A stretch of 64,000 nt of DNA. Source: Clostridia bacterium (GTDB lineage Bacteria > Bacillota > Clostridia > TANB77 > RGIG9151). The notes below the pieces were generated by a model. That model saw nothing but the letters and a program-made list of their open reading frames with translations, was not told the origin of the DNA and searched no databases. Positions 1-64,000 of the stretch are shown piece by piece (the stretch's first letter is position 1; each line of letters begins with the position of its first letter). Where the stretch lies: NCBI GenBank assembly GCA_017934955.1, contig JAGBIO010000011.1, positions 39,515-103,514 on the forward strand. Reading direction: 5' to 3'. The translations under genes were made by a program, and so were the position numbers.

Positions 1-681
1 CTCTATGTTTTGTTGTATTTGAATCCAGCGTATCTCTTCAGCAGTAGTATCATAGTTTTTTGATTTTTTTTGAAGTTTTAATATGTTTTTCTTTAACTGA
101 GTATTAATATTATTTCCAAAATCATTCACTATATTTTCGAAATCATTTGTTATCATTTTTTTATCAAATTCAATTCTAAAATCAAAAGAAGAAAGGATTT
201 TAAGAATATCGTTATTAGATAAATTGCTATTCGCTTCTGAACCATCGTATTGAGTTAGGCTATTTTCTACTAATGATAAATTTGAACATAACCTCGGCAA
301 TGCAATATAAGTATTTGGTGGTAAATTTTCTAAAATGTAGTTTATAAGTTTCATGCATTTAGTATCTGACTCTTTAAAAAAAGTTAAGGTTTTAATTGCT
401 TTTTCTGACAATCCAGTTTCTTCTGTAACATCAGCAATATTTCTATTTTTAGGTGCATTTAATTCGATTAAGTAATTAATGTCACACTTTACTTTTTGAG
501 AGATTTCTTGTAACTTTGCTATTTCAGGGCATCTTGTGCCTTGTTCATATTTTTTATAACTTTCAAAAGTAATGTCTAAAAATTCCGAAAATTCTTCTTG
601 TGTCATTCTCGCTTCATTTCTTAATGATTTCAAGCGTTTTCCAACTAAAGCTGAAAGTTCTGTGTTACGATTTGTACCCAT
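1..681 (-). CDS. XRE-family HTH transcriptional regulator (repressor-like), C-terminus runs off the window start
   Basis: Minus-strand ATG at 681 sits 8 nt after GGAGG. Translation begins MGTNRNTELSALVGKRLKSLRNEARMTQEEFSEFLDITFESYKKYEQGTRCPEIAKLQEIS, a Cro/C1-type HTH. The frame stays open to position 1 (227 codons). It is absent from the ORF track because it is truncated by the window edge. Confidence 0.8.
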   Translation of the reverse strand, partial: MGTNRNTELSALVGKRLKSLRNEARMTQEEFSEFLDITFESYKKYEQGTRCPEIAKLQEISQKVKCDINYLIELNAPKNRNIADVTEETGLSEKAIKTLTFFKESDTKCMKLINYILENLPPNTYIALPRLCSNLSLVENSLTQYDGSEANSNLSNNDILKILSSFDFRIEFDKKMITNDFENIVNDFGNNINTQLKKNILKLQKKSKNYDTTAEEIRWIQIQQNIE

Positions 682-707
682 TTCATTTCCTCCGATTCAT
701 AAAAACT

Positions 708-748
708 ATACCGTTTCGGGTCTTTTCTGTACCATTTTATAACGGTAT
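708..748. promoter_or_regulatory. Inverted repeat ATACCGTT-N25-AACGGTAT in the divergent promoter region; candidate operator of the XRE repressor
   Basis: The 8-bp arms lie at 708-715 and 741-748, between the divergently oriented repressor (start 681) and the small ORF (start 791). Confidence 0.35.
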
Positions 749-790
749 CATATATTTGTCAAGAAAAAACAAAAGGAGAAGTGATAAATA

Positions 791-967
791 ATGGAAAAGA
801 CATTAAAAGAAGCAATTGCAGAAGCGAGAAAATCTTATTTTAAGAAATGGAGAGTGAAAAACAAAGATAAGATTAAAGAAGCCAATGAACGTTATTGGAT
901 GAAAAAAGCACTTGAAAAATTAAAAGAGGAGGGAAATTCTGATGGAGAGTCAAAAGATAACATTTAA
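791..967 (+). CDS. Small hypothetical protein (58 aa), Lys/Glu-rich, phage/ICE early-region type
   Basis: ATG at 791 after AAGGAGAAG. Translation is MEKTLKEAIAEARKSYFKKWRVKNKDKIKEANERYWMKKALEKLKEEGNSDGESKDNI. It is below the 60-aa cutoff of the ORF track and overlaps the next gene by 26 nt. Confidence 0.5.
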   Translation: MEKTLKEAIAEARKSYFKKWRVKNKDKIKEANERYWMKKALEKLKEEGNSDGESKDNI

Positions 968-1127
968 TGTTAAAGAGGTATCTGTTTATTTGCGTGTGTC
1001 GAATAGTTCTATTAGAAAATTAGTTCGGACTCGTGCTATTCCTTTTTATAGAGTACTATCGAGAATTTTTTTCGATAAAGAAGCCATTGATTTGTGGATA
1101 GCAAATCAAGATAGTAATTTAACTTAA
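942..1127 (+). CDS. Excisionase/Xis-type helix-turn-helix DNA-binding protein (MerR-superfamily HTH_17-like)
   Basis: The 61-aa ORF contains ..FNVKEVSVYLRVSNSSIRKLVRTRAIPFYRV..FFDKEAIDLWI.., the typical pattern of small excisionase-family HTH proteins. Confidence 0.65.
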   Translation: MESQKITFNVKEVSVYLRVSNSSIRKLVRTRAIPFYRVLSRIFFDKEAIDLWIANQDSNLT

Positions 1128-1139
1128 GGAGTGAAGAAA

Positions 1140-1471
1140 ATGGGTAGAAAAAAGGCATTTAAGCCTTATGAAGGTAAATCAACAGATAATTTCATAAGAC
1201 TTACAAATAGTATGTTAAAAAGTCCTCTATACTTGTCTTTATCTGGAGGCGCTTTGAAGGTATATAGTTTAATGAAGCTGATGGGGCAGTAGGCAGAATT
1301 GAATTTTATTGCTCTCATAAACGTTTAGCAGAATATATACCGCCTTCTACGGTATGGAGAGGTATTAAAGAACTTGTTGAAAAGGGATTTCTCGAGATAA
1401 AGCAAAAAGGTTGTTTTGCAAATTCGACAGCGACAACCTATAAGTTTTCTAACAAGTGGAAATATATGTAA
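1140..1471 (+). pseudogene. Winged-helix (replication/regulatory-type) gene broken by a frameshift near 1284-1292
   Basis: ATG at 1140 gives MGRKKAFKPYEGKSTDNFIRLTNSMLKSPLYLSLSGGALKVYSLMKLMGQ, then TAG at 1290. From 1292 the -1 frame continues as GRIEFYCSHKRLAEYIPPSTVWRGIKELVEKGFLEIKQKGCFANSTATTYKFSNKWKYM and stops at 1469-1471. The break sits at a GGGG run. Confidence 0.6.
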
Positions 1472-1724
1472 AACGGCATATTCAATTTGAACAAAAATCG
1501 TGATCATTGTGAATGAAAATATTCCTAAAATTTGGAGAAAGACTAAATGTCAGGTGTTCAATGTAATCATGATATGAAATAACGTTTAACCATCTGATAA
1601 TCAGATTTTGACGAGTATTTTCATTTCATTTTTACCACAGTTCATTTTGAGGGTACATATATATATACCAGGGGTAGCATGTAATTTTAATATTACAGAG
1701 GTATAGAAAAGAGGAGGATTAAAT

Positions 1725-2099
1725 TTGAATAGATATAGAGGAACATATCGAGTCGTTTATGAATTTGATAAGTATGGAAATCCTTGTGAATTTACGTATA
1801 TACCGTGCAATATAAAAAAAGGAGCTAATATTTATCGTTATTCGAAGAATCAGTTGTGCATATATATTCCAAGTTTAAGAATAGCGAATACTTTATTAAA
1901 AGAATATTCTTCGATTTTTAAGGAGTATATATGGGGAGATTTTGAGGCGGTTTTGATTTTTAATGAAAGTAATATCAAAGATGTAGAATCAGTTTTAAAA
2001 ATTTATAAGAAAGGTGCCAATATTTCACCTAAAAGTAAGCAGAACATAAGATTTAAATCAGCTGGTGAGTTTCCGGCAAAATATTTTAAAGAAATTTAA
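1725..2099 (+). CDS. Hypothetical protein (124 aa)
   Basis: TTG start sits 8 nt after AGAGGAGGA. No recognisable motif. Lies inside the AT-rich island. Confidence 0.55.
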   Translation: MNRYRGTYRVVYEFDKYGNPCEFTYIPCNIKKGANIYRYSKNQLCIYIPSLRIANTLLKEYSSIFKEYIWGDFEAVLIFNESNIKDVESVLKIYKKGANISPKSKQNIRFKSAGEFPAKYFKEI

Positions 2100-2616
2100 G
2101 GAAAAAAGCCTTTCATTAAAATTTAGCCTGTTTTGGGAAACGGTAGAATAAAGTTTACTATCACACTTTAGAAAAAGTGACTATAGTATTAAAAAACTTG
2201 AGTTTACTGGGCAAAAAATAAGAAGAGCATTTAACTTATTAATTATGAATGCCCTTTTTATTTTTTTGTTTAATAATTTAGTTCATCTTGGATATAAAAA
2301 GATTAATATTTCCCCCTGGGGGCGTAGTTATAAGCACATTGTATGCATTAACGAAGTATAAGTGAAAAAAATTACTATTTTTTACATGTTGCGTAATTAG
2401 CTGTCAAAAGAAAAATAGTTGTAAATTTAAATTCCTTTTCCTGCTGCTAAAACAATGAAGAATGGAATTAGTAATAAGATTAAAAAGAACATTTTATCAC
2501 CTTCTTAATTCGGGTTTGAATTCATATATATTTTAATACTATCTAATGCAAAAGTCTATATGTTTTTGTGTGTCATTTATTAGTATGTTACCAAACTAAT
2601 TTGATGGGGTGGTAAT

Positions 2617-2823
2617 ATGATTAAATTAAATGCATTGAAATTATTAGAGAAAAAGGGAAAAACTAAGTATTGGTTGTATAAACAGTTAGGAATGAGCTAT
2701 CAAAATTTCAGTAAAATGCTAAATAATGAGACACTTTCGATTCGTTATGCAAATATCGAAAATTTATGTTTGTTATTAGATTGTACGCCAAATGAGCTTT
2801 TTACAATAGATACGAGTAAGTAA
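2617..2823 (+). CDS. Small XRE/Cro-type HTH protein (68 aa)
   Basis: Contains ..KGKTKYWLYKQLGMSYQNFSKMLNNETLSIRYANIENLCLLLDCTPNELF.., the HTH_26-like pattern. A GGGGTGG RBS lies upstream. Confidence 0.75.
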   Translation: MIKLNALKLLEKKGKTKYWLYKQLGMSYQNFSKMLNNETLSIRYANIENLCLLLDCTPNELFTIDTSK

Positions 2824-2830
2824 ATATGAT

Positions 2831-2866
2831 AAAAGACTCCACTCAATTTGAAGTGAAGTCTTTTTT
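2831..2866. terminator. Bidirectional rho-independent terminator between convergent genes
   Basis: AAAAGACTCCACT-CAATT-TGAAGTGAAGTCTTTTTT. The stem is flanked by A and T runs. Confidence 0.6.
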
Positions 2867-2900
2867 GATACATGTAATTTCATTATTGTGACTATAAAAG

Positions 2901-3209
2901 TTAATTATTTAAAGTTATATTATATGTTCCATTAAATAATAATAAAAAACCAATGATTAATAATATAACAGCTATACAGCCTATAACGGGATTTTTTTCT
3001 CCTAATGGTCTATCATCTCTGCCACAATGTGGACAAATTGTAGCCTTAACAGATATAGGTTTATTACAAGATTGACATTGTTTCATATTTTCCTGCGATA
3101 TATTAGATATATTATTATCAGAAGAGTTATTTTCAACAAGCTTGTTGCCACATTTATCACAGAATATTGAATTATTTCTTAATTCATTGCCACATTTACT
3201 ACAAAACAT
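2901..3209 (-). CDS. Double zinc-ribbon membrane protein (102 aa)
   Basis: The N-terminus MFCSKCGNEL..FCDKCGNKL and a second CQSC...CPHCG give two CxxC pairs. The C-terminus has a hydrophobic TM segment (VIGCIAVILLIIGFLLLF). Confidence 0.7.
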   Translation of the reverse strand: MFCSKCGNELRNNSIFCDKCGNKLVENNSSDNNISNISQENMKQCQSCNKPISVKATICPHCGRDDRPLGEKNPVIGCIAVILLIIGFLLLFNGTYNITLNN

Positions 3210-3225
3210 TTTGTCATCTCCTTAA

Positions 3226-3954
3226 TTATAAACTAAACCAAATTCCACCTTTTCCACTATAATCTTGTCCGAAAACAATTTTAGGATTTTCGTCAGTTTC
3301 TTGTACTTTAAATACAACATAACCGGTTATATTTCCACCATCATATAAAGTAGTACTTAATGCAGGTTCAGGAGTTACAACTGTGAACCAGTTATCGTAT
3401 TCAACATTATTTGAAGAGTAGCAATCAAAATCATATTCATTAATGTCAATTGCTTTATCATCTTTTACATCTTTAATTGCTACACTTATTTTTGCAACAA
3501 TATATTCATATCCGTCTTCTGGTTCTGTATTCCAAAAGTCATTTGTATCTTGTAATTTTTTTAGTGCCTTAGAGCCTCGTATAGTTTCTTTAACTTCTAC
3601 GGTGGCGGTATATTCCTCACTATAGTTAGAAATTTTTATAGTTTGACTTTCTCCAATAGGTGCAGGGGAAAGTCTTGAATATTTATTAGTTACAGATGGT
3701 TGTTCTTCTCCGATTTCTACTTGGCGTAGTTCACTATTCCATTTTACTTTAACATCTAAAACATCTCCAATTGCTTTTAATGGTAAATAGGTACTGCCAT
3801 CAATAACAACTGCTGGCTTATCGCTTTGCCACACTTCTCCATTGATTAAGATAGGGAAGGAAGCAGTAATTGCGTCATAGGTAACTGCCGCAAATGATAT
3901 TGTACTGAAAAATAATCCTCCCAAAATAAAACCTTTTAAAAATCCTTTTTTCAT
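3226..3954 (-). CDS. Secreted protein with copper-amine-oxidase-N-like (stalk) domain plus DUF4352-like Ig-fold domain
   Basis: Signal peptide is MKKGFLKGFILGGLFFSTISFAA. The stretch VVIDGSTYLPLKAIGDVLDVKVKWNSELRQVEI is the stalk-domain pattern. The C-terminal YEYIVAKISVAIKDV...GYVVFKV resembles DUF4352. Confidence 0.65.
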   Translation of the reverse strand: MKKGFLKGFILGGLFFSTISFAAVTYDAITASFPILINGEVWQSDKPAVVIDGSTYLPLKAIGDVLDVKVKWNSELRQVEIGEEQPSVTNKYSRLSPAPIGESQTIKISNYSEEYTATVEVKETIRGSKALKKLQDTNDFWNTEPEDGYEYIVAKISVAIKDVKDDKAIDINEYDFDCYSSNNVEYDNWFTVVTPEPALSTTLYDGGNITGYVVFKVQETDENPKIVFGQDYSGKGGIWFSL

Positions 3955-4057
3955 TTAAACTCCTCCTTTTAAGAATTATTTATATCTATATGTTAACATT
4001 ATCAAATGTAATAGTCTATAACTTTCGATATTTTTTTAATAAAATTTGAAAAAGCCT

Positions 4058-4096
4058 AAAAAAGCTCCACTTTTATTGAAGTGAAGCTTTTTTCAA
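4058..4096. terminator. Bidirectional rho-independent terminator
   Basis: AAAAAAGCTCCACTT-TTAT-TGAAGTGAAGCTTTTTT. It shares the CTCCACT/GAAGTGAAG stem core with the 2831-2866 terminator. Confidence 0.6.
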
Positions 4097-4099
4097 AAT

Positions 4100-4336
4100 T
4101 TACTTATTGGTATTGTACAAATTATGTATATATTCTTTTAATTGAAGTTCATTTAATTTCATTGCTTTTATTAGAATTTCCAATATATTTTGAATCTTAA
4201 AATATACATCTTCGAGATTTTCGAAGGGTGTAGTTGAGATAAAATACTCTTCTTGAAGATAACTTAATGCGGTTATATCTTCTTTCAAATATGCATAAGT
4301 TGATTCTAATTGGTCTAATAAATCAGTATTTTTCAT
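4100..4336 (-). CDS. Hypothetical protein (78 aa)
   Basis: ORF with a GGAGGTG RBS (rc of 4343-4349). No recognisable motif. Confidence 0.5.
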   Translation of the reverse strand: MKNTDLLDQLESTYAYLKEDITALSYLQEEYFISTTPFENLEDVYFKIQNILEILIKAMKLNELQLKEYIHNLYNTNK

Positions 4337-4408
4337 TTTTTCACCTCCAGCCTTTTAGGGAAATATATACAGTTTTAACTGGCACAAAAAACGTATATAT
4401 CAAATATG

Positions 4409-4430
4409 TTTTGGTGGGATTTTGGTGGGA
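4409..4430 (+). repeat. Tandem direct repeat TTTTGGTGGGA x2 near the element end (candidate integrase arm-type site)
   Basis: Two exact copies at 4409-4419 and 4420-4430, about 120 nt inside the tRNA-fragment boundary. Confidence 0.3.
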
Positions 4431-4547
4431 AAATTTCCAATACCCTATAATATTTTGAAATATTTAGAAATAATAATAATAGTGTAATTTGTTTAATTAT
4501 GCTATTTTGAAATAAATTAAAACAATTTAACGTAACGTGAATATCGA

Positions 4548-4602
4548 ACTGTAAATCTGTTGCGTTATCGCTTCGGTGGTCCGAATCCACCCCCTTCCAC
4601 CA
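4548..4602 (+). pseudogene. tRNA-Tyr(GTA) 3' fragment (anticodon loop to CCA), not a complete gene; attR-like
   Basis: ACTGTAAATCTGT-TGCGTTATCGCTTC-GGTGGTCCGAATCCACC-CCCTTCCACCA. This is an anticodon loop with GTA, a long class-II variable arm, a T arm, and the acceptor 3' strand plus CCA. No complementary 5' acceptor (GGAAGGG), D arm or 5' anticodon stem lies upstream. The T-loop reads TCCGAAT instead of TTCGAAT. Confidence 0.7.
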
Positions 4603-4687
4603 TGGAAATAAGAGAGTTTTAGAGACTTTCTTATTTTTTTGTTTAAATGATTTTGAAATTTGGTGTTAAATTTTTTTATAAAAATTG

Positions 4688-4806
4688 CACAAACTCTGTA
4701 GGGACAGCATTCATGCTGTCCTGCATTCCGCATTTTCTGGGGACAGCATAAATGCTGTCCCTACACTATTTATGCTATTTCTATAGATTTGAGTCTGAAT
4801 TGTAAC
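4688..4806. repeat. REP doublet (REPIN-like) plus downstream AGTCTGAATTGTAAC motif: one complete composite element
   Basis: GTAG-GGACAGCATTCATGCTGTCC at 4698-4721 and GGACAGCATAAATGCTGTCC-CTAC at 4741-4764, inverted and 19 nt apart. The left flank is GCACAAAC. The AGTCTGAATTGTAAC motif lies at 4792-4806. Confidence 0.9.
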
Positions 4807-4950
4807 TTCTATGTGGCAAGGACTGAAAAAATGTTTGACAAATCCTATTATTTAGTGATAAACTAAATAAGTTATTCTGTTTTTTTCCTGAAAAGGAGGT
4901 TTATTTTTTCCTTGGTCGTAGAACAGCAGAACATATAGGAGGTTTGACGT

Positions 4951-5337
4951 ATGGAAAAGAAGATTGCGGAGCATAATCGGGCAGTTCGGGAGATGATTGA
5001 GGAACGTCACAAATTGGAGTTGGCGATCAACAAGAAACTTCTGGAAGAGGGCGATGTGCTGAAGTTTGAGGAGATTATGGCGTTTATGAAGCATCATGGC
5101 TTGAAGCGGATCTGGTTTAGAGACGGAATGGGCATAAGCAAGGTTTATGGCGGTGAGCCGTTTGATTTTGACGGCTTGAGTGTCGATCTTAGGGCTACCG
5201 GGACCATAAATTCGCGGCGCCTGCTGGATTTGCTTTCTAAAGCGGCTGAAGCTGAATACGCTGAGCGTTATCGCTATACCGACGATGGGGATTTCCTGTC
5301 GAGAATCGTCATTTATACGTTTAAGGAAGAAACCTGA
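4951..5337 (+). CDS. Hypothetical protein (128 aa), GC-richer orphan
   Basis: ATG sits 9 nt after TAGGAGG and is followed by a clean terminator. No motif recognised. Confidence 0.6.
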   Translation: MEKKIAEHNRAVREMIEERHKLELAINKKLLEEGDVLKFEEIMAFMKHHGLKRIWFRDGMGISKVYGGEPFDFDGLSVDLRATGTINSRRLLDLLSKAAEAEYAERYRYTDDGDFLSRIVIYTFKEET

Positions 5338-5346
5338 GAGAGGAGG

Positions 5347-5374
5347 GAGAGCGAAAGCTCTCTTTTCTTTTTTT
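5347..5374 (+). terminator. Rho-independent terminator
   Basis: GAGAGC-GAAA-GCTCTC followed by TTTTCTTTTTTT. Confidence 0.7.
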
Positions 5375-5380
5375 AAACTC

Positions 5381-5409
5381 TTGACGAAGTTTGAAAAAAG
5401 GAATATGAT
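5381..5409 (+). promoter_or_regulatory. Sigma-A type promoter of the ileS leader
   Basis: TTGACG (5381-5386), a 17-nt spacer, then TATGAT (5404-5409). Confidence 0.6.
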
Positions 5410-5415
5410 ATAACC

Positions 5416-5650
5416 ATATTATAAAGACTTTGATGGAAACAGTAAGGTAAGATTGAAATTTTAGCGAGTCGGGAGATTGGTGAAAGCCTGATAAGAGTAA
5501 ATTTTATCCGAAAATCATTCCGGAGTTCCAAAGTGAAAAAACAGTAGCTTTTGGCGGAGGTTCACCGTTATAGGAACGACATATATTAGTATGTAGCGAG
5601 TGGTTAAACGAAAAGATAGGTTCGTCTCGATAGGAGGCGAGCCTTTTTTG
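5416..5650 (+). promoter_or_regulatory. T-box riboswitch leader, Ile (AUC) specifier, with terminator
   Basis: Stem I elements are present: the GATGGAAACAGTA K-turn-like motif, the AGCGA AG-bulge and the TTGGTGAAAG distal loop. The specifier context is GAAA-ATC-A (ATC at 5514-5516). The T-box bulge is CGAG-UGGU (5601-5604). The terminator is GGTTCGTCTC-GATAG-GAGGCGAGCC plus TTTTTT (5619-5650). It lies directly upstream of ileS. The core T-box sequence is divergent from the canonical GGGTGGTACCGCG. Confidence 0.7.
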
Positions 5651-5657
5651 TTGAAGA

Positions 5658-5791
5658 GGACAGCATGAATACTGTCCGTACGGGGATTTGGTGAGGCATT
5701 TTTGCTGGAAGAAAGGACACAATAAATTGTGTCCGTACGGAAATTTGGTGAGCCATTTTGTTGAAGAGGACAGCATGAATGCTGTCCGTAC
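5658..5791. repeat. Three tandem REP units (period ~53-57 nt) between the T-box terminator and the ileS start
   Basis: Copies lie at 5658-5681 (CAGCAT class, one arm mismatch), 5715-5738 (CACAAT class) and 5768-5791 (CAGCAT class). All are in ...GTCC-GTAC orientation and share the flank GGATTTGGTGAGCCATTTTTG. Confidence 0.9.
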
Positions 5792-5882
5792 GGGGATTTG
5801 GTGAGCCATTTTTGTTGGAAAAGTGGCAAGAACCAAAAGAATCAACAGCGTTTACACTTTGCACAGGGAAAGGTGGTAAAAA

Positions 5883-8800
5883 ATGTACAAAAAAGTTAGC
5901 ACAAGTTTGAATTTTGTGGATAATGAATTGGCGACAGAAAAATTTTGGAAGGAAAATGAGGTATTTCAAAAGAGTATTGAAAATCGAGAGGGATGCCCTT
6001 CTTTTACCTTTTTTGACGGACCTCCGACTGCGAATGGAAAACCGCATATCGGACACGTTTTAACGCGTTCGATTAAAGATTTGATCCCGAGATATAAGAC
6101 TATGAAGGGCTATAAGGTTTTGAGAAAAGCCGGATGGGATACGCATGGTTTGCCGGTTGAGTTGGAAGTGGAGAAGGCTTTGGGGTTAGATGGAAAGCCG
6201 CAGATTGAAGATTACGGAATTGAGCCGTTTATTGAAAAATGTAAAGAAAGTGTTTGGAAGTATAAAAGTGAATGGGAAAAGATGAGTGATCGTGTTGGTT
6301 TCTGGGCTGACATGGAAGATCCGTACATTACTTACAAAGATGATTATATTGAATCGGAATGGTGGGCATTAAAGCAAATTCAAGAGAAGGGCTTGTTGTA
6401 TAAAGGTCACAAAATCGTTCCTTATTGCCCTCGTTGCGGTACTTCTTTATCCAGTCACGAAGTGGCACAAGGTTATAAAGATGTAAAGGAAAAATCTGCC
6501 GTGGTTCGTTTCCGTGTGCCGAGTCAAGAGAATACCTATATTATGGCATGGACGACAACTCCTTGGACGCTTCCTTCTAACGTGGCTTTGGCGGTCAATC
6601 CGGATGAAAAGTATGTAAAGGTGAAGTTACCTCATCATGATTGTGAAGAGGGTTGCAAGCACGAGACAGAATATGCGATTTTGGCGGAAGCTTTGGCGGA
6701 AACCGTTCTTGGTGAAAAGTGCGAAGTAGTGGAAAGCTGGATTGGTAGCGAGTTAAAGGGCTTAGAGTATGAACCTTTGTATCATTTTGCGAAGTTAAAT
6801 AAAAAAGCGTATTACGTGGTAGCAGATGGCTATGTAACGTTAACAGACGGTACCGGTGTGGTTCATATTGCGCCGGCGTTTGGTGAAGATGATGCGAGAG
6901 TTGGTAGAGATAATGATTTGCCGTTCTTACAATTGGTAAACGAACAAGGTAAGTTTACGGAAGAAACAGGGGAATGGGCAGGTACTTTTGTAAAAGATGC
7001 TGATAAGTTTGTATTAAAAGATTTGGCAGAGCGTGGTTTATTGGTAGATGCACCGTTATACGAGCACTCTTATCCGTTCTGTTGGAGATGCGATACGCCG
7101 CTTATTTATTATGCGAGAGAAACGTGGTTTATTAAGATGACTGCGGTTCGGGATAAATTGGTTGCAAACAACCGTAAGGTAAATTGGCTTCCGGAGAACA
7201 TTAAAGACGGTCGTATGGGAAATTTCCTTGAAAACGTTATTGACTGGGGATTAAGTCGTTCGCGTTATTGGGGAACACCGCTTCCGGTTTGGGAGTGTGA
7301 ATGCGGTCATTATCATGTAATTGGAAGCAGAGAAGAATTAGGTAAATTGAGTACAACTCCGGTTGCACCGGATATGGAATTGCATAAACCATATATTGAT
7401 CAAGTAAAGATTAAGTGTCCAAAATGCGGAAAGGAAATGAAGAGAGTTTCCGATGTAATTGACTGTTGGTTTGATTCCGGTTCGATGCCGTTTGCACAAT
7501 GGCATTATCCGTTTGAGAATAAAGAGAAGTTTGAGGAAAACTTCCCGGCACAGTTTATCAGTGAAGCGGTTGACCAAACGAGAGGTTGGTTCTATACCTT
7601 GCTTGCGATTTCGACGTTGTTATTTGATACGAATCCGTTTGAAAATTGTGTCGTATTAGGTCTTGTGCAGGATAAAGACGGTCAGAAGATGAGTAAACAC
7701 AAGGGCAACGTTGTGGATGTATGGAGCGTTTTGGATAAACAAGGTGCAGATGCGGTTCGTTGGTTCTTCTATACAAACAGTGCGCCGTGGCTTCCGAATC
7801 GATTCTATGAAGAAGCGATTTCCGAGTCACAACGTAAGTTTATGGGAACACTTTGGAATACGTATGCGTTTTATGTGTTGTATGCGGATATTGATGAGTT
7901 TGATCCAACAAAGTACACGTTGGAATATGACAAACTTTCTGAGATGGATAAATGGGTATTGTCGAGAATGAATACAGCAGTTAAGGCGATTGATGAGAAT
8001 TTGGCGGCTTACCGTATTACAGAAGCCGGCCGTGCGGCGCAAGATTTCGTGGATGAACTTAGCAACTGGTATGTAAGACGTAGCCGTGAGAGATTCTGGG
8101 GCAAGGGAATGGAACAGGATAAGGTTAACGCGTTTATGACGTTATATACCGTGTTATCGACCATTACAAAGGCGGTTGCTCCGTTTATTCCGTTTATGAC
8201 GGAGGAGATTTACCAGAATATTGAAAGAAGAGTGAATCCGAATGCACCGATCAGTATTCATCTTTGTGACTTCCCGCAAGTTATGGAAGAGCAAATCAAC
8301 AAGAAGTTGGAAGAAGATATGGAGTTGATTTTACGTATTGTAACGGAGGGAAGAGCGGCGAGAAATACAGCGAATATTAAGAATCGCCAACCGTTGTCGA
8401 AGTTATATGTGAAAGCGTATGCGGAGTTGAGCGAAGAGCATAAGAAGATTGTGGAAGAGGAATTGAATGTGAAGGAAGTTGTCTTTACAAAGGATATCGA
8501 TTCTTTTGCAAGTTACAGCATTAAACCGAATTTGAAGACGGTTGGACCGAAGTACGGTAAGCTGTTAAATGCGATTCGTGAAGAACTTCCGAAGGCAGAT
8601 GCGGCGAAGATTGTGAAGGATATCAATCAAAGCGGCAGTACGAAGGTAATGATTTCCGGGGAGGAGCTTACTTTCGAGAAGGAAGATTTGCTGATTGAGG
8701 CGGCAAAAGGACAACGGTATGTAACGGTACAAGACGGTGATGTGACGGTTGTACTGGATACCGAGTTGACGGAAGCTTTAATTGAAGAAGGATATATTCG

Positions 8801-9032
8801 TGAGTTGGTAAGCAAGATTCAGAATATGAGAAAAGAAGCCGGATTTGAGGTACAAGATTATATTGACGTGTTCTATTCGGCGGAAGCGAAGATGACGGAG
8901 ATTATTCGGAAGAATGAGAAGGTCATCGGAGAGGAAGTATTAGGCAGAAACGTGAAGAATGAAGCAGGCGAAGGCTTTACCAAGGAATTGGATATTAACG
9001 GTGAGAAAGTGACGATTACAGTAAAAAAATAA
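5883..9032 (+). CDS. ileS: Isoleucine--tRNA ligase (long, type-2-like form)
   Basis: 1049 aa with the HIGH-type motif PHIGH and the KMSKS-type motif KMSKH. An editing-domain insertion is present. An Ile T-box lies upstream. Confidence 0.97.
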   Translation: MYKKVSTSLNFVDNELATEKFWKENEVFQKSIENREGCPSFTFFDGPPTANGKPHIGHVLTRSIKDLIPRYKTMKGYKVLRKAGWDTHGLPVELEVEKALGLDGKPQIEDYGIEPFIEKCKESVWKYKSEWEKMSDRVGFWADMEDPYITYKDDYIESEWWALKQIQEKGLLYKGHKIVPYCPRCGTSLSSHEVAQGYKDVKEKSAVVRFRVPSQENTYIMAWTTTPWTLPSNVALAVNPDEKYVKVKLPHHDCEEGCKHETEYAILAEALAETVLGEKCEVVESWIGSELKGLEYEPLYHFAKLNKKAYYVVADGYVTLTDGTGVVHIAPAFGEDDARVGRDNDLPFLQLVNEQGKFTEETGEWAGTFVKDADKFVLKDLAERGLLVDAPLYEHSYPFCWRCDTPLIYYARETWFIKMTAVRDKLVANNRKVNWLPENIKDGRMGNFLENVIDWGLSRSRYWGTPLPVWECECGHYHVIGSREELGKLSTTPVAPDMELHKPYIDQVKIKCPKCGKEMKRVSDVIDCWFDSGSMPFAQWHYPFENKEKFEENFPAQFISEAVDQTRGWFYTLLAISTLLFDTNPFENCVVLGLVQDKDGQKMSKHKGNVVDVWSVLDKQGADAVRWFFYTNSAPWLPNRFYEEAISESQRKFMGTLWNTYAFYVLYADIDEFDPTKYTLEYDKLSEMDKWVLSRMNTAVKAIDENLAAYRITEAGRAAQDFVDELSNWYVRRSRERFWGKGMEQDKVNAFMTLYTVLSTITKAVAPFIPFMTEEIYQNIERRVNPNAPISIHLCDFPQVMEEQINKKLEEDMELILRIVTEGRAARNTANIKNRQPLSKLYVKAYAELSEEHKKIVEEELNVKEVVFTKDIDSFASYSIKPNLKTVGPKYGKLLNAIREELPKADAAKIVKDINQSGSTKVMISGEELTFEKEDLLIEAAKGQRYVTVQDGDVTVVLDTELTEALIEEGYIRELVSKIQNMRKEAGFEVQDYIDVFYSAEAKMTEIIRKNEKVIGEEVLGRNVKNEAGEGFTKELDINGEKVTITVKK

Positions 9033-9050
9033 AAAGTAATCCTTAGACAA

Positions 9051-9077
9051 AAAAACGGCATTATTGCCGTTTTTTGT
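9051..9077 (+). terminator. Rho-independent terminator after ileS
   Basis: AAACGGCA-TTAT-TGCCGTTTTTTG. Confidence 0.8.
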
Positions 9078-9179
9078 TGTCTTAGATAACGTTTCATCTC
9101 TTTTTTTGAAAACTAAAGAAAATATAGGAAAATGCCGATAAATGATTTGTAAAATGGTTTCTTTATGAGGAGGAAAAGG

Positions 9180-11477
9180 ATGAAAAAGATATTATCGGCT
9201 TTATTTAGCGTATTTATGCTAATGAGTGTTTGTTATGGTTATACTTTAAAAGTAGACGATGGAAGGGGAATGACGACAAGCCAAGTTGATTCGGGAAATA
9301 CCGTATTTGTTGGTTTACCCGGAGCAGAGAATTCAAACTATGTCGTAAGAGAGGGAGATGTCACGTTAAGTGATGTTTCCGGCGAGAGTGGCATGAAGCA
9401 ATTCGTTATGCCGAGTGAAAACGTATGGATTACGTTAGTGCGTCCGGGAGACGTGAGAAAGTTAATTTTAAAGAATAATTTAGGAAAAAATGAAACTTCT
9501 TATCGGGAAATCGGCAGTACGGTAGAGGTTATTGCAGAGTATATAGAGGAATATGTATTTCAATATTGGACATCGGAAGGAATTACCTTAACAGATACTT
9601 CTGCGGAAAATTTAAGTTTTACGATGCCGATTGATCATGTAACGTTAACGGCGAACTATGTGTATGCATCAAAACCAATTACGGCAACGGCGGGGGCGAA
9701 CGGTAGCATTAGTCCGAGTGGAACGATAGAAGTAAATTGGGGAGAAAGTCAGACATATACAATGATACCTGATGCGAATTATTTGGTATCGGATGTTGTG
9801 GTGGATGGAGTGAGCGTAGGAGCAGTAACCAATTATACATTTACGAATGTAAAGGAAGAACATACGATTCATGTAGAGTTTGTAAGACCGACCTATACAA
9901 TAACAGCGAGTGCAGGAACCGGCGGAAGTATTAGTCCGAGTGGGACAACAACGGTAAACCGTGGTGAGAGTAAATCTTACACTGTTACTGCAAATTCGGG
10001 ATATGCAATAAGTGGTGTAACGGTAGATGGAACAAGTATTGGAGTAGCTACAAAGGTTTCACTTTCCAATATTACAGAAAATCATACAATTACAGTAAAC
10101 TTTGAGCAAATACCTGATACAAGCTTAGGCTATAATGGTGGTTCACAAACTTATACGGTACCTGCACGAGGTATTTATAAATTAGAAGTATGGGGCGCCG
10201 GAGGTTCTAATAATGGTGGCGGTGGAGGTTCCGGAGGATATGGTTGTGGTTACGCAATTTTAGAAAAAGGGCAGAAATTGTATGTTACAATAGGTGGAGC
10301 TGGCTCGGGAACCCAATATAATGGTGGAGGACCTCGTGGAGGAGGCGGAGCTACTCATATTGCGTCTGTGAGTGGAACTTTAACTGCTATAGGTGCATCT
10401 AATCTTTCTAAGATATATATTATTGCCGGAGGAGGCGGCGGTGGTGGTACTAAAACAGAAAGTTGGGGTTTAGTACGTACATATACAGGAGGTTCCGGAG
10501 GCGGTGAATCCGGAAGCAACGGAGGCGGTGATCCTTCATATGGCATAGCTTCTGGTGGTACACAGACTTCAGGTGCAGGTTTTGGTGGTGCAACAAGTGG
10601 AAGCGGCGGCGGAGGTCTTTATGGCGGTGTATCCGGTGGTCAAACCGGTGGCGGCGGAAGTGGATATATAGGAGGTGTTCCTTCCTTCACTTATAACGGA
10701 ACTACGTATAGTCCTTCTTGGAGTACGGGAGGAGGCGCTGGTGCACATGCTAATGGTTCAGCCAAAATTTCGTTTATAATGTCAATATCTGATGATTTTA
10801 ACTTTATAGCTCCAACACCATATGTATGTAGTGGTGGTGTACAAACCTATACGGCGCCTGTTGCAGGTTTATATAAATTAGAAGCATTTGGTGCTGGCGG
10901 TGGTGCATCCGGTGGTGCCGGTGGTTACAGCGTAGGATATGTACAATTGTCTGCAAATCAAACTCTTTATATAGTTGTTGGCGGTTCGGGAGGATCTTCA
11001 CGTTATAATGGTGGAGGAAGTCCGGGCGGTGGTGGAGCTACCCATATTGCGACTGTTAGTGGTACATTGGCTCAACTTGGAAATGTGTCTAATGTTCTGT
11101 TAATTGCCGGTGGCGGTGGCGGCGGTGCTACCAAAACAGAAAGTTGGGGTTTAGTACGTACATATACCGGAGGAGCCGGTGGAGGTAGTAGTGGTACGGC
11201 AGGTGATTTAGATCCGTCATATACGCAAGGTGTAGGTGGTACATCAAGTACCGGATATGCTTTTGGTCAAGGCGGAGATGGTTCCGGCGGAGGCGGAAGC
11301 GGTCTTTATGGTGGTACCGGCGGTGGTGGAGCTGCTGCCGGAGGCGGTGGAAGTGGATATATTGGTGGAGTTCCGGCAATTACGTATGGTGGAACAACTT
11401 ATAGTCCATCAACAACCGTTGGCGGTGGTTCTTCAAACAATTCAGATGGAAAGGTAATTATTTCCTTTGTTGGTTAA
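9180..11477 (+). CDS. Secreted multi-domain glycine-rich protein, paralog 1 (N-terminal family domain, two InlB-B-repeat-like modules, two ALK/LTK-type glycine-rich modules)
   Basis: Start moved to ATG 9180, 6 nt after GAGGAGG (MKKILSALFSVFMLMSVCYG signal peptide). Two modules match the divergent InlB B-repeat type ([13 protein letters not shown]...HTIHVEF). Two ~215-aa modules read YTVPARGIYKLEVWGAGG..GGYG.GY..L.KGQKLYV.IGG...GGGGATHIA...IIAGGGGGG...GGGGSGYIGG...NG.AKISF, which resembles Pfam Gly_rich (PF12810; identifier from memory). Confidence 0.85.
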   Translation: MKKILSALFSVFMLMSVCYGYTLKVDDGRGMTTSQVDSGNTVFVGLPGAENSNYVVREGDVTLSDVSGESGMKQFVMPSENVWITLVRPGDVRKLILKNNLGKNETSYREIGSTVEVIAEYIEEYVFQYWTSEGITLTDTSAENLSFTMPIDHVTLTANYVYASKPITATAGANGSISPSGTIEVNWGESQTYTMIPDANYLVSDVVVDGVSVGAVTNYTFTNVKEEHTIHVEFVRPTYTITASAGTGGSISPSGTTTVNRGESKSYTVTANSGYAISGVTVDGTSIGVATKVSLSNITENHTITVNFEQIPDTSLGYNGGSQTYTVPARGIYKLEVWGAGGSNNGGGGGSGGYGCGYAILEKGQKLYVTIGGAGSGTQYNGGGPRGGGGATHIASVSGTLTAIGASNLSKIYIIAGGGGGGGTKTESWGLVRTYTGGSGGGESGSNGGGDPSYGIASGGTQTSGAGFGGATSGSGGGGLYGGVSGGQTGGGGSGYIGGVPSFTYNGTTYSPSWSTGGGAGAHANGSAKISFIMSISDDFNFIAPTPYVCSGGVQTYTAPVAGLYKLEAFGAGGGASGGAGGYSVGYVQLSANQTLYIVVGGSGGSSRYNGGGSPGGGGATHIATVSGTLAQLGNVSNVLLIAGGGGGGATKTESWGLVRTYTGGAGGGSSGTAGDLDPSYTQGVGGTSSTGYAFGQGGDGSGGGGSGLYGGTGGGGAAAGGGGSGYIGGVPAITYGGTTYSPSTTVGGGSSNNSDGKVIISFVG

Positions 11478-11586
11478 AGATTTTACCGTATCATTTTTAG
11501 AGTTCTAAGCCAATCGAAGGGGTAAAAAATTTGTCTAAAGAAAAAACAATATTTGCCGATAAAACAAAAGAAGGGTGGTGGATTCC

Positions 11587-11679
11587 ATGAACCAATTACA
11601 GAAAATGAAACAAAAAGCAGAAAATATTTGTAACAGTAGTATGGTAAAAATTGTAATTGGGGGGGGGGTACACTATTAG
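11587..11679 (+). CDS. Small ORF interrupted by a G10 tract (30 aa as read; a +1 or -2 slip gives a ~53-aa ORF ending at 11744 inside the terminator)
   Basis: ATG sits 7 nt after GGTGG. Translation is MNQLQKMKQKAENICNSSMVKIVIGGGVHY. The G run is 11659-11668. The alternative frame after the G run reads TLLDKKNKEKIIKKNGSSLKSEWL and is conserved at the second locus (62625). It is below the ORF-track size cutoff. Confidence 0.45.
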   Translation: MNQLQKMKQKAENICNSSMVKIVIGGGVHY

Positions 11680-11715
11680 ATAAAAAGAATAAAGAAAAAA
11701 TAATAAAGAAGAATG

Positions 11716-11761
11716 GAAGTAGTTTAAAGTCAGAGTGGCTTTAAACTACTTCTTTTTGTTT
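11716..11761 (+). terminator. Strong rho-independent terminator 40 nt upstream of glycine-rich paralog 2
   Basis: GAAGTAGTTTAAAG-TCAGAGTGG-CTTTAAACTACTTC plus TTTTTGTTT, a 14-bp perfect stem. Confidence 0.8.
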
Positions 11762-11801
11762 AAAAAATCGAATTTGCAGGGATTACAATAGGAGGAAGAG
11801 G

Positions 11802-14072
11802 ATGAAGAGAGTATTATCGGTATTGTTTGGAATTATGATGTTGTTGAGTATTTCTTATGGCTACACGTTTAAGGTAGACGATGGAAGAAGTATGATTGTG
11901 AATGAAATGAATGCGGGAAATACTGTATTTGTTGGATTACCCGGAGCAGAGAATTCAAACTATGTCGTAAGAGAGGGAGATGTCACGTTAAGTGATGTTT
12001 CCGGCGAGAGTGGCATGAAGCAATTCGTTATGCCGAGTGAAAACGTGTGGATTACGTTAGTGCGTCCGGGAGACGTGAGAAAGTTAATTTTAAAGAATAA
12101 TTTAGGAAAAAATGAAACTTCTTATCGGGAAATCGGCAGTACGGTAGAGGTTATTGCAGAGTATATAGAGGAATATCGGTTTAAATCCTGGACAGCGGAA
12201 GGAATTACGTTATCAGATACTTCTGCAGAAAATTTAAGTTTTACGATGCCGGTTGATCATGTGACGTTAACGGCAAATTATGAATATGCAAGTCATACGG
12301 TTACCGCAACGGCAGGCGCAAACGGAAGTATTAGTCCGAGCGGAAGTTTGGAAATAAATCATGGAACAAATCGTACTTATACAATGATACCGAATACGGG
12401 GTATATCGTAGCGGATGTATTGGTAGATGGAGCAAGTGTGGGTGCAGTAACGAGTTATACATTTGAAAATATAACAGAAGATCATACTATTTCGGTAACG
12501 TTCACAGTAGGAACTTATACAGTAACATTTGATAATCAAAGTGCGACAACCGCGGGAACAACCAGCTTAACAATAACATACGGGGCGACGATGCCGAATA
12601 TAACGGTACCGACAAAGACCGGATATACATTTTATGGTTATTATACTGCTACAAACGGTGGTGGAACAAAGTATTATAATTCAGATGGAAGAAGTTTAAC
12701 GACAATGGATTTAGGTCAAGATACCACGTTGTATGCTTATTGGCAGCAGAATGCAGTACCGGCGTTTACCTATACCGGAACGTATTCGACTTCAATGGAT
12801 AGTACCTATTGGTATATTTATTGTAAATCATCCGGCACATTAACATTTAATAGCGGTATGCTGGTAGACGCATGTATCGTTGGTGGTGGTGCCGGAGGTG
12901 GCAGCGGAGATCCAGGCAAAGGTGGCGGTGGCGGAAAAGTAGTAAATCGGTTAAACGCTTCCCTTACAGCCGGGACAGGCTATGGTATTACGGTTGGTGC
13001 CGGAGGAGCAGTAAATACTGCCGGAGGTAGTTCCTCAGCATTTGGCACAACCGCTGCCGGAGGTTCAAAGGATGGCGGAGGATCTACTGGAAGGGCAGGT
13101 CCTGCAGGTTCATATGCTTTTGATAGTAGCAGCTATAGCCGCTATGGCGGAGGCGGCGGAGGCGGCGGAAGCGGAGCAGCCGGAGGAGCCGGAGGCGCAG
13201 GTGGCGGTGGTAAAGGAGGCCAAGGTGCACATTTTTATATCAGTGTCGCTAATGCCGTTGCCGGTGGAACGAATACCGGAGGTGGTGGCGGTGGTCATGG
13301 TGGTGGCCACACGTGGAAAGATGATGATGGATATAGTTATGCTGGTGGTGGTTCAGCAGCTGCCGGTGGAAGTGGTATTGTAATCATCCGTGGTAAATTT
13401 AATCAATCGGATGTTCTTCCATATTCCTTTACCGGAAACTCGATGACCGCAAAAGATAATAATTATTGGTATGTATATTTGAAATCATCCGGAACACTTA
13501 CTTTTAGTAAGAATCTGACGGTAAATGCATGTATCGTTGGCGGTGGTGCCGGAGGTGGCGGCGGAGATCCGGGAAAAGGTGGCGGTGGAGGAACCGTAAC
13601 AAACCGTTCCAATATTTCTGTTACAACCGGCACGAATTATACGATTACAATCGGAGCCGGAGGAGCAGTTGATACTGCCGGAGGCAGTTCATCTGCATTT
13701 GGTACAACGGCTGCCGGAGGCGCTGTAAATAGCGGTGGAGCTGCAAATGGCGGAGCTGGAACTGCTGGACCGTATGCATTTGGAGATAGCAGTTTGAGTC
13801 GATATGGCGGTTCCGGCGGAGGTGGCGGAAGCGGAAGTAATGCAGGAGCCGGAGGAGCCGGAGGTGCTGGTGGCGGCGGTAAAGGCGCTCAAGGTGCACA
13901 ATATTCTAACTGGGGATACAATGCCGTTGCCGGAGGAACGAATACCGGAGGCGGAGGCGGAGGCCATGGTGGTAGCCATACATGGAACGATAGTGACGGA
14001 TGGAGTTATAGTCCCGGTGGTGCAGCAGCTGCCGGCGGAAGCGGTGTTGTTATCATTCGTGTTGCTTATTAA
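11802..14072 (+). CDS. Secreted multi-domain glycine-rich protein, paralog 2 (same N-terminus, different C-terminal glycine-rich module type)
   Basis: Signal peptide, then ~150 aa almost identical to paralog 1. One InlB-B-repeat-like module. One Listeria-Bacteroides (Flg_new-type) repeat, [22 protein letters not shown]. Two ~215-aa modules read [24 protein letters not shown]...ITx[21 protein letters not shown]...GGSG(I/V)VIIR, a second and distinct glycine-rich family (Gly_rich_2-like; name from memory). Confidence 0.85.
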
Positions 14073-14131
14073 TATTTTGCATCGAAGACAGTTCCGTTTT
14101 GAAAAATAAGAAAAGGAATAAAGTAAATCAG

Positions 14132-14197
14132 AACTACCGATTAGTGATGTACATTTTTTGGTTGAACATTTAAAGTGTACTTCATTAGTCGGTGGTT
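14132..14197 (+). terminator. Long imperfect hairpin (22-bp stem) downstream of paralog 2, probable terminator
   Basis: AACTACCGATTAGTGATGTACA-N22-TGTACTTCATTAGTCGGTGGTT followed by TTGATTTATTTTG. Pairing includes G-U wobbles. Confidence 0.4.
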
Positions 14198-14268
14198 TTG
14201 ATTTATTTTGTATTCACACATTTTCTTTTTCCTGCATAGGATATAGATTGAAAAAAGGAGGAGTAAAT

Positions 14269-16104
14269 ATGTGTGGAATTGCAGGTTGGATTGATTTTAA
14301 GCGGAATTTAATGCAAGAGGAGAATATTCTTCAAAAGATGGCATCCAATTTAATTCGAAGGGGACCGGATGAGGGAGATTGTTATTGTAGTGAGAATGTG
14401 GCATTGATTCACAGGAGGTTAATTGTGATTGATCCGGAAAACGGGAAACAGCCGATGCGGTTTCGGGATTATGGAAAAGATTTGGTGTTCGTATATAACG
14501 GTGAGTTATATAATACCGAAGAAGTGCGTGGACAGCTGATAGAAAAAGGGTATCTTTTTTCAGGACATTCGGATACCGAAGTGTTGTTAAAGGCGTTTGC
14601 TTGTTGGGGAGAAGAGTGTTTGGAGAAGTTAAACGGAATTTATGCGTTTGCAATTTGGGATAATGTTAATAAAACATTGACGTTGGCACGAGATCGAATG
14701 GGTGTGAAGCCGTTATTTTATTATCCGTATCATGGTGGAATTTTATTTGCGTCGGAATTAAAGGCGCTTTTAGTAAATCCTTTGGTGAAACATGAGATTG
14801 AGGAAGATGGATTACATGAAATTTTTTCCATCGGGCCGGGGAGAACGCCGGGATGTGGTGTGATAAAAGGTGTAAAAGAAGTGAAACCCGGGTGCTTTTT
14901 GCGTTTTTCGCAGCAGGGGATTGAGGATCGTCAATATTGGAAATTAGAGGCGAAGGAACATAAAGAAAATTTGGCGGAAACGATAGAACATACGCGTTTT
15001 TTGATAAAGGATGCGATTACGAAACAGTTAGTGTCGGATGTGCCGCTTTGCTGTTTTTTGTCCGGTGGATTGGATTCGAGTATTATTTCGAAATTGGCGG
15101 GCTTGTCTTATCGGGAGAAAAATTTAGGAAAATTGACGACGTACTCGATTGATTATGAGGATAACGATAAATATTTTGTAAAAACGAAATTTCAGCCGAA
15201 TTCCGATAGTGAGTTTATTGATGCAATGGTGAAAGATATCGGTTCGGAGCATAGAAAAGTGATATTAAATAATGAAAAGTTGGCAGAGGCTTTGGATATT
15301 GCAACAGGAGCGCGAGATTTGCCGGGAATGGCGGATATTGATTCTTCTTTGGTACTGTTTTGCGAGGAGATTAAGAAGGATTTTACCGTTGCATTATCCG
15401 GAGAATGCGCGGATGAAGTGTTTGCGGGGTATCCGTGGTACCATGACCAAGAAATTTTATTTGATGAGACGTTTCCGTGGTCGCGTTCTTTGGCGTTAAG
15501 AAAGTTTATTTTGAAGGAGAATGTTTTACCGGAAATGGAGGAATACGTACATTACTGCTATGAGGATACGGTGAAGGAGACGGATCACTTAGAGGGGGAG
15601 AGTCGGTTAAATGCACGGATGCGAGAGATGTTTATGCTGAATATAAATTGGTTTATGCAGACGTTATTGGATCGAAAAGATCGAATGAGTATGTATAACG
15701 GGTTAGAGGTAAGGGTTCCGTTTTGTGACCATCGATTGGTGGAGTATTCTTTTAATATGCCTTGGGAATATAAGGCGCTTGAGGGCAGAGAAAAGGGAAT
15801 TATTCGAGAAGCGGTAAAGGATTTATTGCCGGAGGAGATTGTTTGGAGGAAGAAAAGTCCTTATCCGAAGACACATCATCCGGTGTATATGAAATTAGTG
15901 AGTGAAAAAGTTCGGGAAATTTTCAGAAAGAAAGAGTCGTTTATCGGGAATTTTGTGAAGGAGGATGCGATTGAGGAAATTATTGCGAATCCCGAGAAAA
16001 TTGCAGTGCCGTGGTATGGTCAATTGATGCGTGCTCCGCAAATGCTTGCGTATTTGATTCAAGTCGAGAAGTGGGCGGAAATTTATCAAATTCAGGTGGT
16101 TTGA
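14269..16104 (+). CDS. asnB: Asparagine synthase (glutamine-hydrolysing)
   Basis: Start moved to ATG 14269 after AAGGAGGAG. The N-terminus MCGIAGW carries the Ntn amidotransferase Cys2. The SGGLDSS PP-loop is present. Length is 611 aa. Confidence 0.9.
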   Translation: MCGIAGWIDFKRNLMQEENILQKMASNLIRRGPDEGDCYCSENVALIHRRLIVIDPENGKQPMRFRDYGKDLVFVYNGELYNTEEVRGQLIEKGYLFSGHSDTEVLLKAFACWGEECLEKLNGIYAFAIWDNVNKTLTLARDRMGVKPLFYYPYHGGILFASELKALLVNPLVKHEIEEDGLHEIFSIGPGRTPGCGVIKGVKEVKPGCFLRFSQQGIEDRQYWKLEAKEHKENLAETIEHTRFLIKDAITKQLVSDVPLCCFLSGGLDSSIISKLAGLSYREKNLGKLTTYSIDYEDNDKYFVKTKFQPNSDSEFIDAMVKDIGSEHRKVILNNEKLAEALDIATGARDLPGMADIDSSLVLFCEEIKKDFTVALSGECADEVFAGYPWYHDQEILFDETFPWSRSLALRKFILKENVLPEMEEYVHYCYEDTVKETDHLEGESRLNARMREMFMLNINWFMQTLLDRKDRMSMYNGLEVRVPFCDHRLVEYSFNMPWEYKALEGREKGIIREAVKDLLPEEIVWRKKSPYPKTHHPVYMKLVSEKVREIFRKKESFIGNFVKEDAIEEIIANPEKIAVPWYGQLMRAPQMLAYLIQVEKWAEIYQIQVV

Positions 16105-16389
16105 TTAGGATTCGGTTTCTTGGGTATAAACTTCCAAGTAGCTTTCGAAATCGTTAAGAAGTTCTATAGGACTAATATTTAAGCATTTTGCAATCGCACA
16201 TAATTCAAAATCGGTGACGGTTCGTTTGTTGGCTTCGATATGGTAAAGAGATTGGGCGGAAATATCTACGCCGAGGAGCATTAACTTTAGAGATAATTTT
16301 TCGTAAGAGAGTTTTTGAGCGAGGCGATGTTTTTTGATTTGCTTGTTGCTGATATTAAGAAAATATTTATTGTTTCGATTGTTTTTCAT
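16105..16389 (-). CDS. XRE-family HTH transcriptional regulator (94 aa)
   Basis: IKKHRLAQKLSYEKLSLKLMLLGVDISAQSLYHIEANKRTVTDFELCAIAKCLNISPIELL is a Cro/C1-type HTH. Confidence 0.8.
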   Translation of the reverse strand: MKNNRNNKYFLNISNKQIKKHRLAQKLSYEKLSLKLMLLGVDISAQSLYHIEANKRTVTDFELCAIAKCLNISPIELLNDFESYLEVYTQETES

Positions 16390-16514
16390 AAGAATCCGTC
16401 CTTTATCATAGTTATTTACCTATAGATTAATATACTCTAACTTAAGTTTTACGGTATAAAGACCAGCTGTGATAATATTTGCGGGTATGATTTTCGGCGG
16501 GGACGTTTCCATTG

Positions 16515-16554
16515 AAAAAGAGCTAAGCCGGAGGGTCCTGCTTAGCTCTTTTTT
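16515..16554. terminator. Bidirectional rho-independent terminator
   Basis: AAAAAGAGCTAAGC-N11-GCTTAGCTCTTTTTT. It has A and T runs on both sides and lies downstream of the minus-strand S-layer gene. Confidence 0.7.
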
Positions 16555-16641
16555 AGGAGGTGTATATATGACTGGGGTATCGTCCTTTGAGATATGTACA
16601 GGCGGCCTAAGCCGCCTGTTTTAGAACTAACCCTTTTAGGA

Positions 16642-19569
16642 TTACTCTAAGATAATAAGAATTTCGTATTCAGAATCATCTCCGTCTGTATCGAAGTACA
16701 TAATCATTCTGCCTTCTAAGTCGTCCATATTGCTCATTTGCGGAGCGTCCGGATCGCTTAAGTCATAAACGATTACATCGTCGGATACGCTGATCGGCTC
16801 GATTGCTTCACCGTCTAATTTCTTGAATACTACTAAGTTTCCTAAGATTTCGTCAACTACTAACTGGTCACGGTCTGCGATACCGTCCGAAATAAATTCG
16901 TCGTAGTTATCGTCATCTAAGAATGCGGACATGTCGATCTTAATATCGGTTTCGCCTGTTTGAACAAACTTGTTGTTTTCGATATCATATCTTACCAAGT
17001 CGCCTTCTTCACCGAAGAGAACCGTAGAAATATCAGTCTGAACGTCTGCTACTTCGTAAGTCATTTCTTCGCCTTCCGTGTAAACCGTTACCATCCATAC
17101 CTTATCTCCATCGGAGTTTGTGCTTACTTCGATGTTTGTGATGATGCCGTATTTATCTTCTGTTGCTTGATAGTTGGAGCCGTCATCGTCAATGATGAGG
17201 TATTTGATGATTCTGGAGTTTGCGTTGTAGATTGCAAGCGGTGTTGTACCTCTTAACATATTGCTGTTTTCATCGTTGTTGTTTACTAAGATGTTCCATC
17301 CGCTTACTACTTCAATGTTGTCTGCATGCTGGTTCAAGATAACTGTCTTATCGGTTACATAGTAAGTCTTTCCGTCAGCATCCTTGAAGGATTTTGTAGA
17401 ATTCTTTACTACGTTGTCTTCATCTTCGATGGTAAGTTTGGATAATACGTCAGAATCATTCATTTCTACAAGGCTTGGAGCGTTAGATTCATTTTCTAAT
17501 TTAATTAGGTTGTTTACTTTTACGGTTCTTCCATCGCTATCGGTTGAGAATTTAACAAGAGTTCCCTTGGTAAATTCGTCAATTAATGCGTCGGTCCAAT
17601 CTTCACCCGGAGAAGGTTCTACCTTTACGATATCACCGTCTTTTACTTGTTTGAATTGAGCCTTAGAATCACCGCTGATCTTGTAAGCTACTTTATTTCC
17701 TTTTTCATCAACGATTTGTAATCTTAAATACGGATCATCGTCATCGTCGTACATGATGTCAGAGGCAACAGGTGTTCTTCCAACGATTCCGTATTGACCT
17801 GCTAAGGTTACTTCGCTTTCGCCCATTGCTAATACATAGGCGCCGTTACTGTCTAAGTGTAAGGTTACTTCGTTATCGATTAATGTGGATACATCCGAAG
17901 ACATCGCTACTACTTCGTCTAAGTCATTTTCTGTTGATAACATTGCGTTTGCACCTTTTTCATAAACAGTTCCGTCGATTCTTAAGCCGTAAGAACTTGT
18001 AATCTTATCTAACATACCGGTTACTGTATTGTCAGTAATCGTAATTAATCTGATATTACCGTCTGTTTTCTTGCTTACCATGATAACATTACCGATTTCG
18101 ATGTCTTCTGCTTTCGCTGCTTTTCCGTTTTTCTTTACGATAATGTTGCTGTCTTCATCATCAACGTCATCAATCTTGAACTGTCTTGTTCCGTTTAAGT
18201 CAACAACTGTGCTGTCGGAACGGATATTCTTTGCTGTGAATTGAATGAATTCGTAATCGCTGTCTGAATCGTCTTCTGTTTCAATGGTGAAGGTTCCTGC
18301 GATAGCAAGTTGTAAAGATGTGATCTTGTTAGAAGAATTTAATAGCATATTCGCCTTGATAAGCGGATCATCTAAAGATTCTTTCAATTCTGCTACATAA
18401 GCCAATTTTGTCTTTACATCTGCATTATCAATCGTTTCTGATGCTGTGATCGCGTCAGTAATCTCGATGCTGTTGATATAGATTTTTGCATCACTTAAAA
18501 CCGTGTATTCTTTTCCATCTACTTTTACTTTAGAAGAAGATGCTTTGATGGTTTCCAATTTACTGTTGCTCATTGCTTCATCTGTTGCTTTAATATAAGA
18601 AACAGTATTGTCTTTTCCGAAGAAAATAGTTACTTCTTTTCCGAGTAAGTCAGATGCGTCTACATCGGAAGGAAGAATGATAACAATTCTGTCTCCGGAA
18701 TCGTCACTCTTGTAAACTTTATCTTTTGATGGAGTAGAAGTTGTTACTTTTAACATATCTGCAATGTTTTCTAATTCGATCTCGATTTGGTTTGCTTCTA
18801 ATTGGTGATTTGTTTCAGGTGTGCTTACTACTAAGATTTCCTCAAAGTATTTTGCTTCCATCTTTCCGTGTTCGTTCTGATATACGAAGTCCGGATATTT
18901 GATTTCTAATAATGTTTTTCCTAAATTTCCGTAAGTGATTTCTCCAAGATCGTTAAATCCTGTTTCACCCCATTTATTTTGAAGGAGTGTTTCCCATGCC
19001 ATAATGAAAACGTCGCCACGAAGTGCGCTTGATTTTCCATCGACACCGGTGATATCTTTTGTAATACCAAGTTGTGCTGCTTTTGACATATAGTTGTTCG
19101 GCCATGTTCCGCCGGACTTGTCAACAACAGGTTTTAATCCTAAAGCGTTTACCAACATGGTTACTGCTTCAGAATAAGAAACTTCTTGACTTGGTCTGAA
19201 TGTTCCGTCAGGGTATCCTGCGAAAACATTTTCATTTGCCGCAATGTTGATATATCCCGTATACCATTCATTTACCTTAACGTCGCTAAACGGAGAAGGA
19301 GTTGTTTTAGAAAGTTCTGCGGCATCCTGCAAACCTAATACGAACGTAATTACGGTTGCAAGCTCTGCTCTTGTAATGGTAGTTTCCGGTCTAAAGGTTC
19401 CATCTTCGTAACCTTTAATGGTACCAAGAGCAACAAGTTTTACAATTGCTTCTTCATACTTTGTGCCTTCGATATCGCTGGTATTTGCGAAAGCAATACC
19501 CGGAAGAATCAAAGAACATAGCATCGTGAAGACAACTGCAAGTGAAATGAATTTTCTCATTTTCTTCAT
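16642..19569 (-). CDS. S-layer / cell-wall protein with three N-terminal SLH domains
   Basis: Start moved to ATG 19569, 8 nt after GGAGGG (MKKMRKFISLAVVFTMLCSLILPGIAFA signal peptide). Three SLH repeats are present (..GYEDGTFRPETTITRAELA.., ..FSDVKVNEWYTGYI..GYPDGTFRPSQEVSYSEAV.., ..WPNNYMSKAAQLGI..). The long Asp/Glu-rich C-terminal region has no known motif. Confidence 0.88.
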   Translation of the reverse strand: MKKMRKFISLAVVFTMLCSLILPGIAFANTSDIEGTKYEEAIVKLVALGTIKGYEDGTFRPETTITRAELATVITFVLGLQDAAELSKTTPSPFSDVKVNEWYTGYINIAANENVFAGYPDGTFRPSQEVSYSEAVTMLVNALGLKPVVDKSGGTWPNNYMSKAAQLGITKDITGVDGKSSALRGDVFIMAWETLLQNKWGETGFNDLGEITYGNLGKTLLEIKYPDFVYQNEHGKMEAKYFEEILVVSTPETNHQLEANQIEIELENIADMLKVTTSTPSKDKVYKSDDSGDRIVIILPSDVDASDLLGKEVTIFFGKDNTVSYIKATDEAMSNSKLETIKASSSKVKVDGKEYTVLSDAKIYINSIEITDAITASETIDNADVKTKLAYVAELKESLDDPLIKANMLLNSSNKITSLQLAIAGTFTIETEDDSDSDYEFIQFTAKNIRSDSTVVDLNGTRQFKIDDVDDEDSNIIVKKNGKAAKAEDIEIGNVIMVSKKTDGNIRLITITDNTVTGMLDKITSSYGLRIDGTVYEKGANAMLSTENDLDEVVAMSSDVSTLIDNEVTLHLDSNGAYVLAMGESEVTLAGQYGIVGRTPVASDIMYDDDDDPYLRLQIVDEKGNKVAYKISGDSKAQFKQVKDGDIVKVEPSPGEDWTDALIDEFTKGTLVKFSTDSDGRTVKVNNLIKLENESNAPSLVEMNDSDVLSKLTIEDEDNVVKNSTKSFKDADGKTYYVTDKTVILNQHADNIEVVSGWNILVNNNDENSNMLRGTTPLAIYNANSRIIKYLIIDDDGSNYQATEDKYGIITNIEVSTNSDGDKVWMVTVYTEGEEMTYEVADVQTDISTVLFGEEGDLVRYDIENNKFVQTGETDIKIDMSAFLDDDNYDEFISDGIADRDQLVVDEILGNLVVFKKLDGEAIEPISVSDDVIVYDLSDPDAPQMSNMDDLEGRMIMYFDTDGDDSEYEILIILE

Positions 19570-19714
19570 TGTTAAACCCTCCATATAAAGATTTTTTGTA
19601 GGGCGTCTCTCGCCCTTACGAGTTTTATTTTAGCATTGGTGAAAGTTCAAGTCTATGCAAAGATTCTGGGAATAAAGCCAGTTCCAGGTAGTTACGGGGG
19701 AGGGGGAAGGTAGT

Positions 19715-20079
19715 GGACAGCATGAATGCTATCCGTACGGAGATAGGCACAAATTTGTAGGGACAGCATTCATGCTGTCCGGAGATGAGACACAAAGGAT
19801 ATCTTTATTATCATATAATCTTATTTTTCTGTTGTTATTTAGTGGTTTTGTGGTACAATAACAGGTGGACACAATAAATTGTGTCCGTACGGATTGAAGA
19901 AGGAAAAACAATCAAATAAAAAGGCACAAACATTGTAGGGACACAATTCATTGTGTCCACCAAATAGGCAGTAACGTAAAAAAGAACAAACATTGTAGGG
20001 ACACAATTCATTGTGTCCACCAAATAGGCAGTAACATAAAAAAAGCACAAACAATGTAGGGACAGCATTCATGCTGTCC
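19715..20079. repeat. REP cluster (6 copies), including a 3 x 60-nt tandem array
   Basis: Copies lie at 19715-19738, 19757-19780, 19867-19890, 19935-19958, 19995-20018 and 20056-20079. The last three sit in the 60-nt unit GCACAAACATT-GTAGGGACA..TGTCC-ACCAAATAGGCAGTAACGTAAAAAA. Confidence 0.9.
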
Positions 20080-20115
20080 ACCAAATAAGCAGTAATGTAA
20101 AAAGGAGCGAGTAAA

Positions 20116-22938
20116 GTGGATTATATTTCGATTAAGGGTGCGAAGGAGAATAATTTAAAAAATATAGATGTGAAGATTCCGCGTGATAAATTTGTGATTA
20201 TTACAGGATTAAGCGGTTCGGGGAAGTCTTCGTTGGCGTTTGATACGATTTATGCGGAGGGGCAGAGACGGTATGTGGAGTCGCTGTCAGCGTATGCACG
20301 GCAGTTTTTGGGATTGATGGAGAAGCCGAATGTGGAGTATATTGAGGGGCTTTCGCCGTCGATTTCGATTGATCAAAAGACGACGAGTAAGAATCCGCGT
20401 TCGACGGTTGGTACAGTGACGGAAATTTACGATTATTTGCGATTGTTGTATGCGAGAATCGGACATCCGCATTGTCCGAATTGCGGAAAGCCGATTACGA
20501 AGCAGTCTGTGGATCAGATTGTGGATAACATCTTGACGATTCCGGATGGCAGTAAAATTCAGATATTGGCGCCGGTGATTCGTGGGAAAAAGGGTGAACA
20601 TGTAAAGATTTTTGAGGATGCCAGAAAAAAAGGATTTGTGCGGGTGAGAGTGGATGGAAAGCTGATTGATTTGGCGGAAGATATCAATTTGGACAAGCAA
20701 AAAAAGCACAATATTGAGTTGGTGGTAGACCGAATTATTATAAAAGAAGGAATTCAAAAACGGTTGAGTGAGTCGGTGGAAACGGCTTGCAAATTGGCGG
20801 AAAATTTGGTTTTGGTAGATATTAACGGCACGGAGGAGCGTTTATTTTCGCAAAATTATGCGTGTCCGGATTGCGGAATCAGTATTTTGGAAATTGAACC
20901 GAGACAATTTTCCTTTAACAGTCCGTTTGGTGCGTGTCCGAAATGCGCGGGAATCGGCACGCTGTTGGAAATCGATTCGGCAAAAATTGTACCGGATCCG
21001 ACAAAGAGTCTTTCGGAAGGGGCAATTCATGTCGGGGGCTGGAATACTGCGAATGAGGACGGCTATTCCACTATGTATATTAAAGCCCTTGCTGAACATT
21101 ATAACTTTCGTATGGACGTTCCGTTTCAGGATTTACCGGAGAGAATTCAACATATCATTCTTTACGGTACCCATGGGGAGCGAGTAAAAATAAAATATGA
21201 GAAGAGTTATGGCAGCGGTGATTATTATGCTTCTTTTGAAGGAATTATTCCTTCTTTAATGCGAAGATATAAAGAAACATCTTCGCAGTCGATGAAGGAC
21301 TATTATGAAGGCTTGATGACAAATGCGGTTTGTCCGGAGTGCCACGGAAAGCGTTTAAAGAAGGAATCTCTTGCGGTGACGATTGAGAATAAGAATATTG
21401 ATGAAATTACGTCATTATCGGTGTTGGAGCTGAAGAAGTTTATTGAATCTTTGAAACTTTCGGAAAAGGAAGAAAAGATTTCTTATCAGGTTTTAAAAGA
21501 AATAAAAGCGAGATTAAAGTTTTTGATTGACGTGGGTTTAGATTATTTAACTTTATCGAGAGCCGCGGGGACTTTATCGGGCGGTGAAGCGCAGAGAATT
21601 CGCTTGGCGACGCAGATTGGTTCCGGTTTGACAGGAGTTTTATACATTTTGGATGAGCCGAGTATCGGGCTTCACCAGAGAGATAATGAAAAATTGATTG
21701 AAACCTTAAAACATTTGCGGGATTTGGGGAATACTTTAATTGTTGTAGAACATGACGAGGATACGATGTACGCGGCGGACCATATTATCGATATCGGACC
21801 GGGTGCCGGTGTTCATGGCGGTACCGTTGTGGCGGAAGGGAATGTGGAAGATATTAAGAAGAACCCTAATTCGATTACCGGTGCATATTTGAGTGGAAGA
21901 TTAAAAATTGAAGTTCCGAAAGAAAGAAGAAAAGGAAACGGGAAAAAGTTAAAGATTATTGGCGCGGCGGAGAATAATTTAAAGAACATTGATGTGGAAT
22001 TTCCGCTTGGCGCTTTTACTTGCGTGACCGGAGTTTCGGGTTCCGGAAAGAGTTCATTGATTAATGAAATTTTATACAAAACACTTGCAAATCGATTGAA
22101 TCATGCAGATTTAACACCGGGAAAGTGTAAGGAAATTGAAGGATATAAGGAACTGGATAAGGTGATTAACATTGATCAATCTCCAATCGGAAGAACGCCT
22201 CGTTCTAACCCGGCGACGTATACCGGAATGTTTGATTTGATTCGTAAATTGTTTGCGGAAACCAATGATGCGAAGGTAAGAGGCTATCAGCCGGGAAGAT
22301 TCAGCTTTAACGTAAAGGGCGGACGTTGTGAATCCTGTAGCGGGGACGGGATTATTAAGATTGAAATGCATTTCTTACCGGACGTGTATGTGCCTTGTGA
22401 AGTGTGCCGCGGAAAACGTTATAACCGTGAGACGTTGGAGGTTCGCTATAAGGGTAAGAATATTTCGGATGTTTTAGATATGACGGTAGAAGAGGCATTG
22501 GATTTCTTTCAGAATATTCCGTCGATTCGAAATAAGGTTCAGACGTTATATGATGTCGGCTTAGGGTATATTAAGCTTGGTCAGCCTTCTACGACGTTAT
22601 CGGGCGGTGAGGCACAGAGAATTAAGTTGGCGACAGAGTTAAGTCGTCGTTCTACCGGGAAAACGTTATATATCCTGGATGAGCCGACGACGGGATTGCA
22701 TATGGCGGATGTGGCGAAGTTGATTGATATTTTAAATCGTTTGGCGGATGCGGGGAATACCATTGTGGTAATTGAACATAATTTGGATGTGATTAAGACG
22801 GCGGATTATATTATTGATTTAGGTCCTGATGGCGGAATAAGAGGTGGAACGTTAGTAGGTGCCGGTACTCCGGAAAAAATTTCAAAAATAGCGGAATCTG
22901 CGACCGGAAAGTACTTGCAAAAGATATTGAAAAAATGA
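20116..22938 (+). CDS. uvrA: Excinuclease ABC subunit A
   Basis: GTG start 8 nt after AAGGAG. 940 aa with two ABC modules ([18 protein letters not shown]) and zinc-finger CxxC pairs. Typical UvrA end-to-end. Confidence 0.97.
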
Positions 22939-22960
22939 TAAGCTACAGGTAGGAAAAATA

Positions 22961-23067
22961 GGACAGCATGAATGCTGTCCGTACAGAAGAGTAGAGGTAT
23001 ATTAGGACAGCATGAATGCTGTCCGTACAGGGAGTAGAGATGTGTAGGGACAGCATTTATGCTGTCC
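22961..23067. repeat. REP cluster (3 copies) between uvrA and era
   Basis: 22961-22984 and 23005-23028 are in ..GTCC-GTAC orientation. 23044-23067 is in GTAG-GGAC.. orientation. Confidence 0.9.
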
Positions 23068-23105
23068 ACAGAATGGTATCAAAGTAAAATAAGAGGTGAA
23101 AAATA

Positions 23106-24002
23106 TTGGAGAATGTTTCTTTCAAATCCGGATTTGTGGCGATTATCGGAAATCCGAGTGCGGGAAAATCGACGTTGTTAAATTCCTTAGTGGGGGAAAA
23201 GATTGCGATTACGTCGATAAAACCGCAGACGACGCGAAATGCAATTAAAGGAATTGTGACGACGGAGGATTATCAAGTGGTATTTTTGGATACTCCGGGC
23301 GTGAATAAGACGCATACAAGGCTTTCGAAGCTGATGGATAAAAGCATTAACGATTCGCTTGCTGGAACGGATTTGGTGATTGCGTTATCGGATGTGACGA
23401 GACGAAAAGATGATGATTTGTTTTTGGGAAAATTAAAAAAAGTAAATTGTCCGGTGATTTTGGCATTAAATAAGATTGACTTATTAAAGGATAAACAGGA
23501 ACTTTTGAAGATGATGGAGTCTTATAAGGAGTTATATTCTTTTGATGAGATGATTCCGATTTCGGCGTTAACCGGGGAAGGAATTGAAGCGCTGATGCAG
23601 GAGGTTGTAAAGAGACTTCCTTATGGTCCGAAGTATTTTCCGGAGGATATGATTACTGACAGCCCGGAGCGTGTGATGGTGGCGGAGATTATTCGTGAGA
23701 AGGCATTAGACTTGTTGTCAGATGAGATTCCGCATGGAATTGCCGTTGATATTGAGAAGATGAAAAAGAGGGTAAATAAGGAAATTATTGATATTACGGC
23801 GACGATTTATTGCGAACGGGAATCACATAAGCCGATTATTATCGGTCGTGGTGGGAAAATGTTAAAGGAAATCGGTACAAAGGCGCGGGAAGATATTGAA
23901 AATTTTTTAGAGACAAAAGTTTTTTTGGAAATCTGGGTGAAAGTAAGAAAAGACTGGCGAGATAACGATTCAGAACTTAGAAAACTTCATTTTTTGGAAT
24001 AA
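23106..24002 (+). CDS. era: GTPase Era
   Basis: TTG start after GAGGTGA. Motifs are G1 GNPSAGKST, G3 DTPG and G4 NKID, with a C-terminal KH domain. Synteny era-yqzL-recO. Confidence 0.95.
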   Translation: MENVSFKSGFVAIIGNPSAGKSTLLNSLVGEKIAITSIKPQTTRNAIKGIVTTEDYQVVFLDTPGVNKTHTRLSKLMDKSINDSLAGTDLVIALSDVTRRKDDDLFLGKLKKVNCPVILALNKIDLLKDKQELLKMMESYKELYSFDEMIPISALTGEGIEALMQEVVKRLPYGPKYFPEDMITDSPERVMVAEIIREKALDLLSDEIPHGIAVDIEKMKKRVNKEIIDITATIYCERESHKPIIIGRGGKMLKEIGTKAREDIENFLETKVFLEIWVKVRKDWRDNDSELRKLHFLE

Positions 24003-24080
24003 ATAACCTGGAATGGATAGGAATTTACGGAAGAAAATAAGGAGAGTAGGAAAAAATACTTTCTGTTGGAGGAATGATCT

Positions 24081-24233
24081 ATGTTAAGAGATGAATTGTG
24101 GAATTATTTTGAGAGTACAGGCTCGATTGAGACGTATCTGCTTTATAAGACGATGGAGGAATATAAGGTGGAAACTTCCAAGGAATTGTCTCAGATTTTA
24201 GATTCGAATCCATTGAATAAAAATTTAAATTAA
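24081..24233 (+). CDS. yqzL: YqzL-family small protein (50 aa)
   Basis: MLRDELWNYFESTGSIETYLLYKTMEEYK.. matches the conserved YqzL N-terminus, and the gene sits in the Firmicute position between era and recO. It is below the ORF-track cutoff. Confidence 0.75.
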   Translation: MLRDELWNYFESTGSIETYLLYKTMEEYKVETSKELSQILDSNPLNKNLN

Positions 24234-24252
24234 AGTTGTTGCAGGTGAAGGG

Positions 24253-24966
24253 ATGAGTACCGGAAAGGTAATTAAGACGAAGGGGATTGTGTTGTCGGAA
24301 GTGAATTTTTCGGAATCGGATAAGATGTTGACAATTCTTACTCCGGATTTGGGGAGAATTACTTGTGTGGCCAAAGGGGCTCGTAAGATGCAAAGTCCGA
24401 TTCTTTCGGCATCGCAGATTTTTGCTTTTAGTGAACTTGTGCTGTTTCGAAGTAAGGGTGATATGTATTATATCAATTCGGCGGAGTTAATTGAGGCTTT
24501 TTATGCGCTTCGGACAGATTATGATAAATTGGAAGCGGCAATGTTTTGTGTGAAGTTTGTGAAGCAGAACGTTTGTGAAAATCAGATTTCGGTGATGATG
24601 CTGAAGTTATTGTTAAATTCGATTTATTTGATTGCGACGGGAGAAAAACCGATTGATTTGGTGAAGAATGTATTTTTGTTAAAGGCGATTTGTATTTTAG
24701 GATATACGCCGAACTTTTCTTCTTCGGACGACGATACGGCGGTGTCAGGATACAGTATGCAAAAGGGAGAGTTGGTTTATCGTGCTTTGGAAAATTTGGA
24801 TAAGTCGCTGATTCATTTAAGCTATGATGCGGTGATTGCGATTCGTTATATTATCCAAAGTGATTTGAAAAAAGTATTTTCTTTTCAAATTCGTGAGGAT
24901 GTTTTGAATGAAATTGTGTTTTTTAATAAAATTTACTTACAGGCTGTAGAGGTTAATACGCAATGA
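24253..24966 (+). CDS. recO: DNA repair protein RecO
   Basis: 237 aa. The N-terminus looks like an OB-fold region (GIVLSEVNFSESDKMLTILTPDLGRITCVAKGARK). Synteny after era. Confidence 0.85.
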   Translation: MSTGKVIKTKGIVLSEVNFSESDKMLTILTPDLGRITCVAKGARKMQSPILSASQIFAFSELVLFRSKGDMYYINSAELIEAFYALRTDYDKLEAAMFCVKFVKQNVCENQISVMMLKLLLNSIYLIATGEKPIDLVKNVFLLKAICILGYTPNFSSSDDDTAVSGYSMQKGELVYRALENLDKSLIHLSYDAVIAIRYIIQSDLKKVFSFQIREDVLNEIVFFNKIYLQAVEVNTQ

Positions 24967-24971
24967 AAATA

Positions 24972-25079
24972 GGACAGCATGAATGCTGTCCGTACAAATA
25001 TCATGAATATTGCAGAGGCAGCATGAATGCTGTCCGTACAAATATCATGAACATTGCAGGGACAGAATTTATACTGTCC
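24972..25079. repeat. REP cluster (3 copies, two degenerate) between recO and fabI
   Basis: 24972-24995 is intact. 25017-25039 is missing one A in the left arm. 25056-25079 is a GCAG-GGACAGAATTTATACTGTCC variant. Confidence 0.85.
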
Positions 25080-25104
25080 GTATGAAAACAAAGGAGGAAT
25101 TCGA

Positions 25105-25872
25105 ATGAGTTTGTTGACGGGAAAAAATGTGTTGATTATGGGAATTCGAAATCGTTGGAGTATTGCGTGGGGAATTGCGAAGAGTTGCCATGAGCAGGGT
25201 GCAAGACTTTTCTTTACATATAAAGGTGAGCGGGAAAAGGCTTCGGTGGAGGAGCTTGTGAAGGAGTTTGAAAATTATGAAATTATGCCTTGTGACGTGG
25301 AAAATGAGGAAGAGGTAAAACAGGTATTTGCTGAATTAAAGAAGTCTGTAAAGGAAGTGCATGGGGTTGTGCATTGTATTGCACATGCCTATAAAGAGGA
25401 TATGAAGAATGAATTTTTAGATACTTCGAAAGATGGATATTTTCATGCGATGGATGTGACTTCTTATTCTTTGATTTTGGTGGCGAAATATGCGAAAGAT
25501 TTGATGCCGAATGGCGGAAGTATTGTCACAATCAGTTATTACGGCGCAAGCAAGGTAATGCCGGGGTATAATTTGATGGGAGCGGCGAAAGCAGCTTTGG
25601 AAGCGAATGTTCGGTATTTGGCGAGTGAAATCGGACCAATCGGAATTCGTGTGAACTCTATTTCTTCCGGTCCGATTAAGACGATATCCACAAGAGAAAT
25701 CAATGACTTTTATGTGATGTTGGAGGCAATTGAGAAGAAGGCGCCGTTAAGACGTTCGGTGACGCCTGCGGAAATTGGAGATTCGACGGTATTTTTATTG
25801 AGCGATCTTTCGAGAGGAATTACGGGTACCAATTTATATGTAGATAACGGCTATCATATTATGGGAATATAA
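25105..25872 (+). CDS. fabI: Enoyl-[acyl-carrier-protein] reductase (NADH), FabI type
   Basis: Start moved to ATG 25105 after AAGGAGG; the track start lies inside a REP. Motifs are GKNVLIMGIRNRWSIAWGIAK and Y-x6-K (YNLMGAAK). SDR fold. Confidence 0.9.
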   Translation: MSLLTGKNVLIMGIRNRWSIAWGIAKSCHEQGARLFFTYKGEREKASVEELVKEFENYEIMPCDVENEEEVKQVFAELKKSVKEVHGVVHCIAHAYKEDMKNEFLDTSKDGYFHAMDVTSYSLILVAKYAKDLMPNGGSIVTISYYGASKVMPGYNLMGAAKAALEANVRYLASEIGPIGIRVNSISSGPIKTISTREINDFYVMLEAIEKKAPLRRSVTPAEIGDSTVFLLSDLSRGITGTNLYVDNGYHIMGI

Positions 25873-25984
25873 TTATTATTGTAATTTTCTCGTAGTTTTA
25901 CCAAGCTATCTATTTGGTGAATTTGGATATCATGATGGTGTCCCTATGAAGGTATAAGTTATTAATAGGTAAGGAGGAAGCCGT

Positions 25985-26521
25985 ATGGATTATAAAAAGT
26001 GTGAATTTTGCGGAGAAAACGTACATATTCGAAGCAGAAAATGTCCGTTCTGCGGAAATATTTTATCAGAAGAGCCGGTTGTGAAGGAAGAAACAGAGCC
26101 CGTTCCTGAAGAAACGGAAGTGCTAAAGTCAGAAACGACTTCGGAAAACGTAGAAATGCCTTTAGAGGAGAAAAAGGAAGAAACCTTTACGGATCCGAAG
26201 TTTAGTTTTTCTGTGGGAACAGAAGAACCGAAGGATTATATTTACAAAGCGGAAGTTAGACATAGCGTAGAATATACAAGACCTTTATCGAACTGGATAA
26301 AGACGTTTTTAGCGGCGTTTTGCGTGGTTCCTTTTCTCGGGCAGATTGTGGGAGCGTTTTTTGGAGTGTATTACAGTGCGCATGAAGATAATGACAGAAG
26401 GAGTTATGGGAGTTCTTTAATTACGCTTTCGATTTTAATTTTCTTATTTTATGTGATGGAATTTAAGTATATTTTCAGCATGCCGGAATTTCAGAGTATT
26501 TATAATTCTTTGATGCAGTAA
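25985..26521 (+). CDS. Zinc-ribbon membrane protein (178 aa)
   Basis: The N-terminus is CEFCGENV...CPFCGN. An acidic linker follows, then two C-terminal TM segments. Confidence 0.65.
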   Translation: MDYKKCEFCGENVHIRSRKCPFCGNILSEEPVVKEETEPVPEETEVLKSETTSENVEMPLEEKKEETFTDPKFSFSVGTEEPKDYIYKAEVRHSVEYTRPLSNWIKTFLAAFCVVPFLGQIVGAFFGVYYSAHEDNDRRSYGSSLITLSILIFLFYVMEFKYIFSMPEFQSIYNSLMQ

Positions 26522-26540
26522 CAGGAAAGGGGGATTTTGT

Positions 26541-27179
26541 ATGAAAATTGCGTTGATTAATGAAAATAGTCAGGCAAGTAAAAATCGTATGATTTACGAA
26601 GCTTTAAATAAGGTGGCTTTGAAAAAAGGACACGTTGTACATAATTATGGAATAGAAAATGCGGAAGATGTAACATTGACGTATGTGCAAGCGGGTTTGT
26701 TGGCGGCGATTTTATTAAACAGCGGTGCGGCAGATTTTGTGGTGACAGGGTGCGGAACCGGAGAGGGCGCTATGTTGGCGTTAAACAGTTTTCCCAATGT
26801 GCTTTGCGGGCATATTGTTGATCCGACGGATGCGTATTTATTTGCACAAATTAATAATGGCAATGCGATTGCGATTCCGTTTGCCAAGGGCTTCGGTTGG
26901 GGTAGTGAGTTGACGTTGGAGAGTATGTTTGAGGAATTGTTTAAGGAAGAATTCGGAAAGGGCTATCCGAAGGAAAGAGCGATTCCGGAACAAAGAAATA
27001 AAATGATTTTAGATGAAGTGAAGAAGATTACGCATACCGATATAGAGGAGATTTTAGAGAAAATCGATCAAGATTTTCTGATGCAAACGATTCAACGTGA
27101 GACGTTTCAAAAATATTTCTTTGAGAATGCGACAGATGAGAGTTTGAAGAAGATAATCAGGGATAAGTTGGAAAAGTAA
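26541..27179 (+). CDS. RpiB/LacA/LacB-family sugar-phosphate isomerase-like protein (long form)
   Basis: The VVTGCGTGEGAMLALNSFPNVLCG motif resembles the RpiB family GxCGTGxG core. 212 aa. Confidence 0.6.
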   Translation: MKIALINENSQASKNRMIYEALNKVALKKGHVVHNYGIENAEDVTLTYVQAGLLAAILLNSGAADFVVTGCGTGEGAMLALNSFPNVLCGHIVDPTDAYLFAQINNGNAIAIPFAKGFGWGSELTLESMFEELFKEEFGKGYPKERAIPEQRNKMILDEVKKITHTDIEEILEKIDQDFLMQTIQRETFQKYFFENATDESLKKIIRDKLEK

Positions 27180-27217
27180 TTTGATGTTACTTGTCAGAAC
27201 TAAAAATTATAGAGAAG

Positions 27218-27477
27218 GCACAAATGCTGTCCACAGAAAAGGCGGAAAGCAGGACAGCATGAATGCTGTCCCTACAATGGTTGTAGCATCATTATAAAAA
27301 GCTATAGTCTGACCTGTAACACATTTGAGTTACAATTCAGAATATATTCTCTACAATAATGGCACAATCCTTGTAGGGACACAATTTATTGTGTCCATGA
27401 AATAGGCAGGCGTTAAAATTAGGACACAATGAATTGTGTCCGTACATCATTATAGGCAAATATGTATGACCTGTAAC
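27218..27477. repeat. Two composite REP elements adjacent to each other, with their TGTAAC-end motifs forming an inverted pair
   Basis: A truncated REP half lies at 27224-27232. REPs lie at 27252-27275, 27373-27396 and 27422-27445. AGTCTGACCTGTAAC (27306-27320) faces GTTACAATTCAGA (27329-27341). A further GTATGACCTGTAAC lies at 27464-27477. Confidence 0.85.
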
Positions 27478-27507
27478 TACATTTGATGTCGACTTTAAAA
27501 AAAACTA

Positions 27508-27537
27508 TTGACAATTCTTAGAAAAGTGTAGTATAAT
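27508..27537 (+). promoter_or_regulatory. Sigma-A type promoter of rpmF
   Basis: TTGACA (27508-27513), an 18-nt spacer, then TATAAT (27532-27537). Confidence 0.65.
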
Positions 27538-27611
27538 GAAACACGTTGAATTGAGAAAAAACGTAAGTTTCTATATAAGCGATATAGAGATTGTTTTAGG
27601 AGGTGTAAGAG

Positions 27612-27800
27612 ATGGCTCAACCGAAAAGAAGATGGTCTAAAGAAAGAACTCATTTGAGAAGATCTACTTGGAAATTAGAGGCTAAGAATATTACAGAATG
27701 TCCTCATTGCCACGAAGCTGTTGAATCTCACAGGGTTTGCAGAAATTGCGGATATTACAACGGTAAAGAAGTTGTTAAAGTAGAAGAAGTGAATGCTTAG
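27612..27800 (+). CDS. rpmF: 50S ribosomal protein L32
   Basis: [17 protein letters not shown]...CPHCHE...[15 protein letters not shown] is the L32 zinc-ribbon pattern. Confidence 0.93.
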
Positions 27801-27834
27801 AAAAGTAACTGTCGATAAGGCAGTTATTTTTTTT
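27801..27834 (+). terminator. Rho-independent terminator after rpmF
   Basis: AAAAGTAACTG-TCGATAAGG-CAGTTATTTTTTTT. Confidence 0.6.
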
Positions 27835-27937
27835 GACTTTGTTAAAAAATATGTTAAAATAAATTGAAGGAATTTTGAAACATATTTGTTTTTTTGTCGT
27901 CTAATAAAAGAATATGAATACATAGGAGGAGAAAATT

Positions 27938-28735
27938 ATGGAAATGAAAAAGATTTTTACCGTTATGGTGGCAGGAAGTTTGGTATTTGCTTGTGCGGCT
28001 TGCGGGAAGAAAGACAACACAGATACGCAGGTGAATCAAGATGGTGGAAATACGCCGGTGATAAATGAGGAGACTCCGAATAATGAGACGCCGGTTGCGG
28101 GGGAAGAAAATCCTACTTTGACACCGGGAGAAAATATACCAAGTGAAGAAAATAAGCCTGTAGAGAGTAAACCGGAAGAAAGTAAGCCGGTAGATAATAA
28201 GCCTGCAGATAATAAACCGGCAGATAATAAACCGGCAGATAATAAGCCTGCGGATAATAACTCTACAGATAATAAGCCGGTGGAAGAATTACCGGCAGAG
28301 AAGCCTCAGGAAGAACCGAAGGAGGAAGAGCCAACAGAAAAATCGGTTGGTAATATTCTTTTAGATGATTTTAAAGCGAAAGCAGATTCCGCATCAAGTA
28401 TGTTGGATTTAGCGGAAAGTTTAAGACAGAATTCTGTTATTCCGTTTATGAGTGGTGCAATGGAGATTGAAGAAGGATTCCTTTCAGGTTTTGATAATGC
28501 TGAAATTAAAGGTTTCAAATCAGGCGCATCTTTTGGACCGATGATTGGTTCGATTCCTTTTATTGGTTATGTGTTTGAATTAGAAAATGCTGCAGATGTA
28601 CCTTCTTTTATTTCTTTATTAGAGAGTAACGCTAATTTGAGATGGAATATTTGTGTGCAAGCAGATGAAATGGTATCCGGTAGCATAGGCAACAAAGTAT
28701 TTTTTGTGATGGCTCCGACGCATTTTGGAAAATAG
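27938..28735 (+). CDS. Probable lipoprotein with KPxDN tandem repeats and a C-terminal globular domain
   Basis: Signal peptide has a Cys-containing lipobox-like end (LVFACAACG). A Pro/Glu/Asn-rich linker follows, with (D/E)NKPAD repeated. Confidence 0.7.
   Translation: MEMKKIFTVMVAGSLVFACAACGKKDNTDTQVNQDGGNTPVINEETPNNETPVAGEENPTLTPGENIPSEENKPVESKPEESKPVDNKPADNKPADNKPADNKPADNNSTDNKPVEELPAEKPQEEPKEEEPTEKSVGNILLDDFKAKADSASSMLDLAESLRQNSVIPFMSGAMEIEEGFLSGFDNAEIKGFKSGASFGPMIGSIPFIGYVFELENAADVPSFISLLESNANLRWNICVQADEMVSGSIGNKVFFVMAPTHFGK
28193..28282 (+). repeat. Six tandem 15-nt repeats (GATAATAARCCNGCN) encoding DNKPA
   Basis: Read directly from the sequence. They lie in frame inside the lipoprotein gene. 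Confidence 0.85.
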
Positions 28736-28748
28736 TGAATAATTAAAT

Positions 28749-28781
28749 AGAGTGCCTTTTGTATGGGCACTCTGTTTTTTT
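28749..28781 (+). terminator. Rho-independent terminator
   Basis: AGAGTGCC-TTTTGTATG-GGCACTCT-GTTTTTTT. Confidence 0.7.
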
Positions 28782-28794
28782 GAGGGGGGTAGGT

Positions 28795-30198
28795 ATGCTT
28801 TTTTCGAGTATTACATTTATTTATTATTTTTTGCCGGTTGTGATATTGCTATACTTTATTGTACCGTTTCGATTTAAGAATTTGGTGTTATTTTGTGCGA
28901 GTATTTTCTTCTATTTTTGGGGAGAACCGGTTTATACATTAATTATGATTTTTACAGCTCTTTCGGGATATCTGCATGGTCTGTTGATTGATCAATTCCG
29001 AGGAACCAAGGCTTCGAAGGTTTGGGTAGTTTCTTCGATTGTGGTGAGTTTGGCGGTTTTGGGGTTGTTTAAGTATTCGGATTTTTTTGTGGAAACTTGG
29101 AACGGACTTTTTAAAACCGATGTTGCTTTGCTGAAGTTGGCTTTACCGATCGGAATCAGTTTTTATACTTTCCAGACGTTAAGTTATACGATTGATTTGT
29201 ATCGTGGGACGACGAAGGTGCAAAAGAATTTTTTGAATTTTGCGACGTATGTGGTGTTATTTCCGCAGTTGATTGCAGGTCCGATTGTACGGTATGTGGA
29301 TGTTGAGAAAGAGTTGACGGAGAGAAAGCATAATTTTGAAAATTTTGCTTATGGCGTGAATCGTTTTGTATTAGGAATGGCGAAGAAAGTTTTGTTGGCG
29401 AATCAATTTGGAGAGTTATGCGAGATTTTTAAGGCGACGGATGAGAAAACGATTGTGTTTTATTGGGTGTATGCTTTAGCGTATGCGTTGCACATTTATT
29501 TTGATTTTTCCGGTTACAGCGATATGGCGATTGGATTGGGAAGAATTTTCGGATTTCATTTTCCGGAAAACTTCAATTATCCGTATATTTCGAAGAGTAT
29601 TACCGAGTTTTGGAGAAGATGGCATATTACGTTGAGTAGTTGGTTTCGAGATTATGTGTATATCCCGCTTGGCGGAAATCGGGTATCGAAGTTAAAGTGG
29701 TTTCGCAATATTTTAATTGTTTGGGCGCTTACGGGAATGTGGCATGGTGCCGGTTGGAATTTTATTGCATGGGGATTGTTTTTTGCGGTTTTGTTGATTT
29801 TGGAAAAGGCGTTTTTGGGAGACTTGTTGAAGAAAATTCCTGCTGTATTTTCTTGGTTTTATACGATGATTTTGGTGTTTATCAGCTGGATTTTGTTTGA
29901 TGCAGAGAGTATTCAAATGGCGCTTTCTCGTATTGTTGCGATGTTTGGCGGGGCCGGGATTGCGTTTAACAATTCTGTGACGAGCTATTATTTTATTAGT
30001 TATGCGTTCCTTTTGGAAATTGGCTGTATTGGGGCGACGCCGCTTTGCAAGATACTTGTGAATAAGTTAAAAGAAAAAGAATGGGCAAATCGTGTTGTGA
30101 ATGTTTTGGAACCGATTGTACAAGTTGTGTTGTTATTGGTTGTGACGGCGTATTTGGTGGATGGTTCTTTTAATCCATTCTTGTATTTCCGATTCTAA
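28795..30198 (+). CDS. MBOAT-family O-acyltransferase (AlgI/DltB/PatA-like)
   Basis: Start moved to ATG 28795. Polytopic membrane protein with the MBOAT signature region ..FWRRWHITLSSWFRDYVYIPLGGNR...MWHGAGWNF.. (conserved His). Confidence 0.9.
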   Translation: MLFSSITFIYYFLPVVILLYFIVPFRFKNLVLFCASIFFYFWGEPVYTLIMIFTALSGYLHGLLIDQFRGTKASKVWVVSSIVVSLAVLGLFKYSDFFVETWNGLFKTDVALLKLALPIGISFYTFQTLSYTIDLYRGTTKVQKNFLNFATYVVLFPQLIAGPIVRYVDVEKELTERKHNFENFAYGVNRFVLGMAKKVLLANQFGELCEIFKATDEKTIVFYWVYALAYALHIYFDFSGYSDMAIGLGRIFGFHFPENFNYPYISKSITEFWRRWHITLSSWFRDYVYIPLGGNRVSKLKWFRNILIVWALTGMWHGAGWNFIAWGLFFAVLLILEKAFLGDLLKKIPAVFSWFYTMILVFISWILFDAESIQMALSRIVAMFGGAGIAFNNSVTSYYFISYAFLLEIGCIGATPLCKILVNKLKEKEWANRVVNVLEPIVQVVLLLVVTAYLVDGSFNPFLYFRF

Positions 30199-30213
30199 AT
30201 AAGCGGAGTTTTG

Positions 30214-30320
30214 GGACACCATGAATGGTGTCCGTACGGATAGAGAGAATTTTGTGTGGACAGCATGAATGATGACATACGGATAGACAGAATTTTGTAG
30301 GGACAGCATTTATGCTGTCC
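30214..30320. repeat. REP cluster (3 copies; first is the CACCAT/ATGGTG class, second is decayed)
   Basis: 30214-30237 is GGACACCATGAATGGTGTCC-GTAC. 30258-30280 is degenerate. 30297-30320 is GTAG-GGACAGCATTTATGCTGTCC. Confidence 0.85.
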
Positions 30321-30369
30321 TAAGGATTGATAGTGTGGAAAGATAGGCTTGAGAGAATGGAGGGAAAGA

Positions 30370-31494
30370 ATGAAAAATCGAGGTAGAGATATTGCGGTAA
30401 CAATTGTTTTTGTTTTCTTTCTTTTTGCTTTTTTCGGAATAAACCTTCTAAAGAGTCCGGAGGAAATTTCGGTGAGTGAAAGAAGAAAATTAGCGATGAT
30501 GCCGGAGTTTAGCGGGGAGAATGTGAAATCGACGAAGTTTATGACGGATTTTGAGAAGTATGCGTTAGATCAGTTTCCGTTTCGGGAGGATTTCAGACGC
30601 TTAAAGGCGAAGGTACTTTTTGATGTGTTTCAACAGAAGGATAATCATGAGATTTATATCGCGGAGAATCAGGCGTCGGCGTATAAGGATAAATTTAACG
30701 AGGTATCGGTTCAAGATGCTGCGAAGAAATTTAATAAGTTGCAGAAACAGTTTTTGTTAAATATGAATGTGTATTATTCTGTGATTCCGGATAAGAATTA
30801 TTTCTTGGCGGAAAAGAATGGTTATCCGCATTACAATTATGCGGAATTTGAAAAATTGCTAACGTCGAATGTAAATGAGAATTTAACCTATATTTCGCTA
30901 TTTGATTGTTTGCGTCCGGAGGATTATTATTCGACGGATACGCATTGGCGGCAGGAAAAATTAAAAAATGTTGTCAATCGCCTCGGAGAGAACATGAGAT
31001 TTCATAAGCGTTTTGAGGAGCAAAATTATGAAAGGTCGGAGACGCATGATTTTTACGGTGTGTTTTACGGTCAGTCTGCCTTACCGATGGAAGCGGATGT
31101 GTTGGTTTATTTGACAAATGATGCGATAAAAACTGCAAAAGTTTCAATATTGGATGAAGAGACTTTTGAAATGAAACCGGCGGAGGTATATGCCAAGGAA
31201 AAATTGGAGGGGCAAGATTCGTATGACGTGTTTTTATCGGGAGCGACCGCGCTAATTACAATTGAGAATGAACAGGCGGAGACAGAAAAGGAGTTATATA
31301 TTTTCCGTGATTCTTACGGAAGCAGTTTGACGCCATTATTGATTAGCGAATACAAGAAAATTACGATGATTGATTTAAGATATATTGCAACGCCGGCATT
31401 AAAGCAACTGGTGGAGTGGAAAGATGGACAGGATGCGTTGATTATCTTGTGTACGGATGTGATTAACAGCAGTTCTATTTTAAAGGTTTTTTAG
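30370..31494 (+). CDS. DHHW-family protein (AlgX/AlgJ/PatB-like partner of the MBOAT)
   Basis: Start moved to ATG 30370 after GGAGGG. There is an N-terminal TM anchor. The STDTHW motif is a DHHW-type variant. It lies adjacent to the MBOAT gene. Confidence 0.75.
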   Translation: MKNRGRDIAVTIVFVFFLFAFFGINLLKSPEEISVSERRKLAMMPEFSGENVKSTKFMTDFEKYALDQFPFREDFRRLKAKVLFDVFQQKDNHEIYIAENQASAYKDKFNEVSVQDAAKKFNKLQKQFLLNMNVYYSVIPDKNYFLAEKNGYPHYNYAEFEKLLTSNVNENLTYISLFDCLRPEDYYSTDTHWRQEKLKNVVNRLGENMRFHKRFEEQNYERSETHDFYGVFYGQSALPMEADVLVYLTNDAIKTAKVSILDEETFEMKPAEVYAKEKLEGQDSYDVFLSGATALITIENEQAETEKELYIFRDSYGSSLTPLLISEYKKITMIDLRYIATPALKQLVEWKDGQDALIILCTDVINSSSILKVF

Positions 31495-31508
31495 AAATTG
31501 TATTTTTA

Positions 31509-31537
31509 TTGCAAAATTATGTAAAATGGTGTATAAT
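31509..31537 (+). promoter_or_regulatory. Near-consensus sigma-A promoter with extended -10
   Basis: TTGCAA (31509-31514), a 17-nt spacer ending in TG, then TATAAT (31532-31537). Confidence 0.65.
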
Positions 31538-31631
31538 GTTAGTATGATTAAAATTCCTAAATCGTGGGACAATTATGGGTCTCACAGTCGGCAAAACAAC
31601 AAAGGAATGGAAAAAGAAAAGGAGAATGAAT

Positions 31632-31952
31632 ATGATGGATACGAAGATTACGCTGGCAATGGTTGCGCAGAATGCTCCGGCCTTCAAGTCGGAAGAAACC
31701 ATGGAAAGTCTGGTGATTCCTGAGCCTGTGAAGGCAGAAGATACGATGGAAAGTCTTGAAATTCCGCAGGATTGCGGTGATTCGGACGACACCATGCAGG
31801 CGATTGCTCGGAATTTGCCGAAGCAGGAAACGCAGGTGAATTACCTCTGGCACCTTTACTCCAACGCGCAGCGGAGTAAGCAGAATCCGCAGCCGGAAGT
31901 GAAGCGGACAGAAGGATTTGATCCTTTGTCTTCGCTTGCACTTCGCAGATGA
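31632..31952 (+). CDS. Hypothetical acidic protein (106 aa) with three (D/E)(D/E)TM(E/Q)(S/A)(L/I) repeats; GC-richer orphan
   Basis: ATG 31632 sits 7 nt after GGAG. The repeats are EETMESLVIPEP / EDTMESLEIPQD / DDTMQAIARNLP. A terminator follows. All other frames are also open here because of the local GC rise, so the coding call is moderate. Confidence 0.5.
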   Translation: MMDTKITLAMVAQNAPAFKSEETMESLVIPEPVKAEDTMESLEIPQDCGDSDDTMQAIARNLPKQETQVNYLWHLYSNAQRSKQNPQPEVKRTEGFDPLSSLALRR

Positions 31953-31973
31953 AGTCACGGATTTCTTCTACTC

Positions 31974-32007
31974 AAAAAAACTCGGTTAACAGCCGAGTTC
32001 TTTTTTT
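31974..32007 (+). terminator. Rho-independent terminator
   Basis: AAAAAAACTCGG-TTAACAG-CCGAGTTCTTTTTTT. Confidence 0.8.
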
Positions 32008-32076
32008 GTGAAATTTTTTATTAAATATAGATTGAAATAACGATTATAAAGTCGTGTCGTTTCTTGTTTTTTCTTG

Positions 32077-32105
32077 TTGACAGAAAAGGGAAGAATCTCT
32101 AAAAT
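32077..32105 (+). promoter_or_regulatory. Sigma-A type promoter of the hydrogenase cluster
   Basis: TTGACA (32077-32082), a 17-nt spacer, then TAAAAT (32100-32105). Confidence 0.6.
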
Positions 32106-32134
32106 GATAGTAGAAAGTTAGGAGGAGGCAGAGT

Positions 32135-32377
32135 ATGGATATCAATGTTTGTGTGGGTAGTTCTTGTCATTTGAAGGGGTCTTATAAGATTATTAATTTG
32201 ATGAAGGAAGCGATTGAGAAGAATCAGCTTTCGGACAAAGTGAATGTGAGTGCGGCTTTTTGTTTGGGACAATGTACGACGGGAGTTACCGTAAAGATTG
32301 ATGATGAGATCGTTTGCGGGGTTTCGGAAGAAAATTTTAATGAGATTTTTGCAGAGAAGGTTTTGAAGAAGGTGTAA
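32135..32377 (+). CDS. Thioredoxin-like [2Fe-2S] ferredoxin (NuoE/HndA-like small protein; HfsA-like)
   Basis: 80 aa with the Cys pattern C-x4-C...C-x3-C (VCVGSSCHLKG ... AAFCLGQCTTG). Confidence 0.75.
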   Translation: MDINVCVGSSCHLKGSYKIINLMKEAIEKNQLSDKVNVSAAFCLGQCTTGVTVKIDDEIVCGVSEENFNEIFAEKVLKKV

Positions 32378-32387
32378 ACGTGGGAGT

Positions 32388-32601
32388 GGACACAATAAAG
32401 TGTGTCCGTACAGATACGAAGAGGATTTATTTAAGAAGATGGTGTAATAATGGACAGCATGAATGCTGTCCGTACGGATAGGAAGAGGATTTATTTAAGA
32501 AGATGGTGTAATAATGGACAGCATGAATGCTGTCCGTACAGAAACTTAGCAGAAATTTAAAAACAAGCACAACCCATGTAGGGACACAATTTATTGTGTC
32601 C
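32388..32601. repeat. REP cluster (4 copies, including a 64-nt tandem duplication) between the ferredoxin and sensory hydrogenase genes
   Basis: Copies lie at 32388-32411, 32452-32475, 32516-32539 and 32578-32601. The unit GTCCGTAC-GGATAGGAAGAGGATTTATTTAAGAAGATGGTGTAATAATGGACAGC is repeated. Confidence 0.9.
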
Positions 32602-32643
32602 ACAGGAATAGCAGAATCTTGCTTAATTCAGAGGAGGTTTGAA

Positions 32644-34320
32644 ATGAACCAATATATTAAACTGAAAAAATCGAATTGTAGGAATTGCTATAAGTGTATT
32701 CGGCATTGTCCGGTGAAGTCGATTAAGTTTTCGGAGAATCAGGCGCATATCGTGGAAAGTGATTGCATCTTGTGTGGTATGTGTTTTGTGTCTTGTCCGC
32801 AGAATGCGAAGGAGATCCGTAACGATATCGGGAAGGTGAAGGAATTATTAGCTTCGGGTAAGCCGGTTTATGTGAGCTTGGCGCCTTCTTTTGCGGCGAA
32901 TTTTGAGGGTGTGAACTTTCGTATGGTGGAGGAACTTCTTCTTCGCATGGGTTTTGCGAAGGTGGAGGAAACGGCAATTGGAGCGACGATTGTGAAGCGG
33001 GAGTATGAGAATATGATGAGGGAAGGAATGCAGGATATTATTATTTCTTCTTGTTGTTCTTCGATTAATCTTTTGATTGAGAAGCATTTCCCGCAATTGC
33101 TTCATTATTTGGCTCCGGTGATGTCGCCAATGCAAGCGCATTGTAAGAAGATGAAGGAGGAACATGAAGAAATTTGCACGGTATTTATCGGGCCTTGTAT
33201 TGCGAAAAAGAGTGAAGCAGAGGATTATGAAGGCTTGGTTGATGCGGTTTTGACATTTGAGGAATTTAGCGAGTGGATAGAAGCGGAAGGACTTACTTTT
33301 CAGGAGATATCGGATGATTCTTACCGGGGACGCACCAGAATTTTTCCGACAGATGGTGGAATTCTTGCGAGTATGATAGAGAAGGAAGAGAGTTATGCAC
33401 ATCTTAGTTTCGATGGTGTGGATAATTGTATTTCGGTGTTACGGGAGATTGAGGAAGGAAATATTTCGAAGAGTTTTATTGAGATGTCTGCTTGTGTGGG
33501 AAGCTGTGTGGGTGGTCCGGCGATGAATCGGAAGAATCGAAAATTGCTTAAGGATACCATTGCGGTGAAGAAGATTTCGGGAGAGTCGGATTTTGAGGTG
33601 CTTCAACCGGCATCAGAAGAGATTAAGAAGGATTTCAGGACGAGAAGAATGTATCATGAAATGCCGACAGAGGTTGAGATCCGGGATATTTTGAAGAAGA
33701 TGGGAAAAACAAAGCCGGAGGATGAGCTAAATTGCGGTACCTGCGGTTATAATACGTGTCGCGATAAGGCAATTGCAGTTTATCAGGGAAAAGCAGATAT
33801 TCATATGTGTTTGCCGTATATGAAGGAGAAGGCGGAGTCTTTTTCGGATAATATTATTTATAATACGCCGAATGCAATTTTAGTGTTGAATGAAAATTTG
33901 GAGATTCAGCAAATTAATTCTTCTGCGAAGACAATGTTTCATGTAAAGAGAAGTTCGGATGTTGTGGGAACCCAAGTGGTTAGCGTGATGGATCCGAGAA
34001 TTTTTATGGATGTATTGAGTGAGGATCAAAACATTTATAATCGTCGGATGTTTTTGGATGATGCAAAGAAGTTTGTGGAGATTACGGTAGTGCATGATAA
34101 GACCTATCATTTGATTATCGGAATTATTCGGGATGTTACCGAGGAAGCGGAAGAAAAACGTAAGAAGGAAGAAGTGAGTCGCCAGTCGATTGAAATTACC
34201 GATAAGGTGATTCAGAAGCAAATGCGTATTGTGCAGGAAATTGCATCCTTATTAGGAGAGACAACTGCGGAGACAAAAGTGGCGTTAAATAAGTTAAAGG
34301 AGACTTTGAAGAATGAGTGA
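32644..34320 (+). CDS. Sensory-type [FeFe]-hydrogenase-like protein with C-terminal Cys motif and PAS domain (HydS/HfsB-like)
   Basis: Start moved to ATG 32644 after AGAGGAGG; the track start is an ATG inside a REP. The N-terminus has 2x[4Fe-4S] motifs. H-cluster motifs are SSCCS, GPCIAKKSE and MSACVGSCVGGP. A CGTCGYNTC..C motif follows, then a PAS-like region (NTPNAILVLNENLEIQQINSSAKTMF). Confidence 0.85.
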   Translation: MNQYIKLKKSNCRNCYKCIRHCPVKSIKFSENQAHIVESDCILCGMCFVSCPQNAKEIRNDIGKVKELLASGKPVYVSLAPSFAANFEGVNFRMVEELLLRMGFAKVEETAIGATIVKREYENMMREGMQDIIISSCCSSINLLIEKHFPQLLHYLAPVMSPMQAHCKKMKEEHEEICTVFIGPCIAKKSEAEDYEGLVDAVLTFEEFSEWIEAEGLTFQEISDDSYRGRTRIFPTDGGILASMIEKEESYAHLSFDGVDNCISVLREIEEGNISKSFIEMSACVGSCVGGPAMNRKNRKLLKDTIAVKKISGESDFEVLQPASEEIKKDFRTRRMYHEMPTEVEIRDILKKMGKTKPEDELNCGTCGYNTCRDKAIAVYQGKADIHMCLPYMKEKAESFSDNIIYNTPNAILVLNENLEIQQINSSAKTMFHVKRSSDVVGTQVVSVMDPRIFMDVLSEDQNIYNRRMFLDDAKKFVEITVVHDKTYHLIIGIIRDVTEEAEEKRKKEEVSRQSIEITDKVIQKQMRIVQEIASLLGETTAETKVALNKLKETLKNE

Positions 34321-35485
34321 TCTTTGTACCGAAATCGGCTATAAGAGTCTGAATAAGTTCGGAGAGCAGTTATGTGGCGATATGGTGGAGGTAATTAAGC
34401 AGGAACCGGATTCTTATGTGGTTGTATTGGCAGACGGTTTGGGAAGTGGCGTGAAGGCGAATATTTTATCTACACTTACTTCCAAAATTATTTCTACCAT
34501 GGTGGCGAACGGAATGCGTTTGGAGGAGTGTGTTCATACTTTGGCGGATACACTTCCGGTTTGTGATGTTCGTAAAATTGCGTATTCTACTTTTACGGTA
34601 ATTAAGATTACGGAGAATCAAGAGGCAGAGATTATTCAGTATGATAATCCGCGTGTGATTCTTCTTCGAGACGGTAAAAACTTTGTTTACCCGGAAAAAG
34701 AGGAGATTTTTGACGAAAAAAAGATATATAAGTCGAAAATAGCCTTGAAAAAAGACGATATTTTTGTTATGATAAGCGATGGCGCTGTGCACGCGGGCGT
34801 CGGAAAGAGCTTGAATTACGGTTGGGAGAGAAAGAACATTATAGAGTATTTGGAAGGAATTTATAAAAAGGAGTTATCGGCAAAGGGAATTACGAATATT
34901 TTGTTGGACGAGTGTAACGGTTTATATGCGGGGGAACCCGGTGATGATACGACAGTTTGTACGATTCGGATTCGTCAAAGAAAACCGGTGAATTTATTGA
35001 TTGGACCGCCGAAGAATCCGGAGGATGATAAGGCTTTGATGAATGAGTTTTTTGCAAAACCGGGAAAGCGAATTGTTTGTGGCGGTACGACTTCGAAGAT
35101 TGTTTCAAAGTATTTGGATAAGGAGCTTGTGACGGAGATTAACTATGTGAATCCGGAAATACCGCCAACCGGCAGTATTGAAGGCGTTGATTTAGTGACG
35201 GAGGGCGTTATTACCATTAGTAAGGTTTTGGAATATGCGAAGGACTTTTTGGCGGATAATGTATATTATTCGACGTGGACAAAGAGTTCGGATGGGGCGT
35301 CGAGGATTTCGAGATTGTTATTTGAAGAGGCGACGGATATTGATTTTTATATCGGTCGTGCGATGAATTCAGCTCATCAGAACCCGGATTTGCCGATTAA
35401 TTTTAATATTAAAATGCAGTTAATTGATGAATTGGCGACGTGTTTAACGGACATGGGGAAGACGATTCATTTGAAATATTATTAA
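34313..35485 (+). CDS. SpoIIE/PP2C-family serine phosphatase (HfsC-like)
   Basis: CGDMVEV..VVLADGLGSGVKANILSTLTSKII..ISDGAVHAG.. is a PP2C-type metal-binding Asp pattern. It overlaps the upstream gene by 8 nt. Confidence 0.8.
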   Translation: MSDLCTEIGYKSLNKFGEQLCGDMVEVIKQEPDSYVVVLADGLGSGVKANILSTLTSKIISTMVANGMRLEECVHTLADTLPVCDVRKIAYSTFTVIKITENQEAEIIQYDNPRVILLRDGKNFVYPEKEEIFDEKKIYKSKIALKKDDIFVMISDGAVHAGVGKSLNYGWERKNIIEYLEGIYKKELSAKGITNILLDECNGLYAGEPGDDTTVCTIRIRQRKPVNLLIGPPKNPEDDKALMNEFFAKPGKRIVCGGTTSKIVSKYLDKELVTEINYVNPEIPPTGSIEGVDLVTEGVITISKVLEYAKDFLADNVYYSTWTKSSDGASRISRLLFEEATDIDFYIGRAMNSAHQNPDLPINFNIKMQLIDELATCLTDMGKTIHLKYY

Positions 35486-35489
35486 AAGT

Positions 35490-35513
35490 GGACAGCATGA
35501 ATGCTGTCCGTAC
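35490..35513. repeat. Single REP between the phosphatase and hydrogenase genes
   Basis: GGACAGCATGAATGCTGTCC-GTAC. Confidence 0.9.
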
Positions 35514-35560
35514 AGAGAAAAAGCAGAAATGGAATTTGTAGTTGGAAGGATGGAAGAAAA

Positions 35561-37003
35561 ATGCGTAAGTTTGATACAAAAGTGCAACATTTAAAATATA
35601 AGGTTTTAAGAGAGGTGGCAAGATGTGCGTTTGAGGATCGTCTCTCGGATTGTTATACCGAAATTCCGCAAAAGATTGTAAAGGGACCGAAACCGACGAT
35701 GCGGTGTTGCATTTACAAGGAAAGAGCGATTGTGAATGAAAGAATTAAGATTGCTATGGGTGGGGATAAAACGAATCCAAATGTTATCGAGGTTATAAAA
35801 ATAGCTTGTGATGAGTGTCCGATTGGTGGTTATACTGTTTCGGACGATGCTTGTCGCGGTTGTTTAGCACATCGCTGTGAAGATGTTTGTAAACGTGGTG
35901 CGATTACGTTTGATGAGAATCAGAAAGCGCATATTGATAAGGAAAAGTGCGTCAATTGCGGTCAATGTGCACAGGTCTGCCCATATAGTGCAATTCGTAA
36001 TAATAAACGTCCTTGTGAAAATGCTTGTAAGGTGAAGGCAATCAGCAAGGGTGAAACGAATGAGGCGAAGATTGATAACGACAAGTGTATCTCTTGCGGA
36101 GCGTGTGTATATCAGTGCCCGTTTGGTGCGATTGTGGATAAATCGTATATTTTAGATGTAATTGATGCGATTAAGAAGAGTAAGGATAATAAGGATTACA
36201 AAGTTTACGCAGTAGTGGCACCATCTATTTCCAGTCAATTTAGTTATGCAAAATTGGGACAAGTGATTACCGGAATTAAAAAGCTTGGTTTCTTTAGCGT
36301 GATTGAAGCGGCTTTGGGGGCAGATATGGTTGCTTATGAAGAGAGTCGTGAACTTTTGGAAAAAGGATTTTTGACAAGTTCTTGCTGTCCGGCGTTTGTG
36401 AATTATATTGAGAAGAATTTCCCGACCTTGGTGGAACATATTTCGCATAATCCGTCTCCGATGGTTCGTATTGCGAAGTATATTAAGGAAATTGATCCGA
36501 CCGGAAAGATTGTGTTTATCGGACCTTGTACCGCAAAGAAGATGGAGTATAAGAAGGAAAAGACAAATGGTGTTGTAGATGCGGTTATTACGTTTGAGGA
36601 ATTACAGGCTTTATTTGACGGAAAGGATATTAATATTGAAGAATTGGAAGAGAGCGTATTGGACAATGCGTCTTATTACGGAAGAATTTTTGCAAGAAGC
36701 GGCGGCTTGGCGGATGCGGTGACACAAGCAATTAAAGAACAGGGCTTAGAGGGAGAATTTAATCCAATTGCTTGTGACGGAATTGAGCAGTGCAGAATGG
36801 CGTTGCTGAAAGCGTCAAAGGGCGTTTTGCCGAATAACTTTATTGAGGGTATGGCGTGTGTTGGCGGTTGTATCGGTGGCGCCGGTTGCTTAACGCATGG
36901 TGAAAAGAATAAGAATCAAGTGGATGAATACGGAAGGGAAGCGCATGAAAAGACAATTAAGGATTCCATCCAGGTGTTTGAGCATGAGTTTCCGAAAAAG
37001 TAA
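35561..37003 (+). CDS. [FeFe]-hydrogenase catalytic subunit (multi-ferredoxin N-terminus; HfsD/group-B-like)
   Basis: Start moved to ATG 35561; the track start is an ATG inside a REP. Several CxxCxxCxxxCP clusters are present. H-cluster motifs are TSSCCPAF, GPCTAKKME and MACVGGCIGGAGC. Confidence 0.88.
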   Translation: MRKFDTKVQHLKYKVLREVARCAFEDRLSDCYTEIPQKIVKGPKPTMRCCIYKERAIVNERIKIAMGGDKTNPNVIEVIKIACDECPIGGYTVSDDACRGCLAHRCEDVCKRGAITFDENQKAHIDKEKCVNCGQCAQVCPYSAIRNNKRPCENACKVKAISKGETNEAKIDNDKCISCGACVYQCPFGAIVDKSYILDVIDAIKKSKDNKDYKVYAVVAPSISSQFSYAKLGQVITGIKKLGFFSVIEAALGADMVAYEESRELLEKGFLTSSCCPAFVNYIEKNFPTLVEHISHNPSPMVRIAKYIKEIDPTGKIVFIGPCTAKKMEYKKEKTNGVVDAVITFEELQALFDGKDINIEELEESVLDNASYYGRIFARSGGLADAVTQAIKEQGLEGEFNPIACDGIEQCRMALLKASKGVLPNNFIEGMACVGGCIGGAGCLTHGEKNKNQVDEYGREAHEKTIKDSIQVFEHEFPKK

Positions 37004-37004
37004 G

Positions 37005-37038
37005 AAAAAGCTGTCACGATGGAGTGACAGCTTTTTTC
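37005..37038 (+). terminator. Rho-independent terminator after the hydrogenase cluster
   Basis: AAAAAGCTGTCAC-GATGGA-GTGACAGCTTTTTT. Confidence 0.85.
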
Positions 37039-37070
37039 AGTTACTGATGAGATATGAAATTATAAAAATG

Positions 37071-37193
37071 GCACAAATAGTGTAGGGACAGCATTTATGC
37101 TGTCCACAGAAAAGACAGAAAGGCAGGACAGCATGAATGCTGTCCGTACAATGGGTGTAACAGTATTATAGGAGATACAGCCTGAATTGTAAC
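37071..37193. repeat. Complete composite REP element
   Basis: The GGCACAAA flank is followed by the REP 37082-37105 (GTAG type), the linker ACAGAAAAGACAGAAAGGC, the REP 37126-37149 (..GTAC type) and CAGCCTGAATTGTAAC at 37178-37193. Confidence 0.9.
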
Positions 37194-37277
37194 GCTTTTT
37201 CTTATTTTTTACTTTATTTTATTGTAGTTTATTTATAAAAAAGGTATACTTTTCATATAAGTTAAGGAGGGAAAACC

Positions 37278-38138
37278 ATGAAGAGACTTGTATGCTTGTT
37301 GATGAGCGTATTTCTTATGATATGTCCTACACTGGCTATTTCTAACCTACCGAGTCCGACGTCGGAATTCTTTGTGAATGATTTTGCGAATGTGATTGAG
37401 GCGGAGGACGAAAAGGCGATTTTTGATATGGCGAAGTCGCTGTATCAAAGCAGCGGAAATTCGACGCAAGTGGTGGTTGTGACGATTTCTTCGTTAGAAG
37501 GTAATTCGATAGAGGAGTATGCGAATGAGTTATTTAATCGGTGGGAAATCGGAAGCAAGGAGAAGGATGATGGGGTTTTGTTATTGCTTGCAGTGGAGGA
37601 TCGAGAGAGTCGGATTGAAGTTGGGTACGGCTTAGAAGGAGTATTAACGGATGGAAAAACGGGGCGGATTCAGGATGACTATATGATTCCGTATTATAAG
37701 AATAATGACTTTTCGGAAGGTTTAAAGAGTGGTACGAAGGCGATTATTGATGTTTTGAATGGAAATTTAGAAATTAGTGAGGCAAAAATTGATGATTTTT
37801 CGAGGTTAACACAATCTACACTACTTTTTATGCTATTTCCGATGATTATGGTATTCGGAATATTTGGTTTTATTTTATTCCTATTTTGTAATGTGGATAA
37901 GGTAAAAGTGTGTAAAAAATGTAATGGAAGGAAATTTAATTATCGAAAACAACGGATAGGAGATCATTTATATACTTATTCAACTTGCTTAAATTGTGGA
38001 GAAAAATATACGAAAAGTAGTATTATTATAAGTAGTTCATCCGGCGGTGGATTTTCATCCGGCGGTGGATTTTCATCCGGCGGTTTTTCCGGAGGTGGAG
38101 GTCATTCCGGTGGTGGAGGAAGTAGTAGAAGCTTTTAA
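37278..38138 (+). CDS. TPM-domain (YgcG-like) membrane protein with an inserted CxxC...CxxC zinc ribbon and a Gly/Ser-rich tail
   Basis: Signal peptide is present. TPM motifs are FVNDFANVI...QVVVVTISSLEG.SIEEYANELFNRWEIG...GVLLLLAVEDRESRIEVGYGLEG.LTD. A TM segment follows, then KVCKKCNGRKF...CLNCGEKY and GGGFSSGGGFSSGGFSGGGGHSGGGG. Confidence 0.8.
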   Translation: MKRLVCLLMSVFLMICPTLAISNLPSPTSEFFVNDFANVIEAEDEKAIFDMAKSLYQSSGNSTQVVVVTISSLEGNSIEEYANELFNRWEIGSKEKDDGVLLLLAVEDRESRIEVGYGLEGVLTDGKTGRIQDDYMIPYYKNNDFSEGLKSGTKAIIDVLNGNLEISEAKIDDFSRLTQSTLLFMLFPMIMVFGIFGFILFLFCNVDKVKVCKKCNGRKFNYRKQRIGDHLYTYSTCLNCGEKYTKSSIIISSSSGGGFSSGGGFSSGGFSGGGGHSGGGGSSRSF

Positions 38139-38157
38139 TATATAGGAGGAATGAAGA

Positions 38158-38721
38158 ATGAAAAAAGGGTTAATTGCAGTTGGAGTAATTGTGGTATTGA
38201 TGCTTGCTTTTGGCTTGTGGTACGGTGGAACGTATAATTCGGTTGTTGCGTTGGATACTGAGGTATCTGCAAAGTCGGCACAGATTGATAATTTACTTTT
38301 GAGAAGAAGTGATTTGGTGCCGGATTTGGTGAAAGTGGCGAATAAATATGCGGCGTATGAGCAGGAGACAATTACAGCCATTTCGAACGCAAGAGCGGCA
38401 ATGTTGGGTGCAGGGACGACGGCGGAAAAGATGGAAGCGAATAACGAGTTGAGTTCAGCGATTTCTCGTTTACTTGCAATTTCGGAAAATTATCCGGATT
38501 TGAAGGCAAATCAGCAGTACATTACGTTGATGGATGAGATGGCGGGAACAGAAAATCGCATTGCGGTGGCGAGAAAAGATTATAACGAATCAGTTCAACA
38601 GTATAATGTGAAAATAAAAACATTTCCGACCGTTTTGATTGCGAATATGATGGGAGCAAGTGAAAAGGCGTTTTTTGAAGTAGATGAAACGTCTAAAGTA
38701 AAGCCGGAATATGATTTATAG
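38158..38721 (+). CDS. lemA: LemA-family protein
   Basis: 187 aa with an N-terminal TM segment and the pattern YN..V.L...V....AQIDN.L.RR.DL.P.LV..V...A..E...I..I..AR. It pairs with a TPM gene, as is typical. Confidence 0.85.
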   Translation: MKKGLIAVGVIVVLMLAFGLWYGGTYNSVVALDTEVSAKSAQIDNLLLRRSDLVPDLVKVANKYAAYEQETITAISNARAAMLGAGTTAEKMEANNELSSAISRLLAISENYPDLKANQQYITLMDEMAGTENRIAVARKDYNESVQQYNVKIKTFPTVLIANMMGASEKAFFEVDETSKVKPEYDL

Positions 38722-38775
38722 TTTGAAAAGACCATGAAAGTTTTGATTACAGCTCAAAATTAAATTTATAAAGAA

Positions 38776-38902
38776 GGCACAAACATTGTAGGGACAGCAT
38801 TCGTGCTGTCCACAGAAAAGGCAGACATTAGAATTAGGACACAATGAATTGTGTCCCTACAGCGTTTGTGTCCTTTTTATAATTTTAAGTCTGACCTGTA
38901 AC
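38776..38902. repeat. Complete composite REP element
   Basis: The GGCACAAAC flank is followed by the REP 38788-38811 (CAGCAT class, one arm mismatch), the linker ACAGAAAAGGCAGA, the REP 38837-38860 (CACAAT class, ..CTAC) and AGTCTGACCTGTAAC at 38888-38902. Confidence 0.9.
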
Positions 38903-38959
38903 GAAAGTTTTGACTTTTGTGGTCTTTTTTTCTTGACAAAGTGATAAGCGTGGTATAAA

Positions 38960-38990
38960 CTAACTGTATCAATCATATTAATACAGTTAG
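38960..38990. promoter_or_regulatory. Perfect 10-bp inverted repeat CTAACTGTAT-N11-ATACAGTTAG; candidate GntR operator
   Basis: It lies 15 nt upstream of the GntR-family gene start and just downstream of a TTGACA (38933-38938). It contains the GT..AC half-site logic of GntR operators. Confidence 0.5.
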
Positions 38991-39004
38991 AGAGGGGGAG
39001 AGAA

Positions 39005-39385
39005 ATGTTACAGTTGGATTATCGTAGCGGAGAGTCGTTATATGTGCAGATTAAGGAGAATTTTAAGCGGTTGATTTTGTCGAAGAGTTTGAAGGAAGAT
39101 GAGTTGTTGCCTTCGGTGCGGGCGTTAGCGTCGAGTTTGGCGATTAATGTGAATACGGTACAAAGGGCGTATCGAGAACTGGAACAGGAAGGTTATATTT
39201 ATTCCATTCCGGGAAAAGGAAACTTTGTGGCGGGGAAGATTGAGGATGCGAAGCAGAAGAGTGTTTCGGAGATTCGAGAGGAACTTTCTAAAATCGTAGA
39301 GAAGGCAAGAGCTTTCGGCGTAGAACAGGAAGAGTTTCAAGAGATGATTAAGGAATTTTATAATAAGGGAGGGAAACAGTCGTGA
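39005..39385 (+). CDS. GntR-family transcriptional regulator (short YhcF/YtrA-like)
   Basis: 126 aa. LPSVRALASSLAINVNTVQRAYRELEQEGYIYSIPGKGNFV is the GntR winged HTH. Confidence 0.88.
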   Translation: MLQLDYRSGESLYVQIKENFKRLILSKSLKEDELLPSVRALASSLAINVNTVQRAYRELEQEGYIYSIPGKGNFVAGKIEDAKQKSVSEIREELSKIVEKARAFGVEQEEFQEMIKEFYNKGGKQS

Positions 39386-40284
39386 TTGAAGTGAAAAATG
39401 TGACAAAGAAATTTGATTCTTTTTTGGCGTTGGATGATTTGAGTTTACAGGTGGAAAAAGGTTCGGTGTACGGCTTAGTTGGTCCAAACGGGGCAGGCAA
39501 GACGACCTTAATGAAGGCAATTTCAGGGATTTATCGTTTGGATAAGGGTGAAGTTTTGGTGGACGGTGAAAACTCTTATGAGAATGTGAAAATAAAGGAT
39601 GGAATGCTTTATATTTCGGATGATTTGTATTTCTTTAACAATTTTTCGATTAAGCAGATGAAGGATTTATATAAGAGAGTGTATAGCAATTGGAGTGAGG
39701 AACGGTACCAGAAACTGAAGGAAGTTTTTAAGATTGATGAGAAGAGAAATGTGAATCGTTTATCGAAGGGAATGCAGAAGCAGGTGGCATTTTGGCTTGC
39801 GGTTTCTACTTGTCCGAATGTTTTGATTTTGGATGAACCGCTTGATGGTTTGGATCCGATGATGAGAAAGAATGTTTTGAATATTATTATGCAGGATGTT
39901 GCGGAGCGTGAGACGACGGTGATGATTTCTTCGCATAATTTGCGGGAATTGGAGGATGTCTGTGATCACGTTGGAATTATGAATAAAGGAAAATTAGTGA
40001 TTCAGAGAAAGTTGGATGACTTGAAGTCGGAAACGCATAAGATGCAGGTTGCTTTTTCGGATGGCGTGTTGCCGGAGGAGTTAAAAAAGAAGTTTAATGT
40101 GCTGAAAGTGAGCCAATTGGGAACGGTTTATTCGGTGATTTTGCGAGGCGATAAGGAAGAAATTGTGAAGGAGTTTAAGAAATATCAGCCGTTGATTTTG
40201 GATATTATTCCGTTGACGTTGGAGGAAATCTTTATTTATGAAGTGGGAGGAGAAGAAAATGAAATCAAAGAGATCATTCTTTAG
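39382..40284 (+). CDS. ABC transporter ATP-binding protein
   Basis: GTG start overlaps the upstream stop (GTGA). Motifs are Walker A GPNGAGKTT, the signature LSKGMQKQ and Walker B ILILDEP. Confidence 0.92.
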   Translation: MIEVKNVTKKFDSFLALDDLSLQVEKGSVYGLVGPNGAGKTTLMKAISGIYRLDKGEVLVDGENSYENVKIKDGMLYISDDLYFFNNFSIKQMKDLYKRVYSNWSEERYQKLKEVFKIDEKRNVNRLSKGMQKQVAFWLAVSTCPNVLILDEPLDGLDPMMRKNVLNIIMQDVAERETTVMISSHNLRELEDVCDHVGIMNKGKLVIQRKLDDLKSETHKMQVAFSDGVLPEELKKKFNVLKVSQLGTVYSVILRGDKEEIVKEFKKYQPLILDIIPLTLEEIFIYEVGGEENEIKEIIL

Positions 40285-42238
40285 TTTGGCGATTATTCTT
40301 AACGATATAAAGCGTTTTTGGTGGATTAGTGCGATTTATGCCTTGCTTTTGTTTTTGGCTTCCCCATTGACGATATTGAATCGAGATGTGGAACGGTATA
40401 TTTTGCGTGAAAATACGATTAACTTAGAGATGATTATGGGTGGCGCATGGTTTTTCCTTGCCTTGATGCCGGTTATGATAGGTGTGATGGTGTTTCGATA
40501 CATACAAAATTCGAAGTCGGTGACGGTGATTCATTCGATGCCGTATACAAGATTACAACTTTATGTGAATCACTTTTTGACGGGACTTATTTTGCTGTTG
40601 GTTCCGATTTTGCTGAATGCAGCAATTTTAGCGGGAATCGGTGGCTTTACGGATTATGGTTTGGTGTTTGAACCGAATATTGTGACGGAGTGGTTGCAGA
40701 TTCATTTTTGGATTTCGATTGCATTGTATGCGGTGACGGTGGCAATTGGAATGTTTACGGGGAGCAGTATTGCTCAGATAATTTTTACTTATATTTATAA
40801 CTTTTTGGCTGTTGGTTTTTTGTGGGGGATGGAGCAAGTTTTGAATGGAAATATCTATGGATTTTCCGGATTTTCCGAAGACTTGGTAATTCCTGTAGCG
40901 AAATTTTTTCCGCTTACACAGATTTTTCTGATTCTTTCGGAGGAGATTTCGATGACAAATCTGGCTGTGATAAATGCGATTATGTTTTTGGTGATTGGGG
41001 CAATCGGATATTTTGTGTATCGTTATCGTAATTTGGAGGATGCCGGGGATGTTATCAGTAATGATATTTTGAAACCGATTTTTAAGTATGGCGTAACAAT
41101 CTGTGTAATGATTACAGGAATTGTTTATGTGAAAGGGTTATTTGATATAGAAAATCCGAATTTCTTGATTTATTTGTTGTTTGCGTTAATTGGCTATGTG
41201 ATTGCGGAGATGTTGCTGAGAAAGTCGTTTAGAGTTTGGGATTCGTATAAGGGTTTTATCGGCTTTATTGGAGCTTTTGCGATTGTTGTGTTATTGGTTT
41301 CTTTTGATGTGTTTGGTTATGAAAAATATGTTCCGAAGGTTTCGGAGATTCAGACGGCGTTTATTAGCGACGGGAATAACGACATAAAGAGCTTTATTGA
41401 GAGTGGTTATCGTAAAAGTTGGAGGATTGGTGTATTGACGGAGGAGGAAAATATTGCGTTAGTGACAGATACTCATCAGAAGATTGTTGCGGACCGTTTA
41501 TTAGAAGATTCGAAGAATGATGGCTATCTTGTGATCGGCTATTTGTTGAAAAATGGAAAAATTGTGAAAAGAATTTATAACGATCATATAGAGCGTTACG
41601 AAGAAAAAATCACGAAAATTGAGAATACAAGAGAGTTTCGTAAGAGTACCAATGAGATTTTTGATATTACAGAGGGGCAATTAAAAGGAGTGGAAGTAAG
41701 AAATCAGATTACGGATAAAGCGATTACATTAAGTGATCCTGTTGTGATGAAGGAAATCTTAGCGGCGGCGAAAGAGGTTGTTTATTCGAGCGAAGATACC
41801 GATTTTCGAAATTATGGAGATCGTTATTGCGTGGAGTTTATTTTTGAAGGAAAAGGAGAAGGAGAAACCGCTGATACAAAAAGAGTAGGTAAATACCAAT
41901 CGATTTATTTTGGCTTTGATGATGGAGATGTCGTGTTAAAAGATCTTCTTATTAAGGAAGGCTGTGAGGCGATATTTACCGATTATTCGAATGTTCAGAG
42001 CATTCGAATAATGAAGTTGGATGAGGAAAATGATAATGAAAAAACGATTTCGGATCATGCAATGATACAGTTGTTTATTGCGCGTATGGATGAATTAAAT
42101 GATTTTTGCAAAGACGGAGATGTTTATCGTGTAGAGTTTGTTTGTCGGGAGGAAGTAACGGAAGATGGAGAAACTGCAACATTTGTGAATATTCGTTTGT
42201 ATGCGGATGATAGATTTGATGGTTTTTATCAAGATTAA
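40259..42238 (+). CDS. ABC-2-type permease with a large C-terminal soluble domain
   Basis: Start moved to ATG 40259 after GGGAGGAG. Roughly 8-10 predicted TM segments fill the first 350 aa, followed by a ~300-aa hydrophilic domain with no recognised motif. Confidence 0.7.
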   Translation: MKSKRSFFSLAIILNDIKRFWWISAIYALLLFLASPLTILNRDVERYILRENTINLEMIMGGAWFFLALMPVMIGVMVFRYIQNSKSVTVIHSMPYTRLQLYVNHFLTGLILLLVPILLNAAILAGIGGFTDYGLVFEPNIVTEWLQIHFWISIALYAVTVAIGMFTGSSIAQIIFTYIYNFLAVGFLWGMEQVLNGNIYGFSGFSEDLVIPVAKFFPLTQIFLILSEEISMTNLAVINAIMFLVIGAIGYFVYRYRNLEDAGDVISNDILKPIFKYGVTICVMITGIVYVKGLFDIENPNFLIYLLFALIGYVIAEMLLRKSFRVWDSYKGFIGFIGAFAIVVLLVSFDVFGYEKYVPKVSEIQTAFISDGNNDIKSFIESGYRKSWRIGVLTEEENIALVTDTHQKIVADRLLEDSKNDGYLVIGYLLKNGKIVKRIYNDHIERYEEKITKIENTREFRKSTNEIFDITEGQLKGVEVRNQITDKAITLSDPVVMKEILAAAKEVVYSSEDTDFRNYGDRYCVEFIFEGKGEGETADTKRVGKYQSIYFGFDDGDVVLKDLLIKEGCEAIFTDYSNVQSIRIMKLDEENDNEKTISDHAMIQLFIARMDELNDFCKDGDVYRVEFVCREEVTEDGETATFVNIRLYADDRFDGFYQD

Positions 42239-42250
42239 AGAAAAAAGGCA

Positions 42251-42331
42251 GGACAGCATAAATGCTGTCCGTACAGATCGCATTTTACCGATATTTTTCG
42301 TAAGATACAAAATTATAGTCTGAACTGTAAC
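42251..42331. repeat. Half composite element: one REP plus the AGTCTGAACTGTAAC motif
   Basis: REP 42251-42274 is GGACAGCATAAATGCTGTCC-GTAC. The motif lies at 42317-42331. Confidence 0.85.
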
Positions 42332-42360
42332 TTATAGTTTCTTTTTGTTAAACAGAAATA

Positions 42361-42389
42361 TTGACATCAGGAACAATCCGAGGTATGAT
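42361..42389 (+). promoter_or_regulatory. Sigma-A type promoter of the ClpX-paralog gene
   Basis: TTGACA (42361-42366), a 17-nt spacer, then TATGAT (42384-42389). Confidence 0.6.
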
Positions 42390-42462
42390 TATACGCAAGG
42401 AAAGTCTTTATGGAAACAAGTTTTGGTAAAAATTTGGGACGTTGAAAAGGGAGGTCATGAGA

Positions 42463-43776
42463 ATGTCCGGTATTTGTGCATGTTGCGGTAAAAAGTGTCA
42501 CGATATCGATTCCGGTCATATTCCTTTTTTGGTTTGGACGGAGCCTAATATCTGTTCGGAGTGTGTGGAGTTTTTGGAGAATGAACGAAGTGAGAGATGT
42601 CACGAGATTCTGAGTCATAATGAAGATGTGATTTGGTATGTTCGTCAGACGATTGCACCGGATTTTCCAGGTCCCGGTACCGAATATGTTCGTTTGGATA
42701 TTCGAAATGGTGCTCTTGCGATTGGAGTTGATACTTCGAAAGTTTCTTCGGAGCAAGAAGAGAATTTTGAAAAGAAGATGGAAAAAACGAGTCTTGATTA
42801 TCCGGAAGTGATGGCGGAAGTTCTTCAGAGCGTTTGTGAGCAAGATAACTCGGTTTTGGAAATTGGCAGAATTATCTTTCATAATCAGCAGGCATTGGCT
42901 TATAAAAAACAACATCCGGAAATGCCTATGAGAAAGCAGAATGCTTTTATTGTAGGTCCTACGGGAACCGGAAAAACGATGTCGATTACCAAGACCTGCG
43001 AATATCTTGGAATTCCTTATACGATTGTCGATTCTACAGAATTGACACAAACTGGTTATGTGGGAAAAGATGTCAGCAGTATCTTTGAGGATTTGGTGAT
43101 GTCGGCGAACGGCGATCTTGAAGCTGCGGAAGGCGGTATTATTGTTCTGGATGAGTTTGATAAAAAAGAGGCTAAAAATAGCGGTTCCGGTCCGGATGTG
43201 AGCGGAAAATGTGTACTGGACAGCCTCTTAAAGGCTGTTGAAGGAACACAGATTACCTTGCGAGATGGTGATGTTTTGGATACTTCCGGCATTACGTTTT
43301 TTGCACTTGGTGCGTATCCTCGGCTGGAGGAAATTCGCCGGGAAAGGCTCTGTGGTAAAAAGTCGATGGGATTTGCCCAAGAGACGGTTCCTATTCTTTC
43401 TGAGAAAAAATATGTGTGGACGGATTTGGAAAAGCATGGATTGACAAAGGAGCTGGTTGGCAGATTCCCTTGTATCATTGAATTTACGAATTTTACGGAG
43501 GAAGGCTATCGGAATATTCTGCTTCGTTCGCAGGATTCTGAGTGGAAGTGCCAGAAAGCTCTTTTTGCAGATTCCTATGGTTTGGAGTTGGAGATTTCGG
43601 AAGCAGGTATCCAGTATGTTGTTGAGAAAGCAAAGTCGTATAAAATCGGAGCCCGCGGCCTTAATGCTGTGATTACATCTTTGTTGAAAGATGTGGAACA
43701 GGCTGCGCTTTCGGGACGAATTAAAAAGAAAAAGGTTGTGATTGGCGAGGGAGGTAAAGTAGAATATTGCGATTAA
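42463..43776 (+). CDS. ClpX-like AAA+ ATPase paralog with a divergent N-terminal region
   Basis: Start moved to ATG 42463, 9 nt after GGAGG. The N-terminal C4-type motif is CACCGKKC...CSEC. A ~120-aa unique region follows. The AAA+ core has GPTGTGKT, pore-loop GYVGKDV and Walker B IIVLDEFDK. A MGF tripeptide sits at the position of the ClpX IGF loop. Confidence 0.75.
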   Translation: MSGICACCGKKCHDIDSGHIPFLVWTEPNICSECVEFLENERSERCHEILSHNEDVIWYVRQTIAPDFPGPGTEYVRLDIRNGALAIGVDTSKVSSEQEENFEKKMEKTSLDYPEVMAEVLQSVCEQDNSVLEIGRIIFHNQQALAYKKQHPEMPMRKQNAFIVGPTGTGKTMSITKTCEYLGIPYTIVDSTELTQTGYVGKDVSSIFEDLVMSANGDLEAAEGGIIVLDEFDKKEAKNSGSGPDVSGKCVLDSLLKAVEGTQITLRDGDVLDTSGITFFALGAYPRLEEIRRERLCGKKSMGFAQETVPILSEKKYVWTDLEKHGLTKELVGRFPCIIEFTNFTEEGYRNILLRSQDSEWKCQKALFADSYGLELEISEAGIQYVVEKAKSYKIGARGLNAVITSLLKDVEQAALSGRIKKKKVVIGEGGKVEYCD

Positions 43777-43783
43777 AGAAAAA

Positions 43784-43812
43784 AGTCAGTTTCTTCGGAA
43801 ACTGACTTTTTT
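43784..43812 (+). terminator. Rho-independent terminator
   Basis: AGTCAGTTTC-TTCG-GAAACTGACT-TTTTT. Confidence 0.85.
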
Positions 43813-43912
43813 CTTATGGGTAAATAAAAATTAACTTCTCGGTCTATGGGAGCTTATTAAAATCGTTAGTAAAATTAACTTATCGGTAGTAAATCATACT
43901 GGGAGGTTGGCT

Positions 43913-44239
43913 ATGGAGTATAGATTAATTGGAAATAGAATTAAAACAGCAAGACAGGAGAAGCATTTGACGCAGGAGAAATTTGCAGAGTGCTTGGGTG
44001 TGTCGGTTAGTTTTATCAGCCAGGTGGAATCCGGCGGAAAGAAGTTTAATTTGGAGAGAATTACGGAAGTATGCCGTATTTTAGATAAACCGATTGGTTA
44101 TTTTATAGATGGCAGTAATGAAAGTATCGATGATCCTAAAATTGCGGATATTGTGGAACTTTTAAGTACGATGAATTTGAAGAAGCTACGCTTGATTCGA
44201 GATATTGTGCGTGTTGTGGCTTTTTCGGATGAGGTGTAA
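43913..44239 (+). CDS. XRE-family HTH transcriptional regulator (108 aa)
   Basis: ATG 43913 sits 6 nt after GGGAGG. IKTARQEKHLTQEKFAECLGVSVSFISQVESGGKKFNLERITEVCRILDKPIGYF. Confidence 0.85.
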   Translation: MEYRLIGNRIKTARQEKHLTQEKFAECLGVSVSFISQVESGGKKFNLERITEVCRILDKPIGYFIDGSNESIDDPKIADIVELLSTMNLKKLRLIRDIVRVVAFSDEV

Positions 44240-44305
44240 ACAAAACTATTTTTGCTTTCATATAATAGTGTAGAGTATTTTTTGACTCGGATGGAGGTGT
44301 ATTCT

Positions 44306-44683
44306 ATGCGTTGTGATTGCGAAAGTGGTTGTTTTTGGTCATTAGCCGGTGGTTTGATTTTAGGAATTCTTTTGGCAGTTTTTGGGGGTTCCGTTTTTGG
44401 TATAGCGGTAATCGGACTTGGTGTGGCACTTTTGTTCTTGATTTTGGCTTTTGTCACATTAGTAAGAGTTGATCGGCGGGATGAGGAAGTAAAAAGATGT
44501 ATTTGCAGAAAATTTCCTTGTTTACTTGCAGGGATTTTTTTGACACTGATTACCTCGGTGTTTGTACTGGTATTAGAAGTTTTCAGTGCAATAGCCGCTT
44601 TCTTTGTTGGTTGGTTCTTTTTCTTTATGCTTTTTGCTATGCTCGCGTTTTTGGTGTGTGTGATTAGACGCTTGTGCGATTAG
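44306..44683 (+). CDS. Small Cys-rich multi-pass membrane protein (125 aa)
   Basis: ATG 44306 sits 7 nt after GGAGGTG. The N-terminus is MRCDCESGCFW, followed by 3-4 hydrophobic segments. It lies 66 nt downstream of the XRE gene. Confidence 0.6.
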   Translation: MRCDCESGCFWSLAGGLILGILLAVFGGSVFGIAVIGLGVALLFLILAFVTLVRVDRRDEEVKRCICRKFPCLLAGIFLTLITSVFVLVLEVFSAIAAFFVGWFFFFMLFAMLAFLVCVIRRLCD

Positions 44684-44696
44684 TAAAGAATCGATA

Positions 44697-44720
44697 GGAC
44701 AGCATAAATGCTGTCCGTAC
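44697..44720. repeat. Single REP
   Basis: GGACAGCATAAATGCTGTCC-GTAC. Confidence 0.9.
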
Positions 44721-44735
44721 AGAGAATGTTCGTAG

Positions 44736-44795
44736 GAGTTTGTAAAAAAACACCTCGGAAAATTTTATTTTTCCGAGGTGTTTTTTTACAAACTC
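44736..44795. terminator. Long perfect palindrome, bidirectional terminator
   Basis: GAGTTTGTAAAAAAACACCTCGGAAAA-TTTTA-TTTTTCCGAGGTGTTTTTTTACAAACTC. Confidence 0.8.
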
Positions 44796-44881
44796 TGTTT
44801 TTCTTTTTAAAATTGTTAATATCCGCTGATATTCTTTTTTCTACAAATACGAAAAAAAGTGAAAAAATCTTTAAAAAACTA

Positions 44882-44910
44882 TTGCCAAAATTTGCATTAT
44901 GGTGTAAAAT
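44882..44910 (+). promoter_or_regulatory. Sigma-A promoter of the S10 operon (extended -10)
   Basis: TTGCCA (44882-44887), a 17-nt spacer ending in TG, then TAAAAT (44905-44910). Confidence 0.6.
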
Positions 44911-44916
44911 ATAAAA

Positions 44917-45182
44917 TGTTGTGACAGATACGCGTTGAAGCGAAAGGTGGCGCAAACCGGTGACGGTAAGGTGGGAACTTTCGTGGAGCATGTCCGATTT
45001 TAAACCGGGCGACAAGCTATAATTAAGAAAGATTTAACTGTTTGGTTTCATTCTTTTGAGGTTTTCCCGGGGTGAGGACTGTCTTGGTCCTATTGTCTCG
45101 GGTTTTTAAATGAGATTGCATGAAACACCAGGAGACGTTGATGAAGCTTGGCGCTGTATATCAAACAAAAGGAGGAATTGAT
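44917..45182 (+). promoter_or_regulatory. ~265-nt structured, GC-richer leader of the S10 operon with a terminator-like hairpin (45066-45107)
   Basis: Hairpin is CCCGGGGTGAGGAC-TGTCTTG-GTCC..TGTCTCGGG followed by TTTTT, 75 nt before the rpsJ start. An upstream CGC-AAA-CCGGT ... ACCGG-GCG helix is also present. Confidence 0.45.
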
Positions 45183-45497
45183 GTGACAAGTAACAGCGAA
45201 AAAATTAGAATCAGATTGAAGGCTTATGAACATCAAGTGTTAGATCTTTCTGCAGCAAAAATCATTGATACTGCAAAGAGAACGGGAGCTAAGATTTCCG
45301 GACCGATTCCACTTCCGACAGAGAAGGAAATCGTTACGATCTTAAAATCCCCACACAAACACAAGGATTCAAGAGAGCAATTTGAAATGAGAACACACAA
45401 GAGATTGATTGATGTTCTCTATCCGACACAAAAAACTATCGAAGCTTTAACAAAGTTGGATTTACCTGCCGGCGTTGAAATCGAAGTAAAGTTATAG
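45183..45497 (+). CDS. rpsJ: 30S ribosomal protein S10
   Basis: GTG start 7 nt after AGGAGG. The sequence ..[41 protein letters not shown].. is the S10 signature. Confidence 0.95.
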
Positions 45498-45606
45498 TCG
45501 GAAAAAGGTTTCTGAGAAGAAACGAGCAGGAAAAGCAAAATTTGATTGCTTTCCCGGTCATGTTCACGGAAATGGTGAACCAATAACCTAAGGAGGAGAA
45601 AGAGAA

Positions 45607-46239
45607 ATGAAAAAAGCTATATTAGCTAAGAAAATCGGTATGACACAAATTTTCTTAGAAGATGGAAAAGTGCTTCCGGTAACAGTTGTAGAAGCTGGAC
45701 CATGCGTAGTTATCCAAAAGAAAACAGTTGAAACAGATGGATACAACGCAATTAAAGTTGCTTTTGGCGAAATTCGTGAGAAGCTCGTTAATAAAGCAAG
45801 AAAAGGAGAATTTGCTAAGGCAAATGTTTCCGCTAAGAGATACTTAAGAGAATTTAGATTTGATGACGTGTCTTCTTATAATGTTGGAGATGAAATCAAG
45901 GCTGACGTATTTGCTGCCGGTGATACGGTTGATGCAAGCGGTATTACAAAAGGACATGGTTTCGCAGGCGTTATTAAGAGACATGGTGCACATAGAGGTC
46001 CTATGGCCCACGGTTCTATGTATCATAGAAGACCGGGTTCTATGGGTGCACACAGTGATCCGGGTAGAGTATTTAAGGGCAAGAAGTTACCGGGACACAT
46101 GGGTGTTGAAAATGTAACAATTATCAACTTGGATGTTGTTAAAGTTGATGCTGATAAGAATCTTTTGTTTATTAAAGGCAGTGTGCCGGGACCTAAGGGC
46201 AGCCTTCTTTATATCAGAGATTCTGTAAAGAATAAGTAG
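45607..46239 (+). CDS. rplC: 50S ribosomal protein L3
   Basis: N-terminus is [16 protein letters not shown]..; position in the S10 operon. Confidence 0.97.
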
Positions 46240-46251
46240 GAAGGAGGATAA

Positions 46252-46878
46252 ATGATGCCTAAGTTGGATTTATATGATGTAAACGGAAAAGTAGTTGGAA
46301 ACGTTACTTTAAAAGATGAAGTTTTCAATACAGAAATCAATACAGATGTAATGTATATGGCTGTTGAAAGTTACCTTGCTAATCAAAGACAGGGAACACA
46401 GTCTACAAAGACAAGAGCGGAAGTTCGCGGCGGTGGTGTAAAGCCTTGGAAACAAAAGGGAACAGGTCGTGCTCGTCAAGGCAGTATTCGTGCTCCGCAA
46501 TGGATTAAGGGTGGTATTGCACTTGGACCGAAACCAAGAACATATACAATTAAATTAAATAAGAAAGTTAAGAGAATCGCATTAAAGTCTGCGTTAAGTT
46601 CTAAAGTTGCTGAAAACAATATGATCGTATTAAATGAACTTAATTTCTCTGAAATTAAGACAAAGAATATGGTAGAAGTTTTGAAGAACTTGAACCTTGA
46701 TACAAACGCTTTAATCGTTTTAGGTGAAAAGAATGAAAATGTAGTAAGATCTGCAAAGAATATTCCTAACGTTAAAACAGCATATGTAAACACAATTAAT
46801 GTGTATGACATTGTAAAGTATAACAAGTTTATCGTAACGGAAGATGCAGCTCATAAGATTGAGGAGGTGTATGCATAA
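46252..46878 (+). CDS. rplD: 50S ribosomal protein L4
   Basis: ..[39 protein letters not shown].. Confidence 0.97.
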
Positions 46879-47228
46879 TGACAGCCCACGAGATCATTAT
46901 TAAGCCGATTATTACAGAAAAAAGTAATATGGCAATGGCAGAAGGAAAATATACCTTCAAAGTACACAAAGATGCATCGAAAACTGAAATCAAGAAAGCA
47001 GTTGAAGAATTATTCGGTGTAAAGGTTGAATCTGTTAATACAGTAAGCATGCCGGGAAAAGTAAAGAGAATGGGAGTTCATTCCGGAAAAACAGCAGATT
47101 GGAAGAAAGCAGTTGTTAAGATTGATACAAACCCATCTGATGCAGATTACTTAACAAAGGGCGGAAAGACAGCTTCGACCGGTAAGAAATATAAGACAGA
47201 GATTGCTGATTTTAATCCACAAGTGTAG
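46878..47228 (+). CDS. rplW: 50S ribosomal protein L23 (116 aa, C-terminal extension)
   Basis: ..[23 protein letters not shown]...[19 protein letters not shown]..; the ATG overlaps the rplD stop. Confidence 0.95.
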
Positions 47229-47318
47229 AATGCACTATGGAAAGAGATTGCACAATCTTATCGAATGTAAAGGGAAATTCCTTCCCTGCAAAACGAAATT
47301 AGAAATGGAGTGAAAATA

Positions 47319-48152
47319 ATGGGAATTAAGAAATATAGTCCTACGACTCCTTCGAGACGTAATATGACTGTTTCGACTTTTGAAGAAATTACAAAGAAGT
47401 CTCCTGAGAAATCTCTTCTTACTTCTCTTAACAAGAAGGGCGGAAGAAATTCTTACGGAAGAATAACAGTTCGTCATATCGGCGGAGGAAACAAAACAAA
47501 ATACAGAGTAATTGATTTTAAGAGAAATAAAGATGGAATGAATGCAACCGTTATCGGTATTGAATATGATCCGAACCGTTCTGCAAACATTGCATTGTTG
47601 GAATATGAAGATAAGGAAAGAAGATATATCTTGGCTCCTATCGGCTTAAAGGATGGCGATATCGTTCGTTCCGGAGCTGATGCGGATATTAAGCCGGGTA
47701 ATGCACTTCCGATTGAAAATATTCCGGTTGGTACTATGGTACACAACATTGAAATGAAACCTGGTAAGGGTGGACAAATTGCGAGATCTGCCGGTATTGC
47801 CGCTCAAATTATGGCAAAAGAAGGAGATTATGCACATTTAAGACTTCCTTCCGGTGAAATGAGATTAATTCGCGTTAAATGTAAGGCTACTATTGGTGAA
47901 GTTGGAAACACAGATCACGAAAACTTCTCTTTAGGTAAAGCCGGTAAGACAAGACATTTGGGTATCAAGCCTGCCGTTCGTGGTGCTGTTATGAACCCTT
48001 GCGATCACCCACATGGCGGTGGTGAAGGTAAGTCTCCTGTTGGACGTCCGGGACCTGTTACTCCTTGGGGTAAACCTGCTCTTGGATATAAGACAAGAAA
48101 TAAGAAGAATCCTTCTAATAAATATATCGTTAGAAGAAGAAACGGCAAGTAG
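47319..48152 (+). CDS. rplB: 50S ribosomal protein L2
   Basis: Start moved to ATG 47319 ([14 protein letters not shown]). ..[14 protein letters not shown].. Confidence 0.97.
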
Positions 48153-48161
48153 AGTTGGGAA

Positions 48162-48241
48162 GGACACAATAAATTGTGTCCGTACAAAAACTCTATTTTA
48201 TAACGGAGATACGCTCCGTAGGGACACAATTTATTGTGTCC
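48162..48241. repeat. REP doublet inside the S10 operon (rplB-rpsS spacer)
   Basis: 48162-48185 is GGACACAATAAATTGTGTCC-GTAC. 48218-48241 is GTAG-GGACACAATTTATTGTGTCC. Confidence 0.92.
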
Positions 48242-48308
48242 GTGTGATAACAAGTTAAAATGCTATTGTCACATGACAATAGAAATAAACGAAGAGGAGT
48301 TGTTTGAT

Positions 48309-48596
48309 TTGAGTAGATCTATGAAAAAAGGACCTTTCGTTGCTGAAAGCTTAATGAGGAAAATCCAAGCAATGAATAAGGCTAATGAGAAAAACGTTAT
48401 TAAAACATGGTCAAGATCTTCTACAATTTTTCCAAACATGGTAGGACATACAATCGCTGTACATGATGGTAGAAAACATGTACCTGTATATATTACCGAA
48501 GAAATGATTGGACATAAATTAGGAGAATTTGCACCTACAAGAACATTTAAGGGACACACAGACCGTGCTGCGAAGTCTGTTCCTGCTAAGAAGTAA
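48309..48596 (+). CDS. rpsS: 30S ribosomal protein S19
   Basis: TTG start at 48309, 9 nt after [24 protein letters not shown].. matches the S19 N-terminus. The track start lies in the REP. Confidence 0.93.
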
Positions 48597-48617
48597 TAAG
48601 GAAGGAGGATAAAGAAT

Positions 48618-49076
48618 ATGAGTACAAGAACTAAGGAAGAGATTCAAGAAATCTGGGATGCAACAAAAGCGCCTCATACAAAGAGCAATCGCCCTCCGGT
48701 ACTTACCAAGAAAGAGAAGAAATTAATCGGTGTTGGCAAAGATGAAGGAAGAGCAGTATTAAAATATGCGAGAATATCTTCAAGAAAAGTAAAAATCGTA
48801 GCAGATTTGATAAAAGGTAAGAATGCTGTAGAAGCAATGAATATTTTGAAGTTTACTCCGAAAGCAGGTTCTTCTATTTTAGCGAAATTATTAAAATCTG
48901 CAATGAGCAATGCAGAAAATAATAACAATTTATCAGTGGATAACCTTGTGGTTGCTGAAGTTTATGCAAATCAAGGACCTACAATGAAGAGATTAATGCC
49001 GAAAGCACAAGGAAGAGGCGCAAGAATTCGTAAGAGAACAAGCCACATTACTGTTGTGCTTAGAGAAGCGAAATAA
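48618..49076 (+). CDS. rplV: 50S ribosomal protein L22 with a ~38-aa N-terminal extension
   Basis: The core is ..ARISSRKVKIVADLIKGKNAVEAMNILKFTPKAGSSILAKLLKSAMSNAENN.. A strong RBS (AGGAGG) precedes the 48618 ATG, and no internal Met lies before the core. Confidence 0.93.
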   Translation: MSTRTKEEIQEIWDATKAPHTKSNRPPVLTKKEKKLIGVGKDEGRAVLKYARISSRKVKIVADLIKGKNAVEAMNILKFTPKAGSSILAKLLKSAMSNAENNNNLSVDNLVVAEVYANQGPTMKRLMPKAQGRGARIRKRTSHITVVLREAK

Positions 49077-49088
49077 GGAGGGAAAATC

Positions 49089-49751
49089 ATGGGACAAAAA
49101 ACACACCCACATGGCGTTAGAGTGGGTATTATCAAAGACTGGAACTCCAAGTGGTACGCTGATAAGAAAACATTCGGAGATAGTCTTGTAGAAGATAATA
49201 AGATTCGTAAATTTGTAAAGAGCAAGTTATTTGTTGCCGGAGTTTCTAAGATTGAAATCGAAAGAACAGCCGGAAAAGTAAAGGTTAGAGTTCATACTGC
49301 AAAACCGGGTATTGTAATCGGTAAAGGCGGAAACTTGGTAGAAGTTTTGCGTTCTGAATTAGAGAAGATTACAAAGAAGGAAACAGTTATTGATATCGTA
49401 GAAGTTAAGAATCCTGAAGTAAATGCACAATTAGTTGCAGAAAACATTGCAGGACAAATTGAAAAGAGAGTTGCTTTTAGACGTGCTATGAAACAAGCTA
49501 TGCAAAGAGCAATGAAAATGGGAGCAAAGGGAATTAAGACTTCGGCATCCGGAAGATTAGCAGGTGCTGAAATCGCGAGAACAGAGCATTATCATGAAGG
49601 TACGATTCCGCTTCAAACATTAAGAGCTGATATTGATTACGGTTTTTATGAAGCTGATACAACTTATGGTAAGATTGGTGTTAAGGTTTGGATTTATAAA
49701 GGTCAAGTGCTTCCTACAAATAAAAACAAGAAAGCTAAAGGGGGCGAATAA
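49089..49751 (+). CDS. rpsC: 30S ribosomal protein S3
   Basis: N-terminus is [24 protein letters not shown].., with KH and S3-C domains. Confidence 0.97.
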
Positions 49752-49753
49752 TT

Positions 49754-50194
49754 ATGTTGATGCCTAAAAGAGTAAAATACAGAAAGATGCAAAGAGGTAG
49801 AATGACCGGTATTGCAACACGTGGAAACGTTGTTAGCGATGGAGAATACGGTCTTCAAGCAACAGAACCGGCTTGGATCACAGCAAATCAGATCGAAGCT
49901 GCCAGAATCGCTATGACCCGTTACATTAAGAGAGGCGGTCAGGTTTGGATTAAGATTTTCCCTGATAAATCTGTTTCCAAGAAGCCTGCTGAAACTCGTA
50001 TGGGTAGTGGTAAAGGTTCTCCGGAATACTGGGTTGCAGTTGTTAAGCCGGGAAGAGTACTTTTTGAAATTGCCGGAGTAAGTGAAGAATTGGCAAGAGA
50101 AGCTATGAGACTTGCAAGTCACAAGCTTCCTATTAAGTGCAAATTCGTTACTCGTGAAAACAATATAGGTGGTGAAGAAAATGAAGCCAAGTAA
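49754..50194 (+). CDS. rplP: 50S ribosomal protein L16
   Basis: N-terminus is [19 protein letters not shown].. Confidence 0.97.
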
Positions 50195-50381
50195 AATTAG
50201 AGAAATGTCAAATGTTGAATTAGAAAATGAACTTTCTAATTTGAAAGCGGAGTTATTTAAGTTGAGATTCCAAAGTGCTACACAGCAATTGGATAATCCA
50301 TTACAGATAAGAAATGTCAGACGTGATATTGCAAGAGTAAAGACGATTTTGAGAGAAAGAGAATTAGCCGGAAGCAATTAA
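50181..50381 (+). CDS. rpmC: 50S ribosomal protein L29
   Basis: Start moved to ATG 50181 ([31 protein letters not shown]). It overlaps the rplP end. Confidence 0.93.
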
Positions 50382-50437
50382 TCCGTCTGGTGACAGAATA
50401 ACCAATATTGAATTTTGATGAAAGGGGGATTATCGTA

Positions 50438-50698
50438 ATGGAAGAAACAAGAGGAAGAAGAAAGGTTAGAATCGGTAAAGTTGTAAGCAACAAGATGGAT
50501 AAGACAATCGTTGTTACAATTTCTGAGAATAAAAAACATCCTTTATATAACAAAGTTATGAAATCTACGTACAGATTGAAAGCTCATGATGAAGAAAATG
50601 CTTGTGGTATCGGCGATACGGTTAAGGTTGCTGAAACAAGACCGCTTAGCAAAGACAAGAGATGGAGATTGGTTGAAATCGTAGAAAAAGCTAAGTAA
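50438..50698 (+). CDS. rpsQ: 30S ribosomal protein S17
   Basis: Start moved to ATG 50438 ([26 protein letters not shown]). Confidence 0.94.
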
Positions 50699-50748
50699 TT
50701 TAGAGACAGTAAAGATACGTTATATCGATACTGAAAGGAGTGAAAATA

Positions 50749-51114
50749 ATGATACAAGTACAATCAAGATTAAAAGTTGCTGATAATACAGGCGCTAAGG
50801 AAGTTATGTGTATAAAGGTTCTTGGCGGTTCTCATAGAAAATATGCGAATATCGGTGATGTTATTGTGGTTTCTGTTAAAACTGCAACACCCGGCGGAGT
50901 TGTTAAAAAGGGTGATGTAGCGAAAGCCGTTGTAGTTCGTTCTACAAAGGGAATTAAGAGAAACGATGGCACATCTATCAAGTTTGATGAAAATGCAGCA
51001 GTTTTGATTAAAGATGATAATACACCAAGAGGAACTCGTATTTTTGGACCTGTTGCTCGTGAATTAAGAGACGATTACATGAAGATTATTTCGTTAGCAC
51101 CGGAAGTGCTTTAA
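50749..51114 (+). CDS. rplN: 50S ribosomal protein L14
   Basis: Start moved to ATG 50749 ([18 protein letters not shown]). Confidence 0.97.
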
Positions 51115-51154
51115 TCATTAGAATCGTGTTACCAAGTGAAAGAGGTGAAATGTA

Positions 51155-51472
51155 GTGAATATTAAAAAGGGTGATACCGTACAAATCGTATCAGGTGAAG
51201 ATAAAGGTAAAAAAGGTAAAGTTCTTCAAGCAATTCCTGCTGAAAATAAGATTTTAGTAGAAGGCGTTAATGTAAGAACAAAACATATAAAGGCAAGAAG
51301 CGCTCAACAACAAGGCGGAATTACAAAGCAAGAAGTTGCAATTCCGGCATCCAAAGCAATGGTTGTTTGTGGTAAATGCAAGAGCGTAACAAGAGTTGCA
51401 CATACTACACTTTCTGACGGAACAAAAGTTAGAACTTGTAAGAAATGTAACGAATCATTAGATGTTAAGTAA
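51155..51472 (+). CDS. rplX: 50S ribosomal protein L24
   Basis: GTG start. The KOW motif is KKGDTVQIVSGEDKGKKGKV. Confidence 0.95.
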   Translation: MNIKKGDTVQIVSGEDKGKKGKVLQAIPAENKILVEGVNVRTKHIKARSAQQQGGITKQEVAIPASKAMVVCGKCKSVTRVAHTTLSDGTKVRTCKKCNESLDVK

Positions 51473-51487
51473 AGGAGGGAATCTAAA

Positions 51488-52027
51488 ATGGAAAGATTAA
51501 AAGAAAAGTACTTAAATGAAATCGCACCTAAGCTAAAAGAAAAGTTCGGATATACTTCAGCAATGCAGATTCCTAAGCTTGAAAAAATCGTACTTAACAT
51601 GGGTGTTGGCGATGTAAGAGAAAATGCGAAAGCATTGGAAAATGCAGTTCATGATATGGAAACAATTACCGGACAAAAAGCAGTCGTAACAAAAGCAAAG
51701 AAAGCGATTGCTACGTTTAAGATTAGACAAGGAATGAACATTGGATGTAAAGTTACTTTAAGAGGGGAAAATATGTATACTTTCTTGGATAAGTTCATCA
51801 GTGTTGCATTACCGAGAGTTAGAGACTTCAGAGGAATTAATCCAAATTCTTTTGATGGAAGAGGAAACTATTCAATGGGTGTTAAGGAACAATTGATATT
51901 CCCTGAAATTGATTACGATAAAGTAGACAAAATCAGAGGTATGGATATTATATTTGTTACAACAGCAAAAACAGACATTGAAGCGAAAGAGTTACTTTCT
52001 CAACTTGGAATGCCGTTTGCTAACTAA
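51488..52027 (+). CDS. rplE: 50S ribosomal protein L5
   Basis: N-terminus is [41 protein letters not shown].. Confidence 0.97.
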
Positions 52028-52067
52028 TTAAAAGACGGTTTGAAAATTGTCAGAACGGAGGTAGAAC

Positions 52068-52253
52068 ATGGCAAAGAAATCTATGATCGCGAAACAAAAA
52101 AGAACACAAAAGTTCTCTACTCGCGAATATAACAGATGTAAAATTTGCGGAAGACCGCATGCATATATCAGAAAATTCGGAATTTGCCGTTTGTGTTTCA
52201 GAACTTTAGCTCACAGAGGAGAGATTCCTGGAGTAAAGAAAGCAAGCTGGTAA
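52068..52253 (+). CDS. rpsN: 30S ribosomal protein S14, type Z (zinc-binding, 61 aa)
   Basis: [46 protein letters not shown]. Confidence 0.96.
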
Positions 52254-52291
52254 TTTGCGAGGGCAGGGTTTGAAATAAATTTTGCTATTTG

Positions 52292-52352
52292 GGACAGCAT
52301 GAATGCTGTCCGTACGGATTGTGATGTGGTAGGGACACAATTTATTGTGTCC
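52292..52352. repeat. REP doublet inside the spc operon (rpsN-rpsH spacer)
   Basis: 52292-52315 is the CAGCAT class with ..GTAC. 52329-52352 is GTAG with the CACAAT class. Confidence 0.92.
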
Positions 52353-52401
52353 GTAGAACAGGCACGATAGTAAATAAGAATCAGAGAAGGAGGTAAATAG
52401 A

Positions 52402-52788
52402 ATGAATCTTACAGATCCTATTGCAGATATGTTAACTCGTATCAGAAATGCAAATTCTTCGAAGCATGCAACTGTTGATGTACCGAAGTCCAAAATGAAG
52501 AAAGCAATCGCTGACATTTTGGTAGAAGAAGGTTATATCAGTGGTTACACTGAGGATGACAGAACTTTAAAAATCACATTGAAATATGTTGGAAATAAAC
52601 AAAAGGTAATTTCCGGATTAAAGAGAATCAGCAAACCGGGATTACGTGTTTACGCAGAATGCGAAAACTTACCAAAAGTGTTAAACGGACTTGGAATCGT
52701 ATTGGTTTCCACTTCGAAAGGTGTTATGACCGATAAGAAAGCTCGTGAAGCAGGAGTAGGCGGAGAAGTTTTAGCGTATGTTTGGTAA
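52402..52788 (+). CDS. rpsH: 30S ribosomal protein S8
   Basis: N-terminus is [22 protein letters not shown].. Confidence 0.97.
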
Positions 52789-52797
52789 GAGCCGATA

Positions 52798-52885
52798 GGA
52801 CACTTTGAGGTGTCTCGGGATTTGGACACAATAAATTGTGTCCGTACGGAGATGCAACATTGTAGGGACACAATTTATTGTGTCC
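52798..52885. repeat. REP doublet plus a decayed copy (rpsH-rplF spacer)
   Basis: A decayed GGACACTTTGAGGTGTCT lies at 52798-52816. REPs lie at 52824-52847 and 52862-52885. Confidence 0.9.
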
Positions 52886-52943
52886 GTAGAAGGAGCACTT
52901 CGTAATAAACCATTACAAGGTAACATTATAAGGGGTGAACAAA

Positions 52944-53486
52944 ATGTCAAGAATAGGTAAAGAGCCTATAGCAATTCCTGCCGGTGTTGAAGTAAAAGTA
53001 ACAGGTACAACCGTTACTGTAAAAGGACCTAAGGGAACTTTGGAAAAAAACTTCCATCCGAATATGCAGATTGCTGTTGAAAATAACGAAGTTAAGGTTA
53101 CAAGACCTGATGATAACAAAACAAACAGAGAATTACACGGATTGACAAGAGCCTTAATCAATAATATGGTAAAGGGTGTTTCCGAAGGATTCGAAAAAGC
53201 TTTGGAAATCAATGGTGTTGGATACCGTGCTCAAAAACAAGGTAATAAATTAGTAATGAATTTGGGTTATTCTCATACTGTTGAAATGGAAGAACCTAAG
53301 GGAATTACTGTTGAAGTACCTACACAAAACAGTATCATTGTAAAGGGTATTGATAATGAAGCTGTTGGTGCTTTTGCTGCTGAAATCAGAAAGAAGAGAT
53401 TACCGGAACCTTATAAGGGAAAGGGAATCAAATATACGACTGAAACAATCAGACGTAAAGAAGGTAAGACAGGAGCAAAGAAATAG
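52944..53486 (+). CDS. rplF: 50S ribosomal protein L6
   Basis: Start moved to ATG 52944 ([17 protein letters not shown]). Confidence 0.96.
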
Positions 53487-53496
53487 GTCTTCAAAA

Positions 53497-53573
53497 GGAC
53501 AGCATAAATGCTGTCCGTACAAAGATAATGTTTTTATCAAGGTTGCTGCGTAGGGACAGCATTCATGCTGTCC
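53497..53573. repeat. REP doublet (rplF-rplR spacer)
   Basis: 53497-53520 is GGACAGCATAAATGCTGTCC-GTAC. 53550-53573 is GTAG-GGACAGCATTCATGCTGTCC. Confidence 0.92.
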
Positions 53574-53654
53574 TAAAAAAGAGGTTACTCAATTGGATGA
53601 CAAATAAATATTATCCATCGTAGCGTGAATTTTAACCGGAAGGAGTGAAATAGT

Positions 53655-54023
53655 ATGGTAAGCAAACCGAATAGTAACAAGCAAAGAGAAATTCGTCATA
53701 TGCGTGTTAGAAATAAGATTTCGGGTACTGCAGAAAGACCGAGATTGAATGTATATAGAAGCTTAAATAACATTTATGCTCAAGTAATTGACGATGTTGC
53801 CCAAAACACAATCGTTTCTGCGTCTACTTTAGATGAAGAAGTAAAGTCTAAAGTAAACGGAACAGGAAACAAAGAGGCTGCAAGAGTTGTTGGTGAATTG
53901 GTTGCAAAGCGTGCAATTGAAAAAGGTATTAAAGAAGTAGTATTTGACAGAGGCGGATATATCTATCACGGAAGAGTGAAGGAACTTGCAGAAGCTGCAA
54001 GAGAAGCCGGTCTTGAATTTTAA
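53655..54023 (+). CDS. rplR: 50S ribosomal protein L18
   Basis: ..[34 protein letters not shown].. Confidence 0.96.
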
Positions 54024-54051
54024 TTTAATTAAGAAGAGGTGAAAATATATT

Positions 54052-54558
54052 ATGGATCGTAAGACAGAACATAACGATACAAATTCTGTTGAACTTAAGG
54101 AAAAAGTTGTTGCAATAAACAGAGTTGCTAAAGTTGTTAAAGGTGGTAGAAACTTTAGATTTAGTGCATTGGTTGTTGTTGGCGACGAAAATGGTCATGT
54201 TGGTGCCGGAAACGGTAAGTCCAGCGAAGTTCCGGAAGCTATCAAAAAGGCAATTGAAGATGCTAAGAAGAATATGATCGAGGTTCCGAGAGTTGAAACG
54301 ACTATTCCTCATGAAATAGTTGGAGAAGTTGGCGCAGGAAAAGTTTTATTAAAGCCTGCTTCAGAAGGTACCGGAGTTATCGCCGGTGGCGCTGTAAGAC
54401 CGATTTTGGAACTTGCAGGAATTAAAGATATCAGAACAAAGTGTATCGGAACAAACAATCCGGGAAACGTTGTTCGTGCTACTATGAAAGCTTTAAGCGA
54501 ACTTAGAACTGCAGAAGAAATTGCAGCTTTAAGAGGAAAGAAAGTAAACGAGTTATAA
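54052..54558 (+). CDS. rpsE: 30S ribosomal protein S5
   Basis: ..[32 protein letters not shown].. Confidence 0.97.
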
Positions 54559-54616
54559 TCAGAAACATCGTTTAGCGTTAGAAAACAGAAGATTTTTATG
54601 TTGGAGGTGTAAAAAG

Positions 54617-55063
54617 ATGAACTTAAATGAATTAGTACCTGCACCGGGTTCCCGTACAAAACCTTACAGAAAAGGAAGAGGTATCGGAAGCGGAAACGGA
54701 AAAACAGCCGGAAAAGGTCATAAAGGACAAAATGCTCGTTCCGGCGGTGGCGTAAGACCTGGATTTGAAGGAGGTCAAATGCCTTTATATAGAAGAATCC
54801 CTAAGAGAGGATTTAAGAATGTATTAGCAATTCGTTACAGCGAAGTAAATGTTTCTACATTAAATAAGTTTGAAGACGGGGCTACAGTAACACCTGAGTT
54901 ATTAAAAGCAAGTGGTCTTGTAAAGAAATTGGAAGATGGCGTTTGTGTAATGGGTAATGGCGAAATTACAAAGAAATTAACAGTTAACGCTCACAGATTT
55001 ACTAAGACTGCAAAAGAAAAGATTGAAGCAGCTGGCGGAAAAGCCATTGTGATTAATGCGTAA
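54617..55063 (+). CDS. rplO: 50S ribosomal protein L15
   Basis: [38 protein letters not shown].. It follows rpsE directly, with no L30 gene between. Confidence 0.97.
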
Positions 55064-55086
55064 TGCATTAAAGAAAGGGGTACAGT

Positions 55087-56385
55087 ATGTTTAAAATCTT
55101 AAAGAATGCTTGGTCAGTTCCGGAACTTAGAAAAAAGATATTAATTGTGCTCGGATTATTATTGGTATTTAGATTCGGTTCTTATATTCCCGTTCCGGGA
55201 ATAAATAGAGTTGCTTTGGAGTCTATGATTAATAGTGATCAAAGTGGCTTACTCGGAGTATTTAATATTATTTCCGGTGGTGCTTTCTCGAATTTATCAA
55301 TATTTGCGATGAGTATTACGCCATATATTAATGCTTCGATTATTATTCAGTTGTTGACCGTTGCGATTCCTGCTTTGGAGAAAATGGCTAAAGAAGGAAT
55401 GGACGGAAGAAAGAAATTAGCACAGTATACAAGATACTTAACGATTGTATTGGCTTTAATCCAATCAATCGGTATTGCAATTAGCTTTAAGAGTGTGCTT
55501 TACGATACAAACTTTTTGACATATTTCATGATTGTTCTTTCGCTTACTGCGGGGACCGCGTTTATTATGTGGTTAGGTGAACAGATGACGGAATATGGAA
55601 TTGGAAACGGTACTTCGTTGATTATCTTTGCGGGTATTATTTCCGGACTTGTTGGCGGAATTCAGTCACTTCTTGCTTCGACAGGTTTCTATGAAAGCTT
55701 ATGGGGTAAGTTTGGGTTTGTTGCAATTATCTTGGTATTACTTTTGTTGATTGTGGCTGTTGTTTGGGTACAAAAGGCAGAAAGAAGAATTCCTGTTCAA
55801 TATGCAAAACGTGTCGTTGGAAGAAAAATGTATGGTGGACAATCTACTCATATTCCGATTGCACTTAGCATGTCAGGAGTTATGCCGATTATTTTGGCAA
55901 TGTCAATTTTGATGTTCCCTGCAATGATCATTAACTTGGTAACAAAGGCAAATCCGCAAGGAATTTGGTATGTTATCTATCATTTATGTAATAATTCTGC
56001 AAATAGCGGAATAGGGTATACGGTGGGCTATTGTATTATATATTCGTTGTTGATTATTGGTTTTACGTTCTTCTATACGATTATTGTGTTCAATCCGGTA
56101 GAGGTTGCTAATAATTTGAAGAAGAATGGTGGTTTTATTCCTGGTATTAGAGCCGGTAAGCCTACTGCTGATTATTTAGCGAATGTATTAAACAAAATTA
56201 CGATTTTTGGTGCAGTGTTTATTGCATTGGTTGCGATTTTCCCTGTTATTGTGCAAACAATTACAGGAATCACCATCGGATTCGGTGGTACAGCATTGTT
56301 AATCGTGGTTGGTGTTGCACTCGAAACTGTAAAACAATTAGAAGCACAGTTGGTTATGAAACACTATAAAGGATTTTTAGATTAA
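55087..56385 (+). CDS. secY: Preprotein translocase subunit SecY
   Basis: 432 aa with 10 TM segments. ..ITPYINASIIIQLL.. Position after rplO. Confidence 0.97.
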   Translation: MFKILKNAWSVPELRKKILIVLGLLLVFRFGSYIPVPGINRVALESMINSDQSGLLGVFNIISGGAFSNLSIFAMSITPYINASIIIQLLTVAIPALEKMAKEGMDGRKKLAQYTRYLTIVLALIQSIGIAISFKSVLYDTNFLTYFMIVLSLTAGTAFIMWLGEQMTEYGIGNGTSLIIFAGIISGLVGGIQSLLASTGFYESLWGKFGFVAIILVLLLLIVAVVWVQKAERRIPVQYAKRVVGRKMYGGQSTHIPIALSMSGVMPIILAMSILMFPAMIINLVTKANPQGIWYVIYHLCNNSANSGIGYTVGYCIIYSLLIIGFTFFYTIIVFNPVEVANNLKKNGGFIPGIRAGKPTADYLANVLNKITIFGAVFIALVAIFPVIVQTITGITIGFGGTALLIVVGVALETVKQLEAQLVMKHYKGFLD

Positions 56386-56513
56386 TAAATGAATGAAGAA
56401 ACGAAGGATGTTTGGAACGGAGAAATTGCCCCTTTTGCTAAAAAGAGCGGACTTACTTTCCGTTCTGAATAGTCTTCGATTTTTCTTTTTTGTATAAAGA
56501 CTTCTGTAGCTTT

Positions 56514-56674
56514 GCAGGGACACAATTCGCGGACGTAACACCATGAGCGTAGTAAATGGATGTACGTCCTGTGCAAAGAAATTCCAAGAACGAAGTGATT
56601 GGGAAATTTCGACTGCTATTGTGTCCAGGAAATAGGCTGTAGTAGAACTAGGACACAATAAATTGTGTCCGTAC
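56514..56674. repeat. REP apparently split by an ~89-nt insert, plus one intact REP (secY-adk spacer)
   Basis: The left half GCAG-GGACACAAT-TC lies at 56514-56528. The right half ATTGTGTCC lies at 56618-56626, with the usual AGGAAATAGGC flank. The intact REP is 56651-56674. Confidence 0.7.
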
Positions 56675-56712
56675 GGATTGTGTAGAACATAAAAAATTGC
56701 AGAGGTGATAAT

Positions 56713-57411
56713 ATGCGTTTGGTAATGTTGGGAGCGCCGGGTTCTGGTAAGGGAACACAGGCAGAAAGACTTAGCAAGAAATATGGAATACCTCAAATTT
56801 CAACAGGAGAATTATTTCGTTCTCTTCGAAAGGGAGAACAGCTTCCGGGAATGTCTTTACCGCAGGAAGTAATTGATGAAATTTCTTCTTTGATTAATAA
56901 CGGATGTTTTGTATCGGATGATATTACGATTCAAGTAATTGAGAATCGAATTGCTTTACCGGATTGCGAAAACGGGTTTATTTTAGATGGATTTCCACGA
57001 AATATTCCGCAAGGCGAGGCTTTAGATGCACTTTTGAAGAAGCATAGCATTCATTTGGATGCGGTTTTGGAGATTGATGTACCGGATGATGCGATTGTGG
57101 ATCGTTTGAGCGGAAGAAGATATTGTCCGGCTTGTGGAAGAACCTATCACTTGGACGCTAAGATGCCGACGGAGGAAGAAAGAGCGACTTGTCCGGAGGG
57201 ATGTCGTAACTTAATTCAAAGAGATGACGATAAACCGGAGGTTGTGAAAAAGAGATTGGTTACATATCATGATGTTACGGAACATTTGAAACCTTACTAT
57301 AAGGAACAGGGTAAATTAATTACCGTAGTAGGAAGAAAGAAATTGGAAAAGACGATTCGTGACGTAGATCGTGCGTTGGAGAGTATTGAAAAAAATCGAA
57401 TTGAGGCGTGA
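56713..57411 (+). CDS. adk: Adenylate kinase (zinc-lid type)
   Basis: The P-loop is GAPGSGKGTQ. The lid is CPACGRTYH...CPEGC. Confidence 0.96.
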   Translation: MRLVMLGAPGSGKGTQAERLSKKYGIPQISTGELFRSLRKGEQLPGMSLPQEVIDEISSLINNGCFVSDDITIQVIENRIALPDCENGFILDGFPRNIPQGEALDALLKKHSIHLDAVLEIDVPDDAIVDRLSGRRYCPACGRTYHLDAKMPTEEERATCPEGCRNLIQRDDDKPEVVKKRLVTYHDVTEHLKPYYKEQGKLITVVGRKKLEKTIRDVDRALESIEKNRIEA

Positions 57412-57413
57412 AG

Positions 57414-58178
57414 ATGATTTTAATTAAATCAGAAAAAGAGATTGAATTAATGAGAGAGCCATGTCGAATTGTCGGTTTGGCGTTGCAAAAAATGGAAGAG
57501 GCAATTAAGCCGGGGATGACGACGAAGGACTTGGATAAAATTGCGGAAATTGTTTTAAGACAAGAGGGAGCGAAACCGTCTTTTAAAGGACAGATGGGTT
57601 TTGAAGGAAGTAAGCCGTATCCGGCGATTATTTGTGCTTCGGTAAATCAGCAAGTGATTCATGGGATTCCGGATGACTATGTTTTAAAAGAGGGCGATAT
57701 TGTCAGCGTTGATATGGGAGCGTATAAGAATGGCTATCATGGAGACGCGGCGAGAACTTTTGCTGTTGGTGAGGTTTCCGCTCAGGCGAAAAAGTTGATT
57801 GAAGTGACAAAGCAGAGCTTTTTTGAGGGAATTAAAATGGCAAAAGCGGGAAATCGTGTTTCGGATATTTCGCACGCAGTGCAAGCGTATGCAGAAAGCT
57901 TTGGCTTTTCAGTAGTGCGTGATTTCGTGGGACATGGTGTCGGAAAAGAATTACATGAAGAACCACAGGTTCCGAATTACGGTAAGCCGGGACGCGGACC
58001 GAGACTTCAAAAGGGAATGGTAATTGCGGTAGAACCGATGATTAACGAAGGAACTTTTGAAATCGATATTTTGAAAAACGGTTGGACGGTTGTGACTTGC
58101 GACGGAAAATTGTCGGCACATTATGAGAATACGATTGCGATTACCGATGGAGAGCCGGAAATTTTAACGAAGGTGTAG
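57414..58178 (+). CDS. map: Methionine aminopeptidase, type I
   Basis: MILIKSEKEIELMRE.. with metal ligands in D..D / H / E / E context (VDMGAYKNGYHGD, HGVGKELHEEP, IAVEPMI). Confidence 0.95.
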   Translation: MILIKSEKEIELMREPCRIVGLALQKMEEAIKPGMTTKDLDKIAEIVLRQEGAKPSFKGQMGFEGSKPYPAIICASVNQQVIHGIPDDYVLKEGDIVSVDMGAYKNGYHGDAARTFAVGEVSAQAKKLIEVTKQSFFEGIKMAKAGNRVSDISHAVQAYAESFGFSVVRDFVGHGVGKELHEEPQVPNYGKPGRGPRLQKGMVIAVEPMINEGTFEIDILKNGWTVVTCDGKLSAHYENTIAITDGEPEILTKV

Positions 58179-58184
58179 AAAATT

Positions 58185-58280
58185 GGACACAATAAATTGT
58201 GTCCGTACAGGATTGAGGCTATTGTGTTATTTTGTTCACACAGAAGGCAGAGAGCAGGACAGCATGAATGCTGTCCGTAC
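58185..58280. repeat. Two REPs plus a decayed copy (map-infA spacer)
   Basis: 58185-58208 is the CACAAT class. 58257-58280 is the CAGCAT class. A decayed GTTCACACAGAAGGCAGAG flank lies between them. Confidence 0.9.
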
Positions 58281-58340
58281 AATGATTGTACCATCATAGA
58301 AAAATATATAAAAAATTACCGATAAAATATTGTGAAAACG

Positions 58341-58369
58341 TTGACAGAATGTGGATACTCTGATATAAT
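58341..58369 (+). promoter_or_regulatory. Consensus sigma-A promoter upstream of infA
   Basis: TTGACA (58341-58346), a 17-nt spacer, then TATAAT (58364-58369). Confidence 0.7.
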
Positions 58370-58412
58370 ATATGAGTTGAAATAAACATTTTTTAACATT
58401 TTGGAGGTTTTT

Positions 58413-58631
58413 ATGGCTAAAGAAGATGTTATTGAAGTAGAAGGCACCGTATTAGAGGCGTTGCCTAATGCGATGTTTCAGGTAGAACTGGAAAATGGGC
58501 ATAAAATTCTTGCACATATTTCCGGAAAACTACGCATGAATTTCATTAAAATTTTGCCGGGAGACAAAGTAAAATTGGAGCTTTCTCCATATGATTTGAC
58601 TCGTGGAAGAATTACATGGAGAGCAAAGTAA
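58413..58631 (+). CDS. infA: Translation initiation factor IF-1
   Basis: Start moved to ATG 58413 ([53 protein letters not shown]). Confidence 0.97.
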
Positions 58632-58674
58632 TGAAACGTATTTTGCAAATTAATTAAGAGAGGAATGAAATGAA

Positions 58675-58788
58675 ATGAAAGTAAGACCATCAGTAAAGAA
58701 AATTTGTGAAAAATGCAAATTCATCAGAAGAAAGGGTACTTTACGCGTAATTTGTGAAAACCCTAAACACAAACAAAGACAAGGCTAG
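58675..58788 (+). CDS. rpmJ: 50S ribosomal protein L36
   Basis: [37 protein letters not shown] (37 aa), read directly from the sequence. It is below the ORF-track cutoff. Confidence 0.95.
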
Positions 58789-59067
58789 GCATTATTTGCT
58801 TAGCGAAATCGAGCCTAAAGGGCGAAGAGTGAGGTTAGCAAATAAGCCCGCAGAAATTCGAAGAATTTCTGTGAACCTTAATTAAGTTTAACAATCGTAA
58901 TTTTAATTTGAAAAATTCAATAGTAGGGCGGCTGAGTAACTTTGTTACTTTCCTCTATTGTTTTTATATCGTCTGTGAGAAAGGTTGAGCACTTGATTGC
59001 AGACAATTAGTTGTGTCTTCTAATATACAAAAAGACAGTAAAATTTTTTGGAGGTGTAAATTTAAAT

Positions 59068-59430
59068 ATGGCACGTATCGCAGGTGTTGATTTACCAAGA
59101 GAAAAACGTATTGAAATTGGATTAACCTATATTTTCGGTATTGGTAGAACATTATCAAATGAAATCTTAGCTGAAACGGGAATTAATCCTGACACAAGAG
59201 TAAAGGATCTTACTGACGATCAAATCAGTAAATTGAGAGATTCTATTGAAAAGAATCATAAAGTTGAAGGTGATTTACGTAGAGAAATCGCTTTGAATAT
59301 TAAGAGATTAATGGAAATCGGTTGCTATCGTGGAACAAGACATAAGAAGGGTTTGCCGGTAAGAGGTCAAAGAACCAAGACAAATGCCCGTACATGTAAG
59401 GGTCCTAAAAAAGCAGCAGGTAAGAAATAA
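59068..59430 (+). CDS. rpsM: 30S ribosomal protein S13
   Basis: Start moved to ATG 59068 ([26 protein letters not shown]). Confidence 0.97.
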
Positions 59431-59443
59431 GGAGGGGTGAATC

Positions 59444-59839
59444 ATGGCAGGTAAAACTACTACAAAGAGAGTTAGAAGAATACAGAAAAAAAATATTGAA
59501 AAGGGTGCGGCTCATATTCATTCAACCTTTAACAATACAATTGTTACATTGACGGATGATGCCGGAAACGTTATTTCTTGGGCAAGTGCCGGAGAATTGG
59601 GATTCAAAGGTTCCAGAAAGAGCACACCGTTTGCTGCACAGATGGCTGCTGAAACAGCTTCTAAGACAGCAATGGAACACGGACTTAGAAAAGTTGATGT
59701 TTTCGTAAAAGGTCCCGGTGCAGGTCGTGAAGCTGCAATTCGTGCACTTCAAGCTGCCGGAATTGAAGTAACTTCGATTAAAGATGTTACACCGATTCCT
59801 CACAACGGTTGCAGACCGCCTAAGAGAAGAAGAGTTTAA
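59444..59839 (+). CDS. rpsK: 30S ribosomal protein S11
   Basis: ..[30 protein letters not shown].. Confidence 0.97.
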
Positions 59840-59894
59840 TGCTAAATTTTAATAGGAGAGATCTTATAATTTTATAAAGGAGTTGAATGGAATA

Positions 59895-60521
59895 ATGGCA
59901 AGATATACTGACGCATCATGTCGTCTTTGTCGTAGAGAAGGCGAAAAATTGTTCTTAAAAGGAACAAGATGTTATACAGATAAATGTGCTGTCGCAAGAC
60001 GTAATCAAGCTCCGGGTCAACATGGCGCTAAGAAGAAAAAGTTGTCCGAATACGGAGTTCAATTAAGAGAAAAACAAAAAGCAAAACAATTTTACGGTGT
60101 TTTAGAAAGCCAATTTAGAAAATATTTTGAAATGGCTTCCAATAAAAAGGGAATCACCGGTGAAAACTTGTTACAAATCTTAGAAACAAGATTAGATAAT
60201 ATCGTTTACAGAATGGGTTTGGCAACATCTCGTTCTGAAGCAAGACAAATTGTTCGTCACGGACATATTGTTGTAAATGGTAAAAAGGTAAATATTCCTT
60301 CTTACTTAGTTGAAAAAGAAGATGTTGTTTCTTTAGCAGAAAGCAGCATGAATGATGAAAAATTCAAGGTAATTATGGAACAAACTTCTGGAAGAACAGT
60401 TCCGGCTTGGATCGATTTTAACGCAGAGCAAAAGAAAGCTACTGTATTGGAACTTCCGAAGAGAGAAGATATCGATTTACCGGTTCAAGAACACTTAATC
60501 GTAGAACTTTACTCCAAGTAA
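59895..60521 (+). CDS. rpsD: 30S ribosomal protein S4
   Basis: Start moved to ATG 59895 ([23 protein letters not shown]). Confidence 0.95.
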
Positions 60522-60607
60522 TAATTGAAGGATTCAAAAGTCTTTTATTAGTTCATAAGCGGTTGGAATTCGTAGATTCTAACCTCTAATTAGGAGGAGG
60601 TTATAAA

Positions 60608-61555
60608 ATGATAGAAATCGAAAAACCAAAGATTGAATGTGTAGAACTTAGTGAAGAAAACGGTTACGGAAAATTTACCGTAGAACCGCTTGAACGCGGA
60701 TATGGTACAACTTTGGGAAATTCGTTACGCAGAATTTTGCTTTCATCCCTTCCGGGAGGAGCAATTAACAGTATCAAAATCGACGGAGTGTTACATGAGT
60801 TCTCTACTGTTCCGGGAGTTGTAGAAGACGTAACGGAAATCATTTTGAATGTAAAGCAGTTAGCGCTTGCGATTCATAGTGACGGAGAAAAAACATTGGT
60901 AATCGATGCGAATAAAGAAGGCATTGTAACTGCCGGAGATATTCAGACAGATGCAGATGTTGAAATCTTAAATCCGGATTTATATATTTGTACAATTGCG
61001 AAGGGCGGAAGCCTTCATGCTGAAATGACAGCACATAAGGGTCGTGGTTATGTTTCTGCTGAAAGAAATAAACAATACGGTCAAGCAATTGGATTGATTC
61101 CGGTAGATTCAATCTATACCCCTGTTAAAAAGGTAAATTATACGATTGAAAATACCAGAGTTGGTCAAATTACGGATTACGACAAATTGATTTTGGAAGT
61201 TTGGACAAACAAAACAATCAAGGCAGAAGAGGCAGTAAGTCTTGCTGCTAAGATTATGAGTGAACATTTGAACTTGTTTATTGATTTGTCGGAAAAAGCT
61301 AAGAATACAGAATTTATGGTTGAAAAAGAAGATTCCGGTAAGGAAAAAATCTTAGAAATGACCATTGAAGAATTAGATTTATCGGTAAGATCTTATAACT
61401 GTTTGAAGCGTGCTGGTATTAATACGGTTCAAAACTTAATCGAAAAGACGGAAGATGAAATGATGAAAGTTAGAAACTTGGGTAGAAAGTCTTTAGAGGA
61501 AGTTTTACAGAAAATTGACAGTTTAGGATTGAAATTAGCTCCAAGTGAGGAATAA
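60608..61555 (+). CDS. rpoA: DNA-directed RNA polymerase subunit alpha
   Basis: [47 protein letters not shown].. with the C-terminal domain ..[14 protein letters not shown].. Confidence 0.97.
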
Positions 61556-61582
61556 TTAAATTTTGTAAGGAGGAAAGAAGAC

Positions 61583-62107
61583 ATGGCAGGTACGAGAAAA
61601 TTAGGACGCACTACTGACCATAGATTGTCTATGCTTAGAACTCTTACAACTTCGCTTTTATTAAATGGCAAGATTGAAACCACAGAAGCAAAAGCAAAAG
61701 AAGTAAGACCTATCGTAGAAAAACTCATTACGCTTGGTATTAAAGAGCAAGCAAATGTAACAACAGCTGAAAAAACAGTAAGCTATGCAAAGGTAGATGC
61801 AAAGGGAAATAAAGTATTGGTTGATGCAACAAGCAAAAACGGCAGAAAATATAAAAAGGTAGAAAGAGAAACCATTAAGAAGACAGTTGAAATCGATTTA
61901 CCTTCTAAACTTGCTGCAAGAAGAACAATGTTTAAGTACGTTAACAAAGTAAAGGATAATGACGGAAAGAATATTGATTTGACAGCAAAATTGTTTGGCG
62001 AATTGGCTGATAAGTACAAGGATAGAACAGGCGGATATACAAGAATTTTGAAGCTTGGTCAAAGACGTGGCGACGCAGCTGAGATGGTTATTTTGGAATT
62101 GATTTAA
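61583..62107 (+). CDS. rplQ: 50S ribosomal protein L17 with a ~50-aa internal insertion (174 aa)
   Basis: The N-terminus is ..RKLGRTTDHRLSMLRTLTTSLLLNGKIETTEAKAKEVR.. and the C-terminus is ..GGYTRILKLGQRRGDAAEMVILELI. A Lys-rich insert lies between them. Confidence 0.95.
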   Translation: MAGTRKLGRTTDHRLSMLRTLTTSLLLNGKIETTEAKAKEVRPIVEKLITLGIKEQANVTTAEKTVSYAKVDAKGNKVLVDATSKNGRKYKKVERETIKKTVEIDLPSKLAARRTMFKYVNKVKDNDGKNIDLTAKLFGELADKYKDRTGGYTRILKLGQRRGDAAEMVILELI

Positions 62108-62126
62108 TAGTTTTATATCACTTATT

Positions 62127-62164
62127 GAGGGTGGAAAATTCGGAAAGGATTTTCCACTCTTTTG
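62127..62164 (+). terminator. Rho-independent terminator ending the alpha operon
   Basis: GAGGGTGGAAAAT-TCGGAAAGG-ATTTTCCACTC-TTTT. Confidence 0.75.
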
Positions 62165-62399
62165 GTTGTATAGGAAAAATCGAAGATTTTGCCTATACAA
62201 CAACGAAAGTATCATAGTGTTTGCCCGTAGGGCAACATGAGTAAATCAAAAATCTTTGATTTTTAGATTTACACTTTTGTTCTATATGCTTCTTACGTTC
62301 CTTTTTGTTTTATAATAGGATAAAAAAATAGTATGGAAATAGTTTACATCAAAAATCATACACTTCCTAATTGACTAAAATACGCCATTAAAAAACGTT

Positions 62400-62511
62400 G
62401 TAGGGACACCATTCATTGTGTCCTAAACCTACCGTCTGCCAATTTCTCGGACACCATAAATGGTGTCCCTACAAGGATTGATGCATTATTTACGTACATT
62501 TGCATTGTAAC
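62400..62511. repeat. Composite REP element (doublet plus decayed TGTAAC end); left copy has hybrid arms
   Basis: 62400-62423 is GTAG-GGACACCAT-TC-ATTGTGTCC (arms from two classes, one mismatch). 62449-62472 is GGACACCATAAATGGTGTCC-CTAC. TGCATTGTAAC lies at 62501-62511. Confidence 0.88.
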
Positions 62512-62624
62512 TTATTTACTATAGAACCAATTATTGTTAGACTATTTTTTTACCCTGAATTTTTTACTCTACTAAAGAAAAGTATTCCTTTTGCCGATAA
62601 AGTAGCCAAAGGGTGGTGGACGCA

Positions 62625-62717
62625 ATGAACCGATTACAAAAAATAAATAAAACAGCAAGAATTAACTATAACGCTTGTGTGGTAAAATTTGTAATTGGGG
62701 GGGACACTATTAGATAG
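62625..62717 (+). CDS. Second copy of the small ORF interrupted by a poly-G tract (G7; 30 aa as read; a -1 slip gives a ~51-aa ORF ending at 62781 inside the terminator)
   Basis: ATG follows GGTGGTGG. Translation is MNRLQKINKTARINYNACVVKFVIGGDTIR. The G run is 62697-62703. The alternative frame after the G run is TLLDRKNKEKRIMNKEESSLKSGWL. Confidence 0.45.
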   Translation: MNRLQKINKTARINYNACVVKFVIGGDTIR

Positions 62718-62753
62718 AAAGAATAAAGAAAAAAGAATAATGAATAAAGAAGA

Positions 62754-62797
62754 AAGTAGTTTAAAGTCGGGATGGCTTTAGACTACTTCTTTTTGTT
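62754..62797 (+). terminator. Rho-independent terminator 38 nt upstream of glycine-rich-family paralog 3
   Basis: AAGTAGTTTAAAG-TCGGGATGG-CTTTAGACTACTT plus CTTTTTGTTT. It is homologous to 11716-11761, with one U-G change in the stem. Confidence 0.75.
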
Positions 62798-62834
62798 TAA
62801 AAATCGCAGGAAATATATAAGGGAGGCAGAGAAA

Positions 62835-64000
62835 ATGAGAAGGGCAGTAAGTTTAGTAATTTCGTTTGTATTGTTGTTAAGTACATCCTTTGGATATACG
62901 TTAACCATCAATACTGAACGAGGAATAACGACAAGAGAGGTAGAAGCGGAGAAAAATATTACGGTAGGGTTATCGGATCGCGCTCCGGCGAAGTATGTTG
63001 TAAATTCCGAAAATGTTGTATTAAGAATATTCGGAAATCGCAGACAATTAGTAATGCCGACAGGAAATGTAGATATTTCTGTTAATCGGTTGTATACGGT
63101 AAACTTTAACAGCAACGGGGGAAGTACGGTCAAAAGTATAAAAGTTGCAGTAGGAGATCTTTATGGGACATTACCGGTACCGACGAAAAGCGGGTATGCG
63201 TTTGACGGATGGTATATGGAAGAATGGTTAGTAACAAAAATAACAGATACAACAGTCGTAGAAACAGCAAGTGACCATACGTTATATGCAAAATGGAAAG
63301 AAGCAACAGCGGAGAATTTGATGGAAGTAGGAGACTATGTAACGTATTATCCGACAATTACCACTTGTGACTTAACGACAATCACAGGAGTTGAACAGAC
63401 CGAATTTGATCCATCGGCAACAACGACATGGAGAGTGTTAAGCAATGATGGAACAACGGTAGAGTTGGTTAGCGCAGATAGTGTAGGAGATTTAACATTA
63501 GGAAAAGATTCAGAACAAGCAACAGACGGAACCTTTAGTAGTGGAACCGAAGCGGATATGGAAGTAGCAAAATCCAATTATGCAAGGGCGGTAAAAATAT
63601 TAAATGAAATCAGCGAAGCGTATGTAAATCCAACACTCGCAACAGGAGGAAGAGGATTAGGAACTGTAGTAGGAAGCAGTATGGAAGAAATCGACACAAC
63701 GACATATCCACTAACGTGGGATTATACATATCCACAAGGTTATACATATACAGAAGGAAATAACGGGTTCCCACATACAGACACTTACTACAGTACCGAT
63801 GTAAATGTATTAATGAACAATAGCATGTTGCACAGTAGCGGTTATGTGTGGCTCGCTTCCCGTAACTTGGGCCTCGCCAGCAGCAACTCGGACTTCCGCG
63901 TGCGCAGCATGATCACGAGCGGCGACATCTACAACTACTATACCTTGTTCAGCTCGCACTCGGATGGTAGCGCGATCACGTATTCCAACACGAACGGGGT
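62835..64000 (+). CDS. Secreted protein, paralog 3 of the family (same N-terminal domain type, Flg_new-type repeat, different downstream domain); runs off the window end
   Basis: ATG 62835 follows GGGAGG. The signal peptide is MRRAVSLVISFVLLLSTSFG. YTLTINTERGITTREVEAEKNITVGLSDRAPAKYVV.. parallels paralogs 1 and 2. YTVNFNSNGGS..GYAFDGWY..LYAKW is a Listeria-Bacteroides repeat. The frame is open to 64000 (checked codon by codon). It is absent from the ORF track because it is truncated. Confidence 0.8.
   Translation, partial: MRRAVSLVISFVLLLSTSFGYTLTINTERGITTREVEAEKNITVGLSDRAPAKYVVNSENVVLRIFGNRRQLVMPTGNVDISVNRLYTVNFNSNGGSTVKSIKVAVGDLYGTLPVPTKSGYAFDGWYMEEWLVTKITDTTVVETASDHTLYAKWKEATAENLMEVGDYVTYYPTITTCDLTTITGVEQTEFDPSATTTWRVLSNDGTTVELVSADSVGDLTLGKDSEQATDGTFSSGTEADMEVAKSNYARAVKILNEISEAYVNPTLATGGRGLGTVVGSSMEEIDTTTYPLTWDYTYPQGYTYTEGNNGFPHTDTYYSTDVNVLMNNSMLHSSGYVWLASRNLGLASSNSDFRVRSMITSGDIYNYYTLFSSHSDGSAITYSNTNG

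Follow-up and report, generated by a model that had tools for sequence, protein, structure and literature searches.

The 64,000-nucleotide stretch of DNA analysed here (the window) contains 46 strict copies and one degenerate copy of a short palindrome, GTA(G/C)-GGACA(GC/CA/CC)AT-NN-AT..TGTCC. These repeats are probably REP elements of the GTAG superfamily, organized in BIME/REPIN-like doublets and arrays and spread by a RayT transposase. A first-pass annotation of the window had placed them in the REP/BIME/REPIN-like class with a GTAG tag, and every testable feature agrees with that assignment. The host, a Clostridia-like bacterium of the gut or the environment, is an endospore former, with SigE and SigG encoded on the same contig.

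Repeat unit and its covariation

Each 24-nt unit comprises a 9-bp stem capped by a 2-nt loop, with an unpaired 5' tag of four nucleotides directly at the stem's foot. This foot (GGAC/GTCC) and the stem top (AT/AT) are invariant, and positions 5 to 7 vary with complementarity always kept. The three annotated arm classes with paired changes were recovered: CAGCAT/ATGCTG (25 copies), CACAAT/ATTGTG (16 copies), and CACCAT/ATGGTG (2 copies); the other 3 copies are hybrid or mismatched. A TC loop is found in 25 copies and a TT loop in 21, and 41 of 46 cores are perfect palindromes. The tag is GTAC, not GTAG, in 25 of 46 copies, and this dimorphism is tied to strand: + copies carry GTAG and − copies carry GTAC.

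When the pattern was searched on both strands of the window with up to two mismatches, 56 strand-specific matches were obtained against 0.01 expected, a count equaled by none of 100 shuffles. The core being palindromic, these matches reduce to 46 distinct cores. All 47 start positions of the first-pass annotation were recovered, 46 as strict copies; the remaining one, at 30258, is degenerate, with three mismatches and no tag. The remnants noted there are also real. They are the degenerate copy just named, a half-site (27224), and a split copy (56518/56618); a lone 9-mer is present at 25935. Density is ∼0.75 REP per kb, and extrapolation to this genome gives well over a thousand copies. Units make up ∼1.9% and clusters ∼3.4% of the DNA, compared with “up to 1%” for REPs in E. 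coli (PMC6006769).

Compensatory covariation had been claimed from the arm classes. Within the window, the classes represent two or three master sequences rather than many independent events; the genuine evidence for covariation lies in the wider family. The set examined comprised 88 distinct tagged units, taken from the window and about 100 loci. In it, 97.1% of stem cells were paired, and 127 cells had both sides changed; shuffles gave 40.7, and none of 500 equaled the observed value. The signal was lost once partner columns were slid. Fourteen different complementary middle triplets were found in this set. Fold z-scores of units and doublets against shuffled sequence ranged from −4.5 to −10.6, and the predicted RNA hairpin is −13.5 kcal/mol per unit and about −40 kcal/mol per same-class doublet. 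A head-to-head doublet at 37082..37149 (GTAG-tagged + copy, GTAC-tagged − copy) is predicted to form a REPIN-like long hairpin of ∼24 pairs and −42 kcal/mol. Mixed-class doublets (e.g., 52292/52333) cannot make a long hairpin because their two arm classes differ.

Placement and organization

The copies form 20 clusters, every one of them between genes. The annotated intergenic location of all copies holds once over-long ORF starts are corrected to in-frame starts 3' of the REPs (25105, 32644, and 35561, the first two preceded by a clear AGGAGG-type ribosome-binding site), and gene calls agree. That the repeats fill almost every gap was overstated: copies occupy only 19 of the 32 intergenic gaps that reach 60 nt, and 19 of 44 when the limit is lowered to 20 nt. 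The reported doublets and tandem arrays were borne out. Neighboring copies are arranged tail to tail, with the tags inside, in 11 cases; head to head, with the tags outside, in 6; and in tandem in 9. Almost all copies sit between co-directional genes; nine − copies start 4 to 22 nt past a stop codon, and + copies are located 20 to 50 nt ahead of the next start codon.

The window has at its left end a recently acquired 5.9-kb integrative element that contains no REPs, and the core DNA on both sides of this element has them. Directly to its right is a head-to-head doublet at 4698..4764 (GTAG-REPs, + at 4698 and − at 4741, both of the CAGCAT class). Upstream of ileS, three GTAC-tagged − REPs (5658, 5715, and 5768) form a tandem array at 5658..5791 with the repeated flank aaatggctcaccaaat. 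A six-copy cluster (−+−+++) at 19715..20079 fills the gap of 530 nt that lies upstream of uvrA and contains a tandem array with a 60-nt period (19935, 19995, and 20056). Triplets (−−+) follow at 22961..23067, between uvrA and era with the first copy 22 nt past the uvrA stop, and at 24972..25083, between recO and fabI with the first copy 5 nt past the recO stop and a degenerate third copy tagged GCAG. A further triplet (−+−) at 27252..27445 has the half-site remnant just upstream (27224-27232). The tail-to-tail doublet at 30214..30320 pairs a CACCAT-class copy with a CAGCAT-class copy, with the degenerate third copy between them (30258-30277), and a four-copy cluster (−−−+) at 32388..32601, upstream of a hydrogenase-like gene, contains a tandem array with a 64-nt period. 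Single − strand GTAC-REPs are located at 35490..35513 (4 nt past the stop of a PP2C/SpoIIE-like gene), at 42251..42274 (12 nt past a stop codon), and at 44697..44720 (13 nt past a stop and upstream of the S10 ribosomal-protein operon), and a head-to-head doublet with both tags GTAG is located at 38788..38860.

REPs are present even within ribosomal-protein operons. Tail-to-tail doublets lie in the S10 operon between putative rplB and the next ribosomal-protein gene (48162..48241), between rpsN (S14) and rpsH (S8) (52292..52352), between rpsH (S8) and rplF (L6) (52824..52885), and between rplF (L6) and rplR (L18) (53497..53573). Inside the cluster at 52824..52885, two short-read contigs from the same strain terminate. 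Between secY and adk (56514..56674) are a split REP, in the order GCAG-GGACACAAT, a 91-nt structured insert, and ATTGTGTCC, and a single GTAC-REP at 56651. The map-infA gap holds two tandem − strand GTAC-REPs (58185..58280), the first 6 nt past the map stop, and downstream of rplQ is a head-to-head doublet of the CACCAT class (62400..62472) in which one arm is a CACCAT/ATTGTG hybrid.

Related genomes, RayT enzymes, and known repeat families

Orthologous regions were compared in nine related genomes, in which the IF-1 protein is identical and the DNA is ∼78% identical. None of the nine contained such REPs across the 14 kb that holds 13 here. REP presence is lineage specific; the genome comparisons yielded no clean pair of empty and filled sites. 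The GTAG-GGAC...GTCC core was found, often as doublets, in MAGs labeled Chloroflexota/Anaerolineae, Ignavibacteriaceae, Thermotogae, Latescibacterota, and Nostoc, and also in MAGs labeled Clostridia/Oscillospiraceae and Bacteroidota (Rhodothermales, Muribaculaceae, and Prevotella).

The proposed link to a RAYT transposase gained indirect support from other genomes, further Clostridia MAGs among them, where REPs of the same architecture flank or lie inside RayT-family genes (loci L049, L126, L139, L133, and L137); in this genome, no RayT/Y1/HUH gene was found in the ∼79 kb searched. Six candidate RayT proteins from homolog lists were all traced to other organisms. The Clostridia MAG L049 contains a 185-aa ORF with HUH (NHLH), WQ, and YIDSNP motifs that matched the NCBIfam model “REP-associated tyrosine transposase” (E=5e-19, 68.7 bits; curated cut-off, 80) and scored 16.8 bits against Pfam Y1_Tnp, under the 23-bit cut-off. 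GTAG-GGACACCAT..GTCC copies lie on either side of this ORF, and its TAG stop codon falls within a REP tag. Thousands of homologs bear the name “REP element-mobilizing transposase RayT,” and the RayT genes of L126, L133, L137, L139, and L123 carry in-frame and/or flanking GTAG REPs, a hallmark of TnpA-REP subclass 2.4 (PMC6006769). The REP core is GGAC in L049, L126, and L139 and GGAAT/GGAAG in L133 and L137. The enzymes adjoining such REPs have the NH[ILV]H, WQ, and YIxxNP motifs of published subclass 2.4 (RAYT group 4). Inspected Clostridia loci with RayT have only 2 to 6 REPs per 6 to 20 kb; therefore, high copy number is not general to this enzyme clade.

Comparison with subclass 2.4/group 4 REPs (Quentin et al. 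2018, PMC6006769; PMC5581495) revealed further likenesses: a tetranucleotide at the foot of a canonical long hairpin, in-frame REPs within RayT genes, double-foot variants (GTAG...CTAC) at related loci (L010, L028, L029, L053, and L084), and a scatter over many phyla. The foot differs, with three consecutive G-C pairs in published subclass 2.4 and G-C, G-C, A-T, C-G here, as does abundance: group 4 has modest repeat numbers (∼14 occurrences of flanking 16-mers per replicon), and abundant REPs were found only with RAYT groups 2 and 3 (Bertels 2017, PMC5581495). The GTAG superfamily, which includes E. coli REP/BIME and Stenotrophomonas SMAG, shares with the repeats here a short extragenic palindrome with an unpaired terminal GTAG, a stem of 6 to 13 bp with a loop of 2 to 3 nt, sub-families distinguished by complementary changes in the stem, dimers of both the head-to-head and the tail-to-tail type, clusters, and a location mostly between co-directional genes and downstream of coding regions (PMC3733652). 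In that survey (Di Nocera, De Gregorio and Rocco 2013), GTAG REPs were confined to Proteobacteria, Cyanobacteria, Chloroflexi, and PVC, so that the host phylum here lies outside it; GTAC, the tag of over half of the copies here, is missing from its listed tag variants, and a search of its text and five supplementary files did not turn up the GGACA(GC/CA/CC)AT core. As in the REPIN-RAYT systems of Pseudomonas and Enterobacteria (Bertels and Rainey 2011, PMC3116915), short-spacer inverted doublets fold into one hairpin, master sequences are few and near identical, and presence is lineage specific. In contrast to those systems, with their single-copy RAYT flanked by REPINs, many units here are singletons or single-orientation tandem arrays, and doublets often mix two arm classes. 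The first-pass remark that REPs at this density were undescribed in a low-GC Gram-positive genome holds when set beside PMC3733652 and PMC5581495; the literature searched held no report of such a density or of REPs in this bacterial group.

Origin and role of the repeats

Pneumococcal BOX and RUP are likewise intergenic, multi-copy, structured Firmicute repeats. Unlike the repeats here, these elements of Gram-positive cocci are 100 to 200 nt long and modular or MITE-like, and we know of no GTAG tag or link to HUH/Y1 enzymes in them. Effects of E. coli REPs on mRNA stability and translation have been reported. A 2026 preprint terms E. coli REPs 3'UTR regulators. The hairpins here could be primarily host-selected RNA elements (mRNA 3'-end stabilizers or processing/translation-coupling signals) that set relative gene expression in operons and whose copies arose by recombination or gene conversion, with no dedicated transposase involved. 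The spacing of − copies after stops and + copies before starts, the unbroken essential ribosomal-protein operons that hold copies, the predicted stability of the RNA hairpins, and the RayT-free ∼79 kb all accord with this explanation. We nevertheless consider it unlikely, since it does not account for a GTAG tag that is conserved and unpaired, for tandem arrays whose flanks are duplicated, or for the same core beside or within RayT genes of several phyla, and related genomes have the same operons with no repeats at all. Such a role is compatible with the REP explanation as a secondary one.

The copies might instead be relics of a past burst whose cognate RayT was lost, persisting or decaying passively and growing only by local duplication. 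We regard this as doubtful: 41 of 46 cores are perfect and 25 share the CAGCAT/ATGCTG arms, which argues for recent copying or selection, and the part inspected for RayT is only ∼3% of a typical genome. That absence, the degenerate, half, and split copies, a GTAC tag that could have arisen after the burst, and the existence of REP-bearing genomes without any tnpA-REP gene (PMC6006769) are the points in its favor. Other origins are very improbable. As for MITEs of DDE transposons, the units lack terminal inverted repeats other than their own hairpin, and no obvious target-site duplications were seen in aligned flanks. As for intrinsic terminators, a few − copies have a terminator-like score on the antisense strand; on the sense strand, not one of the copies has a U tract after it. 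A dimeric regulator could in principle bind perfect 20-nt palindromes as operator sites, but arm covariation preserves pairing, not a fixed sequence, and copies lie both in arrays and at the 3' ends of genes. An assembly artefact is countered by 100% identity of the window sequence between independent ENA and Logan assemblies from several samples.

Under the REP explanation, RayT/TnpA-REP, a single-domain HUH/Y1 nuclease, would bind the hairpin and its GTAG “guide” in transiently single-stranded DNA, cut, and rejoin. The GTAG/GTAC-GGACAGCAT hairpins are the proposed substrates of such a subclass 2.4 enzyme, which may have mobilized them in this genome; cutting and rejoining would seed new intergenic copies, from which local slippage or unequal recombination would build tandem arrays. 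Because almost all copies lie between co-directional genes without a sense-strand U tract, REPs are expected to be transcribed as stable RNA hairpins that punctuate operons, where they may act as barriers to 3' exonucleases or modulators of translation, not as terminators. New to the family are its endospore-forming host, a density of this order in a genome with nine relatives that have no such repeats in the corresponding operon, and the strand-linked dimorphism of the tag.

Copy number, arrangement and host of the repeats

The 24-nt repeat units (REPs) reported by the first-pass annotation form a real family. Its pattern, allowed up to two mismatches, gave 56 strand-specific matches where 0.01 were expected, and these correspond to 46 distinct cores because the core is palindromic. 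All 47 of the start positions that it had listed were recovered, with the unit at 30258 being a degenerate copy. In its tagged form, the unit reads GTAG- or GTAC-GGACAGCATTCATGCTGTCC, with a TC loop in 25 of the copies and a TT loop in the other 21. The three arm classes that had been proposed were also found (CAGCAT/ATGCTG, n = 25; CACAAT/ATTGTG, n = 16; CACCAT/ATGGTG, n = 2), together with three hybrids. Some copies carry extended conserved flanks, of the form ...ggcacaaac-GTAG-[hairpin]-acagaaaaggcag.

The REPs of the window fall into 20 clusters of one to six units, at a core density of about 0.75 per kb (46 copies in 59 kb). The units make up ~1.9% of the 58-kb core, and whole clusters, with their spans added up, make up ~3.4%. 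A further 14 REPs, some of them degenerate, lie in 15 kb of flanking sequence. Within the window and its flanks, the family thus shows the high copy number, dispersal, and extragenic location of the GTAG REP superfamily. All copies are intergenic, as had been claimed, after over-long ORF starts are shifted to in-frame starts downstream of the REPs; REPs inflate ORF calls in this way, with several predicted starts passing through a unit (25054, 32527, 35501, and 48234). Occupancy of the gaps had been overstated: REPs are present in 19 of the 32 gaps of at least 60 nt, and "almost every gap" is too strong a description. The doublets and tandem arrays described earlier were both observed. Neighboring pairs comprised 11 tail-to-tail (tags inside), 6 head-to-head (tags outside), and 9 tandem arrangements, which are the dimers and BIME-like clusters of the GTAG superfamily. 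Tandem arrays duplicate their flanks with periods of 44 to 64 nt, and this repetition of flanks within arrays points to local duplication as their origin. REPs also act as breakpoints in short-read assembly: two same-strain Logan contigs, L120 and L121 (window 50486-52852 and 51199-52852), both stop at one identical base within the REP doublet that follows rpsH.

The window is a segment of bacterial chromosome that holds ileS, asparagine synthase, uvrA, era, recO, and fabI, genes for two [FeFe]-hydrogenase-type proteins and a ClpX-like ATPase, and the S10-spc-alpha ribosomal-protein operons with secY, adk, map, infA, and rpoA. Almost all of its genes are on the + strand, and 2-kb windows show a strong, uniform positive GC skew (+0.2 to +0.4). 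The sole exception to both lies at 16-20 kb, where the skew is ~0 and a 980-aa gene without a family match is on the - strand. A 249-kb ENA metagenome contig (ERZ28018929, k141_330398; 249,428 bp) matches window positions 58608-63555 at 100% identity, and Logan assemblies also contain the strain. Genes for SigE and SigG, both exceeding NCBIfam cut-offs, lie 5 to 7 kb rightward on the 249-kb contig and mark the host as an endospore-forming member of the Bacillota. On the basis of these two factors, the host is most likely a member of the Clostridia (~38% GC).

Rfam and tRNA scans of the window returned no matches. The gene rpmJ (L36) is present at 58675-58788, although it is missing from the stored annotation of the contig, and the gap from rpmJ to rpsM is unusually long (279 nt) and REP-free. 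Two large paralogous genes are adjacent at 9165-11477 and 11802-14072 (770 and 756 aa). By stored Pfam hits, they encode Flg_new/Gly-rich repeat proteins, and they share identical internal DNA, for example, GGATTACGTTAGTGCGTCC at 9427 and 12049.

Nine related genomes encode an identical IF-1 protein and have ~78% DNA identity over the spc-alpha region. No GGAC-type REPs were found in these genomes in the 14 kb where the window genome has 13, and several of the gaps in that 14 kb are shorter in them. A closer relative, at 91.5% identity (samples ERZ27256879 and ERZ28653778), had no REPs in its 2.3- to 2.5-kb contigs; only the promoter-proximal 110 nt of its intergenic DNA can be aligned, so it offers no clean empty site. 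Related genomes have other insertions in the same operon (L112 3482-5158, L116 5462-6039, and L113 5650-6039, in loci from these genomes): secY and adk are separated by a peptidase S15-like gene, and adk and map by a HicA/HicB toxin-antitoxin pair. Junctions of this operon are permissive in this clade.

An internal control is provided by an integrative element that is REP-free, with REPs in the core DNA on both sides. The element (5.9 kb, 29% GC) extends from window position 1 to ~4610 and 1.3 kb further left (9341-15313 of the flanking contig L107). It carries a tyrosine integrase, HTH regulators, and a DUF4352/Cu_amine_oxidN1 protein and is bounded by a ~62-nt direct repeat (window ~4545-4606; L107 15250-15313). 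The repeat resembles a tRNA gene's 3' end, in which the element sits, and the L107 copy adjoins intact tRNA-like sequence. A Logan contig of 5,936 nt (L108) is a circular permutation of the element with overlapping ends and therefore represents its excised or circular form.

Hairpin structure and the tag rule

Each unit consists of a 9-bp stem and a 2-nt loop, a short palindrome with complementary arm changes as in the GTAG superfamily. As RNA, a single unit has a predicted energy of -13.5 kcal/mol (z-score, -4.5). Across 88 distinct units of the wider family, 97.1% of stem cells were paired, and 127 two-sided stem-cell changes were counted versus 40.7 in shuffles, with none of 500 shuffles reaching 127. 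The covariation signal was lost when partner columns were slid. This covariation indicates that the hairpin is under constraint across the family. The compensatory covariation first described for the window therefore stands for the wider family, whereas inside the window the arm changes amount to two or three master sequences. The foot, GGAC/GTCC (G-C, G-C, A-T, and C-G), is present in all 88 units.

Same-class doublets are predicted to form long hairpins of ~20 to 25 pairs (-40 to -58 kcal/mol), as at 37078-37155, 48155-48250, and 22955-23075, which are inverted doublets of the REPIN type; mixed-class doublets, such as that at 52285-52360, form no long hairpin. One REP, at 56514-56626, is split (GCAG-GGACACAAT ... 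ATTGTGTCC), with a 91-nt insert replacing the 2-nt loop. The region around it (56505-56640; 136 nt) has a predicted energy of -43.8 kcal/mol and a z-score of -3.6, and the insert itself is predicted to be structured. An intrinsic terminator test of positions 19 to 39 kb scored no REP on the + (sense) strand; T-rich tails in that interval follow only six - copies, all on the antisense strand. Since the sense strand has no U tract after any copy, the REPs are not terminators and should be transcribed through.

A tag lies directly at the 5' foot of every one of the 46 copies (GTAC in 25, GTAG in 20, and GCAG in 1), forming the unpaired terminal tetranucleotide of the GTAG superfamily. Its first three bases are GTA in 45 of 46 copies, and the fourth depends on orientation, being G on + copies and C on most - copies. 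Thus, + copies carry GTAG (16) or GCAG (1), and - copies carry GTAC (25) or GTAG (4) (Fisher's exact P = 7e-9). The four GTAG-tagged - copies are mostly partners in head-to-head doublets, while the GTAC tag accompanies tail-to-tail doublets, tandem arrays, and singletons. Where a gap is bordered by two + genes, it usually holds a - copy 4 to 22 nt past the stop codon and then a + copy 20 to 50 nt ahead of the following start. Given the GC skew and the gene orientation, the + strand, which carries the GTAG copies, is probably the lagging-strand template. Enzymes of the IS200/IS605 type have a known strand preference, and GTAG copies on the lagging-strand template would fit such a preference. 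Because replication and transcription proceed in the same direction in the window, their effects on the tag rule are inseparable.

On the opposite strand, + copies read TGGACA-N16-TACAAT or a near variant (TATAAT at 27206 and TACACT at 37079), as at - strand positions 19932-19959, 19992-20019, 27206-27233, 37079-37106, and 38785-38812. In this sigma-70 promoter likeness, the -35 element is the 3' arm plus one flanking base and the -10 element is the tag plus its flank; some - copies read AGGACA-N16-TACAAT on the + strand (for example, 27251-27278). The match may be accidental, or the units may be portable weak promoters.

Related repeats and RayT genes in other genomes

A scan for the exact pattern in one genome per species yielded at least 101 DNA stretches, and the source genome of the window was not among the matches listed. 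Among the matches listed, MAG labels included Chloroflexota/Anaerolineae, Bacteroidota (Rhodothermales, Muribaculaceae, and Prevotella), Ignavibacteriaceae, Clostridia/Oscillospiraceae/Acutalibacteraceae, Thermotogae, Latescibacterota, and Nostoc. Neighboring hairpins in the matched loci, which lay outside the search pattern, have the same GTAG tag, GGAC/GTCC foot, and AT top; their middle triplets differ yet remain complementary (GCC, GAG, GGG, ATA, and AGA). These hairpins often form doublets, and some are "double-foot" units (GTAG...CTAC). The GTAC-tagged variant was essentially absent from JGI metagenomes, with one unrelated match in 58% GC DNA. Clustering of the ORFs beside the repeats over the 101 loci revealed no dominant family, and only one RayT was present in those loci.

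RayT, the HUH/Y1 enzyme of REPIN-RAYT systems, was found together with GTAG REPs in other genomes only. In a Clostridia MAG (locus L049), a 185-aa ORF with NHLH, WQ, and YIDSNP motifs matched the NCBIfam family "REP-associated tyrosine transposase" (E = 5e-19, below the curated cut-off) and, weakly, the structure of E. coli TnpA-REP (4ER8). It is flanked on both sides by identical GTAG-GGACACCAT..GTCC units, with its stop codon inside the tag. Its homologs number in the thousands, and many are named "REP element-mobilizing transposase RayT" by JGI. Five further loci (L126, L133, L137, L139, and L123) have a RayT gene with in-frame and/or flanking GTAG REPs. In-frame inverted pairs are located between the HUH and Tyr motifs, at L126 4260-4321, L133 10261-10366, L137 576-681, L139 6259-6411, and L123 4118-4311. 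In L126 (39% GC), the RayT gene, with its internal pair, lies between uvrB and uvrA; L137 has one REP upstream of the gene in addition to the internal pair, and L139 has REPs inside the gene and three downstream. The REP of L133 and L137, from Ruminococcaceae and Clostridia MAGs, is GTAG-GGAATGCAT-TT-ATGCATTCC and differs from the window REP at two stem positions. Peptides encoded by REPs in these ORFs include RTPCMVSLQ/VGTRYIVS, EGINPFPT/VGNAFMHS, and VGASSARP/GRALLAPT. The second pair is kept in 24 diverged homologs, and the first occurs in P0004, a RayT of a related locus with NHVH, WQ, and YIDTNP motifs.

In the literature, in-frame REP insertions are the hallmark of TnpA-REP subclass 2.4, the same class as RAYT group 4 of Bertels 2017 (PMC6006769). 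Subclass 2.4 is further described as having NH[IFV]H/WQ/YIxNNP motifs and long and double-foot REPs, with hosts in Cyanobacteria, Bacteroidetes, and various other phyla (PMC6006769). The RayT genes of the related loci have both the enzyme motifs and the in-frame REPs of this subclass. The REPs differ at the foot: in subclass 2.4, the stem bottom has three consecutive G-C pairs, whereas the 88 units here do not. Only double-foot copies gain a third G-C pair, through pairing of the last tag G with a 3' C.

Origin of the family and its significance

The repeats are likely a REP/BIME-type family of the GTAG superfamily that resembles the type found with subclass 2.4 RayT enzymes. RayT, acting on single-stranded hairpins, would have spread the REPs, local duplication would have added further copies, and the REPs would now be transcribed as operon-internal RNA hairpins. 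Neither tblastn nor an HMM made from 120 homologs detected a RayT gene in the ~79 kb searched (the window and its L106 and L107 flanks). A primarily RNA-level host function, with no transposase, is an unlikely account of the family, and a relic population whose RayT has been lost is quite improbable. Little credence is given to other element types or an artifact. The units do not look like MITEs of a DDE transposon, which have terminal inverted repeats around an internal segment and flanking target-site duplications: the unit is a 24-nt hairpin alone, the region has no DDE transposase, and in an alignment of the 46 copies with 24-nt flanks, no direct repeats flanking the units were obvious by eye.

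A bolder account, which we regard as doubtful, holds that REPs of the low-copy subclass 2.4/group 4 type colonized a Clostridia lineage on the scale of a thousand copies and were then co-opted as operon punctuation, that GTAG and GTAC units are two functionally different half-elements, or that the family is now RayT-free. In the half-element reading, GTAG units would lie on the suggested lagging-strand template and GTAC units on the other strand, abutting stop codons; one would be the substrate for transposition, and the other would act as a fixed signal in RNA or translation.

Candidates for the RayT of the genome were chosen from homolog lists by source signature, contig count, amino-acid composition, or REP-like peptides, and all six (P0064, P0016, P0033, P0154, P0174, and P0171) belong to other organisms. 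A chimeric profile with window-type REP peptides (VGTAFMLS, DSMNAVRT, and others) returned only short RayT fragments, none with such a peptide. The uvrB-RayT-uvrA order in L126 might suggest that the 530-nt REP cluster ahead of uvrA in the window is what remains of a RayT gene, but this reading was rejected, as no protein similarity is left there.

To our knowledge, nearly all work on REP/REPIN populations has concerned Proteobacteria. The kind of REP described here is itself already known; GTAG REPs are listed only in Proteobacteria, Cyanobacteria, Chloroflexi, and PVC (Di Nocera 2013, PMC3733652), and abundant repeats have been reported only with RAYT groups 2 and 3 (Bertels 2017, PMC5581495). 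Group 4 as published has only ~14 occurrences of flanking 16-mers per replicon, in contrast to the high density in the window. The first-pass suggestion that such a density is new for a low-GC Gram-positive bacterium agrees with the REP/RAYT literature searched, which has no mention of Firmicutes. New here are the Firmicute host, the high density, and the GTAG/GTAC orientation rule, of which there is no earlier description and which gives a simple way to probe the mechanism's strand specificity. A spore-forming member of the Clostridia with ~0.75 REPs per kb would widen the known host range, as would the GTAG-GGAC core in MAGs of several phyla. Dense REPs in Clostridia and a core shared by multiple phyla would together provide a natural setting for testing whether subclass 2.4/group 4 enzymes can drive large REP populations.

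Follow-up and report, generated by a model that had tools for sequence, protein, structure and literature searches.

Candidate phase-variable leader-ORF/terminator modules upstream of surface-protein genes in uncultured rumen Clostridia

INTRODUCTION

A switch in which the length of a translated leader decides expression has been shown experimentally in the pil1 and pil3 loci of Streptococcus gallolyticus, where a leader open reading frame (ORF) and a terminator produce phase variation (PMC3894217). Expression there is low if the leader ORF ends 28 nt or more ahead of the terminator hairpin, and high if the stop is adjacent to the hairpin or within it (PMC3894217). In the literature that we searched for phase variation by leader-peptide length and a terminator, this was the one experimental case. 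A related logic operates in the trp, his, and pyrBI leaders of Escherichia coli, in which a peptide translated close behind RNA polymerase decides whether a terminator forms. These attenuators sense charged tRNA or nucleoside triphosphates through the speed of the ribosome or the polymerase, and trp and his use alternative hairpins. In Clostridioides difficile, the cwpV switch reportedly relies on recombinase-driven DNA inversion, with terminator formation in the 5′ leader setting expression and no leader-ORF translation. The cwpV product is a phase-variable clostridial cell-surface protein (Emerson et al. 2009, PMC2784873).

Here we describe modules found in a 64,000-nt stretch of DNA from an uncultured rumen Clostridia bacterium (the window, meaning the whole stretch analyzed). 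They resemble the streptococcal switch part by part. Promoter, ribosome binding site (RBS) and repeat-bearing leader ORF, intrinsic terminator, and surface-structure gene follow in the same order; a frame shift moves the stop codon from about 30 to 40 nt upstream to a position before or inside the hairpin; neither system has an alternative antiterminator fold; each genome carries several loci; and the host is a gut- or rumen-associated Gram-positive bacterium. The sequences of ORF and terminator are unrelated, however, so the streptococcal system is an analogue and not a homologue. The repeat in S. gallolyticus consists of 13 to 23 GCAGA pentamers, whereas here it is a G tract of 5 to 11 nt encoding 2 to 4 Gly residues. 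The targets there are sortase pili, whereas here they are secreted proteins with InlB-B/Flg_new repeats and glycine-rich sequence. Unlike the streptococcal loci, the modules carry a sigma-28/SigD-like promoter and an extra conserved helix, P1 (probably with a second, P0), around the 5′ half of the ORF. The streptococcal switch is experimental, whereas the modules are known from sequence alone.

As in cwpV, a surface protein would be controlled through an intrinsic terminator between promoter and gene, but by the repeat slippage that we propose rather than by site-specific inversion. The leader ORF extends across the attenuator, as that of pyrBI does, and the role of the 1:2 pause hairpin of classical attenuators could fall to P1, which also includes early codons. 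Unlike trp, his, and pyrBI, the modules would respond to a repeat whose changes in frame are inherited, and they have no conserved alternative hairpin. With the poly-G/C contingency loci of Campylobacter, Neisseria, and Haemophilus, the modules have in common a G tract of 7 to 11 nt associated with a surface-protein family, a tract that is a local indel hotspot, and paralogs in different states; the contingency loci carry it within the coding sequence of the regulated gene or in the promoter spacer, whereas here it belongs to a separate upstream ORF and would act by way of transcription termination. The modules are most likely a non-homologous version of a known but rare leader-ORF/terminator switch.

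RESULTS

The window holds two modules (positions 11536-11761 and 62573-62798; all features are on the + strand), each with a promoter box, RBS, ATG ORF, G tract, and strong terminator. They are 81% identical in alignment. In module 1, the RBS GGGTGGTGG (11573..11581) lies 5 nt upstream of the ATG of a leader ORF that, as read, spans 11587..11679 and encodes 30 amino acids ending in VIGGGVHY, with a TAG at 11677-11679. The ORF of module 2, with its RBS at 62611-62619, spans 62625..62717 as read, again 30 amino acids, ending in VIGGDTIR before a TAG at 62715-62717. These short, putatively OFF forms stop 36 and 35 nt, respectively, upstream of the terminator 5′ arm. The G tract is the sole cause of frame loss in both. 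Beyond it a second frame, the one used by the family of homologous ORFs described below, is open: in module 1 it encodes TLLDKKNKEKIIKKNGSSLKSEWL (11670..11744) and ends at a TAA at 11742-11744, and in module 2 it encodes TLLDRKNKEKRIMNKEESSLKSGWL (62704..62781) and ends at a TAG at 62779-62781. Both stops lie within the 3′ arm of the terminator. A sequence-only reading of the window had laid out this anatomy upstream of paralogs 2 and 3, and on recheck its coordinates and sequences matched base for base, as did the two short stops, the open second frame ending in the terminator, the 3-nt indel that separates the copies without breaking the extended frame, and the spacers of 11 and 7 nt between ATT and ACA.

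The openness of the family frame can be judged in these two copies, which are the only modules ascertained without reference to an ORF. After the tract in module 1, this frame contains no stop, against four and three in the other two; in the 3′ half of both window copies, the other frames contain three to four stops each. The shuffle probability of such openness is about 0.05 to 0.09 per half and about 0.004 jointly for one copy.

We then considered the promoter. The box TGCCGATAAA, which the sequence-only reading had listed as shared, proved real and conserved, and what had gone unrecognized is that, by its sequence, it represents the −10 element of a promoter of the sigma-28/SigD type. A motif scan places this promoter at 11536..11562 in module 1 (TAAA-N15-GCCGATAA), at 62573..62600 in module 2 (TAAA-N16-GCCGATAA), and at 9114..9141 directly upstream of paralog 1 (9165-11477), a gene without a leader ORF or terminator module that serves as an unswitched comparison. 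The sequence cTAAAG-N15/16-GCCGATAA at 11536, 62573, and 9114 agrees with the sigma-28/SigD consensus of TAAA, a 13- to 16-nt spacer, and GCCGATAW, published as TAAAGTTT-n11-GCCGATAA (PMC2859248) and as TAAA-N13-16-GCCGATAW (PMC3865298). In 64 kb, TAAA-N14-17-GMCGATA has three matches against 0.48 expected, and they lie only upstream of the three paralogous surface genes. GCCGATA or GACGATA is kept in the nine modules long enough to include the promoter, and also in a truncated one (L043). The sigma factor would presumably belong to this class; in the window and related loci, we saw no sigD/fliA, flagellar, or sigma genes.

The putatively controlled gene of module 1 is paralog 2 (11802..14072), which encodes a secreted protein of 756 amino acids with InlB-B/Flg_new repeats and a glycine-rich domain; that of module 2 is paralog 3 (62835..64000), which encodes a Flg_new repeat protein, leaves the window, and is 415 amino acids long in the full contig (L041). 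From the T-run of module 1 to the ATG of paralog 2 there are 41 nt, with no conserved promoter between them. Across the modules, the 10 to 40 nt from T-run to downstream RBS contain no conserved −35/−10 elements, by a consensus scan that is blind to a promoter overlapping the terminator. When the first 330 amino acids of paralog 2 were used as a protein query, unrelated InlB-B-repeat proteins dominated the matches and no informative relatives emerged; a profile of its 96-aa N-terminal domain matched only the protein of locus L003. Exact-protein look-ups of paralog 2 and of asnB (two alternative starts) returned no record.

A profile search of 1.84 billion representative proteins returned nine clusters of in-frame homologous ORFs, 41 to 65 amino acids long. 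The full set comprises ten distinct modules, all of which have a promoter, an RBS, an ORF, a G tract, and a terminator. Both the further copies and the extended frame in them, to which the sequence-only reading had looked for support, were thus found, although all modules outside the window came to light through an in-frame ORF and the in-frame fraction is therefore biased. All ten are co-linear and have one orientation. In every one, a purine/GTG-rich RBS lies 5 to 9 nt upstream of the ATG and about 17 to 36 nt downstream of the −10 element. The module is always directly upstream of another gene's RBS, with a gap of at most 40 nt except at a repeat or IS insertion. That gene encodes a signal peptide in nine of the ten (it is IS-interrupted in L045); the exception is L049, whose downstream gene is not obviously a family surface protein. 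One copy, L044, is a third module from the same assembly as the window, with an in-frame G11 tract. It also has REP-like repeats in common with the window, up to 98% identical, and very probably comes from the same genome.

Searches that did not start from an ORF added nothing to this set. With a module profile, nhmmer found no further copies of this kind in the loci examined. A DNA-pattern scan of metagenome contigs (GGTAAAANNTGTAATT-N5-15-ACACTA) gave 36 loci (L005-L040), all chance matches without a G tract. The contigs of GTDB species-representative genomes matched neither the N-terminal domain profile of the large protein nor the module DNA pattern, and viral contigs did not match the DNA pattern.

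The position of the stop codon relative to the terminator is the same in kind throughout the family. In all ten modules, translation in the family frame would end no earlier than 1 nt before the 5′ arm of the terminator and no further than 29 nt into the hairpin, and both other frames stop 26 to 43 nt upstream of the arm. The stop-distance rule of S. gallolyticus thus fits ten of ten.

On balance, we favor the reading that each module is a stochastic on/off switch, made of a leader ORF and an attenuator, upstream of surface genes in uncultured rumen Clostridia. The sigma-28/SigD-type promoter would start a transcript whose first feature is the small ORF, with its good RBS and a centrally placed G tract. 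The strong intrinsic terminator would follow after about 50 nt and, 10 to 40 nt beyond it, the RBS of the gene for a secreted repeat or glycine-rich surface protein. With the tract in the family frame, the lead ribosome would reach or enter the hairpin (from 1 nt before the 5′ arm to 29 nt inside). A ribosome there would block the hairpin, and RNA polymerase would read through into the surface gene (ON). Replication slippage by plus or minus 1 nt would make the ribosome stop 26 to 43 nt upstream, so that the hairpin would form and transcription would terminate (OFF or low). The window modules, with G10 and G7, would then be in the short, OFF configuration, and L044, with G11, in the long, ON configuration; paralog 1 would have the promoter without the switch. 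We infer from the sequences that the ORF is translated, that the tract slips in vivo, and that antitermination depends on the ribosome. Transcription-translation coupling has been reported to be loose in some Firmicutes, which would weaken a pure occlusion mechanism. The earlier suggestion that a slip-prone tract and the long form gate read-through withstood each of our checks, any of which might have overturned it, and gains from the in-frame homologues, L044, tract lengths that differ among copies, the stop geometry, and the streptococcal precedent (PMC3894217); the small-protein reading that came with it fits less well.

The leader peptide itself argues for this distinction. Entropy by codon position in the leader ORF is 0.62, 0.78, and 0.72. 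The conserved blocks are conserved at third positions as well and coincide with the RNA helices and the terminator arm; the SSLKSxWL part of the extended frame is the terminator 5′ arm. The C terminus ranges from KR to SSLKSEWL and is set only by where the stop falls relative to the hairpin. The frame had been described as conserved at the protein level, but the codon positions do not behave as in a constrained protein, and the conservation is that of nucleotides, or RNA, and of frame openness. This pattern shows no purifying selection on the peptide; openness and end point of the frame alone are kept, in line with a regulatory leader. An open frame with unconstrained amino acids is typical of an ORF whose translation counts and whose product does not. 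Because the peptide is hydrophilic and basic, we rejected both a type I toxin and a signal peptide.

These data bear on the possibility that the ORF encodes a free-standing small basic protein with its own terminator. The tract would then switch the protein, or would have inactivated it, and the large gene would be expressed through leakage or an unrecognized promoter, independently of the leader frame. Such a protein would account for in-frame ORFs in nine clusters, for recurring residues such as MVKxVIGGGT and KREKRIDKR, for the good RBS, and for a strong terminator immediately downstream. It would not be expected to show codon-position variability without purifying selection, with conserved blocks that are RNA helices and a terminator arm, nor a C terminus dictated only by the position of the stop relative to the hairpin. 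Moreover, Pfam gave no family for the leader peptide, and the module always directly precedes the RBS of another gene, usually one with a signal peptide. We consider this explanation unlikely. A putatively slip-prone tract would set the frame of a small ORF, as the sequence-only reading had it for a phase-variable small protein, but the ORF is better called a regulatory leader.

The switch that we favor needs a terminator, and the RNA offers one. A terminator-like scan found an 18-pair stem at 11715-11753 followed by TTTTTGTTT in module 1 (terminator 11715..11761), and module 2 has a stem and T-run at 62752..62798. Across the family, the stems are 16 to 18 bp, followed by a T-run, with zero matches to the pattern expected in shuffles. 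Pairing holds in 99.4% of cells across 11 sequences, with compensatory changes at three pairs. RNAalifold predicted no competing conserved antiterminator fold. The strong stem had been recognized from the window alone; a second helix, P1, had not. In P1, as predicted by RNAalifold, codons 2 to 5 pair with bases just upstream of the G tract: CCAATTACA (11592..11600) with TGTAATTGG (11652..11660, extending into the first two Gs of the tract) in module 1, and CCGATTACA (62630..62638, with a G-U wobble in place of an A-U pair) with TGTAATTGG (62690..62698) in module 2. P1 appears in the single-sequence minimum free energy fold of six of seven modules, and its pairing holds in 96% of cells, with one compensatory A-U to U-A change (in L044) and one-sided changes that are all wobble compatible. 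Its 54-nt loop is not conserved in sequence and changes in length only by multiples of 3. In addition, all ten modules show a further complementarity, which in module 1 joins the 3′ part of the RBS and the spacer to the last Gs of the tract and UACAC; this P0 helix is probably real. P1 and the probable P0 enclose the start region and the first 25 codons, and the start codon sits in an internal loop of the predicted fold. P0 and P1 would occlude the RBS and the first codons, which could mean that the ORF is poorly translated.

Two structural explanations were discarded. An invertible element of the cwpV type does not fit ten modules in one orientation whose sole inverted repeat is the 9-bp P1 pair, and the tolerance of G-U wobble in this repeat marks it as an RNA helix. 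A riboswitch does not fit the variable P1 loop and the absence of a conserved complex fold.

Alternatively, the module could be a non-coding structured leader (P0/P1 domain plus terminator) or a small RNA dependent on sigma-28, in which the ORF is incidental, the G tract is structural (internal loop and P0 strand), and a protein or RNA factor regulates in place of translation. The covariation in P1, the P0 complementarity in all ten modules, conservation at the nucleotide level that includes synonymous sites, and the start codon within an internal loop are all consistent with it. Rfam covariance models, however, had no gathering-level match in the 64 kb, and at E values up to 10 they gave only chance-level hairpins (11450-11850). 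The unconserved P1 loop nonetheless varies only by multiples of 3, both half-frames are open in the window copies (about 0.004 jointly for one copy) while other frames are rich in stops, and a non-coding leader leaves the conserved stop position relative to the terminator in all ten modules unexplained. We regard it as quite unlikely. In the switch that we favor, P1 and the probable P0 might synchronize or limit translation relative to transcription. They could serve as a pause hairpin that the first ribosome melts, in the manner of classical attenuators. They could also shut off the RBS after transcription of the tract, in which case only the pioneer ribosome coupled to the polymerase would count.

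Finally, we examined the tract itself. It is G10 in module 1 (11659..11668), a putative slipped-strand site where G11 would restore the frame, and G7 in module 2 (62697..62703), where G6 or G9 would be in frame. In both window copies, the family frame is exactly one slip away, as had been proposed, and the in-frame state of copy 1, G11 plus T, is actually present in L044. Copy 2, however, is alone among the modules in having no T after the tract, which means that its in-frame G6 state implies an earlier GGT-to-GGG change as well as a slip. The tract occupies the same codon position in all modules. Lengths vary among copies: we found G5, G6, G7, G8, G10, and G11, with spacers of 6, 7, 9, 11, and 12 nt among the ten copies, making the tract an indel hotspot. 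Some members have short or interrupted tracts (G5, G6, or GGAG8) and are in frame at the DNA level. The tracts of L047 and L048 are G5-G6; for slippage at a high rate, G7 is a short tract and G5-G6 even more so. G/C runs of 7 or more are confined to the modules in about 100 kb of related sequence. None occurs in the large genes or promoter spacers, which eliminates a classical contingency gene. Codon bias does not explain the run either: GGG, the codon used by the tract, is the rarest Gly codon of the genome (7 to 10%).

Could the out-of-frame states in the window simply be homopolymer errors or artefacts of a metagenome consensus? The true sequences would then be in frame, with no switching, and the attenuator might still be constitutive or otherwise regulated. 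The window has the same sequence as a megahit metagenome contig (ERZ28018929 k141_330398), G10 in place of G11 is a typical homopolymer miscall, and the related modules retrieved are in frame, although relatives ascertained through an ORF say nothing about error rates. Against an error, copy 2 is out of frame too, with a G7 tract well within reliable short-read length, and its missing invariant T is no simple miscount; a mixed population would itself amount to phase variation. The same G7 is present in L041, an ENA contig from the same assembly as the window. Contigs of the same locus all have identical tracts, as the exact peptide match by which they were retrieved forces them to. We think such an artefact very unlikely. 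Correction at the level of RNA or the ribosome, which would yield a fixed share of the long form and a rheostat rather than a heritable switch, is less likely still: long homopolymers such as the G10-G11 tracts present here are known slippage and frameshift sites, but several members with short or interrupted tracts (G5, G6, GGAG8) are in frame in the DNA, P1 is the sole candidate stimulatory element, and known bacterial transcriptional slippage is mostly at A/T runs.

DISCUSSION

A fuller version of the switch is possible but doubtful. In it, the modules would be multi-copy, sigma-28-driven poly-G switches in which P0/P1 opposes the start codon and the G tract and enforces coupling of polymerase and ribosome, by pausing and by limiting translation to one pioneer round. 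If three or more loci in a genome switched independently, they would vary a glycine-rich surface-protein coat in combinations and link that variation to the motility regulon. The apparent sigma-28 dependence is what would make this last connection.

In this fuller form, leader-ORF phase-variable attenuation would have arisen a second time, independently in evolution, and for the first time with a coupling device built in. A non-homologous second family, based on a mononucleotide repeat, would make the design a recurrent solution rather than a curiosity. It would also bear on how uncultured gut anaerobes program heterogeneity in their surface proteins. The conserved P1/P0 domain is not described for the streptococcal system and could provide a testable handle on ribosome-polymerase coupling in Firmicutes. 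Leader-ORF switches of this kind escape standard screens for contingency loci, which inspect repeats within the regulated gene or immediately ahead of it. Gene callers, for their part, miss the small leader ORF or call it in its in-frame state only.

Leader modules upstream of the surface-protein genes

Paralogs 1 to 3, the three large genes of the window (9165-11477, 11802-14072 and 62835 onward), each specify a protein with a signal peptide and InlB-B/Flg_new repeats; two of the three additionally contain glycine-rich domains. They sit in the ileS-asnB interval and downstream of rplQ; the remaining neighbors are ordinary housekeeping genes. Paralogs 1 and 2 are in tandem, with 84% identity across the first ~165 aa (9165-9670, 11802-12300), including a nearly identical 76-aa stretch, followed by divergent repeat and glycine-rich regions (Pfam ALK_LTK_GRD versus Gly_rich_2).

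The sequence-only reading had described a module upstream of paralogs 2 and 3, and when we re-read the sequence, the description was correct to the base. Module 1 contains the box TGCCGATAAA (11554-11563), the RBS GGGTGGTGG (11573-11581), a leader ATG at 11587, a G10 tract (11659-11668) followed by T and ACAC, and a terminator consisting of an 18-pair hairpin (11715-11753) and TTTTTGTTT; the ATG of the 756-aa gene follows at 11802. Module 2 (62573-62835) has the same plan, and its tract is G7 (62697-62703). Read as they stand, the ORFs end in GGGVHY in module 1 and in GGDTIR in module 2. An alternative frame past the tract is open to stops at 11742-11744 and 62779-62781, both within the 3′ arm of the hairpin. 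The modules are 81% identical, and a 3-nt indel separates them in the extended frame.

A family of modules in metagenomes

A profile built from the two frame-restored peptides gave 2 matches among 5.8 billion proteins, and a full HMMER run against 1.84 billion representative proteins gave nine small ORF proteins of 41-65 aa. The contigs encoding them were assembled from metagenomes, of the ruminant gut and others; one protein, P0001, is annotated as belonging to a Clostridia bacterium MAG. These contigs contain eight further distinct modules (L001, L003, L043, L044, L045/L046, L047, L048 and L049), all with the same promoter type, RBS, ORF, G tract, invariant TACAC and terminator. In most of them, a gene starting with a signal peptide lies 10-40 nt downstream. 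All modules outside the window were ascertained through an in-frame ORF; the two window copies were not. We have little doubt that both the module and the family of leader ORFs exist. In L049 (463-672), the 69-aa ORF that follows the module (MFNRRMLNSLENQRINNCYF...) looks unlike the signal-peptide surface family; either the downstream gene has decayed or the module may be able to precede other genes.

ENA contig ERZ28018929 k141_330398 matches the window at 100% identity. L044, another contig of that assembly, has dispersed repeats of 25-150 nt in common with the window (up to 98% identity), so the two very probably derive from one genome. In L044, the module is in frame with G11+T, and the gene downstream encodes a 388-aa Flg_new protein with 42% identity to paralog 3. 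One genome thus seems to carry three modules, each in its own tract state (G11 in frame, G10 and G7 out of frame), and one unswitched paralog. An SLH-domain protein (11514-12812) follows the L044 surface gene, and another is encoded near the tandem pair in the window (16642-19584, minus strand).

The reading frame after the G tract determines where the leader ORF stops

We located the stop codon in all three post-tract frames of the ten modules. In 10 of 10, the stop of the frame that stays open (the family frame) falls in the range from 1 nt ahead of the terminator 5′ arm to 29 nt into the hairpin, and the two other frames stop 26-43 nt upstream of the 5′ arm. About half of the family has a TAA just ahead of the arm and peptides ending in KREKRIDKR; L048 stops inside the 5′ arm, in another phase relative to the hairpin, and the remaining members stop in the loop or 3′ arm. 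The shared C-terminal "SSLKSxWL" is thus just the terminator arm in translation and no conserved peptide. The similarity of the extended frames is poor evidence for the proposed protein-level conservation.

GGG is the rarest glycine codon of this genome (7-10%), and G or C runs of at least 7 are confined to the modules in ~100 kb (window, L044, L001 and L003). Indels in the module alignment have their hotspot at the tract, with spacers of 6, 7, 9, 11 and 12 nt; the tract is interrupted in L001 (CGGGGGGGGGG), L045 (GGAGGGGGGGG) and L047 (TGGAGAGGGGG). Copy 1 has one G fewer than the in-frame G11+T of L044. Copy 2 lacks the otherwise invariant T after the tract; its nearest in-frame state is G6, implying a synonymous GGT to GGG change and then a +1. 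A homopolymer or assembly error is conceivable for G10 but unlikely for G7.

Constraint on the RNA and on frame openness, not on the peptide sequence

Coding-type and RNA-type constraint are both visible, but the residues of the peptide are unconstrained: entropy at codon positions 1, 2 and 3 is 0.62, 0.78 and 0.72, unlike what purifying selection on a protein would leave. That the ORF encodes a free-standing small protein is a less likely alternative. The frame is nonetheless kept open. Length differences within the ORF are multiples of three. In the window copies, the shuffle probability of staying open is about 0.05-0.09 for each half-ORF, and their 3′ halves have no stops in the family frame versus 3-4 in each other frame.

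Another less likely reading is that the module is a noncoding structured leader or small RNA. In the conserved blocks (ATGAACCRATTA, ATGGTAAAA..TGTAATT, the G run, TACAC and the terminator), synonymous sites are conserved too, and much of this is explained by the terminator and a helix, P1. The terminator has 99.4% of alignment cells paired, with compensatory changes in three pairs. P1, predicted by RNAalifold, pairs CCAATTACA (codons 2-5) with TGTAATTGG, the latter extending into the tract. Of 7 sequences folded singly, 6 have P1 in the minimum-free-energy structure, and 96% of the P1 cells are paired, with all one-sided changes wobble compatible. L044 has a compensatory A-U to U-A change in P1 at the price of Ile to Asn in the peptide. 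None of 500 shuffles equaled P1 in pairing or in covariation score, a control that ignores the kinship of the sequences. All ten modules could also form a putative second helix, P0, in which the SD-AUG spacer pairs with UACAC and the adjoining 3′ end of the G tract (-7.6 to -13.3 kcal/mol). Rfam at the gathering threshold gave no matches anywhere in the window (1-64000), despite a long ribosomal-protein/rpoA cluster (~45-62 kb); r-protein leader motifs are frequent in such Firmicutes clusters. Taken together, an open frame, an unconstrained sequence and a fixed end point look like a regulatory leader ORF.

A candidate sigma-28 promoter

We infer that the box is a promoter of the sigma-28/SigD type. 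The window motif, cTAAAG-N15/16-GCCGATAA, fits the published sigma-28 consensus TAAAGTTT-n11-GCCGATAA (PMC2859248) and the B. subtilis SigD consensus applied to C. difficile, TAAA-N13-16-GCCGATAW (PMC3865298). TAAA-N14-17-GMCGATA has 3 matches in 64 kb versus 0.48 expected, precisely the sites upstream of the three paralogs. At paralog 1, the promoter lies ~25 nt ahead of the RBS without a leader module. Given the promoter placement in the modules, the leader ORF would be the first feature of a transcript starting ~17 nt upstream of its ATG. The sequence examined contains neither sigD nor flagellar genes. At L044 9930-9965, the module has the -10 element GACGATAA instead of GCCGATAA and a longer 5′ UTR of about 36 nt.

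Occlusion of the terminator as a model

In the simplest model, a ribosome completing the long frame would cover the 5′ arm, no hairpin would form, and transcription would go on (putative ON); a ribosome released 26-43 nt upstream would leave the hairpin free to form (putative OFF). The gap after the terminator leaves little room for a promoter, and RNAalifold found no conserved fold competing with the terminator. Such occlusion has been demonstrated for pil1 and pil3 of S. gallolyticus, where GCAGA repeats within the leader-peptide gene move the stop (PMC3894217). A stop 39 nt upstream of the terminator gave low expression and one within or just before it gave high expression; among isolates, stops at least 28 nt upstream were low and those adjacent to or within the hairpin were high. 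The effect is translation dependent and is lost on terminator deletion (PMC3894217). The stop geometry of our modules conforms to this rule. They are not homologous to the S. gallolyticus switch; they have an additional RNA domain and are organized as several loci per genome. Literature searches found no further described family of this switch type.

By analogy, P1/P0 may act like the pause hairpin of classical attenuators, holding polymerase until the first ribosome melts the helix; or they may close the RBS once the tract is transcribed, leaving translation to the coupled pioneer ribosome only. RNA-level recoding is a further, rather improbable possibility. Translation of the ORF, control of read-through and sigma-28 dependence are suggested by sequence logic and analogy, and we lean only slightly toward the full mechanism. 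The sequence-only reading thus stands in large part: the frame-set leader ORF reaching the terminator is borne out by the geometry in 10 of 10 modules and by precedent, and the conserved peptide is not. The modules may represent putative phase variation by tract length, whereby an uncultured organism would have a nonhomologous version of a switch type that is known but rare. We saw no convincing terminator between paralog 1 and the module 1 promoter, so transcription running on from paralog 1 may feed into the module 1 switch as well.

Repeats, insertions and mosaics at module loci

Short intergenic palindromic repeats, REP- or MITE-like, are dispersed in these contigs. The unit, TTGTAGGGACACCAT...ATGGTGTCCCTACAA, is often paired into a ~75-150-nt element. 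Copies lie in the window at 62398-62489 and near 19933-20018, 27365-27446, 30295-30320, 32577-32601, 38834-38861 and 52860-52886, in L044 at 3050-3215 and 16028-16175, and in L001 at 5189-5262; L044 and window copies are up to 98% identical. In L001, one repeat sits between the module terminator and the large-gene RBS. L045 (345-806) and L046 (345-505) are near-identical loci apart from an insertion directly after the L045 terminator T-run. At L046, the empty site, the surface gene comes directly after the module. The N-terminus encoded by the insertion (MDKNSLAHTTWECKYHLVFAPK) appears to resemble an IS200/IS605 TnpA, and such an insertion would disconnect the switch from its gene. The L001 module (4850-5330) looks mosaic: by eye, its upstream flank is close to window copy 2 (62470-62600), and by blastn, the start of its downstream gene is 81% identical to paralog 2 (11778-12073). 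This pattern suggests recombination or gene conversion among family loci.
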